A stretch of DNA of 64,000 bases. Source: Hydrolagus colliei (taxonomy: Eukaryota). The stretch covers positions 1,054,001-1,118,000 of the forward strand of contig CM068756.1 in assembly GCA_035084275.1 (NCBI GenBank), written 5' to 3'. Position 1 is the stretch's first letter, and every line of letters starts with the position of its first letter. Positions 1-64,000 of this stretch are shown here, piece after piece. Both the position numbers and the translations under genes were made by a program. The notes below the pieces were generated by a model that had not been told where the DNA came from, searched no databases, and was given only the letters and a program-made list of their open reading frames with translations.

Positions 1-19
1 GTTTGCAGTAATTGTTAAC

Positions 20-577
20 TAGAGTGGAACCTCGATTATCCACGACTGAATTATCAGTTTTCCTGATCATTCACCAAGCTCCTGTCACCTACCTAACTTC
101 GCTTGCTTCACTAATGTAAATATAACCTTGCGTCTGAAAAGAACAGCAATTTGAATTCCTACCCAGAAAATCAATCATTTTAGATGTGAAAATCAAAAGC
201 ATGTTTTGTTTGGACAGTTTTATGTTCAGTCAGCAAATAGTAATGAAAATAAACAACAATAAATTACATTTTTATACCACCTTTCACGTCAGAAGGATGT
301 CCTAAAGAGGGCTTACTAGATGCTGAACTAGTCTGAAGTTTATACCTGTGTTCTCTAGGTACCTTTTTATATTTCTGTAATAAAGTGACAGCCGAAGGTA
401 CAGTTCCATGATTTTTCTGAAGTATATTAAAGTTGTTAATTATTCAAACAATGTGCAGTTAAATGAAGAAAGATTCCATCCTCAATTATCAGTCAATTTC
501 AATCATCCACCAGGCTCCCCACCGCTACCACCCCCACCCCACCCACCGCCTCATCATTATGGTGGATAATCAAATCC
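20..577. mobile_element. Degenerate Tigger/pogo-like non-autonomous DNA transposon (MITE)
   Basis: Left end ta-gagtggaacctcgattatccac with partial inverted copy gtggataatc near 562-571. The left end resembles the TIR of the element at 36035-36368. Confidence 0.4.
251..313 (-). mobile_element. L2-type LINE 3' tail remnant
   Basis: aacaacaataaattacatttttataccacctttcacgtcagaaggatgtcc; same motif as the copies at 4102 and 57396. Confidence 0.7.
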
Positions 578-824
578 AAAGAAGTATAAAATAATTGTGT
601 GGAATGAAAGGTGGTCAAGTGGGAACACAAAAGCTCACCCAAATATTTGATTAACAAAATCACTAAATTGTATTACTTATGTTTTGAATAGGATAGTAAT
701 CAGTCAGCATTGAAGCATTTCACCAACGTCAAATTAATTTTGTGAAATTCAATTATTGTTCACTGCTGCTTCAACACAGCTTTTCATAGTTGAATGCAAT
801 GCTTTTAGAACACAACGTGGGTCA

Positions 825-936
825 ATAGGATCAACAGATATTTGTTAGGTACGGATATCAACGGATGGGGAGATTAGGGAGGTAAATTTAGTTGAACAGA
901 ATCAAGGGATTGAATGGTCTAACTGTTTTGTATGTT
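825..936 (+). mobile_element. CR1-type LINE 3' end fragment
   Basis: gatatttgttaggtacggatatcaacggatgggg...gggattgaatggtctaactgttttgtatgtt resembles a CR1 3' UTR/terminus. Confidence 0.55.
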
Positions 937-1063
937 GAAATGCAGCAAAGCTGTGAGCAGAGTTAGGTCTGATTAACAGAATATATATATCTACATGTAC
1001 TATCCTTATCTGTTATTTGAATGTGTTGCTGTATAAAGCACAAACAAAGCAAATTGGCATTAC

Positions 1064-1231
1064 CCGTGTTTGGGATTCTTTGAGTTTGTTGTGTAGGAGC
1101 TCAGTCTCAGTTGTCAGTTGTTGGATTGTTTCTTCGTTCACCTCAGTGCTCCTCTTAGTTGAATCCTGAACAATCTGAATAGATGAAAGCTCTTCATTCA
1201 ACTGGCTTATTGTATCTTCACATCGTTTCAC
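1064..1231 (-). CDS. Coiled-coil gene exon (168 nt, phase 0-0): VKRCEDTISQLNEELSSIQIVQDSTKRSTEVNEETIQQLTTETELLHNKLKESQTR
   Basis: Acceptor ttacttattctag|GTG, donor CGG|gtaatg; overlaps ORF 1013..1231(-). Confidence 0.9.
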
Positions 1232-1959
1232 CTAGAATAAGTAATGTTGGAATATACAATTATCAGTTTCTTTCACCAAGAATAGAGGGAATCAATTTGG
1301 GTGCAAAACACACAAAGTTATTTTGGTTGAAACAAATCATAATACGCAAACAGCAAGTGGATTCATCATCATATTTACGCGCACAATAATTCCTTGTTTG
1401 TTGGTTGTGCTGCCGTGTAAAACACCAATAAAAGCGAAGCAAAAAGAGAAGTTCTGTGAAGAGATCAGTGGTCTTTTTGCTTTTTCACCTATTTTGTGGT
1501 TCTCAAGGCTCAAAATATGAGGCCAAACTGAACACACTGTGTATCTGACTCTTCAGCTGATTTTGTAAATTCCTTCAGTTTGGTGCACACTTGCAGTGAA
1601 ATGACATTGCATTGAGTCCAATCACTGCAGCATGTATCATAAAGTCAGTTCCCTCCATACAGAGGCAAACCAGAGATGAGTCTCCAAACGGGATCCTCTC
1701 AAGTTTGGTGGGAGGAAAATCAGTCGTTCTTCACTAAACGTTGCCTCCAGCGGCGTAAACGCCTGACACAAAATCAGTATAAATCAGCACTTTTAATATG
1801 CTTCATGCTATAAAACAGCTAAAGTTGAAAACAACCTAGGAAAAGTATGTTGTGTAGTATTCCCTACTTTAACATCATTGGCTTTGCTCCAGTGACACTT
1901 TGGTTTGGGAGACAAATGCCATTTACATAATTTTTCTCCAGCGAAGTCTAACCGTAGAT

Positions 1960-2590
1960 TGACTTGCAAAGAGAAACAAAGCAACTATGTCTGAAGAATT
2001 TAAAGAAATATTTTCATTTGTCCATTGAAGGGCATGAAGATCAAGATTCAGTGATTGAAACATTGCATTGCAGGAAGAGTTAAGGTTAAGGGCACGGAGG
2101 GCACGCAATATGAAGGAAGGTGATGAATATAGAGTGGAATTAACAGCCAAAAGTGGATAGGGTTGGATTAGTCCAGGGAGTAATTGATAAAGGGGAGGAT
2201 AGAACACAGACCCTTGGAAAGCCACAGTTGATGGGAAAAGAGTTATAGATTAAACCATCAACTGCAAACGGAAAGATGCATTTGAGAGGAACCTATACAG
2301 CTATGAGCATATCATTGATGGAGGAACACAAGATAATGTTTTATTTTGAAGTACACCTTGCAGGGTTTGGTCAGATGGGTTTGAAGATATTCATAGGAAC
2401 ACCAAATAGACGCCAAATTCCAGAGTTGCATAATGCAGAACATTACCAGTCTCAACTGTAGTGCTGCGTCATAACAGAATTAACATAAAGGTTAATTTAA
2501 GTCGTTGCATACGGGACTGCATTTCAGATGGGACGCTTTGCGGTTTTGTAGATCAAAGTTTTGAGTCAGATTAAGTCCCAACCCACAGCA
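1960..2590 (-). mobile_element. Degenerate L2 LINE reverse-transcriptase fragment
   Basis: ORF 1923..2225(-): AFQGSVFYPPLY ~ GVPQGSVLGPLLF; LQWTNENISLNSS ~ WM..N.L.LN..K (L2 ORF2 motifs). Confidence 0.65.
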
Positions 2591-2764
2591 CTCAAAGGAG
2601 ATAATTTTTGTGTAATGATTGCCATTCAATAAATATATCGCTTCTTGTAAATTTAATCCAGATCATTTTGAATCCAATCTATAATGTTTTGGGGAGTAGG
2701 CAAGTATATTGTATTATTGTGTTGATCTGGGGAAGGATAATCTTCCTGCTCACTGATGTAGGTC

Positions 2765-2876
2765 TTTTGCCCATAAATATACCACGAACAGTCAATTCAC
2801 TTTACAATATATTCTGTGAAGCGCTTTGAGATGTCTAGAAAGCGTGAAAAGCACTATATCAAAATGCACAGATTAT
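2765..2876 (+). mobile_element. 3' part of tRNA/Deu-domain SINE
   Basis: cagtcaattcactttacaatatattctgtgaagcgctttgagatgtctagaaagcgtgaaaagcactatatcaaaatgc matches the 3' end of the full copy at 30552-30885. Confidence 0.85.
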
Positions 2877-2955
2877 AGATCTAATCAAAATCAAAATGTA
2901 TTTGAAACTCTGGTTTAATTATTGAATGTCTTTCCATTATCCCGGGAACCTATAT

Positions 2956-3018
2956 TGTGAAACGCTCTGAGACGCTGTCCATCGTGGAGGGCGCCATATA
3001 AATCGAAGTTGTTGTTGT
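2956..3018 (+). mobile_element. L2 LINE 3' tail (second subtype)
   Basis: tgtgaaacgctctgagacgc...cgtggagggcgccatataaatcgaagttgttgttgt matches the tail of the L2 at 20608-20796. Confidence 0.8.
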
Positions 3019-3339
3019 ATCTATTTGCTTTTAAACTAGAAAGTGCCCCAAATATTAAAATTTGTGATCACACTACATCTAAATTCAGATGAAGGGAATC
3101 TGCTTATTAGCCACTTCAATTGATTCCCAGCTAATGACCAAGACCATGATGTGTGCCCCATTTATCTAAACTCCGAACCAGTATCAGTGCAAAATATTTG
3201 CTGAGATATCTGTGGCCTATTTATTTGCTCTTCTCTCAGTTGCAGGATGGACGTTTAAAACTGCAATGCTAGGAGCAGAAAATAACAAGCAAATCTAAAT
3301 GATTAAAAAAAAATGTGTTTAGCTTGTAACAGCAATGAC

Positions 3340-3486
3340 CTCTTCTGCCATCTCCTGATGGCGTGTTCTGTACTCTCGAAGCTGTCTCTCTAGGCTGTGG
3401 ATTGTCTCATCACTGGTCACTTTCACTGCCTCTGTTGATTTAAGCTGCTGATTTAGATGTTCAATCTGCATCTCATGTTGAAAAAT
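3340..3486 (-). CDS. Coiled-coil gene exon (147 nt, phase 0-0): IFQHEMQIEHLNQQLKSTEAVKVTSDETIHSLERQLREYRTRHQEMAEE
   Basis: Acceptor cttcctttcctttcacaatag|ATT, donor GAG|gtcatt (weak); 49 open codons with heptad pattern. Confidence 0.87.
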
Positions 3487-3816
3487 CTATTGTGAAAGGA
3501 AAGGAAGAGAATGTAACAGGCATCATCATTTTTTCTCTCTCTCTAATGGTAAAACACATCCTGAAAAATTAGGGCACAGTATTCCTAATGGATTCAGCTG
3601 CTAGCAATGCAGGAGCATCAACAATAAAGCCTAAAATACATACTGTTCTTTTACAGCTTCTTTTTTTATATAAAAATAGGCAGTTCTGCAATATATTGCT
3701 CTGTCAACCGATATAAGCATTACTGCACATGTGATCTGCAAATATTTTCCATTCCCAAATGGATTCTCTACAATGCATAACATTAACATTCACTGAAATT
3801 AAACAGGTATGCTGTA

Positions 3817-3895
3817 CCAACCAACCAATTAACCAACCAATTCACCAACCGGCCAATCAAGCAAGCAAGCCAGCAATCAACCAACCAATCAATCA
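3817..3895. repeat. Compound tetranucleotide microsatellite (AACC/AAGC/AATC)
   Basis: ccaaccaaccaattaaccaacc...caagcaagcaagc...caatcaatcaa, abutting an L2 tail. Confidence 0.8.
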
Positions 3896-3940
3896 AAATT
3901 ACATTTAAACAGCGCCTTTCATGTCAGGAGGATGTCTCAA
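3896..3940 (-). mobile_element. L2-type LINE 3' tail remnant
   Basis: aaattacatttaaacagcgcctttcatgtcaggaggatgtctcaa. Confidence 0.75.
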
Positions 3941-4101
3941 CAAAAAACATGATCTTTAAAAGTTTTCAGCTCTAAAAGTGATGTGGTGTTTGTAATTGGC
4001 TACATATAAAAAAGATTCTCAATTTATATCATCTCAGAGAACCTTTGGTTTTTTAGTCATGTTATTTTTAATGTTGTTACCATTGACATAGTTGTGGTCA
4101 T

Positions 4102-4168
4102 ACAACAACAACAACAAATTACATTTATAGAGCGCCTTTCACGTCGGGAGGACGTCCCAAGGCGCTGC
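4102..4168 (-). mobile_element. L2-type LINE 3' tail remnant (well preserved)
   Basis: (caa)n-attacatttatagagcgcctttcacgtcgggaggacgtcccaaggcgctg. Confidence 0.85.
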
Positions 4169-4706
4169 ACAGGAGGCATTAACACTCATACAGGTGTTAA
4201 TGAGTTACTGAGAATCGGGTTCTTTGTTTCAGAAGAATGCTTACTTGAAAAATTGTGCCATTGTACATAAACACCCCAAAGATTTTGCTTGAGCCTGTGA
4301 TCTCTCTCTCGTTGAAGAATGGAGATACTTTTATAGCTTAAGCCCTCAAATGAACTAGACAACTTGCTGCATAATTGGAATTGGGTATATTTACATGATG
4401 GTGGCTAGTTGGAATAACTTGATAATGTGAAAATCAGTATCATCTTCAAACACATCGCCTTGGAATTGCATGAAATGTAAAGCAACTCTCTCAATCCCAG
4501 CAGAGATGTAAAATGTCTACAATTTAATCCAATAAATGAATATTTATTATTACTTTACATTTTGGAATTACATTTATTTTCATGGAAACCCAACAGAAAT
4601 CAACTCATTGCGTAGAAATATGCTTCTTCTGGTTCTAAATGTATATACTTTTTGTGTATGTATCAAAATGTAGACCCAGAATTGCAAATCATGCAGAACA
4701 CTTTAC

Positions 4707-4790
4707 CTCTTGTTCAGATGTCTTAGCTTTGTCTTGCAGGGCAATGCTTTCCATTTTCAGCTTGTGAATCAAACTTTCCTTTATATTCAA
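4707..4790 (-). CDS. Coiled-coil gene exon (84 nt, phase 0-0): LNIKESLIHKLKMESIALQDKAKTSEQE
   Basis: Acceptor ttttttttctccag|TTG, donor GAG|gtaaag; 28 open codons. Confidence 0.88.
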
Positions 4791-6108
4791 CTGGAGAAAA
4801 AAAGGGCTTCATTAATTTTTTATATATACTGTATTTAGCAAAAATGGTGACATGACCCTTTTCTAGGATTCTCTCATGATGTGGTGTTATATCACAACAA
4901 AGGTTTTCCATTTCCTTTGATTCTTTTCCAATACAAACAAGTTGCATGTTTGAAAATTACAAAATCAATGACTGAACGGAAATCCACAAGAAAGGAAATG
5001 GCTTGTTTGCTTATGTCAAAATCTTTACTCTTATTTGGTATCACGGGTCAGAAATACAATCACTGACTTTATAGGGGACAAATTGTGATTTGCTAATTAT
5101 ATTCGATCTGATATTTTCCATCAAGTTACAGTGTTTGTAACATGGCTGCATATGTACATGGATTTAATTGAATTTTATTTGCAAACAGTTTTTTTTCTCT
5201 CCTATTTTTCACTCTCAGTTTCTACTGCCATGCACCTTTTCCACCTGTCTCTTGATAACAATAAAATTAGTGCCTTGAAACCTATGTTAGAATTGGAGTG
5301 TGGATGACCTTTTTGAATCTCCTTCTGAATTGACAATTATACTGCTCTTGGGAGTTCCATATTAAATCAGATATCTCTGTGAACTCCAATTCGATTAGAA
5401 ATGAGTCTTCAATTTGAGCCATGTCCCTTTGCTCCAAGCTCTATCATATTTGAAAGTATTCTTCATATCAAATTTAAAAAACTTCTCACAATTCACAAAG
5501 ATGGGTTGCCAAAATTGGATTACAAAGTTAGTTAGCAAAGTCATTACTGTCAACGCCAATGCCAAAAAAGCACACAAATCAAATCTCTTTGCATTTGTAG
5601 AATATAAGGTTAATAAGCAATCCTAGTTAATGCTAAAGGACAAAAAAATTGAAAATGAACTTTTGAAATCAATTTGTAAAAAATCAACCAACTTGTTAAC
5701 ATACAGTCTTACAGTTGTAACAAAAAATCATTTTAATGCAAAGTAATTTTTCACAGGAAGCCAAGGACTTCTGAAATAGAGTTCAGAAGTTTTTCATCCA
5801 AACTAATCGTGTGATTTGTGAATGGAAAAAAGAGCTAAAGCTAATGTACATAGATGGGTCATGTAACACAGATCATGCACTACAATGTTTTGAAGGGAAA
5901 TTATTCATTGATTTTCCTGTGTTGTGGACTAACCTGTTCATTATTGTGAACATGATGAACAGATTGCACGCCACAATATTTTCCAGCGGTTATGTGGCAT
6001 TTTCAGATAAATTTACACATTGTCTACAGCGAAGTGAAAATGAGATATGATGCACAGATTATAACATGTGTAATTCTACATAGAGGTTTTGAACAAAAGG
6101 GGACTGAC

Positions 6109-6267
6109 CTCCATTGACACAACATTCTGCTCACTTTCCATAGCTAAGTTCACAGCCTCCAGTTGTACGTGAAGCTGTTCATTTTCTTCTACCAATTCAT
6201 GGCAGTGTTGCTGCAGTCGGGCTCTTTCTTCCTTAAGCTGTTTGATTGTCTGCTCAAGTTTTATCAT
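6109..6267 (-). CDS. Coiled-coil gene exon (159 nt, phase 0-0): MIKLEQTIKQLKEERARLQQHCHELVEENEQLHVQLEAVNLAMESEQNVVSME
   Basis: Acceptor tctttatttgtacag|ATG, donor GAG|gtcagt; overlaps ORF 6076..6267(-). Confidence 0.9.
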
Positions 6268-7599
6268 CTGTACAAATAAAGATACACAATATAAATCTTC
6301 CTAATTGACATAAATAAACAAAGCCTTCATTTGATTTACATCACAGGAACAAAAGCACTGACTTAAATACTCTTGGCTTTAAAACATCAAAACCATTACT
6401 GATCAACATGTGTGCTAGATTAGGTGCCTTTGCTTTTTGTAATGTGACCCCAAGTAAATAAAATGCAATAACTGGTTAACATTTCCTCTGAGCAATGGAT
6501 TATGGAGTCCATTGGAAAACAGACATTGGAAGGACAAGAATTTTGATGTTCTATGGACATTGCCAGCTGATATTGAAGTCACTCTGGAATACAACGGGCA
6601 ATTATCATTCGAAGATTTGTATAAGTAGACTGTAACCTAATTAATATACAGCACATTAAAACTTGCAAAACATGTCTACCAGTCATATGATGTAATTTTT
6701 TTCTTGCTATTGAACAAAGGGGTTTTATATTTTGGACTGATGTGAGTGTACACACAAGGGAGCATTGAAAGCAGTGTGCTGACAAGACTAAGTAAATGCG
6801 CTTGAAGTCAATTGCAATATATGAAAATGACATTGTGTACATGAAGTAGAACAACAGACACTGATGGAATTGAAAGCAATAACAGAATCTGAACTAAGAT
6901 AATAAATTACTTGAACTTTGTTCTTGTGGTTTTATGTCTCCACGTGAACTCCTGATTGCGTTGTTATAACTCCACCACCCACCCCCCTGCCCAGCTCCCA
7001 CTCCAGATATCCATTGTTCAATAACATGTATCAAATAAAATACAAATAGGTGAATGAGGGCATTTGGATAGTCGAACTGCAGTTATACAGCATTATGCTA
7101 TTTGTTATTTAATTCTGTTCGCCTGCAATTCAAACATTGCAATCAACTTTAATCCTTTGCAACATCATTATAAATGGATTTCATAGTCTGAGCAATGTTG
7201 TGCTTGCAGAAAATATTTTCTGCATCAAAGATTGCCAATCACCAAAAATTGTGTTCACTTTGGCCCATTTGATCTTCCAGAATACCCACCCTACCCTAAT
7301 ACATTTGCTATCACTTTTAGTATCTTAAATACCTCTGGAAAGCTCATTTTGAGACATCTATTTTCATGGCTTTCAAGGCACCTATCTTACCAAGTAATTT
7401 CTCATAGTTTATCTCACCAATACTGGGAGATCACCCATGTTGCTTTTCTCTGGCCCTAGAGATTAAGCCAGTCACTTGTTCCAAATGAGTGGAGATTGAG
7501 TATGTTTGAGTATGACTGTTCTGTTCTTCTAGTTTTGTTGCCTCACACTGGACACCAAATTGTTGCAAATCAATTAGAAGAACAATTTGTCCAAGTTGT

Positions 7600-7960
7600 A
7601 ATTTAGTGTTGTGACAAATGCTCCAACATTCCAGACGACGTTGACTTTTCACAGTGCCGTAACATACAGCGCATCGGGTTTATTTGACGTGTGCTCTTTG
7701 GAGTCGCATTTATATTCCTTTCTCGTCAATTTAACCTGTTGATTGCTAATTTCCAGTTATGTACACTCTTGAGTGGTTTGGATAAATAGAAGTGTGTTTA
7801 TATTTAGATCTCGGCACACTAAGTGAAGTGCTCGATTTATCATCAATTATTTTTCTTTTTACTTCTGAAAGGTTTTCATCCAAAGATGAGGACGTGCGCA
7901 AAGGCAACAAGCATCTTGCGGCAGAGATCAACCTAATCACGAAAGTTGTTAACACTTAAA
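7600..7960. promoter_or_regulatory. Candidate conserved non-coding element (enhancer-like)
   Basis: Non-repetitive, with many retained CpGs in an AT-rich background and TAAT/TTTAT/TGATTG motifs. Conservation not tested. Confidence 0.4.
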
Positions 7961-8254
7961 GTGCCAGAGATGACTTATCCAGACACAATCTCTCCTAGGG
8001 GAGTAGAGGGACAGGAATAGATAGGTTTACTTGTTCATAATTTTGACTTCCTGATTTAATGCAATATTCCCATCAAAATTTGGCCATGTCCACAGCGTAA
8101 TGGTCAGACACAACTTTGTTAGTGAGGAAAGAAAGAGGAGTCTGATGGTGAACAGTTATGGTGCATTAATACAAAGCAATGCTTAAGTGACCTCACATTT
8201 TGAGCTCCCAATTTCAGCGAAGCTGCTGAAATTTGATATGAAGGGAAACTGGAA

Positions 8255-8519
8255 GAAAAGCTGTGCTTGTCTAATTTGGTAAATGGATGTGGTAAGTAAT
8301 TTTTTTCAAACCTATGAGAGGTTAGAGCATGCAATGCTCTACCAAAAACTGTGATTGAAGTAGAATCCATAATACTGAATTTTTCCAAAGGGAACTTGAA
8401 TAAAGAAAGATACACAATTACTTGGGAAAAAGGCAGGATAGTGGTGAGACAAGATGGATAGCTCTTTTAGAAAGCTAGCCAAGACTTAATGGTTCTGTGC
8501 TTTAGAATTCTAGGATTCT
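8255..8519 (+). mobile_element. CR1-type LINE 3' fragment
   Basis: gcaatgctctaccaaaaactgtgattgaagtagaatccata ~ WN.LP..V.EA.S; 3' UTR ggatagctcttttagaaagctagcc ends in attctaggattct. Confidence 0.6.
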
Positions 8520-10510
8520 TCGACGTCTCTGACAGATTCAAGAGCCAGAAAGATCCGAGGATGAGGTACAGTAGTTGCTAACGCTGTCAATTACAGAATG
8601 CTGGATTACAAGGAGTGTTGAGTAAAGATGATCATTCTTCTGCCAAAAATTATATGTTCCAGTTGGCATTATGCCTTTTATCAGCAATTGAATAAATAAC
8701 ATAATGATATTATGTTCTACACTGTTCTTGGATGGTGGATGACTGTTGTCATATGCAAGTTGATATCTGATATAAAAACTTCAAAACAATTGGGAAAATA
8801 TGAATTTAAATGATATGTATGAAAGTCCACATAGGGTTAATGTTTCTTTAAAATCAAGAAAGCAAAATAAACAGTCTAAGGTAGGTCAAATACCACATTT
8901 TTAATGCAGGCAGAAGATTGTCCAATGAGACTGAATTTTTTTTCTTGTATGATTTGCAGTGAAAGCTTGCCAGCGAACTGTCAATCCTCTGTAGATCTGC
9001 TCAGCAATCAAACAGAATAACCTAATAGTCATAAAACTACAGGAAAATTGAGGCACTGATTCACATTTTAATATCTGTAATTTCTGTAAGAGCTGTATTT
9101 TTGAATACCAAATCACAATTTCTGTCAAATGACAGTGCAATATTTCTCAATTGTATTTATTGCATCTGAATTTGCAGGCTCATATGCAAGTCATATTACT
9201 CTATGGACTCCCTAAAGATTAAAAAAAAATAAAGTTGCTGCCCTTCCCTCAAAGAATTCAAGCTAGAGGAAGCTTCCCACAGTGTCCATATTTTCTGTGT
9301 ATTCCCTAGTCTCAGACATCAAAGAATCATATTCCATCAATAATAATATAAAATAGTGAACAAAGAATACAAAGTAGATAGCAATGTAGTGACAATGTTT
9401 ATTGGGGTCAGGAATCAGACTAACTGAACAATATTAGAATACGGTTCTGAGAAGACAACATTTCTGGATATCAATAGACCACAGAAAAACTATGATTTAT
9501 TCTTGATAGGTAATATTTTCATTAGGAAGAACTTCCTGCTGCTAAAATGCAAGAGCAATTGCACTGAATCACATATCTTAGTTATCACCCATTCTGCATC
9601 AATCAAAAATAAATTCTCTCTCTCAGACTCGCCCCATGCATTTTTTAAAATTTCAATGGAGCAGCCGTCACTGACTGCTCCTCGTCACCCTCCATTCAGT
9701 AGCAACACATAATCTTCACCACGATTACTTAGCAAAAAGTGGGAGGCTCAAAACTCCACCAATTCCTAACCCCCACCAAGACCATTTTCTCTTGCAATGA
9801 AACCGTGCAAAAGTATGGAAGTTTCTAAAAGGTTACCTTAAATTGGAAGTCTGTACCTGCAGTGCTTAAAAAGGCATCCAAATTAGAGTTGAATTTAAGA
9901 AAAATATTTTGTACAACCTAAAGTTTAAAATAGAGCGGTCTTACGACAAAAATGTTTATTCCTTGATCCACACCTTTACACTATTTAATTTCAAATAGAC
10001 TGAAATTATTCAATATATTTAACGTAAATATGATTTTGTCCTGTTTTTGTTTGGTGTCACTAATCATCTCTGGTCAAGAGCGCTGATGGGTGACCTGTCC
10101 CAGACTGTGCCAACATTATGAAATTGCCACCAGGAGGTGCATAGGAGCAGCTTGAGATGACTTGCCCTCATTCATTGTTGCATAAATAATTAAGCAATGC
10201 TTAATCATGCCTCACCACCAGCCTGGTCAAGATCCATGTGGAAGAAGGTGATGAGAAAAGTGATCCTGTCCGTGTTTCTCTACAATCTGCTTGAGATCTC
10301 ATGAGATGTCCCACACATCTGTAGTTTTCCTTCGTGACTCTTTATTTCATCTCCCAGGAGTTATTAATTAAATCCGAATGCCAACAAAAGGAATTCTTCC
10401 TGGCCTCAAATCCCCGGGGTTGATACAATAACTCCCCTCTCTCTCGACTGACTAGATTTTTGGTAAATACATAATCTGGGATGATAAATAGAAAACACAA
10501 TCGTGTTTGA

Positions 10511-10730
10511 GACTGTCTCAGTTGGTAGCACTCTTATCTCTTGAGTCAGAAAGCATTTTGAACTAGTAGAGTCTACGCTGAAACTCCAAGGCAGTGCAGG
10601 GGGTGCCTTTCATTGTTGGCGATGTCATCCTTCAGATGAGACTTTAAACAGAGGTTTATAAAATCCAGTGAGCACTTTGAGACCTGCTCACAACATGAAA
10701 CATGCTACACTGAAAGCAAAGATTATATTA
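10511..10730 (+). mobile_element. Older tRNA/Deu-domain SINE (SacSINE1-like), internally deleted
   Basis: Head ctcagttggtagcactctt...gagtcagaa; body cattgttggcgatgtcatccttcagatgagactttaaacagagg; L2-like tail. Confidence 0.7.
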
Positions 10731-12139
10731 TTCTTTTTAAATGGAAATATTGTTTTCACATATTTTTGGTAAAATTTGTGCATTTCTCTTTCAGACACAT
10801 CCGGTCTAACATTCTTCCTTATAACAATTTTAAATTAGCACAATAAATTGAAGAAAGGAACTAATACAGTACACAGAAAACCAAAATGAATCTATACAAG
10901 ATGAAGCTCATATTGTTGTGGCTAAGCAACGATGTGGAACTCAGATTTTTTAACAAATTGTTATCTTGTACATCTACATTTCACATTATGTAAATGTTGC
11001 CTGCTTTTATTGTGTACTTCTGGGGAAAAAAAGGGTCACTTTTCTATCAATTTTCATTAAAAAAATACTGTACTGGGCTACATTCAAATGATGTGTGATA
11101 GATTACAAATTCATTCTTAATAAGAATGATTTCAATAAAATGCAATATAAATCCTTCAATCAAAGTGAAAACATCTGACAAGAAACTAAACTGTTATTAA
11201 TGTTCTGAAAAATTTATATTATGAGATGTCAAGTTTTACAAATGCAGCAATGCTGTAAAGATTTAATATTTAAGCATAATTCTATCACTCTAATGCTGCA
11301 GATGAAATTATGTAAAATAGATTCAAGCACCGTGCAAGTTGTACGTGATCAATGTCAAGTTAATAATTCAATTAAAACCTAAAACTCATTTTATCTGTTC
11401 ATTTTGTTATGGCCTCCTTTCACTTACTTAGTAATGTAGTTAGATAAAATATTACCAAACAAAATGGTAACGATTTCTACAAAACGGTCTACTAATTGCT
11501 CATTTCTATCTCCGTAGGATTTCAACAAGAAATTATACAATTCCAATTAAATAAAATGCAACTTTGATGTGGCTCATAATTTTAGGATTTAGTATATAAA
11601 TCTAAATAACCTGAGATAACCAGATAACCTCTATAAGCATTTTCATTTCTGGATTCCATGTTGGATCTTTAGAAATGAAGAAAGACTTTTGGCTCAATCG
11701 AATTAAGTAGAAAACATTAACTTTTTCCCCCCACAATCGCAAATCACCATGTAATTTAGAATGATTTTTAAAATTGTCCAGGGAGTAACCATTCCATATT
11801 GAGTTATTTCAGTGAGTTGGAATCCCTATAGTTTAATCTTGAAAGTCATGTGCTGTTGGTTAAAGCGACTACCGAAAATACCAAGACGACCAAGAGAAGT
11901 TGCCGTTGACCAGCTGGTTTTCTGTGCATAGCACGCAGGTGCAATAGGAATGCCAAACCACTTGTCTTGTAGAAACTGTTAATACCAATAAACTTTACAC
12001 CACCCTATCCAAGAAAATTGTTGTAACCAAAGAATAACGGAAATCCCAAAGATTGCCGCTTTCTCAAATTATCTGGCCTTTCAAAACTGGCCATTGTTCA
12101 CTTTGACAGGGGACACAAGTATAAAATGAGGGTATCAAA

Positions 12140-12334
12140 AAGCAGAGGGTAGGGAGAATGTGGAACTTTTTGCCTGAAGTGTTAGCTGAAGCAGACAGTG
12201 CAGAGTCAGGGAATAGATGCGTATGGGGGGGAGTAAGGAGTGCGCGGAGACTCGTGTGGAGTATAAACACTGGCACGGAGTAGTCGGATCGAATGGCTTG
12301 TTTCTTTTTGCTGTGCAGTCTATTTAAGTCTATG
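12140..12334 (+). mobile_element. CR1-type LINE 3' end
   Basis: cagagggtagggagaatgtggaactttttgcctgaag = QRVGRMWNFLPE; 3' UTR ctcgtgtggagtataaacactggcacggag...gaatggcttgtttc. Confidence 0.75.
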
Positions 12335-13099
12335 TGAGACATATTGCAGCAGTCACATTCCAATCTCAAAATCAAAGCGACAAACTGTCCTTTACAATAC
12401 AGTGTTATATGTTTACAAAACAGAATTTGAGTTTTTTTAAAATAAATAAGATTTAGCAGTTAGGTTAAACTCTACAGGATGTAATTATTCAGACATCAGC
12501 ATCCTGAGCATCAGACATTGACTGACCTCCACATTGCTTCCTGGTTCACCTGAGTTAGCAATTTGACAAATGAGGAAAGAAAGCATTTTACTGCTTGGCT
12601 AATGACATGTTAACTATTGGGCAATCATCAAAATAAAACACGGTATTCATAGTGACAATATTTCACCCTAAAATAATTAATTGTTACAGCAAATGCAATT
12701 TTTTTAAACAAAAACCTTACTGCTTATTGTTTTTTGCAGCAGTATACCATAAATTGTGCGCAATTGTCATTTTGAAAGTTTTACTAGCAAATGCTATTAT
12801 TGGGGAATATGACAAGCTACAAATTTTCTTGTCAGGTTCTAAACTGGAAAGGAAATGGCAGGAACACATTAATAGTCATCATATTATATATGCAATGTCA
12901 GCTACATGGGAAGGAAGACCAATTACCAAACAAAGCCCCTTCAACAGCTAACTGAGATCATAAAATCCAAGGCAAAGCTATAATCTAAGAACATCCCTCA
13001 TTTTTGTACAGTCGCACTTGTGTATTCCACATTTAACAATAATTTGAATACTCTCTGTGGGGTTACATTAAGTATATCATTGCATTTATAGTGGGTACA

Positions 13100-13800
13100 T
13101 GAAAGGAACTGCTTCCAGTAGGATTGTAGATCAGTACATGGTACTCAAAACTTGTCAATCCAGGCCCGGGATTTACTGATCATTTTTAAACACAATTGCT
13201 TTGAAGGAAAAGCCACTTGGAGGTTTGTTAAGAAAAAGTAATTCCTTCCATCATACTTTGTCTCCAGCACCATCCTGTTTACAGAAAATGTTCTATGTCC
13301 AACACAATGTGAATTCCAATACTTTCTGTTCATTCCAGATATGGCATACTGTTGTATAATTGCAAATCTTTACAAAGGAAATACCGAATTACATGTAAAG
13401 CAGAACAATGATGTATATTCCATGATATGGTTCATGACACTTCATCCAGGATAGGCGCAAATTTATCCCAAGTTAAGATCCTGAATTGGCTCTGCATGAA
13501 TGTCTTGGTCTACAGAAAAAGCATTAGAACTGGCCATTTGTGAGGCTCTAAAGTCATTCTGACAATCTCAGAGTATGCTCAATGCAAGAATTGTGAGATT
13601 CTGGAAGATGATTATAGATCTGTATTCAGCCCCCTTGTGAGCAGGAGACATGATGATGGTGTTTGTGAGGGAAGGACAGTTAGGGAATAGAGAAGTCACA
13701 AATTGTATAATTTCACATGGACTTGAATCCAATCCATCCTTGATATTTGTAGCGTGCCTTTTCATGAATCCACACAACTGTGCAACATATAATCCAAGTT
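13100..13800 (-). mobile_element. Highly degenerate L1/Tx1-clade LINE ORF2 fragment
   Basis: Minus-strand remnants in the expected order: IIQFVTSLFPNCPS..., LTILALSIL (~PLLF.LA.EPL), FGISF (~YLGI), then a GG..L.NL-like segment. Weak, by-eye match. Confidence 0.4.
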
Positions 13801-15469
13801 ATAGTGAATTGTTAGTCTGAATCATCATTATTCCTTCTTCCCATGTAATTTCCTATTGGTAAATCTGGGTGATGATATATACTTTATTTTTTTCTTTTGT
13901 GAATATGTGCATTTATTATTTAATTGTCTTTAAAACGGTTTAATTCTGCATTGCATCTTTAAAATCTTCCAAGTTAATTTATCACTGATTATATATTTAA
14001 AGAAATCTAAACCAAAATTGTTCTTTATTTTCCATTCAATAAAATCCTTTGCCTGATCCAGCAAGTTGTGTATGAACACACAATGTAGGTACAACCCCAT
14101 CCACAAAAAATAAAACATTATTTTACATTGTTAAATTCAGGAAATCATATTAAATTTTTCACTATTGACCAAATCAAGTTCAGTCACACATTTATGGTTT
14201 TCCATCTAAAGAGTAAAAATAACAGGAACAACTTGTCGGAAATGAAATTTCAATTCATTCAATCCTTTATACACTTCTCCAAGGAGGTAATCGATAGAGT
14301 TTAGACAGAGAAGTAGATTTTTAGCATTGGATCAATACCAAAATACTCCCAGACTCCTAAACGTGTTGTAGCAAATCCGAACAAATCAGTGGCCTTAGGC
14401 CAAAATAATTGACCGTGAACCTCTACATTCAAAGTCTCTACAATGTAAATAAAAACATTGTCTTTTTACAGATTCCCACTATCCATGACATGTTTGGAGT
14501 TACCTATCACCTGTACACATTACAATTTTATACCATTATTGATTAAAGATGCAAGCTTTCCTCCTGTGATCTTGATAGAATTGCAACTATTCAATAAACA
14601 CAAATTTCTATGTAGGAGAACAGCCACAGAAGCCTTAGCAGATCTGTTACAGGCACACAAACATTATACCACCAAAACATCTAAGGATGTCTCTGTAAAG
14701 TGTAATGACTGTGTATTTGCATGTGAATTCGCAGTCAATTTGCACATAGAAATTTTCTACAAACAATCATGAATTGAATAATGTTGTAGGCTTTTTAGAT
14801 ACCATTTGGAAAGGTAGCTCTTCATAAAATATGTTTAAATAATGAACACATAGCTTTTATCGCAGTTTTAACAGCCAAACAATGCACCAGGGTAATTAAT
14901 CTTATTAGTGGATACCCATTACTTTTCAAGATTTAGTTTTTAAGTTCGGCTATTTCTTTATTACATTCATGTCATTTCCTTAATAGAAATTATCAAAAGG
15001 TAATGCAATATAAAGATACGGTTATGAATCTTTAATGTGGCGTCTGTTGTTCTTGAATAAATGAGCTTCGCTTGTGCAGATGTAAATCAATCTGTTAAAC
15101 AGTAAATTAGTTTGGTTGTACTGTATGCTGAACTGAAATTATTTCTCCAAAATCTATGCAAGATGAATAAACATTGAGAGCAGTAGAGTAATGGAGTGGT
15201 CTAAAATGTGTTGATATTGATCTCTAGAACCGTAAGGCTGATGGTGAAGAATAGGATAAAGCACTAATTGGACCTTAAATGCAACAAAAATCAGCAAAAT
15301 TTTATTGAACTTAAAGCACTTTAGTTTAATTAATTGTTCATTATGAGAATATTTAGGTCATCAATTACGATTGTGCAAAGGATATTAAAACGCCCTGTTT
15401 TCAGGACCCAAAACATTCTTCTACAACCTGCATGTTTTATTAGTGTCATTGGGTGACTTTTTACCACAG

Positions 15470-15521
15470 ACAGCTTTGACGTGAAAGGCGCTATAACAAA
15501 TGTAATTTGTTGTTGTTGTTT
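15470..15521 (+). mobile_element. L2-type LINE 3' tail remnant
   Basis: gacgtgaaaggcgctataacaaatgtaatttgttgttgttgtt. Confidence 0.8.
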
Positions 15522-17792
15522 CGGTAAAATATACATCCTGAAAAATATAATTCAGTTTTCCATTAACACCAAAAGTGCAAGATGTAAGAAAAAAAAGTCG
15601 CTAGCCTTAGGCAGGATGACATTATTACGTGCATTGGTATTCTTATGGAGGACTAATCCTGGTTTACGAACTGTAGCATTGATGCACTTTTGTAATGGAA
15701 TTTGCGCTCTTGTCTTGAATAGAAGACACCGCTGATGGGAATACCTTCAGAACCTAAAGAGTCACCAAACTGTAAATAGAATCACCACAAAAACACAGAT
15801 ACTCCAAGGGGAAAAAAATCTCAACATTTATGAGCCTTCCATTATGCACTGATAATGTAATGTAAAAGACAGGAACTTTTATTAGTCAGTTGATGTTTTA
15901 ATAATCCAGTGGTGTTCTCGAGTTTTTGGGAAGGATGCAATATTCCCTAGTTTGCGAGCAGACATTTGGAGTGCTCTCATGCTTCAAAATATCATGCAAT
16001 CAAATGGATGTGCTGTGCTGGATACCATTTTTAGCTCTCAGCTACTTTTCCGCTATTTACTAACAGCATTTTCTTTCAGAAGTATACTATTCTCCAATGT
16101 TCTCCAAAAGTTCTTTTCAGCTTTTCATAGAATGAAAATTTAGCAAGTCACTTGAAGTGGGGCTCTTTATGTCCAGCTACCAAATTACCAAAATGTCAAA
16201 GAACCTATATAATGGTTAGAACAAAATTTTATTTTACATGACCTTATCTACTATGTTACAGGCTAATAATGCTACATCAAAGGCAAGGATTTTTTTTAAA
16301 ATTATACTTTGGCGATGTGATAATATTTCTATTCAAATAGTATGATAATAGTGAATATTGGGGTCAATTTTATAATCCCATGTGGTATTTGAATTTGGCA
16401 GTATTTTGTTATTGAATTGTTTAAAACATTGTAATTTCAGTTGATTGGTAATTAAAAATCCCCATGGAGAAAACCACAAAATTGGCCTCGGTATTGGTTA
16501 GCAACGCAGTTGTTGATGATGAATGGTTGCATGTTAAGACAAATGGTTCTGCCTGATCACACTGCCAGTAAGTCTGTCTTATCTTCAGAATTTGAAATGT
16601 AAATAAAGCAGGGAAGTGCCAATTCCTTACGTTTGTCATTTCTAACTATTTTAATCTGATGAATTCAAAAAAAAATTTAGCTCGACCTTTTGATCCTTAC
16701 TTTTCAGCAGTGGTGGCCAATCTATTTGGTTGGCCAATCAAACACATTTTTCTTTATTGCATTTCTCTTAATTTATGGGTATCGCAGCTCGGTGGCTACT
16801 GGAAACAAGGTATTGATTTGAATTACCTGGACTGTCATGGCTGTTTGGTGGGTCACTGCTTCTCGCACCAGGGTAAATTTATTTAGTTAGTCGCCCCCCC
16901 AAAATTGCCCATCACTGTTCTTAAGTCTCAAAGTAGAATTGTATCAACTCAAAAATAAGAAATAAATGTACGTGCAACTTTTTGACTCTTTTCAAGTTCG
17001 TCTGTCTACTTGTACATTTACCAGATCCAAAGCTAACTTGGAATGGCCTACAGCTTTATAAAACATTCATGACTTACATACATAATCTACATGCAAGGTG
17101 ACTGATGCAAAATGATTACAAGAAAAGCGAACAGATCATTGCTTTAGGCTGGAAGTTCAAAAGCAATACATAAGAGAATAACAGACTGAAATTTGTATTC
17201 CAAGTCAAACGCAAACAGTAAGCAAATGTTAATTAAAATCTCAAGTTTTCTGTTCAGTATTAAACTCCAATTATAATTCAAGGCTTTGACCGTGAAGCCA
17301 CACAAAATAATGAAGATGAAACAGAGTATTTTTTACTCTTTGAACTTTTTCTCGTATAACCACTGAACATTCTCATTTACATCCCTCTTTGTGTCAGGGT
17401 TTCATTTACCCAATTCCCTGGTCATAACAAAAAAAACTACGCAATTAACAGCTGTGTAGCCTTCGAACAAGCACCAGACATTTTGGGGGGAAACTGTCAA
17501 TGCAGAGCATTGCCTTTGGCTACAGCATTTTATTTCACAAAACACAAAGTCAGGAATTGACTCGTCGCCTACAAGAAACATTTTTGTAAGGCATTTTTCT
17601 GGTTTGTTCTGTTTGTTTCCCCCCCACCACCCCCACCCGCCCACATGCCTCCAGGTGAAAAACACAACTCAAGGTGAAAAGCACTTCATATAAGCAGCGG
17701 CCCTCTTGGACCTAAAACAATTGTCCTTTCTTGATCTACTCGTCTAGAGAGGGAGTCCTGGTGGAATATTCGATCATGGGAAGTCCTGTTAC

Positions 17793-18082
17793 TCACTCGC
17801 CTTGCAAGCAAGAAACCTGGGTTAGATTCCCGGCAGGGCAAAATCTTGCGCAAGTTTCCTTACTCCACAAGCCTGATAATAATCCCTCAAGAAAAAAAGC
17901 AATAATAAATTGGCCACTTCAATGAACGACTGCTTTGTGGGAACACTGGTGTTTGCAACTGGCTGCCGCATTCCGCCCACAAATATACAGTAAATTTACT
18001 TTGCACTATATGCTGTGAAGCGCTTTGAGACATCTAGAAGACGTGAAAAGCGCTTTATCAAATGCAAGGATTATTATTTATT
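17793..18082 (+). mobile_element. tRNA/Deu-domain SINE, slightly 5'-truncated
   Basis: B-box-like gggttagattccc, caagtttccttactcc, Deu core actggctgccgc, tail tgtgaagcgctttgagac...aatgcaaggattatt. Confidence 0.9.
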
Positions 18083-18384
18083 ATACGTCTATAACAGTCA
18101 ATCCTGTTCTTTATCAGCATCCATACATGTACACATTGAACAGAAGGTGACTGGATAGCAAGTTCAAAAGTAGAAGCTTACAGGTCTGTATGGGACAGCA
18201 CCTCTTCACTCAATGATTTCACCCACCAAACTATGAGGGTTAACTTTACTTAGTGAACTATCAGAGTCCCTTTTGTAAGATCACAACATTGGTCTGAGTG
18301 AAGTAGGCGCTTTGTCCTGTCCGGTCTCAACTCTCTAGAACACACTGTCCCCCTCCACCTCCACCTCCATTATTGAACTAAGCG

Positions 18385-18684
18385 GCTTTTTTTAAATTAG
18401 TATCATGTGCTGGCCTCTACCACAATTCTCCAGGCAATCCCTTCCGATGGACTGATTACCCTCTGCGAAAAGAAAAAGCTCCCGCTATCTCTCCTAAAGT
18501 TGTCCGTACAACTTTAAACCCATGCCTTCTCTTTCTACTGTCATGTTACATCCTAATAATAATAGCAATCCTTGCATTTGATATAGCGCGTCATCACATC
18601 CTGAGATGTCTCAAAATGATTCACAGAATATAGTATGAAGTGAATTGACTATATATCTTAAAGTAATGATCTGGATTTACCTTG
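18385..18684 (-). mobile_element. CR1-type LINE ORF2 C-terminal fragment interrupted by a SINE
   Basis: Minus strand reads KVNPDHYFK [SINE] DSRKRRHGFKV...FFFSQRVI...VVEAST, typical of the CR1 ORF2 end. Confidence 0.7.
18554..18657 (-). mobile_element. SINE 3' part nested in CR1
   Basis: aataatagcaatccttgcatttgatatagcg...cacagaatatagtatgaagtgaattgac is the reverse complement of the SINE tail. Confidence 0.85.
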
Positions 18685-19137
18685 AACTACCTAACATCGA
18701 GTGTCACAGTAGCGCTGGCTGATAATGAATCAAAAGCTTAATCTTTCACCCAAGTGTTTGGTGGAGTGAAACCATCAAAGAGGAACATTTAAACATTTTG
18801 CTTTTTCTTAAAATAAAGGCATTTCACCCTTGCTACATTATGAATAGGGAAGGCAATTCAGCTCCTGTCTTGGTCGAAACATTTTCATTCTCGTTCTCAT
18901 TATGTTTAGCTCTTTCCTGATTGGGATTTAAGTTCAGTTTTCTTCACAAGTAACACTTTCATGAATTATACATAAGTAAAACAATACCTGGGTAAGGAAA
19001 TGGTATGTACAAGTACACAGACAAGAAAATTGCAGCACCTGATGCTCAAAGCAGCCTTTGAGTATTAGGACTAAGATTTCTAGTTTGATAGTCTGTTTTA
19101 TTGACTAAAACAAATAAAATGCAAGTTCAATTCCTGA

Positions 19138-19196
19138 AACAACAACAAATTGCATTGATACAGTGGCTTTCATGTCTGGCGACGTCCCCGGGTACT
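19138..19196 (-). mobile_element. L2-type LINE 3' tail remnant
   Basis: aacaacaacaaattgcattgatacagtggctttcatgtctggcgacgtcccc. Confidence 0.7.
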
Positions 19197-20607
19197 GAAT
19201 GAAGCAAAGAACACAGTCACTCTAAAGATATCAGTTGAGTTCATATTAATTTGTGCAAATTGTGGATTTCACTTTACTCATTTGGCCAAATAAAAGTAAA
19301 TGACTGGCCATGATTCACAATCTTGTCAACTGAAGCCTGATTTGGGCTATATGCAGCTGGATCTTCTCCAAATGCTGAGTCAATAAAATGAAAAAGGTTA
19401 CTGAGGAAACATGATTTTTAAACACTTTTCTAACCCAGACAAGAAGCATCCACATTGGTAACAAATTTTGATTCCATTTATTCTAAAATGCTTTAAATCT
19501 CTCAAAACCGGGCTGTATCCAATTCAGAAACATTTTTCAAAAAAATTAATACTGAAGTATTGAAGCAAATCTAGGGTAAAACATACTTCAAAGAAATGGC
19601 TGTTGCTATGGCGATTCATGAGAAAAACAGACTGCTATAGTCACATGTCCTAGAACACAACGTATTATTAAAAACCCACAAAACACTGCCCGTTAACCTA
19701 AATAGCTGGAAGATATTATTGTCTCTCAAATGTAGTTGTAATATAATATTCTGTGGGTATGGTAAATTATGGGCTGACAAAGAAACTCATGCGCATAACA
19801 TTTATATATTGTTATACAGTATATATATGTAAATATAACAAACATTGTAAATATATACAGTACACGTAATTCATAAATTATTCATTCAACAAGTGACTGA
19901 AATCTTCTATCACAAATTATCAAGGATTTATAGCTGGTGCTTTAGTATCCTAAAGTACAATATATGCCTTCTAAATAATGTGTTTATTCTTCATTCTTGA
20001 TGAAAATGCACAAGTAATTTGTGAATACTAAATATGTTCAATGTGTATTTTTTCTAATCAACATTCTAAATTAAAGCTGAACTGATCTTTGAACTGTGCA
20101 AGATTAATTTCCATCATTTTAATAGAACAACTTAGTACCAAAGAAAATGTGATTAGATGTTTTGACAATTAAGTGTCCAACAAACACACACAAAAGCCAA
20201 GAAGGTTATTTTAAATAGGTTCCAAGCGGTTACGGATAGTTCAAGAGAAGAATGTTGCAACAACAGCTATACATTTAGCATATGTGGCAGGAGCTTTACC
20301 TTTTTATTTATAACATATTCTCACTTGTGCTGAAGGCATTTAGCATCCATGGGTATCCAGTAATAAGACATGGTAACTTACTGTATCCCCTTATGGAATA
20401 CTATTGAGCTTTCAATCCCATTCTAATCGTACTCTTTCTATGACAGTGGTTATTTTTTTTCCCCAATTACACATTTCTTTATAAATATATTTGCTTCAAC
20501 AAAAATCTAAAACAAATCAAAAGTACAATATCTTCTTTTCCTTTTTCCCCCCAATAAAAAACCTTCCGTCGTTTACAGGACAGTTCTTCACCGCGCACAA
20601 ATTACGC

Positions 20608-20796
20608 CGCTCCCTCCCTCAATCCCTCCGCCTCACCCACTCCTTTCCCATTTTCCGGTCACTCCTGAAGACCTCACTGTTCAACCGCTCCTACGGTCAC
20701 CTTCCCCCTCCCCACGGCTCGGGCTCCGTGATTGTGAAGCGCTCTGAGACGCCGCCTGGCGTGGAGGGCACTATATAAATCCAAGTTGTTGTCGTT
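20608..20796 (+). mobile_element. L2 LINE 3' end (ORF2 C-terminus + UTR + tail)
   Basis: SLPQSLRLTHSFPIFRSLLKTSLFNRSY ~ L2 WNSLP..LR...S...FK..LKT.LF; tail gtgaagcgctctgagacg...tataaatccaagttgttg. Confidence 0.85.
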
Positions 20797-21219
20797 ATGC
20801 TTTTTTTTCTTTGACAGCGGTCGGTGTGGAAAGGTAAAGTGTTAATTTCACTATTGCCTTTAAGATAAAAGCTCTAGATTGGTCAAATGATGTACATTCT
20901 GGGTCTGCACATTAGATTTTTTGCTGCATTGCATTCTTATTTCACCAAAGTGAAAAAATAGAGGAGAATGGATATCTGTAAGTGAATTACAAGGCAGTAA
21001 TGCAATGAAAGGCTTCTGATGACGTCAATCTGGCAGATTGGATTATAGTCCTAAATTTACTTAAGGGTTTCCATGATCATTTTTTAATACATACCATATA
21101 GCAAATTTCCATCTCAACTTTTTTCTCCTACAATTGTAGAGGTCAATTTCTATCGTTGGAATTTGATAGTCCTACAGGATTTGGGATAAAGGATATTTAC
21201 ACCTTGATGGTATGGGAAT

Positions 21220-21360
21220 GGGGGATTGGAATCAAGAGGGTTGGAGGGTAGGGGGGAGCGTGGCTGAAGGCATGGTCAAAGAGTAACGTCTTGAGATGCG
21301 CCTTGAAGGCAGCTAGAGGGTGGGTTAGGCAGAAGGATTTGAGATGGACTTGCAGAGGAT
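21220..21360 (-). mobile_element. L2 LINE ORF2 C-terminal fragment
   Basis: ORF 21197..21490(-) contains KSFCLTHPLAAFKAHLKTLLFDHAF. Confidence 0.75.
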
Positions 21361-22675
21361 GGGGGCAGAAAAGCAGAAGGGACCCACTCACCAATGGTGG
21401 AGACGTCTTGAAGACGTGATAGCCACAGAGAAGAATGCTGGGTAACATAATGAATATAAATGCAACTGATGAATTGAACTCAGCAGCCATTCAAAAGACA
21501 TCTTGATAAAGAGAAGACAGATTGTCAGGAGGTCAGATTTCAGACTATGAAGCTCTTGTATGTGCTATGCACAGTATACAGTAGGGTTCCTTTAGAGATA
21601 TTCATACACAAGTTAAGTTACTTCGCTGCCAAAGATAATAATAGATTTGCAATTTGCAATTGTCTGATACAGTTGTGGTGGCGCCACAAGTTAATTTAAT
21701 GAGATGAAGTGCCAAGAAACTAAAAATTAAGCATTTCAATTCACCAGTAATTATTAGCTTAACAAAGCCAGGGTGTCCCAGCACGGCTACCCTGGGGATA
21801 CTGTTTGTTTCACTAGTCATTTCCAGCATTACCGCAGCTATTTTTCCAACAGGTGTTCAAGTTTTGGCACACATTAGCTGCACTAATGTATATCATGTTA
21901 ACATTTATAAATAGATCAAGTTACAAAGTTCAACTTGGGGGGGGGGGGGGGGATTAGTGGCATGGTTTTGATAAACATTGCATTCATCTAACTCATTCTG
22001 CTTGGTGATGACACATTTGAACTAGTTGAGACTGGTCGAGGCTTTATTTGCTTTTTGCCTCCCCTACACTGTCTGAAGAATCCACAGAATTATTTTGGTA
22101 ACTAAAGTGAGGGTAAATTTGCTCGGATGGCCATTTTAAGCTGCGTAGGTGGCTCCATTAAATATTCTAGCCATTCTCTTGTCCCATTTCTATTATGCCT
22201 ATTTCAATCTGCTATTAATTGTGTAATCTTTTTAAAGATTGTATACAAATACAGAAAGAAGTGAGAATGAGCCAGATTATCATCAAACCCGTCGCCACCT
22301 CCAGTGGTTTATATACTGCAGACAGTACAACAGACAGTACAATGAGAATGGCTATTTCAGTTGCACTGTTACTGGTTAAGGTTTATACTGAGCCAACTTT
22401 GCGCTATTTCATAAAACAATGCGCAAGGAAAAGCTTTTCTGAAAAATTGGGATGCCAAATGAAACCGCTGATTATCAGACATTGTGTTTCCCACTAAATA
22501 AAAATATATAATAATAATCTACAGCATTTTCAATAATTGGGCCATTTTACCGAAATCTCTGACTTTAAAAAAAATGTTAACATACAGAACTCGAATTTCA
22601 GATTTTGATTAACTGATGTAGATACTGAATAGCCTCCTAAGCCATACATCTTATGTGTGTCAAGAGATGTTACAC

Positions 22676-22830
22676 AATCCACGACCGTTTGTGGGACTGC
22701 TGTGTGAAATTGGTTGCTGCGTTTCGCCCACAAATATACATTTAATTCACTTTACAGTATATTCTGTGAACCGCCTTGAGACGTCAATCAGATGTGAAAA
22801 GCGTTATATCAAATGCAAGGATTATTATTA
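22676..22830 (+). mobile_element. 3' half of tRNA/Deu-domain SINE
   Basis: tttgtgggactgctgtgtgaaattggttgctgcgtttcgcccacaaat...aaatgcaaggattattatta. Confidence 0.88.
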
Positions 22831-24020
22831 TAACAAATTTTAAAAAGTTTCAAAAAAGTTGCTGTATAAAATTAATTTCAAACGAATGCTATGCTTTTCT
22901 GCTATATTTCCTTTCCTTGCCATATACTTCATTTTCTCTTGACATCAGCATCTATGGTGCTTCAATCTTATCTGCCACAATATTTATGAATGGAGAGATT
23001 CACTGAACCTTTTAAAGCAAATATATAAAAAGCATAATTGTCCATAAAGTTCATAAGGTATCTTTTAAAAATTGCCTGTGCTGTCCTTTGCACACACATT
23101 TGGGCAATGAACACTGTCAAACAGGTAGCTGCCAAATTTGACTCAGAGACCATTCCTCAATATCTGTGTTGTGTACAGCTGCCAAAATACTCTTGTATAT
23201 TCCTAAGACCACTATAGACTCGTCTACACGGTCTTTTAATCAATCCCCTAGGTCAAAATACCATTTCCTTGGTTACCTAATACTGAAGTAAATCACACAA
23301 CCAATATTAAAACTTTCCACATCAAAAAATGGGTACACTTTGTGGTCTTAGTTGCTTTATTTTGGAATAAAAACTAATGAAAATGCAAGATGTATGGTTT
23401 GCAAAGTATGACAAACATCTGCCATCAGACCTTGCCAACCCATCACATAAATTGGTCTGCAGCCAATCAAAACTTTACCTTAGCTGCAAACAGTGCAAAG
23501 CCATAGTTTTGCAACCCAAAAAGACAGATTCTCATAAACACTACGTAAAATGGAAAATTTGTTTTCCTGATTTAAAAATTTGAAATGAACCAAATATTAT
23601 ATTATTTTTTGCTCCACTCTCAATAATTTCACCGTTTATTTTTATTGAAAAAATTATATCAATGTAGCATTTCACCTGTACAACTCTTGAGTGTAAAACA
23701 GTTTGACCTTCAATGTTGATTTAATCCCTTCAGTCGAAATCAACAAGCAAATAACCAGTATCTCATCAGCATTTAACATCAGCACAAAATGTACGGGTAT
23801 GGTTTATAAAGTTTGTTATTTTGGTTCTTGTATTGAATAACAGTTTTACCAATATTGAGTTATTGGTGAAAGAATTCTGTTTTACACCAGCTAATAATTA
23901 TTTAACTTTGCAACAATCTGTAAAACTTTTTAAAATTAAGTTTTTTGATACACTTACCAAACCCTTTATGGATAACAACATTTGGCTGGCATGGCTTTAG
24001 AAGTGGACTTAAACGCACTC

Positions 24021-24147
24021 CTCTTGCAGACTTCATTCTGACATTGATATTAACATCATATGGAACAGACAGACCTCCACCGAAACAATAAGAGCAACTC
24101 ACACTTAAGTTGCTTACACTAATTAAACACTTGTGTTAGACTAGCTT
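24021..24147 (+). repeat. Diverged direct repeat, copy 1 (copy 2 at 25039-25159)
   Basis: ctcttgca..ttcat.ctgacattgat..taacatcat...gacctc.acc.aaacaa...ctaattaaac.ctt.tgttag.ctagctt is shared between the copies. Confidence 0.8.
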
Positions 24148-25038
24148 GTAGAGTTTTCACTTCTGCACATTAAGATGCAATAAAATATTTGAAATGTTTT
24201 AACATTATGGACAACACAGTGATATATTCAAAGATCAGGAAACAGAGTGAGAAATTGAACCTGTGTCCCATCACTCCAAAGTACGTAAGCTCTCTACTGA
24301 ACCCGAGCATCATTACGCCATAGAAAATGACAATAAATTGTTGATACAAAAAAACATGAAACAAACTTTCATTAAATTATTCCTGGGAGTCAGGAATAAC
24401 TCCTTAAGGATTACTCAATTGGGTGTCCTTTATTTTCATGTGTTTTCCTCTGGTTCTTGTTGACATAGCAAGTAGGTCATTTCTATTTCTATTAATTTTG
24501 AACTTGTGTACCATTGTTTGTAATAATTGCTATAGCTGATTAAACAACTAAGTTAACTGCAACCTTTACGTTTGACATTTCAGTGTATTTTCTATTATGC
24601 AGTTGCAGACATATGGATTGTTTTAGTTAATAGATTACAGAATTCTGATTGGAGTGCCTTACTTAACCTAGTGTTGTTTTTTTTTATATATGCATTGTTG
24701 ATTCTTTGGTTCAGAAAATTCTGACTATTTGAACTCAATGATGTTTGGCATAGAATGAATTATAATCCTTTTGTTGTTGTCCATTCACATTATCCATTAT
24801 TTTTAATACTTTTCCTGGCCTCAATTAAGGATTTGTTATATTCTTCTACAGGAAACATAAGTAGCGTAATTTGAAGTATTTTCTAAGCTCTTGCGTTTGA
24901 TATGGTGCAGATTATATTGAAACATTTCACAAACTGTATTTGTAGGGGAATATGACACCCAATTTAGGCATAACAATGTCCTACAAATAGTCATGATCAA
25001 TTTTATCTTGGGATTTGTTGGCTGGTAAAAATGCCCTT

Positions 25039-25159
25039 CTCTTGCACATTTCATCCTGACATTGATTGTAACATCATCGAAAACAAACTGACCTCAACCA
25101 AAACAAACTTTAATTAAAGCTGTGCTTAGACTAATTAAACGCTTTTGTTAGGCTAGCTT
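25039..25159 (+). repeat. Diverged direct repeat, copy 2
   Basis: Colinear similarity to 24021-24147. Confidence 0.8.
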
Positions 25160-25689
25160 AATCCTGGAATTCCCAAAACAATTATGATTTTTCATTTGTC
25201 AAACCTTCTATTGTAATTACCCTAAAATATAGTAAAAACACTGGGGAAAATCTTAGGCCATTGACTCAAATTAATTAAGATTGTTTAATCACCCTTTACA
25301 GTTCACATTTTTAATTAAAATGAAGTGGATACAATACAATTTCATAGAATTGTAGCATTTATTTATTATTATAGTCAGGAATAAATAAAGAATATATATC
25401 TACAGATACTGCTATGGTGAGTTCATAAATAAATGGTATATTAACTCTCCTCATTCCCTTCCATCTCAGCACCAAAATGATTTCCGAAAAATGGATTGGC
25501 AAAGAAACTGTACTGGTAGAAAACAAATCAAAGAAACATCATTTTCCAGACTACATCACACTGCATGCTCCAAAAACATTAACCCATCAAGTACCATAGA
25601 CGTGTTCATTCATTTGCACTGCCAGCTTCCTATCTTCCTATCTTGCTAGGTTCCTATTACTGTTCCTATTATCATCTCTTACAGCATTA

Positions 25690-25756
25690 TAATAATAACG
25701 GCAACAACTTGCACTTACACAGCACCTTTCATGTCAGGAGGACATCCCAAGGAGCT
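25690..25756 (-). mobile_element. L2-type LINE 3' tail remnant
   Basis: caacaacttgcacttacacagcacctttcatgtcaggaggacatcccaaggagctg. Confidence 0.8.
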
Positions 25757-25809
25757 GGAGTAAGTTCCACAAAGGGATGCTGAATCACATGCTTCTGGGT
25801 GATCGTGAT

Positions 25810-26600
25810 TTAATTTGAGGCTAATGTGGGATTAGCTGCAAAGAACCTAAGTGGAAAGCCCAAAGACCATTTTCCCAAGACATAATGAAGAGCTTCCACT
25901 TTGCATGGTCAAATGCTTTCTTCACATCAGATGATAGGATCAAAAGCTGGTGTTTGTTTCGAGCTGTAAAAATTATTTCCATTTCCACACAGGAAATTCC
26001 ATATGTAGGTGGGATGCATGGAAGTCTCAGTTTGGTTTGGATACTCTTCAAGCATGGTGATTGGTTACCACATGTATTAAGGCATCCAGCTGACCACAAC
26101 AAAACACACATTGGATTGGTAAAGGTTTTTGATTTTTGCAAAAATAGTCATTTAACTTTTAAGTTAATATTCTGACAAAAACTTCCTAGATTTAAAAAGC
26201 CAAGTTTTTGATTTCTTAAGAGTGTTAGATTGGGTATGGTCTTTGTAAATTCACCTCTTTCAAAAAATTGTGTTACATTTCTTTTTTTTTTAAGAAGCTT
26301 GCCTACTTTAGCACAGGGTTCAGGATTTAGGAAGAGGGCAATTATTATTTTTTCTGTTTAACAATCAGCGTAGAGACCTCTTGAAGCATTATTTAAGGCT
26401 GTTTTTAAGTTTTAGATCTTATGATTTTATTCTTACTCCTCAATTGAATGATTTTACATTTAAATTGCTTTTGGGCTTTCAGACAGACCCTCTCATTTCT
26501 TAGAACGGATCTGTTAAATTATTTGACCCCCAGAACAACCTTGGCTTTTCTTCCAGAGCGGAATTTTGTGTTACATCAGGGGTTCTATTCATGCCCATGA
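25810..26600 (-). mobile_element. Degenerate L1/Tx1-clade LINE RT fragment
   Basis: ORF 25821..26141(-): LLILSSDVKKAFDHAKWKLF ~ LSLDAEKAFDRVEW.FL; upstream IIIALLPK ~ I.LIPK. Boundaries approximate. Confidence 0.7.
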
Positions 26601-29559
26601 AAAATATATCTTTAGGAAAATTACAGGCTTTTAAAAGGAGATCTGAATAGGTACTTAGGCTTCAACTCTTGAATTTTCAATTTTCGGGAATGGCTTCAGT
26701 TTAAGGTGTTTTACGCCATTGTAACCCAATGGAGAATATTAAAGATTTGAAAGTCCGCTATTTAACTCCTCTGAGTGTTTTCCAGTGAAAATGTAGTCCA
26801 ACCAGTTGGTCCGATAAAATTTAAAAAGGTTGTCTTTAGTCTCTTAGACAGATAGATAGACATCCATGAATTGAATACTGTTCAGAAGGTTTATGTAGGT
26901 TTATTCTGATTTTTCTCTATTGTTCAAACGTTTGTGCTGAATCCCATCTATGAAATGTTTTTCACATATTTTACTCAGTGTCAGTATTACCTTGGTGATA
27001 TACAGCATTAGCTAGATGCAAGGTAAAGTCCCCTTTCTCTACCCACCATATCTTATCCTAGATGTTGGTGTACATACACCAATGCTCTACTTATATACTG
27101 CAGTAAAGTGATTAGGAGTGGAAAACAGGATTTATATTTCTTACTCCCAAACCACACAAGGCTGAGATTTCTACACTCTTGACACCAATACAGAACATTT
27201 ATTTCATATTATTAAAGAGACAGTTGCATGACGAGGTCTTTAATATACTGAGGACTGCCGGTTAAAACTTCTTTTCAGAAACTATTTTAGAGTGGGCAAC
27301 AAATTGATTCGCACTGCTCGCTTTTATACTAGTGATGCAAATCAATTTTCTGGCAAACTATTTCCACAAGAGAATTCAGAAGGTTGGGACCAACTCAATT
27401 GCTTCATGATCACATGTCTGAAACCAGATTTATACTGAATTCTTGTCATCAAATCAGCTCCATTTTATTTCAAAGCAAAGTACTGTACATAGTATAAACT
27501 GGGATTCATAGTGGTCTAGAAGTTCATGGTTTCGCTTCACTCAAGGAATACTCTACTGCACCAGAATATTACCATTTTGCACAAGTCACTGCTGTAATAT
27601 TGGACACATCAAAAGGTTGGGATTCAATAAACAAAAAAGAAAAGGAGATTGTGAAAGCACATGAGTATAATTTAGCAGCGATATCAATTAATCAGAATTT
27701 ATAGCAAATTTCCAACTATAAAAATGATCTTGGAGTTACACAGAAATCAAACTATAGAGAGGAACATCTGATTCTAGTCAGACCAGACGATAGTATCTTC
27801 CAGTGCACCAATACTGACATCACACTATCAACTCTAATCTTCTGTCACAGACAGTGAGATGTTATTAACTTCACTTCAGTTAAGGACAAAGAGCCACTAT
27901 GGACTCTAATCTTCCCTGTCTATGTGCCATCTAATGGCATCAACAAGAAGATAATAAAACTAACATTAAACCAACTACAAGGAAAAAAACTACGCCCCCG
28001 CCATTAAAGGTTCCACATCATTACTGAATTCCTTGCACAGCATTCTTTACTGGTGATCCAACTATTCTCTCAAAATGAAGGATACTATTTTTTGGTAACA
28101 GCATAAAAACTACAGGCCTACAATGAATTAAATGTTACCTTAAATGGCCAGCATTTTCTACTATCAACAATCAAATGTGTATTACCGCTGCCAACACGGT
28201 ATTAGCAATATGTTTTCAACTTAACTTTTATAGAATCCAGTTCCTGAAAACCTGAATGTGGATCATCTTCTGTGAAAATATGCTTAATGTCACAACCACA
28301 CAAATTCTCATCAACACCCGTGGTGAACATCATTAAGATGTTTCCAGGAAAATTAATTGAAAGACTCATTAAAAACAAATTAAGAAAAATGTGTTGCGGA
28401 ATGTATCTACTCAGTTCATAAATCAATCCAAAGCTCATTCCAGGCTCCAATAATTAACTGCAATATATTTACTTTGTGGTGACTGAATGAATCATGATAG
28501 TCATGTGATTATATTAGTAATGTTAGTTGTTCACAACACCAGTCTCTCATTAGTGTATTTTTAGGAATATTAAATGGATACCTTAAAAATTGATTGCTGT
28601 AGACAGATAGTGGGAAAGAAATTAATGGTTTCAAATAAAAACCTAACCTGTGTTACTAAAATTCAAAAGCTAAATTAGTTTAATACACCACCATTCAAGC
28701 AACAGTACTGGCTGAAACATCATCAAAAATGCTAAATATCTCATGCATTCAGTTGTGTCCTCTCATGTCTTCTATTCTCTTATTCTGGTGAGCTAAGTTT
28801 ATTTTCACATGATTTTTTTTAAAAAGGTCAAGCTTAACCCTATGCCAAGCAATCAACCATTTACAAAAATTAAATTCTAAATTGAAAACAAAGTAATGAC
28901 AAGGTAGAATCATAGTCTAGAATAATACTCGCATCTCCCAATTATGCTCCTGGAGAGCAAAGTTTTAGTCTATCTGTTCACTTTGATTACATTGAAGTGC
29001 ATCAACAAAACCTAGCATGGAACGGAACTACTGCTACATTCAAGGTGAATTATACCAGTATGTTATACAGTACCATATCAGTGGGTCTGAAACCAGCAAT
29101 ATTTATCCTTTCAAGTGTATGAAATAACGTCATAACTTGAAAGAATTCAGATAAAGATATTGATAGTAGAACTAAACAGGTGAATAAATACTGTACCTTG
29201 AACACATTACAAAAAAAAACTAACACAAGGCACTTCTGCACATGTTTATGTTGCAACTTTAGGACCAAAACCTGACCTGTACATTCAAAGGAGTAAAAAA
29301 CAACTGGTATGGTGGTATGAAAACATACAGTAAACTCCAGATAACGTCATGGCCTCCAGCCTTATCCTGTCACAGGCCTCCAATAGACCACTGACCACTG
29401 CTCCACGGGCCCGAACCAACCACAGGATAGAGAGGGAAGCTTTGGTGGCTCAAAATGGCGTCTTATAGGATGAGTTGTATACATTTTTTGTATTTGATAT
29501 AGTGCATTATTCAACCCCAAGCTTGCTTCAATTCAAAGACAAAAATGTCCCTTCCTTAC

Positions 29560-30430
29560 AGTCCATATTGGAATCATTGGAATAAGAACCATTGAGTGAA
29601 AGTCTTCTCTAGACTTGATGCTGCTCATTTTAATCCGATGTCTCTTAGAGCTGCATTTGCTGTCAAACTGAAACAGCCTGCTTAAATCTATATCATCTAT
29701 GCCTATCATCACTTTAAAGACCTGGAACATATCCCCCTCAATCTTCTCTTCCTCAGTGAAAGCGACTTTTGGATCATCCCTATTCCTCTTCTCTGAACTG
29801 TCTTTAATACAGTAATAGCCCCTAGATGGTGGGATGTTTAAACAGCACACAATATTCTAAACGTAGACTCACAGTGATCTATGCCAGGTTAGAATAAGTT
29901 CTTCTGAGTTGTAGTAAACTGCTTTTGAGATCCATTCAAGTATTTGATTAGCTTTGCTGATAACAGCTTCATATTGACTGGAAACCTTCAGTGAATGATC
30001 AATAATCGCACAAATCCTTGCTGCCCCAGCTAATGAACACGTCTTCAGCATGTACACATGTTTATGAGTTACCTTTCCAATGTGCATTACTTACGTTTAT
30101 CTATGTTAATAGCTACATTAACATTTTCTCTCATAATCCACTGCTGAAGTCACCCTGATAATAACATATAGGCACTATGCTGTTTGGATGCACATCAATA
30201 AGATCCTGAATAAGGCAACTCAAGTATTCCCCCCCTACAGATGTTGTTAGATTAACTGGTATACAGTTTCCAAGATCATGTCTCAATCCCTTTTTGAATA
30301 ATAGGAGAACATTTCTGAACATTTCTGAAATGAAATGCTTCATTTCTTACATACAGCTTCAACATTTTGGGAGCTAAAATTTACCGAGGCAACAACTTGC
30401 CTAAACCTGGTGGCCTTGTTAGATTTAATT
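29560..30430 (-). mobile_element. CR1 LINE ORF2 fragment with internal deletion
   Basis: NVLLLFKKGLRHDLGNCIPVNLTTSVG ~ NV.PLFKKG.R..PGNYRPVSLTSV; IIDHSLKVSSQYEAVISKANQIL; EGDMFQVFKVMIGIDDI ~ RGDLIEVFKI..G.D. The central RT motifs are missing. Confidence 0.88.
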
Positions 30431-30551
30431 AATTTGTCTTTTTTCATATCGCAGAGATACATTACTTATTCCCACTAATGTAAATCATTCCTGAGTTGGA
30501 ACAAATGAGTCAGGAATTTTACTACAATTTTTCTATGCAAAGAAGGAAGTT

Positions 30552-30885
30552 GGAGCTCCTGTGGCTCAGTGGTTAGAGCACTTGTCTTGCAAGCTGGGGA
30601 GACCAAGCAGCGGAGACCTGTGTTCGAATCCAGGCAGGTCAGGGCCAAACCTTGGGCAAGTTTCCTTACTCCATTGGCCTAATAATCCCTCAAAAAAAAA
30701 CCACTAATAAAATTGGTCATTTCAATCCATGACTGTTTGTGGGGACGCTGCTGTGCGCAATTGGCTGCCGCGATTCGTCCACAAATATATACAGTCGATT
30801 CACTTTACAGTATATTCTGTGAAGCGCTTTGAGACGTCGATAAGATGTGAAAAGTGCTAGATCAAATGCAAGGATTATTATTATT
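30552..30885 (+). mobile_element. Full-length tRNA(Ala-like)/Deu-domain SINE with L2-type tail
   Basis: A box tggctcagtggttagagc, B box gttcgaatcc, Deu core gctgtgcgcaattggctgccgcg, (TTA)n tail; small internal duplication of ggagacc. Confidence 0.92.
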
Positions 30886-32026
30886 AAAAATCTACTTAAC
30901 ATATCAGCCATGTCATGTCTTCCTAACCTAATCCATAATGGACCCATTTAGTTTGCAGCTCTCAATTTACTGCTGTATATTTTAAAAAATGGTGGCCACT
31001 TATTGCTACAAAAGATCTGCTTTTGTGTTACTCCTTTTCTTTTGTACCCTTGTTTTTTTAAAAAAATATATATACATATAAGACCACCACAATACACTAC
31101 GTTTGGGTTCCTGGTACCCTTTGAAATACATTTATTTTTGCATTCCACACTGTAGATAATATTTATGGACTTTACACCTGAATTCCGCAGCAGTCCCCAA
31201 ACTGTGTCAGAATAAAGCACAAGTGGAGGAAGCATTTCGAAAAGTGTAATTATTATTACTACAATAAAGAACGAGAAATACTAATCAAAGAAGCAGTTGT
31301 ATTTCAAAGCATATTTTAAAAGTTGAGATAGACAGTATAACCAAAACAAAGACTAAGCCACAGCTTCGACTCCAATGATGCCCTGTAAAGTAAATGTTCG
31401 GATGTGCATTTCCCAATGTTAGATACAATTTATGAGACAAATCTCATCTGTGAAAGCACCCGAGGCGGAAGGGATCAACTTCCCTACAATCAGCAAACCG
31501 CGAACGTGATATATTTACTGATAAATTTTGTTCTATAATCACAAATCTAAAGTGTGCATTGAGACTCATGCACAAAATGTCACATTTACCGGTAAATGTA
31601 AAAGCTACAAATATCTGTTTTTCTTCCCCTGTCGTCCATCGTCATAATTGCAGTATCACAAAGCATCCAGTTGGTGGCTCTCTTTGACTATGTGTCCCAG
31701 ATTTACTTCATTCTATTATACTGCATAATTCCAAAATGGCAGCTGTAGAAATTTACAGTGCTTACCAGACATTAAAACTGACTCACAGTGCAATGACTGT
31801 CTGGCACGGAGATCAGACCAGACAGCTAGACAAGACGAGTGCAAAGCATTAACAGTTATCAGAATACATGAAAAACCTTTGTTCCATTGGATACTCAATT
31901 ATTTCCAGTTCTACTGCAATAAAAAGGAAAGGCTAAATCCACCCACAATGATTATAAATGATAATGTACGATTTTGCATTTGCTACGTGCAATCTGCTAT
32001 TCCAATTGCCATTTTATTATTCATAC

Positions 32027-32110
32027 CTCGTTCTCTGCAAACGTACATTTGGTTTTCAGGGTTTCTATTTCAGCTTGCACCCCTTTGAGCTGCGACTTGG
32101 TCTCTTCTGC
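32027..32110 (-). CDS. Coiled-coil gene exon (84 nt, phase 0-0): AEETKSQLKGVQAEIETLKTKCTFAENE
   Basis: Acceptor ttttcatcttttcag|GCA, donor GAG|gtatga; 28 open codons. Confidence 0.85.
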
Positions 32111-34899
32111 CTGAAAAGATGAAAATTGAGTTTAAATTTAGAAGGATGAGCTGTGCAGTAGGAGAAGCGAGGCTGCAAAACAAGAACTTTCAGCCATTGC
32201 ACTCCTCACATGCTTGGGTTATTTTCTTAATTAAGGCCATTAATCAGATGACATGAAATTTCAGTTATGAAACTGACACTGCACCTTGACAGCTGACACA
32301 TGTCAAAATGAAACCTATGACCCATTCAGTTAAATTTCAAATGTTCACACTGCATTCCTTCCCAGGTTTCCACAACTGTGTACATTCACGCAGCACTCAA
32401 AACTGGAAACTGGAAACACCCTTCCTCAATTGAATTCAGTGTTACATGGCATTTGTCGTCTGTAGTGTCAAAATAATATTCAGATAAAATAATCTTGGTG
32501 TCATAGGTTCATGCACCTAAATTCAACCCCTGCATTATTACAGTGTTAAATCATAATGATTTTGCATAAATAATGTAAATGATTGCAAACCCAACCTTAC
32601 TTTTTGCAGATATGAATAAACCAATTATATTATTCAACAATGTATATAAAATTACTATAACAAGGACAAAAAAAATATTGCTTTTGCATCACTAAATATT
32701 CTACCACCAAGTAAAATCATATAGTCATATGCGGGGGTTCAAAAACAGCATGATTGTAACTGTAATAAAGGGGTTCAGAAACAGTAATATATTAATAAAA
32801 TAAAGCTTGAGCAATTAATACTATACGAACCCCAGGATTACAGACTTGAATGGTCCCTCGAATAGCAATTATTTTATTCAGCCTATATCTTGCCCTTTTT
32901 AAAGTTAGAAATTGTAGCTACTGTTTTGTGATACAATTATGCTGGAGCAATCCAAGTCTCATTAGTATGTATTGTGACATTTGAAAGAGGGAGTATTCAC
33001 CTTATTTATGATATTGTTACTGCAGCAATGAAAGATATTTTGCAGTAGATTACAGAAAACAAAATCTTTGTACAATATATGAAATAAGAGACTCATTTTA
33101 ACCAGAAACATTAGGATGGATTTTCACATTTCTAAATTTCTGTTACATAGTAGAGCATTTGATTAAGTATCCACTCTATCCACTCTAATCTGATTCATTT
33201 TCTTAGGTGTCTATAGCAGCATATTAGAATGCATTAAAAGGTTTGATAGTTTAATTAAAAATATGCAAATTTGGTTCTCAATGGTTCGAAATATTGGTAA
33301 TAACAAAAAGACACACTTCATACAGCGAATGTTTCATCACTACTATTAATAACGTTTTCTAAGCTAAAACAGAATCTGATTATTTTATATCTTGTGAACA
33401 ATTAATTTTTCAGTCATGTAAGTAGTTATCCTTTGTAGACTGGATTGTATCAGATTCTTACATTAGAATATTCTAAATCAGAAGAAAATAGCAAATTTGT
33501 TTATAATTTGTTTATAATTTAGGTATGGTATGATTTGCCACACTTGTACATACAAAACACAATACAAAAGCTCCTTGTAGTTGTTTCTGTTGGCTTCATT
33601 TTTAATTTAAACTGAGAAGAGATCTGAAGCATTAATAAATAAACTGTGCAATATTTGTGTGGCATAAAAGCCAGCATTAATCTGGACATGAGAGGGTAGT
33701 TATCTGAGCATCTACCACATCATTGCTGCAATTATAGAGATTCTTGGAAAACACAGCAAGGTTTTGAAATTTATTAGCCTGAAATGGTCAAAATCCAGAA
33801 CACAACACAAATTCTACAATACTGCATAAAATAGGTCAATGCAGAAAGCATATTGTTTAAAAGATAATACACGTCAACTCAAATAATTTATATGTTTGCA
33901 ATGCTGACTATTGTAAAGATGAAATAGGAGTGTTGTACAGAAAACAAATTTATTTTGAAATAAACTGTTAAAACTGCATTCTGAAAAACGCAATCAGAAG
34001 GCTATCAAAGGCAAATTAACCTAGAAATATTTCTCCCATCAAGATGCCACTGGACACATCTTTTCAAAAAAAATCTGCTGAATGCCAGAGATATCCCATT
34101 TTTTTTCTTCAAAAACTCAAATATTCAGATGAGTATAATTTGCCTCTTAATTTAGATTCTTCAAATGCAGTGCTTCCTACGCTGTAGCACAATTTTCCTC
34201 AGCATTTAAAACCCCCCAGAAACAATGGGCCTGTTTCCATTGGCAGACAAGCTTTATTTAAACAGATGCCACACACTGACCTTTCAGTGTATTTACTGAG
34301 CTTTTCCCTGTAGTCTACTCTTGCTCATGCGTGCTGATGCTGCAGATATGATGGTAAGCACACTTACCGAATAAAGTCGTGCAAAACTTTATTTTACAGA
34401 GTATGCATCTGACTGTATAGAGACTGGTAAAATAATGAGCTGTTAACTAACAATATACTGTACCTGGAGCCGTGTATATGAAATCTCTTACAACTGTGCC
34501 ATAACACTTTCAATTATTATGGCTTTCTTAAAAACCTTGTTTCAAAACCACGCCAAATGTAAAGAAAAGCACATCTAACGAGTCATAAAGTGCAAATTCT
34601 GATTTTAAAAAAATTGTTTCATGTTGTGATCATTATGTTCTGTGTGTCCATATTTTTCCATTAGGGCTCCGAGCCCTCCTAGGTTTTTGCACCTCCTCAT
34701 CAATAAGTAGATTTCTGTGGACAATGTTTTTTCTGGTACATTTGTTGCCAAAGGCTCCAGTAGACTGCTCTGATGTTCGTAGTGTTTTCTTTGATCAAAG
34801 ATCCATTAATATGTACTAAGACTGCTTGCTTCAAACATATGCAGCCTGACATTCCTCAGGCATAAAGCAGGTATTTAAAACTTTTGAAGGATTCGCTAA

Positions 34900-35330
34900 C
34901 AAACCCACTGGAGCACATGCCATCCGTTTGTGGCAAGCAAAAGAGGTGCACATTTGTGAGAGGCAACAGAGTGAAATATTGGCCAATCTGAATGCACTTC
35001 TAATAATGATCTTTTCATGTTTGTGCAGCGGTTAATAGGCCACTTGACCCGATATGTTTGGAGAAGTCTAAGGATCAAAGATGGAAGACAGAATTGAGGT
35101 GGAAATTTTCGATCAACAACTGTGAAAAGCTGGCTTCAGCAACAAGGCTCTACAAGTGCTGGTTAAAGGGAACACATGATCAGTGGGGTAAGAAAAACCA
35201 CCCAACGTGCAAAGAAGCTGCTGGGGTGGCAATGCGTCACTACAGTGTCGATACATCCTTGACGGAGCCAACGCTCTCTCACTTAGGTGAAGGTACTCCT
35301 CATAAGGTGCGTAGAAGCCGTCGCACAAAC
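34900..35330 (+). mobile_element. Probable RTE-clade LINE 3' fragment
   Basis: QRLIGHLTRY ~ LRW.GHV.RM; KDQRWKTELRWKFSINNCEKLAS ~ Q..R.KD.LK...I..WE.LA (ORF 35058..35381). Confidence 0.45.
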
Positions 35331-35392
35331 ACTACACTGATTCAGAGAAATCGTTATTGTAAGCAAGGTACTGGAAAGTGAAACTAGCAAGG

Positions 35393-35492
35393 TAATTATG
35401 TGCCTGATCACATCTTCTAGACGTCTTAAAGCGCTTCACAGAATATACAGTAAAGTGAATTGACTGTAGGTATTTGGGGGACGAAACACGGC
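35393..35492 (-). mobile_element. SINE 3' part
   Basis: tcacatcttctagacgtcttaaagcgcttcacagaatatacagtaaagtgaattgactgta. Confidence 0.85.
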
Positions 35493-35858
35493 ATTTATTA
35501 TTTAGTACGCCATGATGGAAGAGTAAGCTCACCACAAGAAAAAAAAGTCCACGGATCAGTGTCCACTGTACCACTGTCATTGAGCAAACAGTGATTTTTA
35601 TTGGTAAATGGCTGATTGGTACTTGCACAAGACTTCAGTTACAGGCCTTAGGCGCATTACAAATACAGGGTAACCACTGTACAGCGTGGTCACCTGGGAT
35701 GACCAATACCTCGATGATCAATATCTCAGAGGATGCATTATAACAAAGTGCTTAAAAATGGCTGACCATCGGATTGTCTCTAATGCTACTTTCTGTGCAC
35801 TCATCTGTGCCAGAAGTGTTGCTACAATCTGCCCTTTCTCCATAGAGTGTGCATTCTT

Positions 35859-35888
35859 ATATATATATATATATACTGTATATATATA
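35859..35888. repeat. (TA)n microsatellite
   Basis: Interrupted TA run. Confidence 0.85.
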
Positions 35889-36034
35889 TTAAAAACACAG
35901 GAAACAGCCAAATCAGCGCCAGAAGCACACTTTTGGTAAATTGTGGGGTCCACAGTACACTCTAAGCAAACCACCACTCAACTGGACACTGAGGACAACC
36001 TTTTTTTTGTATCGGCAACAGTTTTATACTGTTT

Positions 36035-36368
36035 TATAGTAAAACCTCGATAATCCGACAATTCTAAAAGCAGGCAACTCCCTAAACCCACAAGATTTCA
36101 AAATACACACAGTATTAGATTTTTTTCTGATGTACGACAAATCTCCCGAGGTTCGGAACAGCTGCTTGCAGTTCCCAGTGTGGCCACTCTGTCATCCGGC
36201 ACTGTGGGTGGAGCTCGGGCATTGTTTGGCTTCAGTGCCGTGATTACAGCACACGTGATGTATGGGGCAGGGCTTCCCCGGCCATTGCCAGGTAGGTTTC
36301 TAAATACCCGCCAACATCCGGGAGGGTGAGTGGGCCCAACCGCGCCAGACTGTCGAGGTTTTACTGTA
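36035..36368. mobile_element. Tigger/pogo-like (Tc1/mariner superfamily) MITE with TA target-site duplication
   Basis: Left TA|tagtaaaacctcgataatccg and right cagactgtcgaggttttactg|TA form ~20-bp imperfect TIRs around a GC-rich non-coding interior. Confidence 0.8.
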
Positions 36369-37936
36369 TTAGATGCTTTTGTACAAATAGCATCAGCCAA
36401 GCCTATACCAAGCAATAACCCGCAACAATAAAGCACCAGAACCCCCACCGCCCTCCCCCCAACCACCCCCAACACCAACCCAGATCTGATGAGCTTTGTA
36501 TTAACAAATCTCTTGTCTCCTTTAATACAACTTCAAGAATGCTTGGCAATATTAGGAGCCGGTTTTCTGTATCCTCAGCAGTTTTCCAGACACTACAATC
36601 AACTACAATCTGCTAATCAACTGTATATTATTGCAGCACTTGATAAGATGGCAAGCGATTAAATCACAATCATTAATACTTTAGAGTATGTCATCATACA
36701 TAAAATCTTTCAACAGTCTATGCAATCTATGTCCAACATTATAAACAACACAAGAGTAAAAAAACATGGACACCAGGGAGACATTCCCTGGCAGTAATCT
36801 CACCCCAGACTCCAGAAGACAGTTATAAAGCACTTCAACTTCATGATTGTGGTCTATGACATTATCCAAACCTTTCAATGAGATTACTGTGTGGGAACCT
36901 CTCCTGGTATCCAGTATTCTCTAAGTATTTTCAGTTCTATCAATTCTAATTCAGTTTTGTTGTTCGAAGTGTTTATAGAGATGGGTTCTATTCCCCTCAA
37001 TAGATCTGTTGGCATTTTACATTTTATAGTATTAGTTTTACCACTTGTATGCCAAGATGTTAGGAATGGACGATGATATTTTAGTCACTTTAAATAATAA
37101 AAATCACATGCCATACCTTGAATTAATATCAGGCTAGATGAAACATTTTACCGTTGCAATTTGTCTCAGTTCCAATTACTGTATATTCAAACACGGCTCA
37201 AATTCTCTTAGATTTTTACGGTTATCACAAGGCCAGTGTATTCAGTGCTATTTATGATTGGTAAGATCAATGATTTCCTTTATAAACTTTTATAATATAG
37301 AGTATATTAGAGGTAGTCCCATATTTCAGAGTTCTGGGATTTCTACCTTCCCTGTTTGAAATTTGATCCCTGTGATAAATCAAATCTAGCTAAATGTTCA
37401 ATATGAAAAGATGGTTACAAAAATAATCTTCGCTTCTACAGTTACTTTTAATGTTATAAGAAATTTTACGCCAAGAAAGTACTATAGCAATCACTGTATG
37501 CATATATTTTGTGAATGGTTTGAGAGATAGCAGAACAAATTGGCAAAATGCAGTACACAGGAAGTGATCTGCAACTTGATCTTTTTGGAGGGGATTGAGT
37601 GGTCAGGTGCAGTGAAATCAGCTTTTGTAACTCCTGATAATACTTGTTTTCATTGATTCCAATCACTGTTATAATGGGACTCCACTGGGTATAAAACACT
37701 AAATTAAAACATAAGCTACATACAGAAATACAGTTAAGATCAGTCACTGCCAGATATAGCATTTCATAAAAGGTTCGTGTGAGTAGTTTAATTTTTTTTT
37801 TTTTTTTAATAAAAGAATACTTGGGTCACCTTTGAATTTCATTCTAATAGGGATAAACAAAAGCAGGTGCTGTGTCTTCAAGCAATTGCTATACATCTAG
37901 AGTAGCAGTGTCTTATCAGCTTAATATGCCTCTCAC

Positions 37937-38149
37937 CCATTGGCTGGTGTTCTGCAGTTGTGCCTTTAGTTTTTCTGTGGTATCATCTTTTCGACGGAGT
38001 TCAGCCTGTGTTTCTGCAAGGTTCTGCTCAAGCTCTTCTGTTGTAGATACTAGTTCTTTGTGCTTCTCTGCTGCTTCAGCAGTAAATGCTGCATTCACGT
38101 TTGTGGCAGACAATTCAAGGCTCTGAATGGTGCCTGTGAGTTCTTCAAT
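37937..38149 (-). CDS. Coiled-coil gene exon (213 nt, phase 0-0): IEELTGTIQSLELSATNVNAAFTAEAAEKHKELVSTTEELEQNLAETQAELRRKDDTTEKLKAQLQNTSQW
   Basis: Acceptor tttttctcttaacag|ATT, donor TGG|gtgaga; overlaps ORF 37916..38113(-). Confidence 0.9.
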
Positions 38150-38459
38150 CTGTTAAGAGAAAAAAATGACCCGATAAATACATACTGCAAAATTCAGTCT
38201 AATGAAAAAAAGCTCACATTTCGTTTAAGTTTGACAAATGTGTTCAATTGTTTATATCAAAATGCTAATTTTTCATTCAGGCAAGAAACGGGACACAAAC
38301 TCCCCTATAGCTTCTCTTGCCAATATTTGTGATTTAACCAAAGGAGGCAATAGACGGAAGGATAAAATACTAGAGATTAACCACAGATAAACCCTGTGGT
38401 TAATCATCATTAAGTGTTCAGTTAGGTTCTGTTGCAAGCACTCATGTTTTCAATCAGAA

Positions 38460-38515
38460 TACAATTTACAATTATACAGCACCTTTCATAGCGGGAGGAC
38501 ACCTCAAAGTGCTTA
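38460..38515 (-). mobile_element. L2-type LINE 3' tail remnant
   Basis: acaatttacaattatacagcacctttcatagcgggaggacacctcaaagtgctt. Confidence 0.7.
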
Positions 38516-38591
38516 GCAATGCTGGGTGGGCACCCAAGCTGAAGTTGGAAGTGGAGAGCAGTGGAAAGATGAACCAATGTGTGATCAAAGA

Positions 38592-38790
38592 AATGCATTC
38601 CACAAGCTGCAGAGCATTCAGAATTCTGCAGCTCATGTCTTCTCCTGTACCAGGGTCCATGACCTCATGCCAATCATCCTCAGTGACTCCCTGTCCCTCA
38701 GAGGATCAAGTTCAACATTCTCGTCCTCGCCTTCAAAGCCCTCTACAGCTTTGCCACTAACCCCTTATTAACCCATCCGCACTCTTTTGT
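38592..38790 (+). mobile_element. L2 LINE ORF2 fragment
   Basis: HKLQSIQNSAAHVFSCTRVHDLMPIIL ~ KLQ.IQNSAAR.L..T...DHITP.L (ORF 38526..38771). Confidence 0.8.
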
Positions 38791-38947
38791 ACTGTATTGA
38801 AGCCCCACCTCAACACTTGGAACTCACAGTCGAAGCTAACAATCTATATATAACAAGCTCCAATGCTGGGGGAGTGTTGCATACCCTATTAAGGTCCCAT
38901 ATTAGAATGGAGTTTATTCTTGTGTCCTGCCTAGGAATGCCCCAGCT

Positions 38948-39004
38948 AAAATTGGTCATTCACTTCAAGACTGTGGTGTATTACTGCGCGCAAATTGGCT
39001 GCCA
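38948..39004 (+). mobile_element. Deu-domain SINE core fragment
   Basis: aaattggtcatt...ctgcgcgcaaattggctgcc. Confidence 0.65.
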
Positions 39005-39548
39005 CCATAACCTAGAAAATATCTTGTCATTTTTTCTTGTTAACCTTAATCTTCACAAGTCTAGGTATATAACCCAAATTTACCCAAACTCTTATTTTAA
39101 CTAAGCCCTTTGTTCCAAGTATTAATCTGACGAATCCTTGCCAGACACCCTACATTATTCTCTTACTTGAATAGATTGAAAGCAAGTTGGAAGTGACTCA
39201 CTTTTATCACACATACGGGGCATCACGTTTAATCTGTAATACAGTAGTAATATTGTACTGAAGTTGAAATTGCATAGAGTCTGCACTCTGCAGACAACTT
39301 CTAAAATTGTACCTTCTTTTACTTCTCTTTCAACTTTGTTTTTGAGCACTTACCAAGACAAGTTTTACAACACGAAAAACAAGCTAAACCTGCTCTGCTT
39401 TAAATAAATATGAAATAGAAAGGAAAGGCAGGCACTAGCAACCACAATGTGTGGCTAAGGGAAGTGGACTAAGAGGAATAGAGAGCATTTTAAAAGATGA
39501 ATAAAAGAAAAAAGAAGAACTGCACACATTTTCTAATTCATATCTTGC

Positions 39549-39632
39549 CTCTGTATTTTGTTCCAATTTATAGACTTTCAGGGTCTGGTTCTCAGCTTTA
39601 ACTTGGGATAGAAATCCATTACTCTCTGCAAG
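39549..39632 (-). CDS. Coiled-coil gene exon (84 nt, phase 0-0, GC donor): LAESNGFLSQVKAENQTLKVYKLEQNTE
   Basis: Acceptor caatttaatcttag|CTT, non-canonical donor GAG|gcaaga. Same length as the exon at 32027-32110 and 9/28 identical to it without gaps. Confidence 0.7.
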
Positions 39633-42600
39633 CTAAGATTAAATTGACACAATTACAATGAGCCACAATCTTACCTTCTTCAATGAGACAGGCATTAATT
39701 TTTGATTGTCTACCATTCTATACTTCGAAATTGTAAAACATGTTAGCAAATATCTTTTCACTGTTTCATATATTGAGGCTTTAATGTTTCACATTAATAA
39801 ACTCATTATGGAATAGAATTTATGGCAATAAAAATTGCCAGAATTAATTTTTAAAATCATATTACAGAAGTGAAAGACAAACAAAATTTAGAACAAGCAT
39901 TATTTTAATACCATAATTGGAATGGTTAATAAATGTAGTAAAAATTATTGTCGTTGCCCCAAAATGTAACATTGCTGGATTGATGGGTAGTTGCTGCAGT
40001 CCCAATCATTTCCCTGCAATGTACAGATAAGACTTATTCGGTAAATAAAAGGAATACTTTAATAACAAAAAAAATGAATTCCATAAACAGACTTCCTCTC
40101 GCTGAGATTAAATTTCTTTGCACATGAGCTATAAATGGATCCAATGCAATGGGGGAACAATGGAAAACAGAATTTATAATGATAATACTTGAATTTATCA
40201 CATTGAAACATCTCGCAATGCTTAACAAAATGTTTTTTAGGCAAACGCCAGGCAATTTTTAACAACATCCAATGTACAATGAGAATAGTGGATAATTAAT
40301 AAGATTTTTAAGGAATAACTTGTGGATTTTATTTAGTGTGTGAGGAAATCTTAGCCAAGTGGTGGTAGTTATACCACCTGATAGGATAAATAGTAAGATT
40401 TACACAGCCATCTTGGCCCAATGTAGAATGCATTCCGGGACTGAGTCATGGAGTTTGAATAAGATTTTTGTTCCATTGCAGCATAAAATTCCAAGAGCTA
40501 ATAATATTATAAACGTTTTATTTGCTGTTAGGATTTGGAGTGTAACAGCATGTTTGAATTCCATCGGCCAAAAACTGTGCCATTTCATAACAAATCAAAA
40601 CGTTTGCCAAATCTGTTATAAAACATACCATTATTCAATTTACTCTTAAAGATTCTTGACTTGGGCACGGTGGATGGGCCAAAAGCCAATGTTTCAAAAT
40701 GTGCTCCCATCTTTATCCTGACTGTAGAGAAGGCATTTGTGTACCATTAAACAGGACTGAGTTATAAATAACAGGTGTCTGTATAATTGGAACAATAAAT
40801 AAACACTCGGCACTAGAAAAAAAAATAGTTTGTTCTTGTGCCATTGTTGGTTTAAAAGATCTTGAAAGGTTCTAAATTTGGAGTATGCAGCTCAAGAATC
40901 TTCAATGAACAATCCAGATTTGACTATTCTCATTTAATCTGCCCTGAAGCCTGTAAGAATGTTTTCATATATTGCAATTTCCTGGCACTCTCTAGCCTTT
41001 GAACAACCAATATCCTGTTGATATTTCCATGTCTGCATTTTTTTGTATTATTATTATTAACAGACCTTCAGAGTAACATCAAAATGTGCAATGGGCCACT
41101 TTCTATCAAAAATAACACAATCAATCACATTCAGTAGTACAGTCAAAACTAGGATATTGTATCCCAAAAAGTAATAATTGTGGAACATTCTTAGAAACTA
41201 TGCATCAGTGTCATGGCGTTTGATTTGCCCAGCACAAAGTCTCAAATGCCAGTATCCTATTGCTTTTGCAAGCCTAAAAAAGCTTATTTCTTTATTTTGT
41301 GATTTTGCTTCAGATTTTTGGAATCCAAACACTAGATTAATAATAATAATACTTTCATTTGCTATAGAGCCTTATCATGTCGTTGAGATCATTGATTGTG
41401 TTTTGTGTGGATGAAAAACAGCATTAGTTCCTCGTACAGAATTTAGGATTCTTTTCCCAAATCGTTTATATCTTTTGTGAGTAGGAGGTATGGTAGTCAT
41501 TATGACTCTTACAAAACCTTGAAACAAAATGTGAAGCACTCTTATTCTTTTCAGTTAAATGATTCATCCTGGGATAAAGTTAAGATCAATATAAAAGATG
41601 TACTGAAGGCGAAGGTGCCAATAAAGTTGGTCAACTGTTCAACTTAATTAATAAAGGAATCCCATTTAAGAAATACCACAAAATAGATCCCACTGTTGGA
41701 AATTCATAGCAAGTCAATTGGCATCTAAAAGAGAAATAGACGTTAAAATTTCAGGGAGGATCAGAACAATGCACCTTTCTGCTTCAGATGTTGATTGACA
41801 TGTTATGGATCTTCCTTTTTTGGGGGTCTTGTTCCGTTGAAACTGTAGTGTCAGATGACCTCAATACCTTGGTAATACAATTAACGATTTCCTTCAACAG
41901 ATAGATAATTTTGCTTCCCCAATAATCCCCAGGTAATCCAAGCAATCAGTTACAAGTGAGAATTAATGGCTTCACTGTCCAAACATTCTGGCAACATTTG
42001 TTAAAAAAAAAGGGTACTGTTATAAAGAGACTAGTGTGAAGTAGTACTGTATAAGATTTTAATCATTTGACTTTTTCAGTTCCACAATTTTATACAAAAT
42101 TATTTCAAAAATTCTGCATGATATTGTGTAAGGGTTTAACAGATCAGTGCATTAACTGAAATGTCACACCAGTTGGTGAACTATTGGCTCTCGAGTCCTT
42201 TGTTTAATTGCCTAGCATTACTCAATATATTGGCATCAGTTTCTTTTCCCTCACAATGGAAGATTTTCTAATTCTGCTGTTCTAATTGATGAGACTGCTA
42301 AGGCAACTAATTATTTTGGGCTTCAAATTAAAGGAATCTTACATAGATGTCATTCAGATTAAAAAAAAATTAAATTAATTTGCCTGTGTCTGAAAGATTT
42401 AAAAAAATGGGCAAGTTATCTTCTTTTCGCCCTGCAAATTTAGATACGTTCTTTGGAAATAAAATTGCTCAATGATTAATATTTTAGCCAGAACATTTCA
42501 AGACCAAACAATGCATTTTTAAAATCTCAATGATCATCAATTAATTTAACTATAGAATAACAACTCCACGAGTAAAAACAGAGCTAAATACATTTTATAC

Positions 42601-42669
42601 CTCAAATCAAAAATGTGCTTTATCAGATGAGGAGGGCCTTAAAGCCTGAGGCTAAAGTATATTCCTTAC

Positions 42670-42816
42670 CTGCTTTTGGGCCTCCTCATACTGATTTCTG
42701 GTTGCGAGCAGCTCCCTTTGCAGCTGCTGGAGACAGTCCTGCTTTTTCTCCAGTTCAGTTACTCCCTGTTTTCGTTCTCCTTCCAGCTGGTAAATCCTTT
42801 GCTCCTGTATGTCCAA
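42670..42816 (-). CDS. Coiled-coil gene exon (147 nt, phase 0-0): LDIQEQRIYQLEGERKQGVTELEKKQDCLQQLQRELLATRNQYEEAQKQ
   Basis: Acceptor gttgttggtag|TTG, strong donor CAG|gtaagg; 49 open codons with heptad pattern. Confidence 0.88.
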
Positions 42817-43129
42817 CTACCAACAACTACATTGAAAATTCTAGATACCAAAATGTTACTTCTATTATCGCAATGCTCGAGTAAATTTTTAAAAAAGGCA
42901 AACGAAAACATTGGCAGAATCACAAATACTTTATATTATGAGGCTGTGCTCAAGTCCTCAGGAAGCCAATATGGTGGCAGTGAGCAACAAAGCCAATACT
43001 ATTGATGTCCCTTACACTCTGGATTTAAATCAGCCTAATCCATTTAGCCCTCGCAAATACATTTCTCTCTTGTAAATCATTTTTTCCCCCAAGAAATAAA
43101 GATAGAATTGAAAAGATTTAAAATACCTC

Positions 43130-43650
43130 ACATGTTAGCCTATCCCTCTTCTCCTGTAACTGGAGGACCTCTTTACGGAGATGCAGTATTGTACCATCAC
43201 GTCGCTCGAGCTGCAAAAGAGTTTACATTTTAAGAAAGAATCCATGAATGTCAACCAATGAGCAATTAGGCAGACAAGACAAGCTATTGATCTGCTAAGA
43301 AAACCCACTGCTGCAGCCATACAGCTAAACAAGGTCCCATTTCCCCAGCTCTGCATTGAAAGGTAGCTCTTCATTACCATCTGCCCTTTATTGATCACTG
43401 TTAAGTATTGCAAAACCTGACTGAATCCACAAAAATCGAGCAGAAGGCTACAGCAAGCAAGTCAATGGCCTCTTCATTTTGACAAAAGAAATGAATGAAG
43501 CCACAAACCTCTGCTGAAAAAACTGAACATGATCCGTTGATCAATCTCACTGAGCAACAATCTCTCATAGCACTAAAGCAATACAATACAACACAAATTA
43601 ACAGGCAAGCATTAGGCTAAAGGGGTTGTATAGCTCAGACGCATGCAAAA
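43130..43650. promoter_or_regulatory. Candidate conserved non-coding element
   Basis: Unique, higher-GC block with caattag, tttattgat, tgatcaat and aattaa motifs. Conservation not tested. Confidence 0.35.
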
Positions 43651-43753
43651 CTATTCATATGGTCATTTGGGATACTGAGGTCATTACATTTATACTGCTC
43701 AATCAGCAAAATATACTTGTTAAGATGCTTAGAAATAAGCGTGTTATACAGTA

Positions 43754-43805
43754 CAAATTTACATTTATATAACGCTTTTCGCGTCAGGAGGATCCACTAA
43801 AGCAT
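43754..43805 (-). mobile_element. L2-type LINE 3' tail remnant
   Basis: caaatttacatttatataacgcttttcgcgtcaggaggatcc. Confidence 0.7.
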
Positions 43806-43966
43806 GTAAGAGAATTGGCTGGGCACCGAAATTTGGATGTCAAGTATTGGATTATTAAAAAGTACCAGTTAACTGAAGGATATCTGATAAATATTGTTTG
43901 GTTAATATTCTAGAATGTTTTTAAAACAATTATATTACGTACAGCTGCCTATAACATTCAACCCTG

Positions 43967-44273
43967 ATAATAATAATTGTTGCATTTGATGAAGTGCATT
44001 TCACGTCTTCTAGACGTCCTCAAAGCGCTTCACAGAATATACTGTAAAGTGAATTGACTGTATATTTGTGGGTGAAATGCAGCAGCCAGTTGAGCACAGC
44101 AATGTCCCACAAACAGTCATGGATTGAAATGACCAATTTATTATTGTTGTGAGGGATTATTGTTAGGCGTGTAGAGTAAGGAAACTTGCACAAGGGTTTG
44201 CCCTGGCTGGATTTGAACCCAGGTCTCTCGTTTGTGAGTGGAGTGCTCTAACCACTGAGCTCCATCGTACTCC
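43967..44273 (-). mobile_element. Full-length tRNA/Deu-domain SINE
   Basis: Reverse complement of the 30552-30885 family: gctcagtggttagagcact...gggttcaaatcc...ctggctgctgc...(TTA)n. Confidence 0.92.
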
Positions 44274-44389
44274 ATAGTGCACCTTCTATGAATATACAAG
44301 GCTGTAGTTTGTTGCTTGTTGCCCCAAATGTGAAATTGTTTGCTATGAAACAAAATAGTATATTAAACCTAAAAGCAGTTCTCTGATGA

Positions 44390-44630
44390 GTCTTCTGGGT
44401 AAAGACTGGTCTGCGTAGCACTAAATTCAAAGGGTTTCAGGTTCACGTTCCCAGTTTGCTGAGGGCAGCCTGAGCAATAAAACCTCAGCCCTGCCTGCCA
44501 TCCCTGGGTTACACAAAAGAATCTGCCAGAATTTCCCAATCGATCTGCGGTGTCCCCTGATGGAAATTCCGTATGCGTGAGCATTGGCTAAGAACAGGAT
44601 CGGGCTTAACTGTAATGCCGTCCATGATTA
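44390..44630 (+). mobile_element. Possible ancient interspersed repeat (old SINE-like family)
   Basis: aaaagaatctgccag...gtgtcccctgatggaa...aacaggatcgggcttaactgtaatgcc resembles, from memory, an old repeat common in chondrichthyan genomes; degenerate B-box-like caggttcacgttccc. Confidence 0.4.
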
Positions 44631-44825
44631 AATTATCTGTCAACACTCATTGTCTAACCATCACACATCTGGGAGCAGGAGAACAAAAACCCAAACAAAT
44701 GAAAAACAGGTGCTTCCAACTTTCAGTGCCAAAATTTCCAAAGTAGTGGGAACAGAATGTACATATGAGCACCACAAATCAACAAATTAATTAAATTGTT
44801 AATTTAATCAAATAGACAACAATAC

Positions 44826-44918
44826 GTCCTGTAGCTCAGTGGTTAGAGCAGTCGCTTTACAAGCGAGAGACCTAAGTTTCTAAAGTGCTATATCAAATGC
44901 AAGGATTATTATTATTAT
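44826..44918 (+). mobile_element. Internally deleted SINE (tRNA head joined directly to terminal tail)
   Basis: gtagctcagtggttagagcagtcgctttacaagcgagagacc followed within ~10 nt by aaagtgctatatcaaatgcaaggattattatt. Confidence 0.85.
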
Positions 44919-46450
44919 AATGACAACTTACATTTACATTGCACTCTTCAAGCGGAGCAGCACTGAAAGAGCATAAAATTAAAGACAAGCTGACATCTGA
45001 AATGTGGGATGAAATTGTACACTTTGGGAACTACTGTACCTGGAAAAGTCAGACAAGTGAACCTTATAATCTTAGTGAAGTGGTTTTAGATTGGGGCAGT
45101 AGTCCCAGAGGTCGTATGAAAAGCTAATCAATAAGACTTTTGGTGGGCAGCTGCTTAAAACAAGTAAAAACTACAGTATTAAGACCTGATGCACAATTGC
45201 CAGTGGAGAAGATTCTTTCAAACTGTAAAAGCAATGACTCAGGAGGCGTATTATTTAGGGATCGTGGGCAATCTGTAGCAAACTGACATAAATTACCTTT
45301 TTAGCCTAAAATCGCAATGACTCTGCAGTAATACCGATAGTCATTATTATTACAAGACACTTTACCAGACTGGTTTAAAGTTTGCTACTTCGTTTTTCCA
45401 TTAGCAGTTACTTTTATTTTTCCATTTAAAGGTGTAACAATTTGTTAAAGGAGGTTTTCCCTTGCCCAACATTTTAGAACCAGTCAACAGTGATCATCTT
45501 AAGGAGGAAAAATTAGCAAATTCTTATATCATTTTCTGTGATCCCCTCACACTAGGAAAAACATACTTCCCTTGCCCAATATATTCAGAATAGGACACTT
45601 GCATTTTTTTGTGCATTGATTGGAAATCTAGTGTCAACACCTCAGAGAAATATTTGAGAACAAACTGAGACAATGCTACGAGACTGTATCTCACTCAAGG
45701 GAAACAGATATCATAAAGTGAAAGAGCAAAGATCAAGTAGTTTTATAGCCCTTGAACCAAGCCACTGTGTTATATATATTTTTAACAAGATCCCAGCTGT
45801 TTTTACACAACTGATTTTTTTTTGTTTTCTTCCTTACTTTATATATAACCCAGCTGTTAAGGCTTTCAGGGTTAGCAATTTATAAATTCTGACACTATTG
45901 CCACATACCCAATATGCTGCTTTTCATTCTGCTAAAAAAAATCTTTGCTTCACATAATAGGGTTGCAGTGGGGGTGATAATGGCAAGACCTGACACAGAA
46001 TTTGATGCTGCACACCATAATATCCATTTGAAATTGATCGAAAATAAAGTTTCACGTCAAGAAAATAAGTGACTTCTTCTGAGATTCCCATCAATAAATG
46101 CTAATCTACTCAGTGCAGTGGAGTTTAGTTTTAGAAAAATTGCTGCACATACTGGATAGTTTCTTTTTGCTTTATTTCATTACTGGAATTCTGAAGGGAT
46201 TAACCTGGTTCCCATAGATAACTCTTTCTGTATTGTCCAAAATGGGTATTGTTCAATGGACCGAACCGTAACCCTCTCCCCCCACACCACCCTCCCACCC
46301 CACCCCACCCACCCCCACCCTCTCTCCCCACCACCCTTCAAAAAAACTTTTTGATATGTACATTGGTTCTCAAATGCTGGGATTGACATATAAGTGTTCT
46401 CATCCTCCCATTGTAAAACCTAGCTCTGCAACAATGTCTGTGAATTTTAC

Positions 46451-46525
46451 CTCAACCTTCAGTAGATTGTTGGATCGGAATGACTGAACCTGGCTTTCTT
46501 GAAGGGCTTTGTGGGGGCTCCCAAA
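46451..46525 (-). CDS. Candidate (uncertain) 75-nt phase 0-0 exon: FGSPHKALQESQVQSFRSNNLLKVE
   Basis: Good acceptor ttttattttcacag|TTT and donor GAG|gtaaaa, frame-preserving. However, it is not coiled-coil-like and not a heptad multiple. Confidence 0.35.
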
Positions 46526-47974
46526 CTGTGAAAATAAAATAGCAAGTTCAGAAACATTTTTGTAAACTTCATGGGGATTAACATGGTTTACGTGAGTCAC
46601 AATTACGTCTTCTTTCCATAAAGTTGCACAGAAGATAACGAATAATATGTTGTGGAATCATCAAGAATGTTCAATCTGTACCATGCAAATTTGGCGTTGA
46701 TTTTCTTATGTTCAAAAATTACAGGAGATACCTTGAATTGAGGATTTGTATTAGTTATGGTCAAAGAGATTTGCTCAATCTCAACCTCTGAGTTAAAAGT
46801 GAATTTGAGTAATAAAACAAATAAAACTATCCAATATCAAACACAGCAATTGTATCTAAAACAAAGTGAATATCTTGAAAACCACCATCAAGCTGTAAAA
46901 GAAAAGACAAGGTTGTTTTTAATCCCTCCCCATCAAACTGAACTTTTGATGTTGACGTTGGATGACGTTGGATAAATAGCCAGTTTCCTTGGCAGAAGAT
47001 TGTTCAAATAGATTTGGTCCTGCATTGTTCATAAAGAAATCTTATAAAACCGATTTATTTGGGTACCAAAGATATCTTCTGAATGCAGTAAAACATCTGC
47101 TTTGCTTAAATATATTTACCTTAATTCATCACAGTAGATACCATTCTCATCATAGAGAATTCTGCCTCAAAACGTAAGGCGTGCTAACCTTCATCGACGC
47201 GTAATGACACTACAGAACTGAATGAAAAGTCTTAAACTGGTGTATATGGGTATCAAAACAATTACTGAGAGGCATCTTGACCATCTCAGTTAGACAATCA
47301 AATCCTGTTAAGATATAGGTACAACTTAGGTGTGGTATGGCCTGTGTGAATATGGAATGAAATATACTTTATCACACAATTCAACTTTTAAAATGTGCCA
47401 TTTGTTGCTCATCAGGTATTAACAAAGAATGATAACTGCAGTATGATGCATAAATGTCTGACTGAATTAGCACAAAGGAACATGGGGATTGATTTCAAGA
47501 CTGCAATCGAATCTCAGGATTTAGATGATTTATGAAGTCACTCAGCTCCTCAACTAAACTACTACCTTGTAATCTCTCACAGGTATTCATTATTCTCCAT
47601 TTATGGCCAAAACTGCAACATTTTTCAATAGCAATATATAGATGTTCTCATATGCAATAGTTATAAATTTGATTCTAAAAGTCTTTTGTGGTTGTGGTTG
47701 AATTTAAACAACTTCATATACATCATTTAAAAACATTTCTTTCCAGGATTTATTTCTTCCCATTATGCCACTTGCCAGCAAACCAAACTGTTAAGACTTT
47801 GGCTTGCGGAGTTAACAAGAGCTAAAGAATCCTTGCCCCCATTATCTGGTTAGTCCCTCCAAGTATTATCAATGAGCCAGGCTGGGTGGGCTGTCATCAA
47901 CAGTGCCTTGGCGTACAGCAGACTCATCTGGCTCAGGAATTGGCCGACCAAGAGGGCGGACTAGATTCTGACTT

Positions 47975-48118
47975 CATGCTGTTTGTGGGATTGCTGTGTG
48001 CAAACTGGCTGCCACATTTTCGCCCACAAAATACACAGTACTGTATATCATGTGAAGCGCTTTGAGATGTCTCAACAACCTGATGAGATGCTTTATCAAT
48101 TGCAATAATTATTATTAT
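47975..48118 (+). mobile_element. 3' half of Deu-domain SINE
   Basis: tgtttgtgggattgctgtgtgcaaactggctgccac...tgtgaagcgctttgagatgtc...tattattat. Confidence 0.85.
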
Positions 48119-51100
48119 AATAAAGAAGAATCAATCTAATGTTACTAGATCATACTTTAACTTCCATTTATTGAAATAAGAGTTCGGGTATCAACTGAAA
48201 ATAATAATTATTTTCTTTCCAGTTTTGACCAATAGATATAAATCTCTACAATTCAAATAGAATATAGTAATTTCTCTACTCATTTAAAAATGGAAGAGCT
48301 GTTGCGATTCCTTTGAGAGTCAAACTGCTTGGGTTTCAAAGAGTATAACAGAGCACAATTGATTGTTGTCTGAAGCTTCCAGACTATAACAATCAATCTC
48401 ACACTCAGTCACGTTTATAGAACTAAACAAGTTGTTTCTGCAGTACAATGCAAATATTATGGTAAGATGAAAGTCCCAAGCAAAAATAATAGAGAGAAAT
48501 AATACAATTATTTAATACCTATTTTTAGCATTAATAAAGGCAAACATTACCACTGTAGTAAACATCTCTTTTGAATTGGTAAAGTATTTTCCACCTACAT
48601 ACTGAAAACAGACATTGAGGGTGTTTCAATGAAAACATGGCCTGATAGGTTTTAAGGAGATATCTTAATATTTACACCAGCCTGTCCATTGCAGAAGTAG
48701 AATATTTTAATTTAACTCGTGAATGGTTATAAAAATGACAAATGATCCATTTAATGAATGTTAAAACTCCAAGAACACAATACCTGCATTACTTTTACAA
48801 ATCAATGATGCTAAAAACAAAGGACAGCACAAACACAAAACACAGTGCATGTGCAGTATCCATTTTCAAAGTCCTGCTGTACATTGTCTATTTCTAACAG
48901 TACCTGCAAAAGCACTGATGCAGTGAACAAGACCCAGGTGGCTTATAGATCATTTACCTTTAATTACTATCTATGTAGTGTCCTGAGGCTATGGTCTGCA
49001 GCAAATCAATAGTACAGCAGCTACGATTAGAGCCCTGTGCTGATTGCTGAATCCACCTTCACACACACAACATGCATTTGTGCTAAGTGAGGCATTCAAA
49101 CCTCCTTCACTGGTAAATGTTTATACCCCATTTCAATGCATCTAAATTTGGCAGAGCTTAATTATTCATAAGTGCTGCTGCAGCAGTGTTATTTTTAAAT
49201 TAAAATGAAAGAGAGGCATCTAGGACTTTCAGGTCAGCCGTGGTTATGTAAAGCTAACATTGCGCATCCTCATATAAAATGCTGATGTCAAGTCACTGCA
49301 CACATCTCTCTTACTCTCCTGTGATCAAAGACGATTGCTGAGGCAATTACCAAGAAAAATCACCACATCATTTCATTTCTCCGCTGCCTATCTTTAATTG
49401 CTTAATGCAGCTTTCACTGTCGCCATCTTCTTTGGTCTGTGTCTCTGCCTTGCCCTAAACCACGTATAAGAATAATTAAAATTAAGCTTACATATGAAAC
49501 CCATGAAATGAATAAGCCGGAAAATAATTTTTCCTCACTGCAATTTGACCAGTGTGTTCTGTTAAGAGCTAATTTCAAGACTGCAAAACCATCATAAAAA
49601 TGGAAAATGCTGAACAACAGAATCAGCAGGAAACTGGACATTTTTGTGCTGCAGTGGTCGTATGACTAAATTAATGCAAAAGACAGACATGCACTACAGA
49701 GCATAGTCGAGTGGAGGGGTGGTGGGATGGGGGTGGGGGGGGTGGGGGTGGGTGGGAGGAGAAGAAGGAGAAGAGAAGAGAGCGTTGTTATATCTATCGT
49801 TGGCAATTTAGAGATTCAGACATTTCATCTGTGATTCCATCATCTGTCAAATTTAAAAGCAGCAGCAGAAGCAGCAGTCAGAATTCTTCCCACTGAAACA
49901 ATCTCATACAGCAAAGCTCATAACATAAAGTCACAGGATTGCAAAATTAATAAAAACTAGACTTTGTTGTAAAAATTATAATTTTTAAGAGATAAAGCAT
50001 CACAACAGGGGTTTAGCTGAAATTATGTATTGTTTTGCAGTTGAGCGATCAAAATGTAGCATCGATGCTCCAAATCATTTTTTGTTCTTACCCTGAAACT
50101 TTGCACCACCAGTGAAAGCAAGTTGTTTACGATTAGCATCATGACTGACATAAATTATCGCAGGGATTTTTAGAGGCTGTCAACATTCTCTTATGAATCA
50201 CAACAAAGTGCAGTCATTTAACAAGAAAATCAGGAGCACAATGGATGTGGTTTGCTGATCTTTATTTTGTAATGATGTAGTAGGTATTTAAGATATTTTC
50301 TTTCTGATTTATGCTACATTTTAAAGCAACAAATAACTACACAAATCTCTCTCAAAAACAGGCATCACAATGTCCTTGATATTAGCGCAATTTCTATTTA
50401 AATTTAAGGATAATAATGGATTTTCAGCTTTCAACAATGCCGCCCACTAAAACAATATTACACAAAATTATTTTCTTCCGTGTTAGAATATTGACGAAGA
50501 TTATTTTGTAGCAGCTGGATGAAATCCAGACTAGTGTTCTGCAAAGTGTTGCACAGTACTGAATAACAATTCCTACATAAGGGTTAAAATAAATGTATTC
50601 AGACTCAGCTTTAGTGAAGAAATCAACCATTATATCTACATGCCCTTAAAAACTGAGTGTAGTGTATAGATTTAATTTTAAAATAAACTGCATTGGGATG
50701 TTTGAAAAGACTGGTGCAGTTTAATAAACTAGCTCCACCATCAATGGTTTATGACAGGTTTGATTGATTGACTGTCCAGGGCAGGATAAAATGGATAGAA
50801 GCTATTTCTTTCACCAGCATGCAATGCCTGGGTTTAAATGCATTAGCAAGGTCTTATGTACAAGTTAAATAACATCCAAAATATATATTTCATTAGGCTA
50901 AGTTCCAGCAGAGTAATGCCATTACCTTTTCTTTTAATCATTAATAAGCTAGAGATAAAGCTATGTTTTAAATGAATGATCAAATAAACAATGCAATTAT
51001 GATTCTCAAGTATTTTGCCGAAAATCACAAGTGTAAGGGTTAACATAAATATAGTTAGCCATCAGCTTTACTGCTGAAATCAAACACATCTATATACAGT

Positions 51101-51236
51101 ATACTGTACATTGCAAATATATCTTTACAGAATATTAGATTTTTTTTTAAAAAAATCAATTGGGAGACTTTTCATAGATTCAGTTGCACGATCCAAGTCA
51201 TTTATACAAAATGACCACACAGACTACCAGCAACCA

Positions 51237-51620
51237 GCCTGGCTCAGTTGGAGGCATTCTCTTTGGGTCAGAAAGTTGTGGGGTTCAAGCCCTGCACTGA
51301 TTGGGGCTTGAGCTCATAGTATAGGCTGAAACTCTGGTGCAATTCTGAGATTATGTCTGACTATTCAGGTGAATGTTAAAAGATCCCATGGCACTATTTA
51401 TAAAGAGAAAAGTTTCTCCCAGTGCCCTCGTCAGAAATCCCAGTTACAATTTGTCATTCATTCCATGTTTGGGGGACATTAATTTGTGCAAATTGGCTGC
51501 TGTATTTCCCTAAAAATATACATACATACAGCCATTACACTTTATGCTAAATTCTCTAAAGCATTTCGAGCTGTTTCAATGCTGTGATCAAGTCCTGTGT
51601 TGCAAGGATTCTTATTATTA
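51237..51620 (+). mobile_element. Older tRNA/Deu-domain SINE (SacSINE1-like)
   Basis: Head tggctcagttgg...gggttcaagccc; body aaaagatcccatggcactattt; core tgtgcaaattggctgctg; tail gcaaggattcttatta. Confidence 0.8.
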
Positions 51621-54600
51621 CAAGTTGTAATTCATTACCAAAATCAATGGAATTCTCACTATGCATTCTCCCAATGTCAAAAGTTTAAGTCCCCTGGTTA
51701 GTTGTCACTTGATCTCACTTGTCTCAGCTGTACAAGTTTCACCAGGTCTGAAATCAACCTCGGCTATTATGAAAAGGGAGATATTCAACCTCAAGGAAGA
51801 AAAATTGACAACTTGCTCCTTCCTTGTTATTTATTCATTATACAATTTATGACGATTTTTCAAGAGATTTAAAAAGTTTTATTTTTAAAAAAATTGGTGT
51901 ACCAATGCTATCAGCATTACCCCATGCATCTAGAAATGGCATCATTAAATAATAAGAAGAGTATTAATGTTAGCCACAATCAGTTTACCACCTCAAATGG
52001 GAGAATTCCACAATCATCAAACATTCAAATGAATTTCACATTCATCCCCGTTATCCTCTGAAAAGCTCGGTTTCTGTTTGAGAACATTACACGCTTTTAA
52101 AATTCACACCCTTGGAAATTTTCCTAATCGAGTCACGTTCCTGAATGTGTGAAAAATCTCAACCATGATTGGAAAACACCAGAAGCCCTTGGTGGGAACC
52201 CGTGACTTAAGTCATTCGGATGATCTCCCAGCTGTTGCTGATCAAACAACGCATTAGTCACCCATGCAATGATAGAGTTTGGGTGGATTCTGATCCTTTG
52301 TTGCCACAAAATAAATTATGAAAACAGAGGTGAGGAATATGAGAGAGAGAGGGGGGGAGTGGGGGGTGGAGTGATAAGTAAGTAAGATAAACAGATAGAA
52401 TTGAAGGATTGGAAGAACAAGAGGAAAGTGAGAACTGAGGGTAGCATGAAATTAGGTCAATTGTGAAGAACAAAATAGAACAAAGTAAAATGTTAAGGTA
52501 TAGACCTATTTCCCCCTACAACCTAATACCTTTCTTGTCCGGAGCTCAAACTGCAATGTTGTTCTCAATGGCTATTTCCTTTTTATCCAGCAACGTTTTC
52601 TCCAATCATGAGTGAGAATGGCTGTCTCAGAAATGGTTACAAAGCAACAGACTCTTTGAGGGGTTTTAGCTGACAATATAAAGCACAAGAGTACAGATAG
52701 ACTGAACCATTTACAGCTGCAGTTTGAACAATTAACTTGATCACAGTGGTGACATTATTCAAGAGTACACTTTTTAAGATTATACAACAAAATGACATGT
52801 GTATGTACCATGGCATGTGCACCACATATGCCTTATGTTTTGGATTTCTTGAAAATCTGGAAATATACCTTGTAATGTATTACAATAATCCCAACCTGGT
52901 TAATTTGTAACTGATTTGAAGATTTATCCATCAATATAAAAATCAATATTCTGCTGGCAAACCATCGTACATCCAATGCACATCATTTTTACACTATGGT
53001 GTTGATAAATGCAGATGTGTAAAACAATTTAGTGGTTAAAGAGTGTAAAAACAATCAAACTGTGTACACTATTCTTGCAGCTCACAGTTCTCTTCATTTC
53101 TTGGCCCACCTAGTTATTCTCTGTCTCCATCTCCTTTGGCCTTTCTGCCTGAATTAGGGTCTCTATTCTAATACCAATAATGGCACTGGGCTGAGCTGAG
53201 AACCCACACATTAACAGCACAGCTCATGCTTGAAAGCCCCATCAAGAGGAAATTAGCATTAAATACCAGCCGTTAGGACCTGAACATGATTAAACTATTG
53301 CTAAGCCAACCCTTGTCAATTCCACCCTGAAGCAAAACATTTTCAGGGAATTCAATAAATCACAGCAATCTTTTAGACTCTGAAATGCCAAAAACCTCCT
53401 TTTTTTTTACATTAAACATATAGACGCAATATTCTCAGTGTTTAAGGTTTCAATAGCATTCATCTTTTTTCATTTTATGCTACTAGGCTTGAATATGAAA
53501 TTTTAAAAAGAGTATCGTATTTCAGCTTCAACACAGATTGTGCATTTGTTTGTTAATCCATATCTCAATTTCAAAGCGAGAACCCACGAAAGCATGCAAT
53601 TAACTCTTAAGTTTTGCTTTAATAAATGATGCAGATCAGGTAACATAAGAACACAAATAATGCTTCTCTAAACATGATATTTATTAGCTGTACAACAGAA
53701 ACAGAAAATAGCTGGGCTTAAAAAGCACCAATGTTAAAATGAATGCAGTACACTACCTCCTAGTAATCATCAAGGTTGCTTTTTCATTTCCAGTCTTACT
53801 CTGGCCCTCAAATCAAGTAAGCTTCTAAATATTTATAACCACAATTCTTACGAGGGTAGACAGTAATCTGTAGCAGAACCTGTCTGCATACATTGTAAAA
53901 TGTTCTGTCACCTCGGCAGGGTAGCTTGCCTTCGAGGTTTATGCTTTTGCCAAGAGCACAGAGGGGTGCTAATGAATTTATACTGGACATCTTTAAAATG
54001 CTTCTAATTTTTTTTACAAAAAAGAAAAATTCAACACAACTCGCACTTCAGGCTCCTCCGTACAATAGAAATCGCTATGATGATGACAGTTAAAATAACC
54101 AGATGAGAATACAATTTGTCACTGCCATTATGTGGTAACACCATGCTGTGATTTCCTCACCAGCCTCTTCCCTGAATCTTTAACTCCTTAGGGAAATGTA
54201 TAAATAAAGGTGTGGATGGGAGAAGATAACGTGGTTCTTAATGAAAATGAACTCGAGACTGACTACATTGAGGTCACAACATAAAAATCTCATACTCCCA
54301 TACCTCCCCTCTCTCCCCCCCCCCCCCCCGCCCCCCTCCTCCCCCCCACCTGAAATGTGCTTAAAAAAAATTCATCTACACTCCCACCCAGGGCAGGTTG
54401 TTCAAAGTGACACATTGGGACATGTCGCATGTGTCAAGTACCGAAGGCTGAAGTACGAGGCAATTTCTGGGAGCAGGAAAGTGTTCTCTTAAAGGAACGT
54501 AGCCATGGCAAATTCAAATGGTCTCTTGATACTGTCACTGAAGAGTAATGACTTGCGCTCAGCTGTACGAGAAGCTAATGTTGTGTGACTGTGCCACCCT

Positions 54601-57395
54601 TCTCAACTCACAACCTCTGCTGAAGCAGCTGATTCCTTTTTTATGCAAAAACCTGCAACTTCTGCATTTCAATTGGCAATGTTATTTAGAAAGGATTCAT
54701 TTTAATTGATTCTACACGTCACTGCAGATATGATACTTTTTATTTACATCTGCACATTTAATTTTTAAATAAAATGCAGCAGAATAAGATTAATGTCATT
54801 TATATTGCAAAACTCACCGGTATAAAACATATGAATCTACTTACTACATGCTATTGTAATCCGCAAACACAGTACAGTACACGTATACAGATTTGGGCAT
54901 TAGATAGCATTTTAATATGCAAGGTGAAACAAATTAGTCTTTTAAAGGATGTCATAATCTCTTGCATTTTGTCGCATTCCATGTTTTTCTTATACAAGGA
55001 TGTAATAAAACATTTCACTCAATATTGTAATAAGGCAATAATGCACTTTGCTCAACAATACAATGCAAAATAAAATAGGTATGCAGAAAATATTGCATTA
55101 AAATCAATAAAATATTATTTTTTATGTTTTTTTTCTGTGGGAACAAATGAATAAACATCAGATATATCTATAAATGCATGAACCTGACTGAAAATATTTA
55201 TCCAAAAGATAAGATAATTTGAATTAAACGCTCTTCACTCTACATAAATTTAACGCATAGCGTGCAAACAATCAGATATTCTCTGCATTGAAGTGTATTT
55301 TTATGTTCTAGATTCTGAATATTTAGCAGGTTATAGGATTATAAACTTACTATAAGATTTTTTGTGTCGGAATAACATTGGTCAACTTATTTCTCCGAGT
55401 ACAATGGATTAAAAAAGAGAAATCACAATAACAATGTTCCAAATTCACCATCACATGCTCTGTAACCTTCGCTTGTTTGAATAAAATGCATTTCCTTCTT
55501 TCTTACGTTCATGCAACAAAAAAGGTCAGCTGTGTAATCTGCTGTTTTCCCCAATTTTATAACAAATTGGTAATTCCTCCTTTGCTAACTGAATAGCATA
55601 TGACGCTGCTATCATTTTCTACCAGGGATAAATTATAAAGCAACATCATCAATGTTTTAAGCCACTATTGCAGAATATTGAACATTAATTCTGTATCTCA
55701 CTGACATTATTTGTTTAATTTGAAGAAATATATGTAGGAATACACCCATTTAAAATTATTTAATCCATTGCATTTATTTAATATAAATACAACTCAAGTT
55801 CTAGCTAACATTTTAATATACTATAAGAAACAATTGTTTTATAGTCCTACCCTCACATTAATACAGCTTGCTCAAATTTGCCTGCTATGTTGCAAATCTA
55901 TTAATTTATAATGAGGTCAAAAAAACTGCATACATGGGGAAACCTATACATCACATGAGTGGGGTCACTGAGGTTTGAGAGTCAGGACAGAGGAAATAAA
56001 CTAACGCAATCATCTTGGAATATTAAACAGGATAGTGTATATTGCCAACCCTTCCATGATTGGCCAAATAGCCTCTCTGGATACATCCTGACTCAATTGT
56101 GACAATTGAAAGATTACAGTCTTGTGGTTAACAGACCAACGAGACTGTTTTCAGGACTCCTTCACAATTTCATAACATAAAAACGTTTCCCATGCACACT
56201 GAAGTAAGCAGAATATGTAAACCAAACATGTTTTACCCACCCTACATTATGTAAAATTTGTGATGATATAATATATCAGCTGGTCTAAACTATTTATTAT
56301 TAAAAATCTTAACATATTACAGTACTAGGTAGGAGGTTAGAAGCCAAGAATATTGGAGAACCCTATTATAACACTCTATTTCGAGTCCATAAATCCAACA
56401 CAACATTAACACGGGGGATAAAAAATGGCTTCCACTAACATTACATCCTTTAAGACGCTCAATTGCGCTGAATGCAATAAGAATGGCTGCCTCAATTTCC
56501 TGTAAGCCCAGCGTATAGGAAAGGCAGCAACTGCATTCAGAGATCCAATGCACAACTCATCATAAGCAAGCTTGCAAAATAGGAAGGTGTATTATAAGTG
56601 GGTCGTGCTATAAATTAAAATGTATTTGAGCTATTTGATTTCTGATAGCTTCTAAAAAAAACTGTTCGACACGTTGCACTTCTTACACCACCCCATGCCT
56701 ATTCTATCAAGGTGAAATGATAAGCATGGCAGACATTGCTTAAAGCAATCTAAAAGACTGATTGTGTGGTTAAGAAATCAAAGTCTTAATTTGGATGCTT
56801 CTGACATGTTATAGACTTCCTAAATCTGATTATGTGGTTTCTTGCATTTATATTCAATAAATAAATTAATGTGGTACATTTACCCAATGAACCATTAAGG
56901 TAGGACTTTGAGCACGTCTTCCAAAGTATTGAAAATGTTTAGAATTTATGTTTTATATATACACACACACAATAAAATGATTTTAACACTGCAGTTTCTG
57001 AATAGTGATACTGTAATTTATATTACTTTGTAAACTGACATGGTTTATCTAAACATCAGGATAAACCACAATTTCTTCCATCATCCCCATATGTCCAGAT
57101 TAAACATTAATTCACAAATGAGAAGCTCAGCAATGACCAAAACGGGTTAGGCTATTTGCTAATTTTACGAAAGCTAATTAAAAACGTAAATTTGCCAGTG
57201 ATAATACTACAGTATATACAGAATGTAAGTAATATCACGTGCCGAATGTTGGCAAAGTTTAATCAAACCGATATGGAAACTTGGTGTTTGGTTCGTCATG
57301 CAATTCTCGTTCCTTCCTGACTGCTCAAGACAAGAATTCACAAGAAGGTACTTCAGGCTGAGGTCACCTCAGTGTTGTTTTTTAACCTCCACTTA

Positions 57396-57461
57396 CAACA
57401 ACAACAACAACATTGCACTTATTTAGCGCCTTTCACGTCGGGAGGACGTCCCAAAGCGCTG
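57396..57461 (-). mobile_element. L2-type LINE 3' tail remnant (well preserved)
   Basis: (caa)n-cattgcacttatttagcgcctttcacgtcgggaggacgtcccaaagcgctg. Confidence 0.85.
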
Positions 57462-58331
57462 AACAGTCAGGTCGGGATACGAATGGAGGTTGGTGGGGGG
57501 TCATATTGTCACCAATTAGTCATTTTGTTACCAATCTTTGCTTTCCCAAACCTCACTCAATTTAGAGTATATCAATATTTTTGTTTGTGGTCAGTATCTG
57601 GAGGTCCAGTCAGATATGTTCAGCTCTGTTAATTGCCCATTGCAACTAACCATGAGAGAGAGAGACCAAACTTGACAACATGTACCGACACCGAAATAAG
57701 AAGATACGATGTGAGCAAGGTCCACTTATACTCCATTAGTGGATTTTGCTCTTATGTTTTCTCTCCACATCTTCTGAAGGAAATGAATTATGGTGGGGTG
57801 AAGCTCCCCAAACATCATCGGCCCTCCATTATCCTGCCTTTGTTGATTCTTCAAGCATGAGCCAGAACAATGAAACCTGCAGTCAATTAAACTTTGACAT
57901 CACAGCCACGCCAAAATTCCCTCTGCTCCTTACATTCATTCATACATAAACTGTTGGGGCTGTCCTGTAGGGGTTGCTGGAGTGCTATCAAGTGCAAGGA
58001 CATTGGCTGATGTTTCTCCTCTGGCCCAGGGGCATTGAAGTTTCAGGCAGTTCAAAATATATAAATGATAATCAGTTATTTATGCCAAACACCAAAAGAT
58101 TAAAAACAATTAGAATGTAACCCCAAAACAACTACAGAAAAAGTTTTGCAAAATTATGAGGCCTTATAACAAAATACTGGAAGGAAAATTTTTAAATATA
58201 ATGAACTGACATATTTTACACCCTAATTAGATCATCCAAACATTATTTGATGTGGAACTGGTCAGAAATTAGTGAGATTAATTTTTTTTGAAACTCGTTA
58301 TAGTACTAAATAGTACTAAAAGAACCAATAC

Positions 58332-58478
58332 CTCTTCATTCAAGGCTTTAATATTGTTCTCCAGAAGGTGGATATCCTGCAGTTGGTTTAGATTCTCCGA
58401 CTCCTTCAGAACCACGTCATTGTGAAGCTCAGTTATGATGTCTTGCAATTCCTGTATTTTCTTATCTTTGCCAACTAC
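58332..58478 (-). CDS. Coiled-coil gene exon (147 nt, phase 0-0): VVGKDKKIQELQDIITELHNDVVLKESENLNQLQDIHLLENNIKALNEE
   Basis: Acceptor ttttgtctgtgttatag|GTA, donor GAG|gtattg; 49 open codons with heptad pattern; absent from the ORF track. Confidence 0.88.
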
Positions 58479-58648
58479 CTATAACACAGACAAAATTGAA
58501 ATCACTATTGAAAAAAGTTTTTAAAAAGTTAGAAATCTTCATCAAATATTACCCTACTCATAATGTTCCTACTTTTAACACACTTTTGTACAAACTACAA
58601 CACTGAGCTGAAGATAGCTTTCTCTCAGGATACAACTCGGAGTCTGAC

Positions 58649-58990
58649 AATAATGCAATAATCCTTCCATTTGATTATAGTGTCAACATTTCTCAAAAGT
58701 ACTTCATCTTTCTGTAAAATGTAGTGATTGTATGGTTGCTGCATTTGTCTACAAATAACACACAGCAATGACCCACCAACAATTAGGAGCTGAACAACAT
58801 TCTGAACTGGAGGATTTGTCGATCAGGATACCAGGAGTACCTCACTTATCATTTGAAAGAATGTCAATGGATTTTTTAATGTCCTCTTGAACACACCTTT
58901 GAGCCCTTCGTTTAAAGGTCTCATTCGAAGGATGGCACTTCCAACAATGCAGCACTCTCCCAATACTGCACTGGAGAATTAATCTAGTCC
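58649..58990 (-). mobile_element. Older Deu-domain SINE (SacSINE1-like)
   Basis: ggtctcattcgaaggatggcacttccaacaatgcagcactctcccaatactgcactggag is the reverse complement of the Deu 5' block; tail remnant near 58649. Confidence 0.75.
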
Positions 58991-59738
58991 ATGATCTCAA
59001 AGACTCAAAGTAGGTCTAATATATTGAGGGTACTTTTAACCTCTATTGAGATGCAAATGTCGCTCTATTGCTTGAAAAAATAAGACACAAACATTACAAA
59101 CTATTCATCCTCAAAGCTTTGTCTCAGCTTTATGTAATTCATGATCACAGAATATATTGGAAAGTATAAAACAGACTTGATGTGAGAACTCCAGCTTGAA
59201 ATACATGAAAGTCACAACATGGGTAAATCAGGTTTCAAGTAGCATGTGTTCCTAAGAAGGAGTAAAATTGACAGGGATCCTCTTCCTTCACCACTATACC
59301 TCCAGGTTAAACCAAGAATATTGACAAAATCCCAATCATTTAATATGATTCACAATTTAATCCTTCTATACCCGTCTACACAAAAACATTATTGTTCGAC
59401 TTATTTTGAGCACATTACTACTATTATGTGTGAATTGAAAATAAGTCAGATATTTAATAAAAGAAAATAACAGCTTTAAATTCTATTGATGATTTGAATT
59501 GTACATCTGATAGAAATTGCAATCTGGTTTTGAAATATTAGCTAGAAGGACTGCAGTACCCTTAGGAATTGAACTACAATTTTAAAAGCTCTTCAAAGAT
59601 ATTAAAAAAATTAACTTTGAGCTGCACTTCAGACAAAGCAGACTGTGAGCACTGGGAGATTCGGGATACCAGTAAAAGCTTGTTCCTCTTCCTGCTTAAC
59701 CTTCTAAAATCTGTCAGTGGCATTCTACATCCACCCTG

Positions 59739-59777
59739 TATATATATATATATATGAATATATATATATATATATTC
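59739..59777. repeat. (TA)n microsatellite
   Basis: Two TA runs separated by gaa. Confidence 0.85.
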
Positions 59778-60304
59778 ATGATGTCTGTTATTTAAATTCA
59801 GGACAGCTGAACCGATTAGTTTTCACTTTAAAATTTTGATCAACTTTTCTAACTATATGTATAAAAGTACAAAACCATCCTATATTATATTTATAGTGAT
59901 GGAATTTATTATTTTAACTAACATTTATAATGCAGCATCATTCTGTTGTATATTTATTGTTTTCTCCGTGGCCCTTCTCTCGAGGGCCATGAACTATGCC
60001 ATCAAACATATGCTACCCTCCACTCATCGGTAATACTTGTGTCTAAACGATGGACAGTGTGGAGTGGTTTGGACAGTGACTAGATCTCCAGTTGATTCTC
60101 CTTCCATTCCTTTTTCAGGAGGACCAAGCTAATGCAAAAACTTCTCCCAATTGATGCCATGGCTGAAACTGTTCTTGCACAACACCTTTACCCAGCACAA
60201 TATTAGTATTACTTATTGATGTAAAATGTTTGTGTATGAAGCTTACTAATTCAGTACAATTTACTACCAAACATGCGCAGATTAAAATGATTGTATCTTT
60301 ACGT

Positions 60305-60345
60305 AGGAAAACAGGACTAGAAGGCCATTCAGCCCATCGAGCTTG
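60305..60345 (-). mobile_element. CR1 3'-terminal remnant
   Basis: acaggactagaaggccattcagcccatcgag is the reverse complement of the CR1 terminus gatgggctgaatggcct...cctgt. Confidence 0.6.
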
Positions 60346-61207
60346 TACAACTAATTGTATTTTACAGATTAGACTTTCCTTCCCTTCAAAAAATATTTTT
60401 CCTTCCAGCTTTCACATTGATCCACAAGATTTGGAAATGTACCTAACATGCTACTGAAACAAAATCTATAAAATCTCAAAAATGCAACGTCTTAAGTAAC
60501 AGAAACAATGTTTCTAGTTTTTCCAGAATAATTTGTGGTTTCATAAACTTTTTCTTAATTCCCAGAGTATTTGGAATAATTATAATTTTAATTTGAGACC
60601 TGAATTACTGGAATCCCGAGTGCTCCATGTATACAGTACTTAGCAAAATGCAAGTGACTAAAATACATTTTCAAGCTGGTATGGCCATTCATTTAAAATG
60701 GTTTATATATCTCAAGAACAGCCCCTTATTCAGTAATTATCATAATTGCAACATTCCTATTATCCATAATGTCACCAGGTTTTTCCAGATAATCATCCTA
60801 TCGAGCTTGTAGATGAACTCATCTAGCTATTATCCATTTCATTTTTGCATATATGTTTATATGAGACAAAATGGTTCCAAACAGGGAACCTTTAAAGAGG
60901 ATACATGCACACATTAATTTTCAGTTTTTTAAATAACTATAACATTCAGATGTGTTTCAATAATTGAATTATGAATTATTATTGCATCCCTGTCTAGACA
61001 GGTGCCAGATTCAAGTCTGAAAATGCTGAGTTCTACATCAGATGACACTCAAAAGGGAATGTGTACAGTACATCCATTTCAATCGCTGCGGAATTAGTTA
61101 TGTACATAGCACCAGGAAATAGATTTTGCTAAACATCAAATAGCAAACAGCTGGTTTATCAGAACTTCAGAATGCAATTATGAAACGAGCTTTCTCACTT
61201 GTTAGAG

Positions 61208-61269
61208 TGGAAGCGCTCCAAGATGCTGCCCCGTGTGAACTGCAATATATAAGTGCAAGTTGTTGTTGT
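61208..61269 (+). mobile_element. L2 LINE 3' tail (second subtype), degenerate
   Basis: aagcgctccaagatgc...tatataagtgcaagttgttgttgt. Confidence 0.65.
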
Positions 61270-63229
61270 ATTATAATTTAAAGCATAATATAGAAAGAGC
61301 GAGAAAGCATGGTTTTATCATAGTACTGTACAATGTTGACATAGCATCAACACACATCCACTGCAATTATCTGAATTGTATTTTAACAGTCTAAGTTAGA
61401 GTACAGTAACAATTCAACTGATTCAACAATCAATAAATGATTTTTAGGGAGTCCTGTTTGTTTCAAATAAACATTTGTATTTAGTGAAGAATTGGCTTAG
61501 TGGCAGCTAACGCTTAGCCAGTGTATGCAAAATAAAGTTGCAGTACAGTATTGATACCCATTAATTTTTCATGGGGTGAATAAAAACTTAAAATCTACCC
61601 AAATAGAAAAATCTGCAGGTCTTCGATCGACCAGTACATCAGATTAATACAAGTTTTCCCTATCCACTGAGTTCGTGATCAAAACTCTGTTGCTGTCTTA
61701 AGGAGCCAAATATTGATTAAGCACTTCACAGGGTGGGAATTTGGAAAGATGCTCATCTGATCTCAACTACTTCCAAGGAGCATGCCACTGGCCACTGGCC
61801 ATAAAATGATTGAAAAGAAAGTGTTAGGAAATCCTCAAGGAAAAAAAATGAAGCGCAAAAAAGAAGATTGCTTGGCCACTAATGATACATTAGATTCAGA
61901 ATGAAAGGAAAACACAAACAGTAAGGGTGGAAAGTGACAAGGCTTAATTAATTGGATGTTCGAATTTCTTTGTTCCTAGGTGAAAATCATATGATTGATA
62001 TGTTGATTATGCACACAGCCAATGAGTTTCTTTCTGAGATTCTGCAGTGCTACATATTCTTAATACTGCAGAATCCTCTAGAATGAACATTGCAAAGAAG
62101 CTGCCCCATGAGTTTTGTGAACAAAACAATCACAGTTTTCACTCACTTCAAACAAAGGGGGCCTTTTTGTAAAGTAGTTCTTATCAGGAAGTGTTTTGTA
62201 TAGAATAACAGAAAACTCAGGAGAACACATATATGCAAAAAAAAAGCACATACTGGATGCTGTTTTAGAATACTCTGACATTTCACAATTCAACTATTTC
62301 TTCTAGTTTTGTTTCCACCCACCCTGCCTAAATCATGCATGACTCCCAAACTAATGGGGGAAGAGGAAAACTGGAATCAAGCTCCTAGATTTGGATTATT
62401 CTTCATCTGGTTTCACATGTGCATTTAAGCTACCAGGGTTCACTCTTAGTTAGATTTTCTCCTCAATGGAGTATCCAGGATTGCAAAAACTTAATGTAGT
62501 TTCCAAGATCAGTACATTTGCCCACAAGTTTATTACATCAACAATGCATTTACTGTACTTGATAGCAAAATTTAAAAAAAGCACAACTACTGGAGAACTT
62601 TCACATTTTCTACCAATAAAAGTGACATGCTTTCCAATTTTCAGGAGTGGATTTTTGAAACCACACATAGTACAGTGAGTGTGATAAACAGTATACTGGT
62701 TAATACAATGTTTTACTTCCACTAATAAAGCAGATTGACTTACTTGCAACTTCTCACCCAAGTTATTCAATCAGTTTTCTCATAACAATTAAATATCACA
62801 CTTCACAAGGATTCACCAAGTAATTTTTCAAATAAATTCCGATCAACAAGTTTGTCACAGCATTCGAGTTCCTTACACATTATAAAACAGTAGCATTAAA
62901 TTACAAATTATCTCAGAAAAGATCTGACTACTGCATTATCCTTCAAGATGTTAGCCTATTTGATAGGAACTATATAATTGCAAGTTATTATTAGTATATG
63001 CATAAAAGTTTTTTTTTAATCTATATTTTACTTCTCTGCACTCATAAATGCAAGTATAAATAATTTGGGGGTGAGGGGAGGTTTTTTTTTGAGGGGGGGA
63101 GGCGGCGGGGAGTAAGAACTTCAAATGGACAATGCTTTCAAGCAAACAAGGAAAAGCCCACATGCTGTTCTAAATATCTAGTAAATGTACATATATGCAT
63201 GTATTCACTCTCCATGAAATGGATTCAGA

Positions 63230-63620
63230 GACATCAGGCTGTGAAAGAATATCGTCGTCTACTCATTTCACCATCTTTGAATTGCTATCTGTGGCGGACT
63301 GTACTTTTGTGCGTAATCGATTAATATGTTTGCCATTCTTCACTTAAGGACTAAAGCAAGAAAAATTCCATAATGTCAGGAAAATGTTTTCAGAGGAGAA
63401 ATTCCATGTTGAAAGCATTTTTTTAATGCAAAAGACAAATCTTTACATTTTTGTAGAAAAAGATTTTCAAATTTTACTTTGTCAATTTTTCGCATCCTTG
63501 AGCATAAGAACTGCATTTATTTTCTCTCTGTGTGATACCAGCATCTGGAAGGAGGGCGCTCGTGTATCATAATGCGGAGAATTTATCCATTTTAGTTTGA
63601 TGGAAATCAGCTTGGTTCGC
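63230..63620. promoter_or_regulatory. Candidate conserved non-coding element
   Basis: Unique CpG-retaining block including gcgtaatcgattaat (homeodomain/CUT-like). Conservation not tested. Confidence 0.35.
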
Positions 63621-64000
63621 CTTCAATAAAAATATTCCTCCTCCTTCCCCCCAACCCCCCCCCCCCACCAACTCAACTATGCTTTCACAAATCACAAGCC
63701 GATTCACCATGGAACTCATCTGTAGGCACTCACTTCACCACGGGTCACTGAGTTGCATTGCTCTGCAGCTATTAAAAGTATGTAGATGGCAGACCAGTAC
63801 TAAGGCTGCCAAACTCACTTCCAGTAATTAAGTGGAGGACAAGATACAGCAATGGGACTGGCGGCTCAGTGTTTCCATTGAAATCAATGGAAGATGGTTT
63901 TTTAAGAGCACAAGGGGTAGAGCTAGTTGGACAAGAGGAAGTGGTGTAAACATGCAGAGATTCTTTTTTTTGCCTGCAATAGAGGCAATGGGAATAATTT

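Follow-up and report, generated by a model that had tools for sequence, protein, structure and literature searches.

Exons of a chimaera PMFBP1 rod gene meet at one point of the heptad and may record ancient duplication of a four-heptad exon

The 64-kb stretch of Hydrolagus colliei DNA analysed here (the window) lies wholly inside a single minus-strand gene, the long form of PMFBP1. It carries 11 phase 0-0 exons that all but uniformly meet at the same position of the predicted heptad. We consider it probable that this layout is the fossil of an ancient series of tandem duplications of an 84-nt, four-heptad exon; we infer that history from the exons with their phases and lengths, the excess of 21-nt multiples, a shared exon-start motif and the matching series of a paralogue. 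The first-pass annotation had proposed that splicing could tune the length of the rod like a ruler, an interpretation that is partly supported, and a ruler is not needed, as ancient duplication would explain the exon pattern.

Two observations place the gene among PMFBP1 orthologues, namely collinear full-length similarity to proteins named pmfbp1 and conserved neighbours. We located 39 coding exons across C23:989564-1158447 (minus strand, ~169 kb), among which neither the initial start codon nor the terminal stop was located. Joined, they give 1,830 stop-free codons. Of 1,677 residues aligned with the shark Chiloscyllium punctatum pmfbp1 X3 (XP_072452086.1, a model named pmfbp1), 58% are identical; against this model BLASTP scores the window gene at 1066 bits and a paralogue on contig C2 at 515; turtle and fish models named pmfbp1 align with the window gene too. 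A PRP16/DHX38 exon lies at C23:946.5-946.8 kb on the opposite strand, tail-to-tail with PMFBP1, and a ZFHX3-type zinc finger lies on the same contig at C23:1405621; DHX38 and ZFHX3 are the neighbours of PMFBP1 in the human gene order. The orthology call uses shark, turtle and fish models named pmfbp1 plus synteny, and the homologues returned by protein similarity searches included no protein named as mammalian. The labels 'early endosome antigen 1-like', 'plectin', 'trichohyalin' and 'myosin heavy chain-like' are automatic names, contradicted by synteny and by same-gene models named pmfbp1. Pfam gave generic coiled-coil matches alone on single exons, all below threshold, and nothing reaching cut-off on full-length homologues; the ESM Atlas returned generic coiled-coil clusters and nothing more specific, and an Rfam scan of the 64-kb window gave no match.

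In mammals PMFBP1 is known as a gene that keeps the sperm head joined to the tail. In mouse and human, it is testis-specific, sits at the head-tail coupling apparatus and binds CENTLEIN (PMC8363609, PMC12539209). The available text of a review describes it as mostly coiled coil, as is the window gene, and as a scaffold whose molecular function is undescribed (PMC12539209). Residue numbers in the accessible part of PMC8363609 run up to 1023; the window gene has at least 1,830 residues and, unlike the PMFBP1 mapped there, carries an N-terminal head motif. By analogy with mammals, its product would be a rod-shaped scaffold where the head and tail of the sperm join. Heptad decoding and a single-chain, helical AlphaFold model of the Callorhinchus milii orthologue (mean pLDDT 69.6, pTM 0.25) both suggest that the protein is mostly coiled coil.

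Homology and splice signals, rather than reads, define the exon junctions; among listed sequencing runs there was none from RNA, and the one run listed probably belongs to the assembly itself. All nine exon lengths of the first-pass annotation were recovered, in its order and on the minus strand; it gave no coordinates for single exons, and we paired its exons with ours by order and length. All nine are bounded by an AG acceptor and by a GT or GC donor, have an open frame and align to the C. milii protein P0001. The list was right in what it held and incomplete, since homology adds exons of 75 and 84 nt. In transcript order on the minus strand, all in phase 0-0, the first is a rod exon at 58332..58478 (147 nt, seven heptads, starting at a and ending at g), the equivalent of which is missing in one shark isoform model. 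The two exons added by homology follow: a Pro-containing linker at 46451..46525 (75 nt, 21n+12) and a rod exon at 43127..43210 (84 nt, a single 28-residue unit). Next come rod exons at 42670..42816 (147 nt, seven heptads) and 39549..39632 (84 nt, GC donor); for the latter an alternative weak GT donor 21 nt downstream would give 105 nt, and homology favours 84. The exon at 37937..38149 (213 nt, 10 heptads +1) starts and ends in register, its irregularity lying inside. The long helices of the C. milii model are interrupted there and at the linker, the first half of which is non-helical. The series closes with rod exons at 32027..32110 (84 nt), next to a 26-kb intron, 6109..6267 (159 nt, seven heptads +4, starting at a, with an end register that is ambiguous in the decoder), 4707..4790 (84 nt), 3340..3486 (147 nt) and 1064..1231 (168 nt, two 28-residue units).

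With the added exons the tally of multiples of 21 nt becomes 8 of 11, and the heptad-multiple excess noticed in the original nine holds and proves stronger than first put (binomial probability 1.9e-5 at a chance of 1/7, assuming independent exons). The binomial ignores the non-independence of exons, and real control genes were therefore used as the test. One length-blind exon scanner with one filter was applied alike to PMFBP1, its paralogue and seven control coiled-coil genes (SYCP1, three myosin II rods, rootletin, CCDC158 and TPR; an eighth, the C201 myosin at 1/3, was left out for repeat contamination). It found multiples of 21 in 15/23 symmetric exons of PMFBP1, 13/23 of the paralogue and 13/69 of the controls (Fisher p versus controls 1.2e-4 and 1.0e-3), while misplacing some boundaries in every set, for example three within the window. 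Gene-wide, 20 of the 28 symmetric PMFBP1 exons are multiples of 21 nt against the 13/69 of the controls, 14 of the 28 are multiples of 84, and 32/38 introns are in phase 0. The accompanying remark that the two irregular lengths are skip and stutter discontinuities is weak alone, remainders of +1, +3 and +4 residues being half of the non-zero ones. One exon had, by the annotation's own admission, been recognised by its length, and the junctions come from homology and splice signals, which raises the question of whether length guided the choice of exons and left a chance or circular pattern. We find this barely credible: alignments to independent database proteins end at these boundaries, indels in the shark, turtle and catfish models border on them, and the length-blind scan agrees with them.

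The heptad model used for decoding register was trained on control exons only. Phase-0 exons start at a in 26/32 cases in PMFBP1 and 22/26 in the paralogue, compared with 26/105 in the controls (p 1e-8), and masking the terminal residues leaves 23/32 for PMFBP1 (p about 1e-6). Exon starts are also alike, with a mean BLOSUM score of 9.96 over 21 residues (null 2.59 +/- 1.22, permutation p 2e-4). When internal windows are compared with exon starts, offset 28 scores 7.0 and offset 56 scores 5.2, against at most 1.7 at offsets 7, 14, 21, 35, 42 and 49; the paralogue has the same pattern except at offset 49 (6.75, n=2). The recurrence of the exon-start motif 28 and 56 residues inside longer exons points to a putative ancestral 84-nt unit. 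A lag-28 autocorrelation peak is present in 6/6 vertebrate rods tested, with a value of 0.21 in PMFBP1; lags at the remaining multiples of 7, to a maximum of 63, give -0.15 to 0.04. Under the duplication history that we favour, a 28-residue unit would have been copied many times before cartilaginous and bony fishes split. Units would have fused through intron loss (168 = 2 x 84; 231 as 28+28+21 residues), certain of them may have shed a heptad (63, 147) or acquired a stutter (159, 180, 243), and selection on the coiled coil would since have held the lengths in register.

Common descent could be mimicked by a 28-residue structural constraint together with biased intron placement, which is conceivable because the units resemble each other little (at the DNA level, mean column identity is 49%). 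The myosin II rod shares lag-28 periodicity with PMFBP1, and some homologues bear its name; its lag-28 signal is stronger (0.33-0.51), yet its introns are not at the borders of the 28-residue unit, unlike those of PMFBP1. The 28-residue charge wave is absent in PMFBP1 (relative power 1.03 at period 28 versus 2.2-3.2 in two myosins), and neither locus is among the 44 matches listed in a Myosin_tail_1 search (43 of 125 candidates scored). Exon duplication could be dispensed with altogether if introns had entered an existing rod at AG/G-like sites, supplied by Glu, Gln or Lys codons at g, with selection against splice shifts that break register. Such an origin would fit the E, Q or K encoded at 28/33 phase-0 exon ends, the mild bias of the controls (a-starts 25% versus 14%; g-ends 29/101) and the 4/13 symmetric rootletin exons at 84, 147, 168 and 231 nt. 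It is nevertheless very unlikely in our judgement: position e is as rich in Glu and Gln as g in the trained model, yet 0/33 phase-0 exons end at e, G comes first in only 3/11 window exons, and the restriction of starts to one heptad of four in the 28-residue unit is left unexplained.

The paralogue on C2 lies beside PEX2/ZFHX and is present in bony fish too. In length, 25 of its 31 located exons equal their PMFBP1 counterparts, a count that is not fully independent, as some paralogue boundaries were set by alignment to PMFBP1. Given this match, the exon array appears to be ancient and nearly frozen. Ongoing exon duplication, which the tunable rod had allowed for, is not supported: an old paralogue has this near-identical series, and none of the exons is a recent DNA copy of another, since searches for tandem and direct repeats turned up dispersed intronic elements and no exon-to-exon DNA repeats. 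In a quick tree built without mammals, in which compositional bias was flagged, the paralogue group has a support of 100 and the PMFBP1 group is not a single clade. The lag-28 signal is absent in the arthropod homologues tested, and the origin of the unit is therefore not traceable deeper.

The head and tail motifs of long-form PMFBP1 were found in one beetle and two crustaceans. Silkworm BmPMFBP1, a testis-expressed coiled coil required for sperm, is the top match of a mammalian PMFBP1 profile; in the accessible text its authors judge an independent origin more plausible because no homologue was found in other insects (PMC8970482), a view with which the beetle and crustacean motifs contrast.

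Every exon in the window can be removed in frame, as had been claimed, and register proves safer on skipping than the claim supposed, 10/11 exons starting at a and 10/11 ending at g. Because junctions lie at a, skipping almost any exon would preserve register, and because they fall between g and a, even the 213- and 159-nt exons would carry their irregularity away with them. Losing or skipping a whole a-to-g exon would take about 4-8 nm off the rod and leave register intact, so lineages could drop cassettes. Between shark pmfbp1 X2 and the window gene, the rod has 8 gaps at exon boundaries, 7/8 of them multiples of 7 residues, and shark, coelacanth and turtle models hold a 49-residue cassette where the 26-kb intron after 32027..32110 lies; orthologues differ in exon content by whole cassettes. 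Three shark cassettes (30, 49 and 56 residues) have no remnant in chimaera introns, whether sought with queries from coelacanth, turtle, catfish and shark or by permissive scanning for exons, though a very decayed remnant could escape both. The differences between lineages are best read as probable losses.

These cassettes bear on whether cells skip them purposely, so that isoforms of set length fix the spacing of the sperm neck. Skipping would be tolerated at all rod junctions, the shark cassettes are without trace in the chimaera, and isoform models in the databases do lack whole cassettes, as the proposal of skipping isoforms requires (shark 28 and 49 residues; manta paralogue 28; turtle 54, 56, 58 and 68); among 16 indels in 15 isoform pairs, 7/16 run cleanly from exon start to exon start (a turtle X1/X13 indel, 50 versus 22 residues in two comparisons, was not relied upon). 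However, these isoforms are automatic models, only 7/16 of the indels are multiples of 7, and tuning by regulated splicing is not supported. Testis commonly skips symmetric exons at a low level, and the two old paralogues have kept nearly one and the same exon series, with no recent duplicates. The available text of the PMFBP1 review mentions no role for length (PMC12539209). We therefore regard regulated skipping as doubtful. Rather unlikely, too, is a wider picture in which PMFBP1 is a sperm-neck rod of ancient bilaterian origin, its head and tail motifs conserved and its vertebrate shaft assembled from an exon cassette of 28 residues. In that picture fishes and reptiles would adjust the rod by 4-8 nm at a time, through regulated skipping and lineage-specific cassette loss, as a spliceable head-tail ruler, and the paralogue beside PEX2/ZFHX4 would be a second, unstudied member.

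Heptad-sized exons are already known from chicken BG genes of the butyrophilin family, whose tails form a coiled coil from such exons, as in PMFBP1, and whose exon number differs among genes and haplotypes (PMC5938342). As described in the accessible part of that paper, each BG exon is one heptad of 21 nt whose first codon is split, the true heptad lying across two exons, whereas PMFBP1 exons are 63-243 nt long, in phase 0, start at a and follow a four-heptad unit. The BG array varies rapidly and the PMFBP1 array would be old and stable; BG exon arrays follow an Ig-V domain and a membrane segment, and Pfam found no Ig domain in the PMFBP1 orthologues scanned. The PMFBP1 array is modular like BG arrays, yet the gene is no BG gene. 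A literature search, with most subscription papers and supplements outside its scope, found no paper on the exon-heptad layout of PMFBP1.

PMFBP1 offers a clean example, set against controls, of how exon borders in a coiled-coil rod would record its duplication history, in phase 0, at a and in a four-heptad unit, while the myosin controls share the period of 28 without exon borders of this sort. The beetle and crustacean motifs make the orthology of silkworm and mammalian PMFBP1, the question raised in the accessible text of PMC8970482, directly testable, and they bear on the remark, in the available part of a 2025 review, that counterparts in other species are unidentified (PMC12539209). Skipping or deleting entire rod exons of PMFBP1 is predicted to preserve frame and register, which would bear on splice variants of the human infertility gene PMFBP1 if mammals retain the same introns, and natural length variants are available for asking whether the rod sets the geometry of the sperm neck.

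An initial search for exons with open frames and coiled-coil-like sequence recovered, on the minus strand, the exon lengths of the first-pass annotation, which had proposed nine phase 0-0 exons. The 213-nt exon matched a single database protein, a Callorhinchus milii model (83% identity), which points to a cartilaginous fish and probably a chimaera, and alignment of this protein back to the window revealed that the list was incomplete: there are 11 exons, the two missed being a 75-nt linker exon (46525-46451, minus strand) and an 84-nt exon (43210-43127, minus strand). In order they measure 147, 75, 84, 147, 84, 213, 84, 159, 84, 147 and 168 nt, all are phase 0-0, and eight of the 11 are multiples of 21 nt. 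The 84-nt exon at 39632-39549 (minus strand) ends at a GC donor, and exactly 21 nt past it lies a weak GT donor in the same frame (window 39549-39528); the models of shark and of one species of catfish do not include this exon, perhaps through an omission in annotation. Right after an 84-nt exon, intronic sequence at window 31855-32007 is similar to the C-terminus of a Mustelus model (49% in translation, E 7e-5); its translation contains stops here, it is single-copy among the fetched loci, and it is likely a conserved non-coding element. Several dispersed repeat families of 40-130 nt, likely short interspersed elements, also occur in the window introns (e.g. 252-317, 2788-2863 and 17945-18078).

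The window corresponds to G000:C23:1054001-1118000. Using homology together with a length-blind scan of the window and flanking DNA, we placed 39 coding exons across about 169 kb, which together read through 1,830 codons with no stop codon; neither the start codon nor the terminal stop lies within the located exons. Downstream of the window come exons of 180, 84, 168, 84, 243, 231, 231, 123, 127, 158, 247, 190 and 154 nt, then five of 168, followed by exons of 63, 110 and 75 nt and by a final exon whose end is open. The name PMFBP1 is given to homologues from turtles, catfish, Arapaima and bamboo shark, and the shark pmfbp1 model is 58% identical across 1,677 aligned residues. DHX38/PRP16 lies tail-to-tail with the gene, a ZFHX3-type gene lies upstream, and just past DHX38 is a gene with a MitMem_reg domain that we take to be PSMD7, an arrangement that agrees with the human PMFBP1 neighbourhood. 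The roughly 40 kb separating the last located exon from DHX38 (G000:C23:948000-989500) holds the final exon and 3' end. PMFBP1 is a gene already known; the accessible text of PMC8363609, PMC12539209 and PMC12901780 describes the mouse and human protein as testis-specific, mostly coiled-coil, located at the head-tail coupling apparatus and binding CENTLEIN, and by analogy the chimaera gene may have a head-tail coupling role.

Over the whole gene, phase 0 accounts for 32 of 38 introns, and of the 28 symmetric exons (same phase at both ends) 20 are multiples of 21 nt. Because a naive 1/7 null was to be avoided, we compared seven other coiled-coil genes of the same genome under an identical scanner and filter, examining 153 control exons and dropping one repeat-contaminated myosin. 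Among symmetric exons found by the scanner, multiples of 21 make up 15/23 in this gene and 13/23 in its paralogue, against 13/69 in the controls (Fisher p 1.2e-4 and 1.0e-3, respectively). Rootletin had the highest share among the controls (4/13), and one myosin reached 2/7; rootletin (G000:C18:1630001-1720000; L094-L101, L113) has symmetric exons of 84, 147, 168 and 231 nt, a weaker form of the same trend.

The heptad register follows the exon borders. With a seven-state model trained on control exons only and decoding each exon separately, phase-0 exons start at position a in 26/32 cases in this gene (10/11 in the window) and 22/26 in the paralogue, compared to 26/105 in controls; 23/32 still do so after one or three terminal residues are masked. 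In this gene 22/33 phase-0 exons end at position g. As junctions are mostly g then a, taking out any one rod exon in full would leave g followed by a, which supports the proposal that exons could be skipped mostly without loss of register. Exons whose length is not a whole number of heptads therefore carry their irregularity internally. In a single-chain, low-pTM model of the C. milii orthologue the helix is broken at the linker exon's start and within the 213-nt exon; it is also broken at 617-629, perhaps as an artefact of folding. No description of this exon-heptad layout in PMFBP1 was found in the literature searched. Chicken BG tails, according to the accessible text of PMC5938342, have heptad-sized exon arrays of 21-nt exons with split codons and varying number; the PMFBP1 array is set apart by its phase, the size of its unit, starts exactly at a, and its great age.

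A common pattern marks the exon starts, with a hydrophobic residue at position 1, K/R/Q at 4, E/D at 5, I/L/V at 8, L at 11 and 15, and E at 14. Exon starts score 9.96 for similarity to one another, compared with 2.59 +/- 1.22 in random in-register windows (p 2e-4), and the pattern recurs within longer exons at offsets 28 and 56; scores at other multiples of seven are low, the exception being offset 49 in the paralogue (n=2). Half of the symmetric exons (14/28) are 84 or 168 nt, and in each of the six vertebrate rods tested autocorrelation at lag 28 is above that at the remaining heptad lags; the excess was not seen in three arthropod rods. In the simplest history an 84-nt exon would have been duplicated repeatedly, with later intron loss and, now and then, heptad loss. 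Two observations count against duplication: the units are only about 49% alike at the DNA level, and myosins have a stronger 28-period yet no exon layout of this kind. Myosin also has a 28-residue charge wave, whereas a myosin-type charge test found none in this gene. The pattern is real and its statistics are solid, and we read it as probably the fossil of past duplication, which leaves the rod modular.

The paralogue (G000:C2:77729351-77913636, 77.73-77.91 Mb; L022-L041) lies head-to-head with PEX2 near a second ZFHX gene, presumably corresponding to 8q21/ZFHX4, where we know of no mammalian counterpart; the two genes fit a whole-genome-duplication pair. Its exon lengths equal those of this gene in 25/31 located exons, though alignment guided the choice of some boundaries. 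One of its exons, of 168 nt, has no counterpart in this gene, and the 75, 84+213 and 63-nt exons of this gene were not found in it. Its 264-nt exon (G000:C2:77852119-77852382) equals the 127-nt and 158-nt exons of this gene combined, less exactly one heptad at the 3' end, a difference made up of an intron gained or lost and a donor shifted by 21 nt. In a quick tree its shark, manta, eel and herring relatives group at 100, and this gene's group does not form one clade.

Aligned with shark pmfbp1 X2, the rod shows eight gaps that fall on exon borders, of which seven have a length divisible by seven residues; where the gap is in the shark sequence, an exon may have been left out of the annotation. 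Shark-only cassettes (whole rod exons) of 30, 49 and 56 residues left no trace in the introns of this gene (window 58331-46526, window 32026-6268 and G000:C23:1036821-1046045) and are missing from C. milii models too; these 135 residues are likely whole-exon losses in chimaeras. Across 15 pairs of automatic database isoform models, seven of 16 internal indels are multiples of seven residues and seven of 16 span cleanly from exon start to exon start, including the shark equivalent of exon 58478-58332. Cassette skipping is therefore tolerated in annotation, which does not itself show that skipping is regulated. The first-pass annotation had proposed that splicing could tune rod length like a ruler, to be judged by skipped isoforms and by exons varying between orthologues: database models do skip whole cassettes and the shark rod does differ, but those models are automatic and the paralogue series is nearly the same. 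With a rise of about 0.15 nm per residue, the 1,505-residue rod would be about 220 nm long and one cassette 4-8 nm. A tunable ruler seems to us possible but improbable.

A profile search returned arthropod proteins of 1,600-1,900 residues from a mantis shrimp (P0106), Penaeus (P0132) and an Onthophagus beetle (P0188). Against vertebrate head-segment and tail-segment profiles built from 14 sequences each, they score 59-79 and 26-50 bits, and so contain both motifs of long-form PMFBP1; control coiled coils and reversed sequences reach at most 6 and 9.5 bits. Two further database proteins match the head profile, with the tail not at significance. For silkworm PMFBP1, the accessible text of PMC8970482 favours an independent origin because no homologue had been found in other insects. 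The beetle and crustacean head and tail motifs bear on whether silkworm BmPMFBP1 is an orthologue, and argue that the PMFBP1 family is older than the independent-origin view implies.
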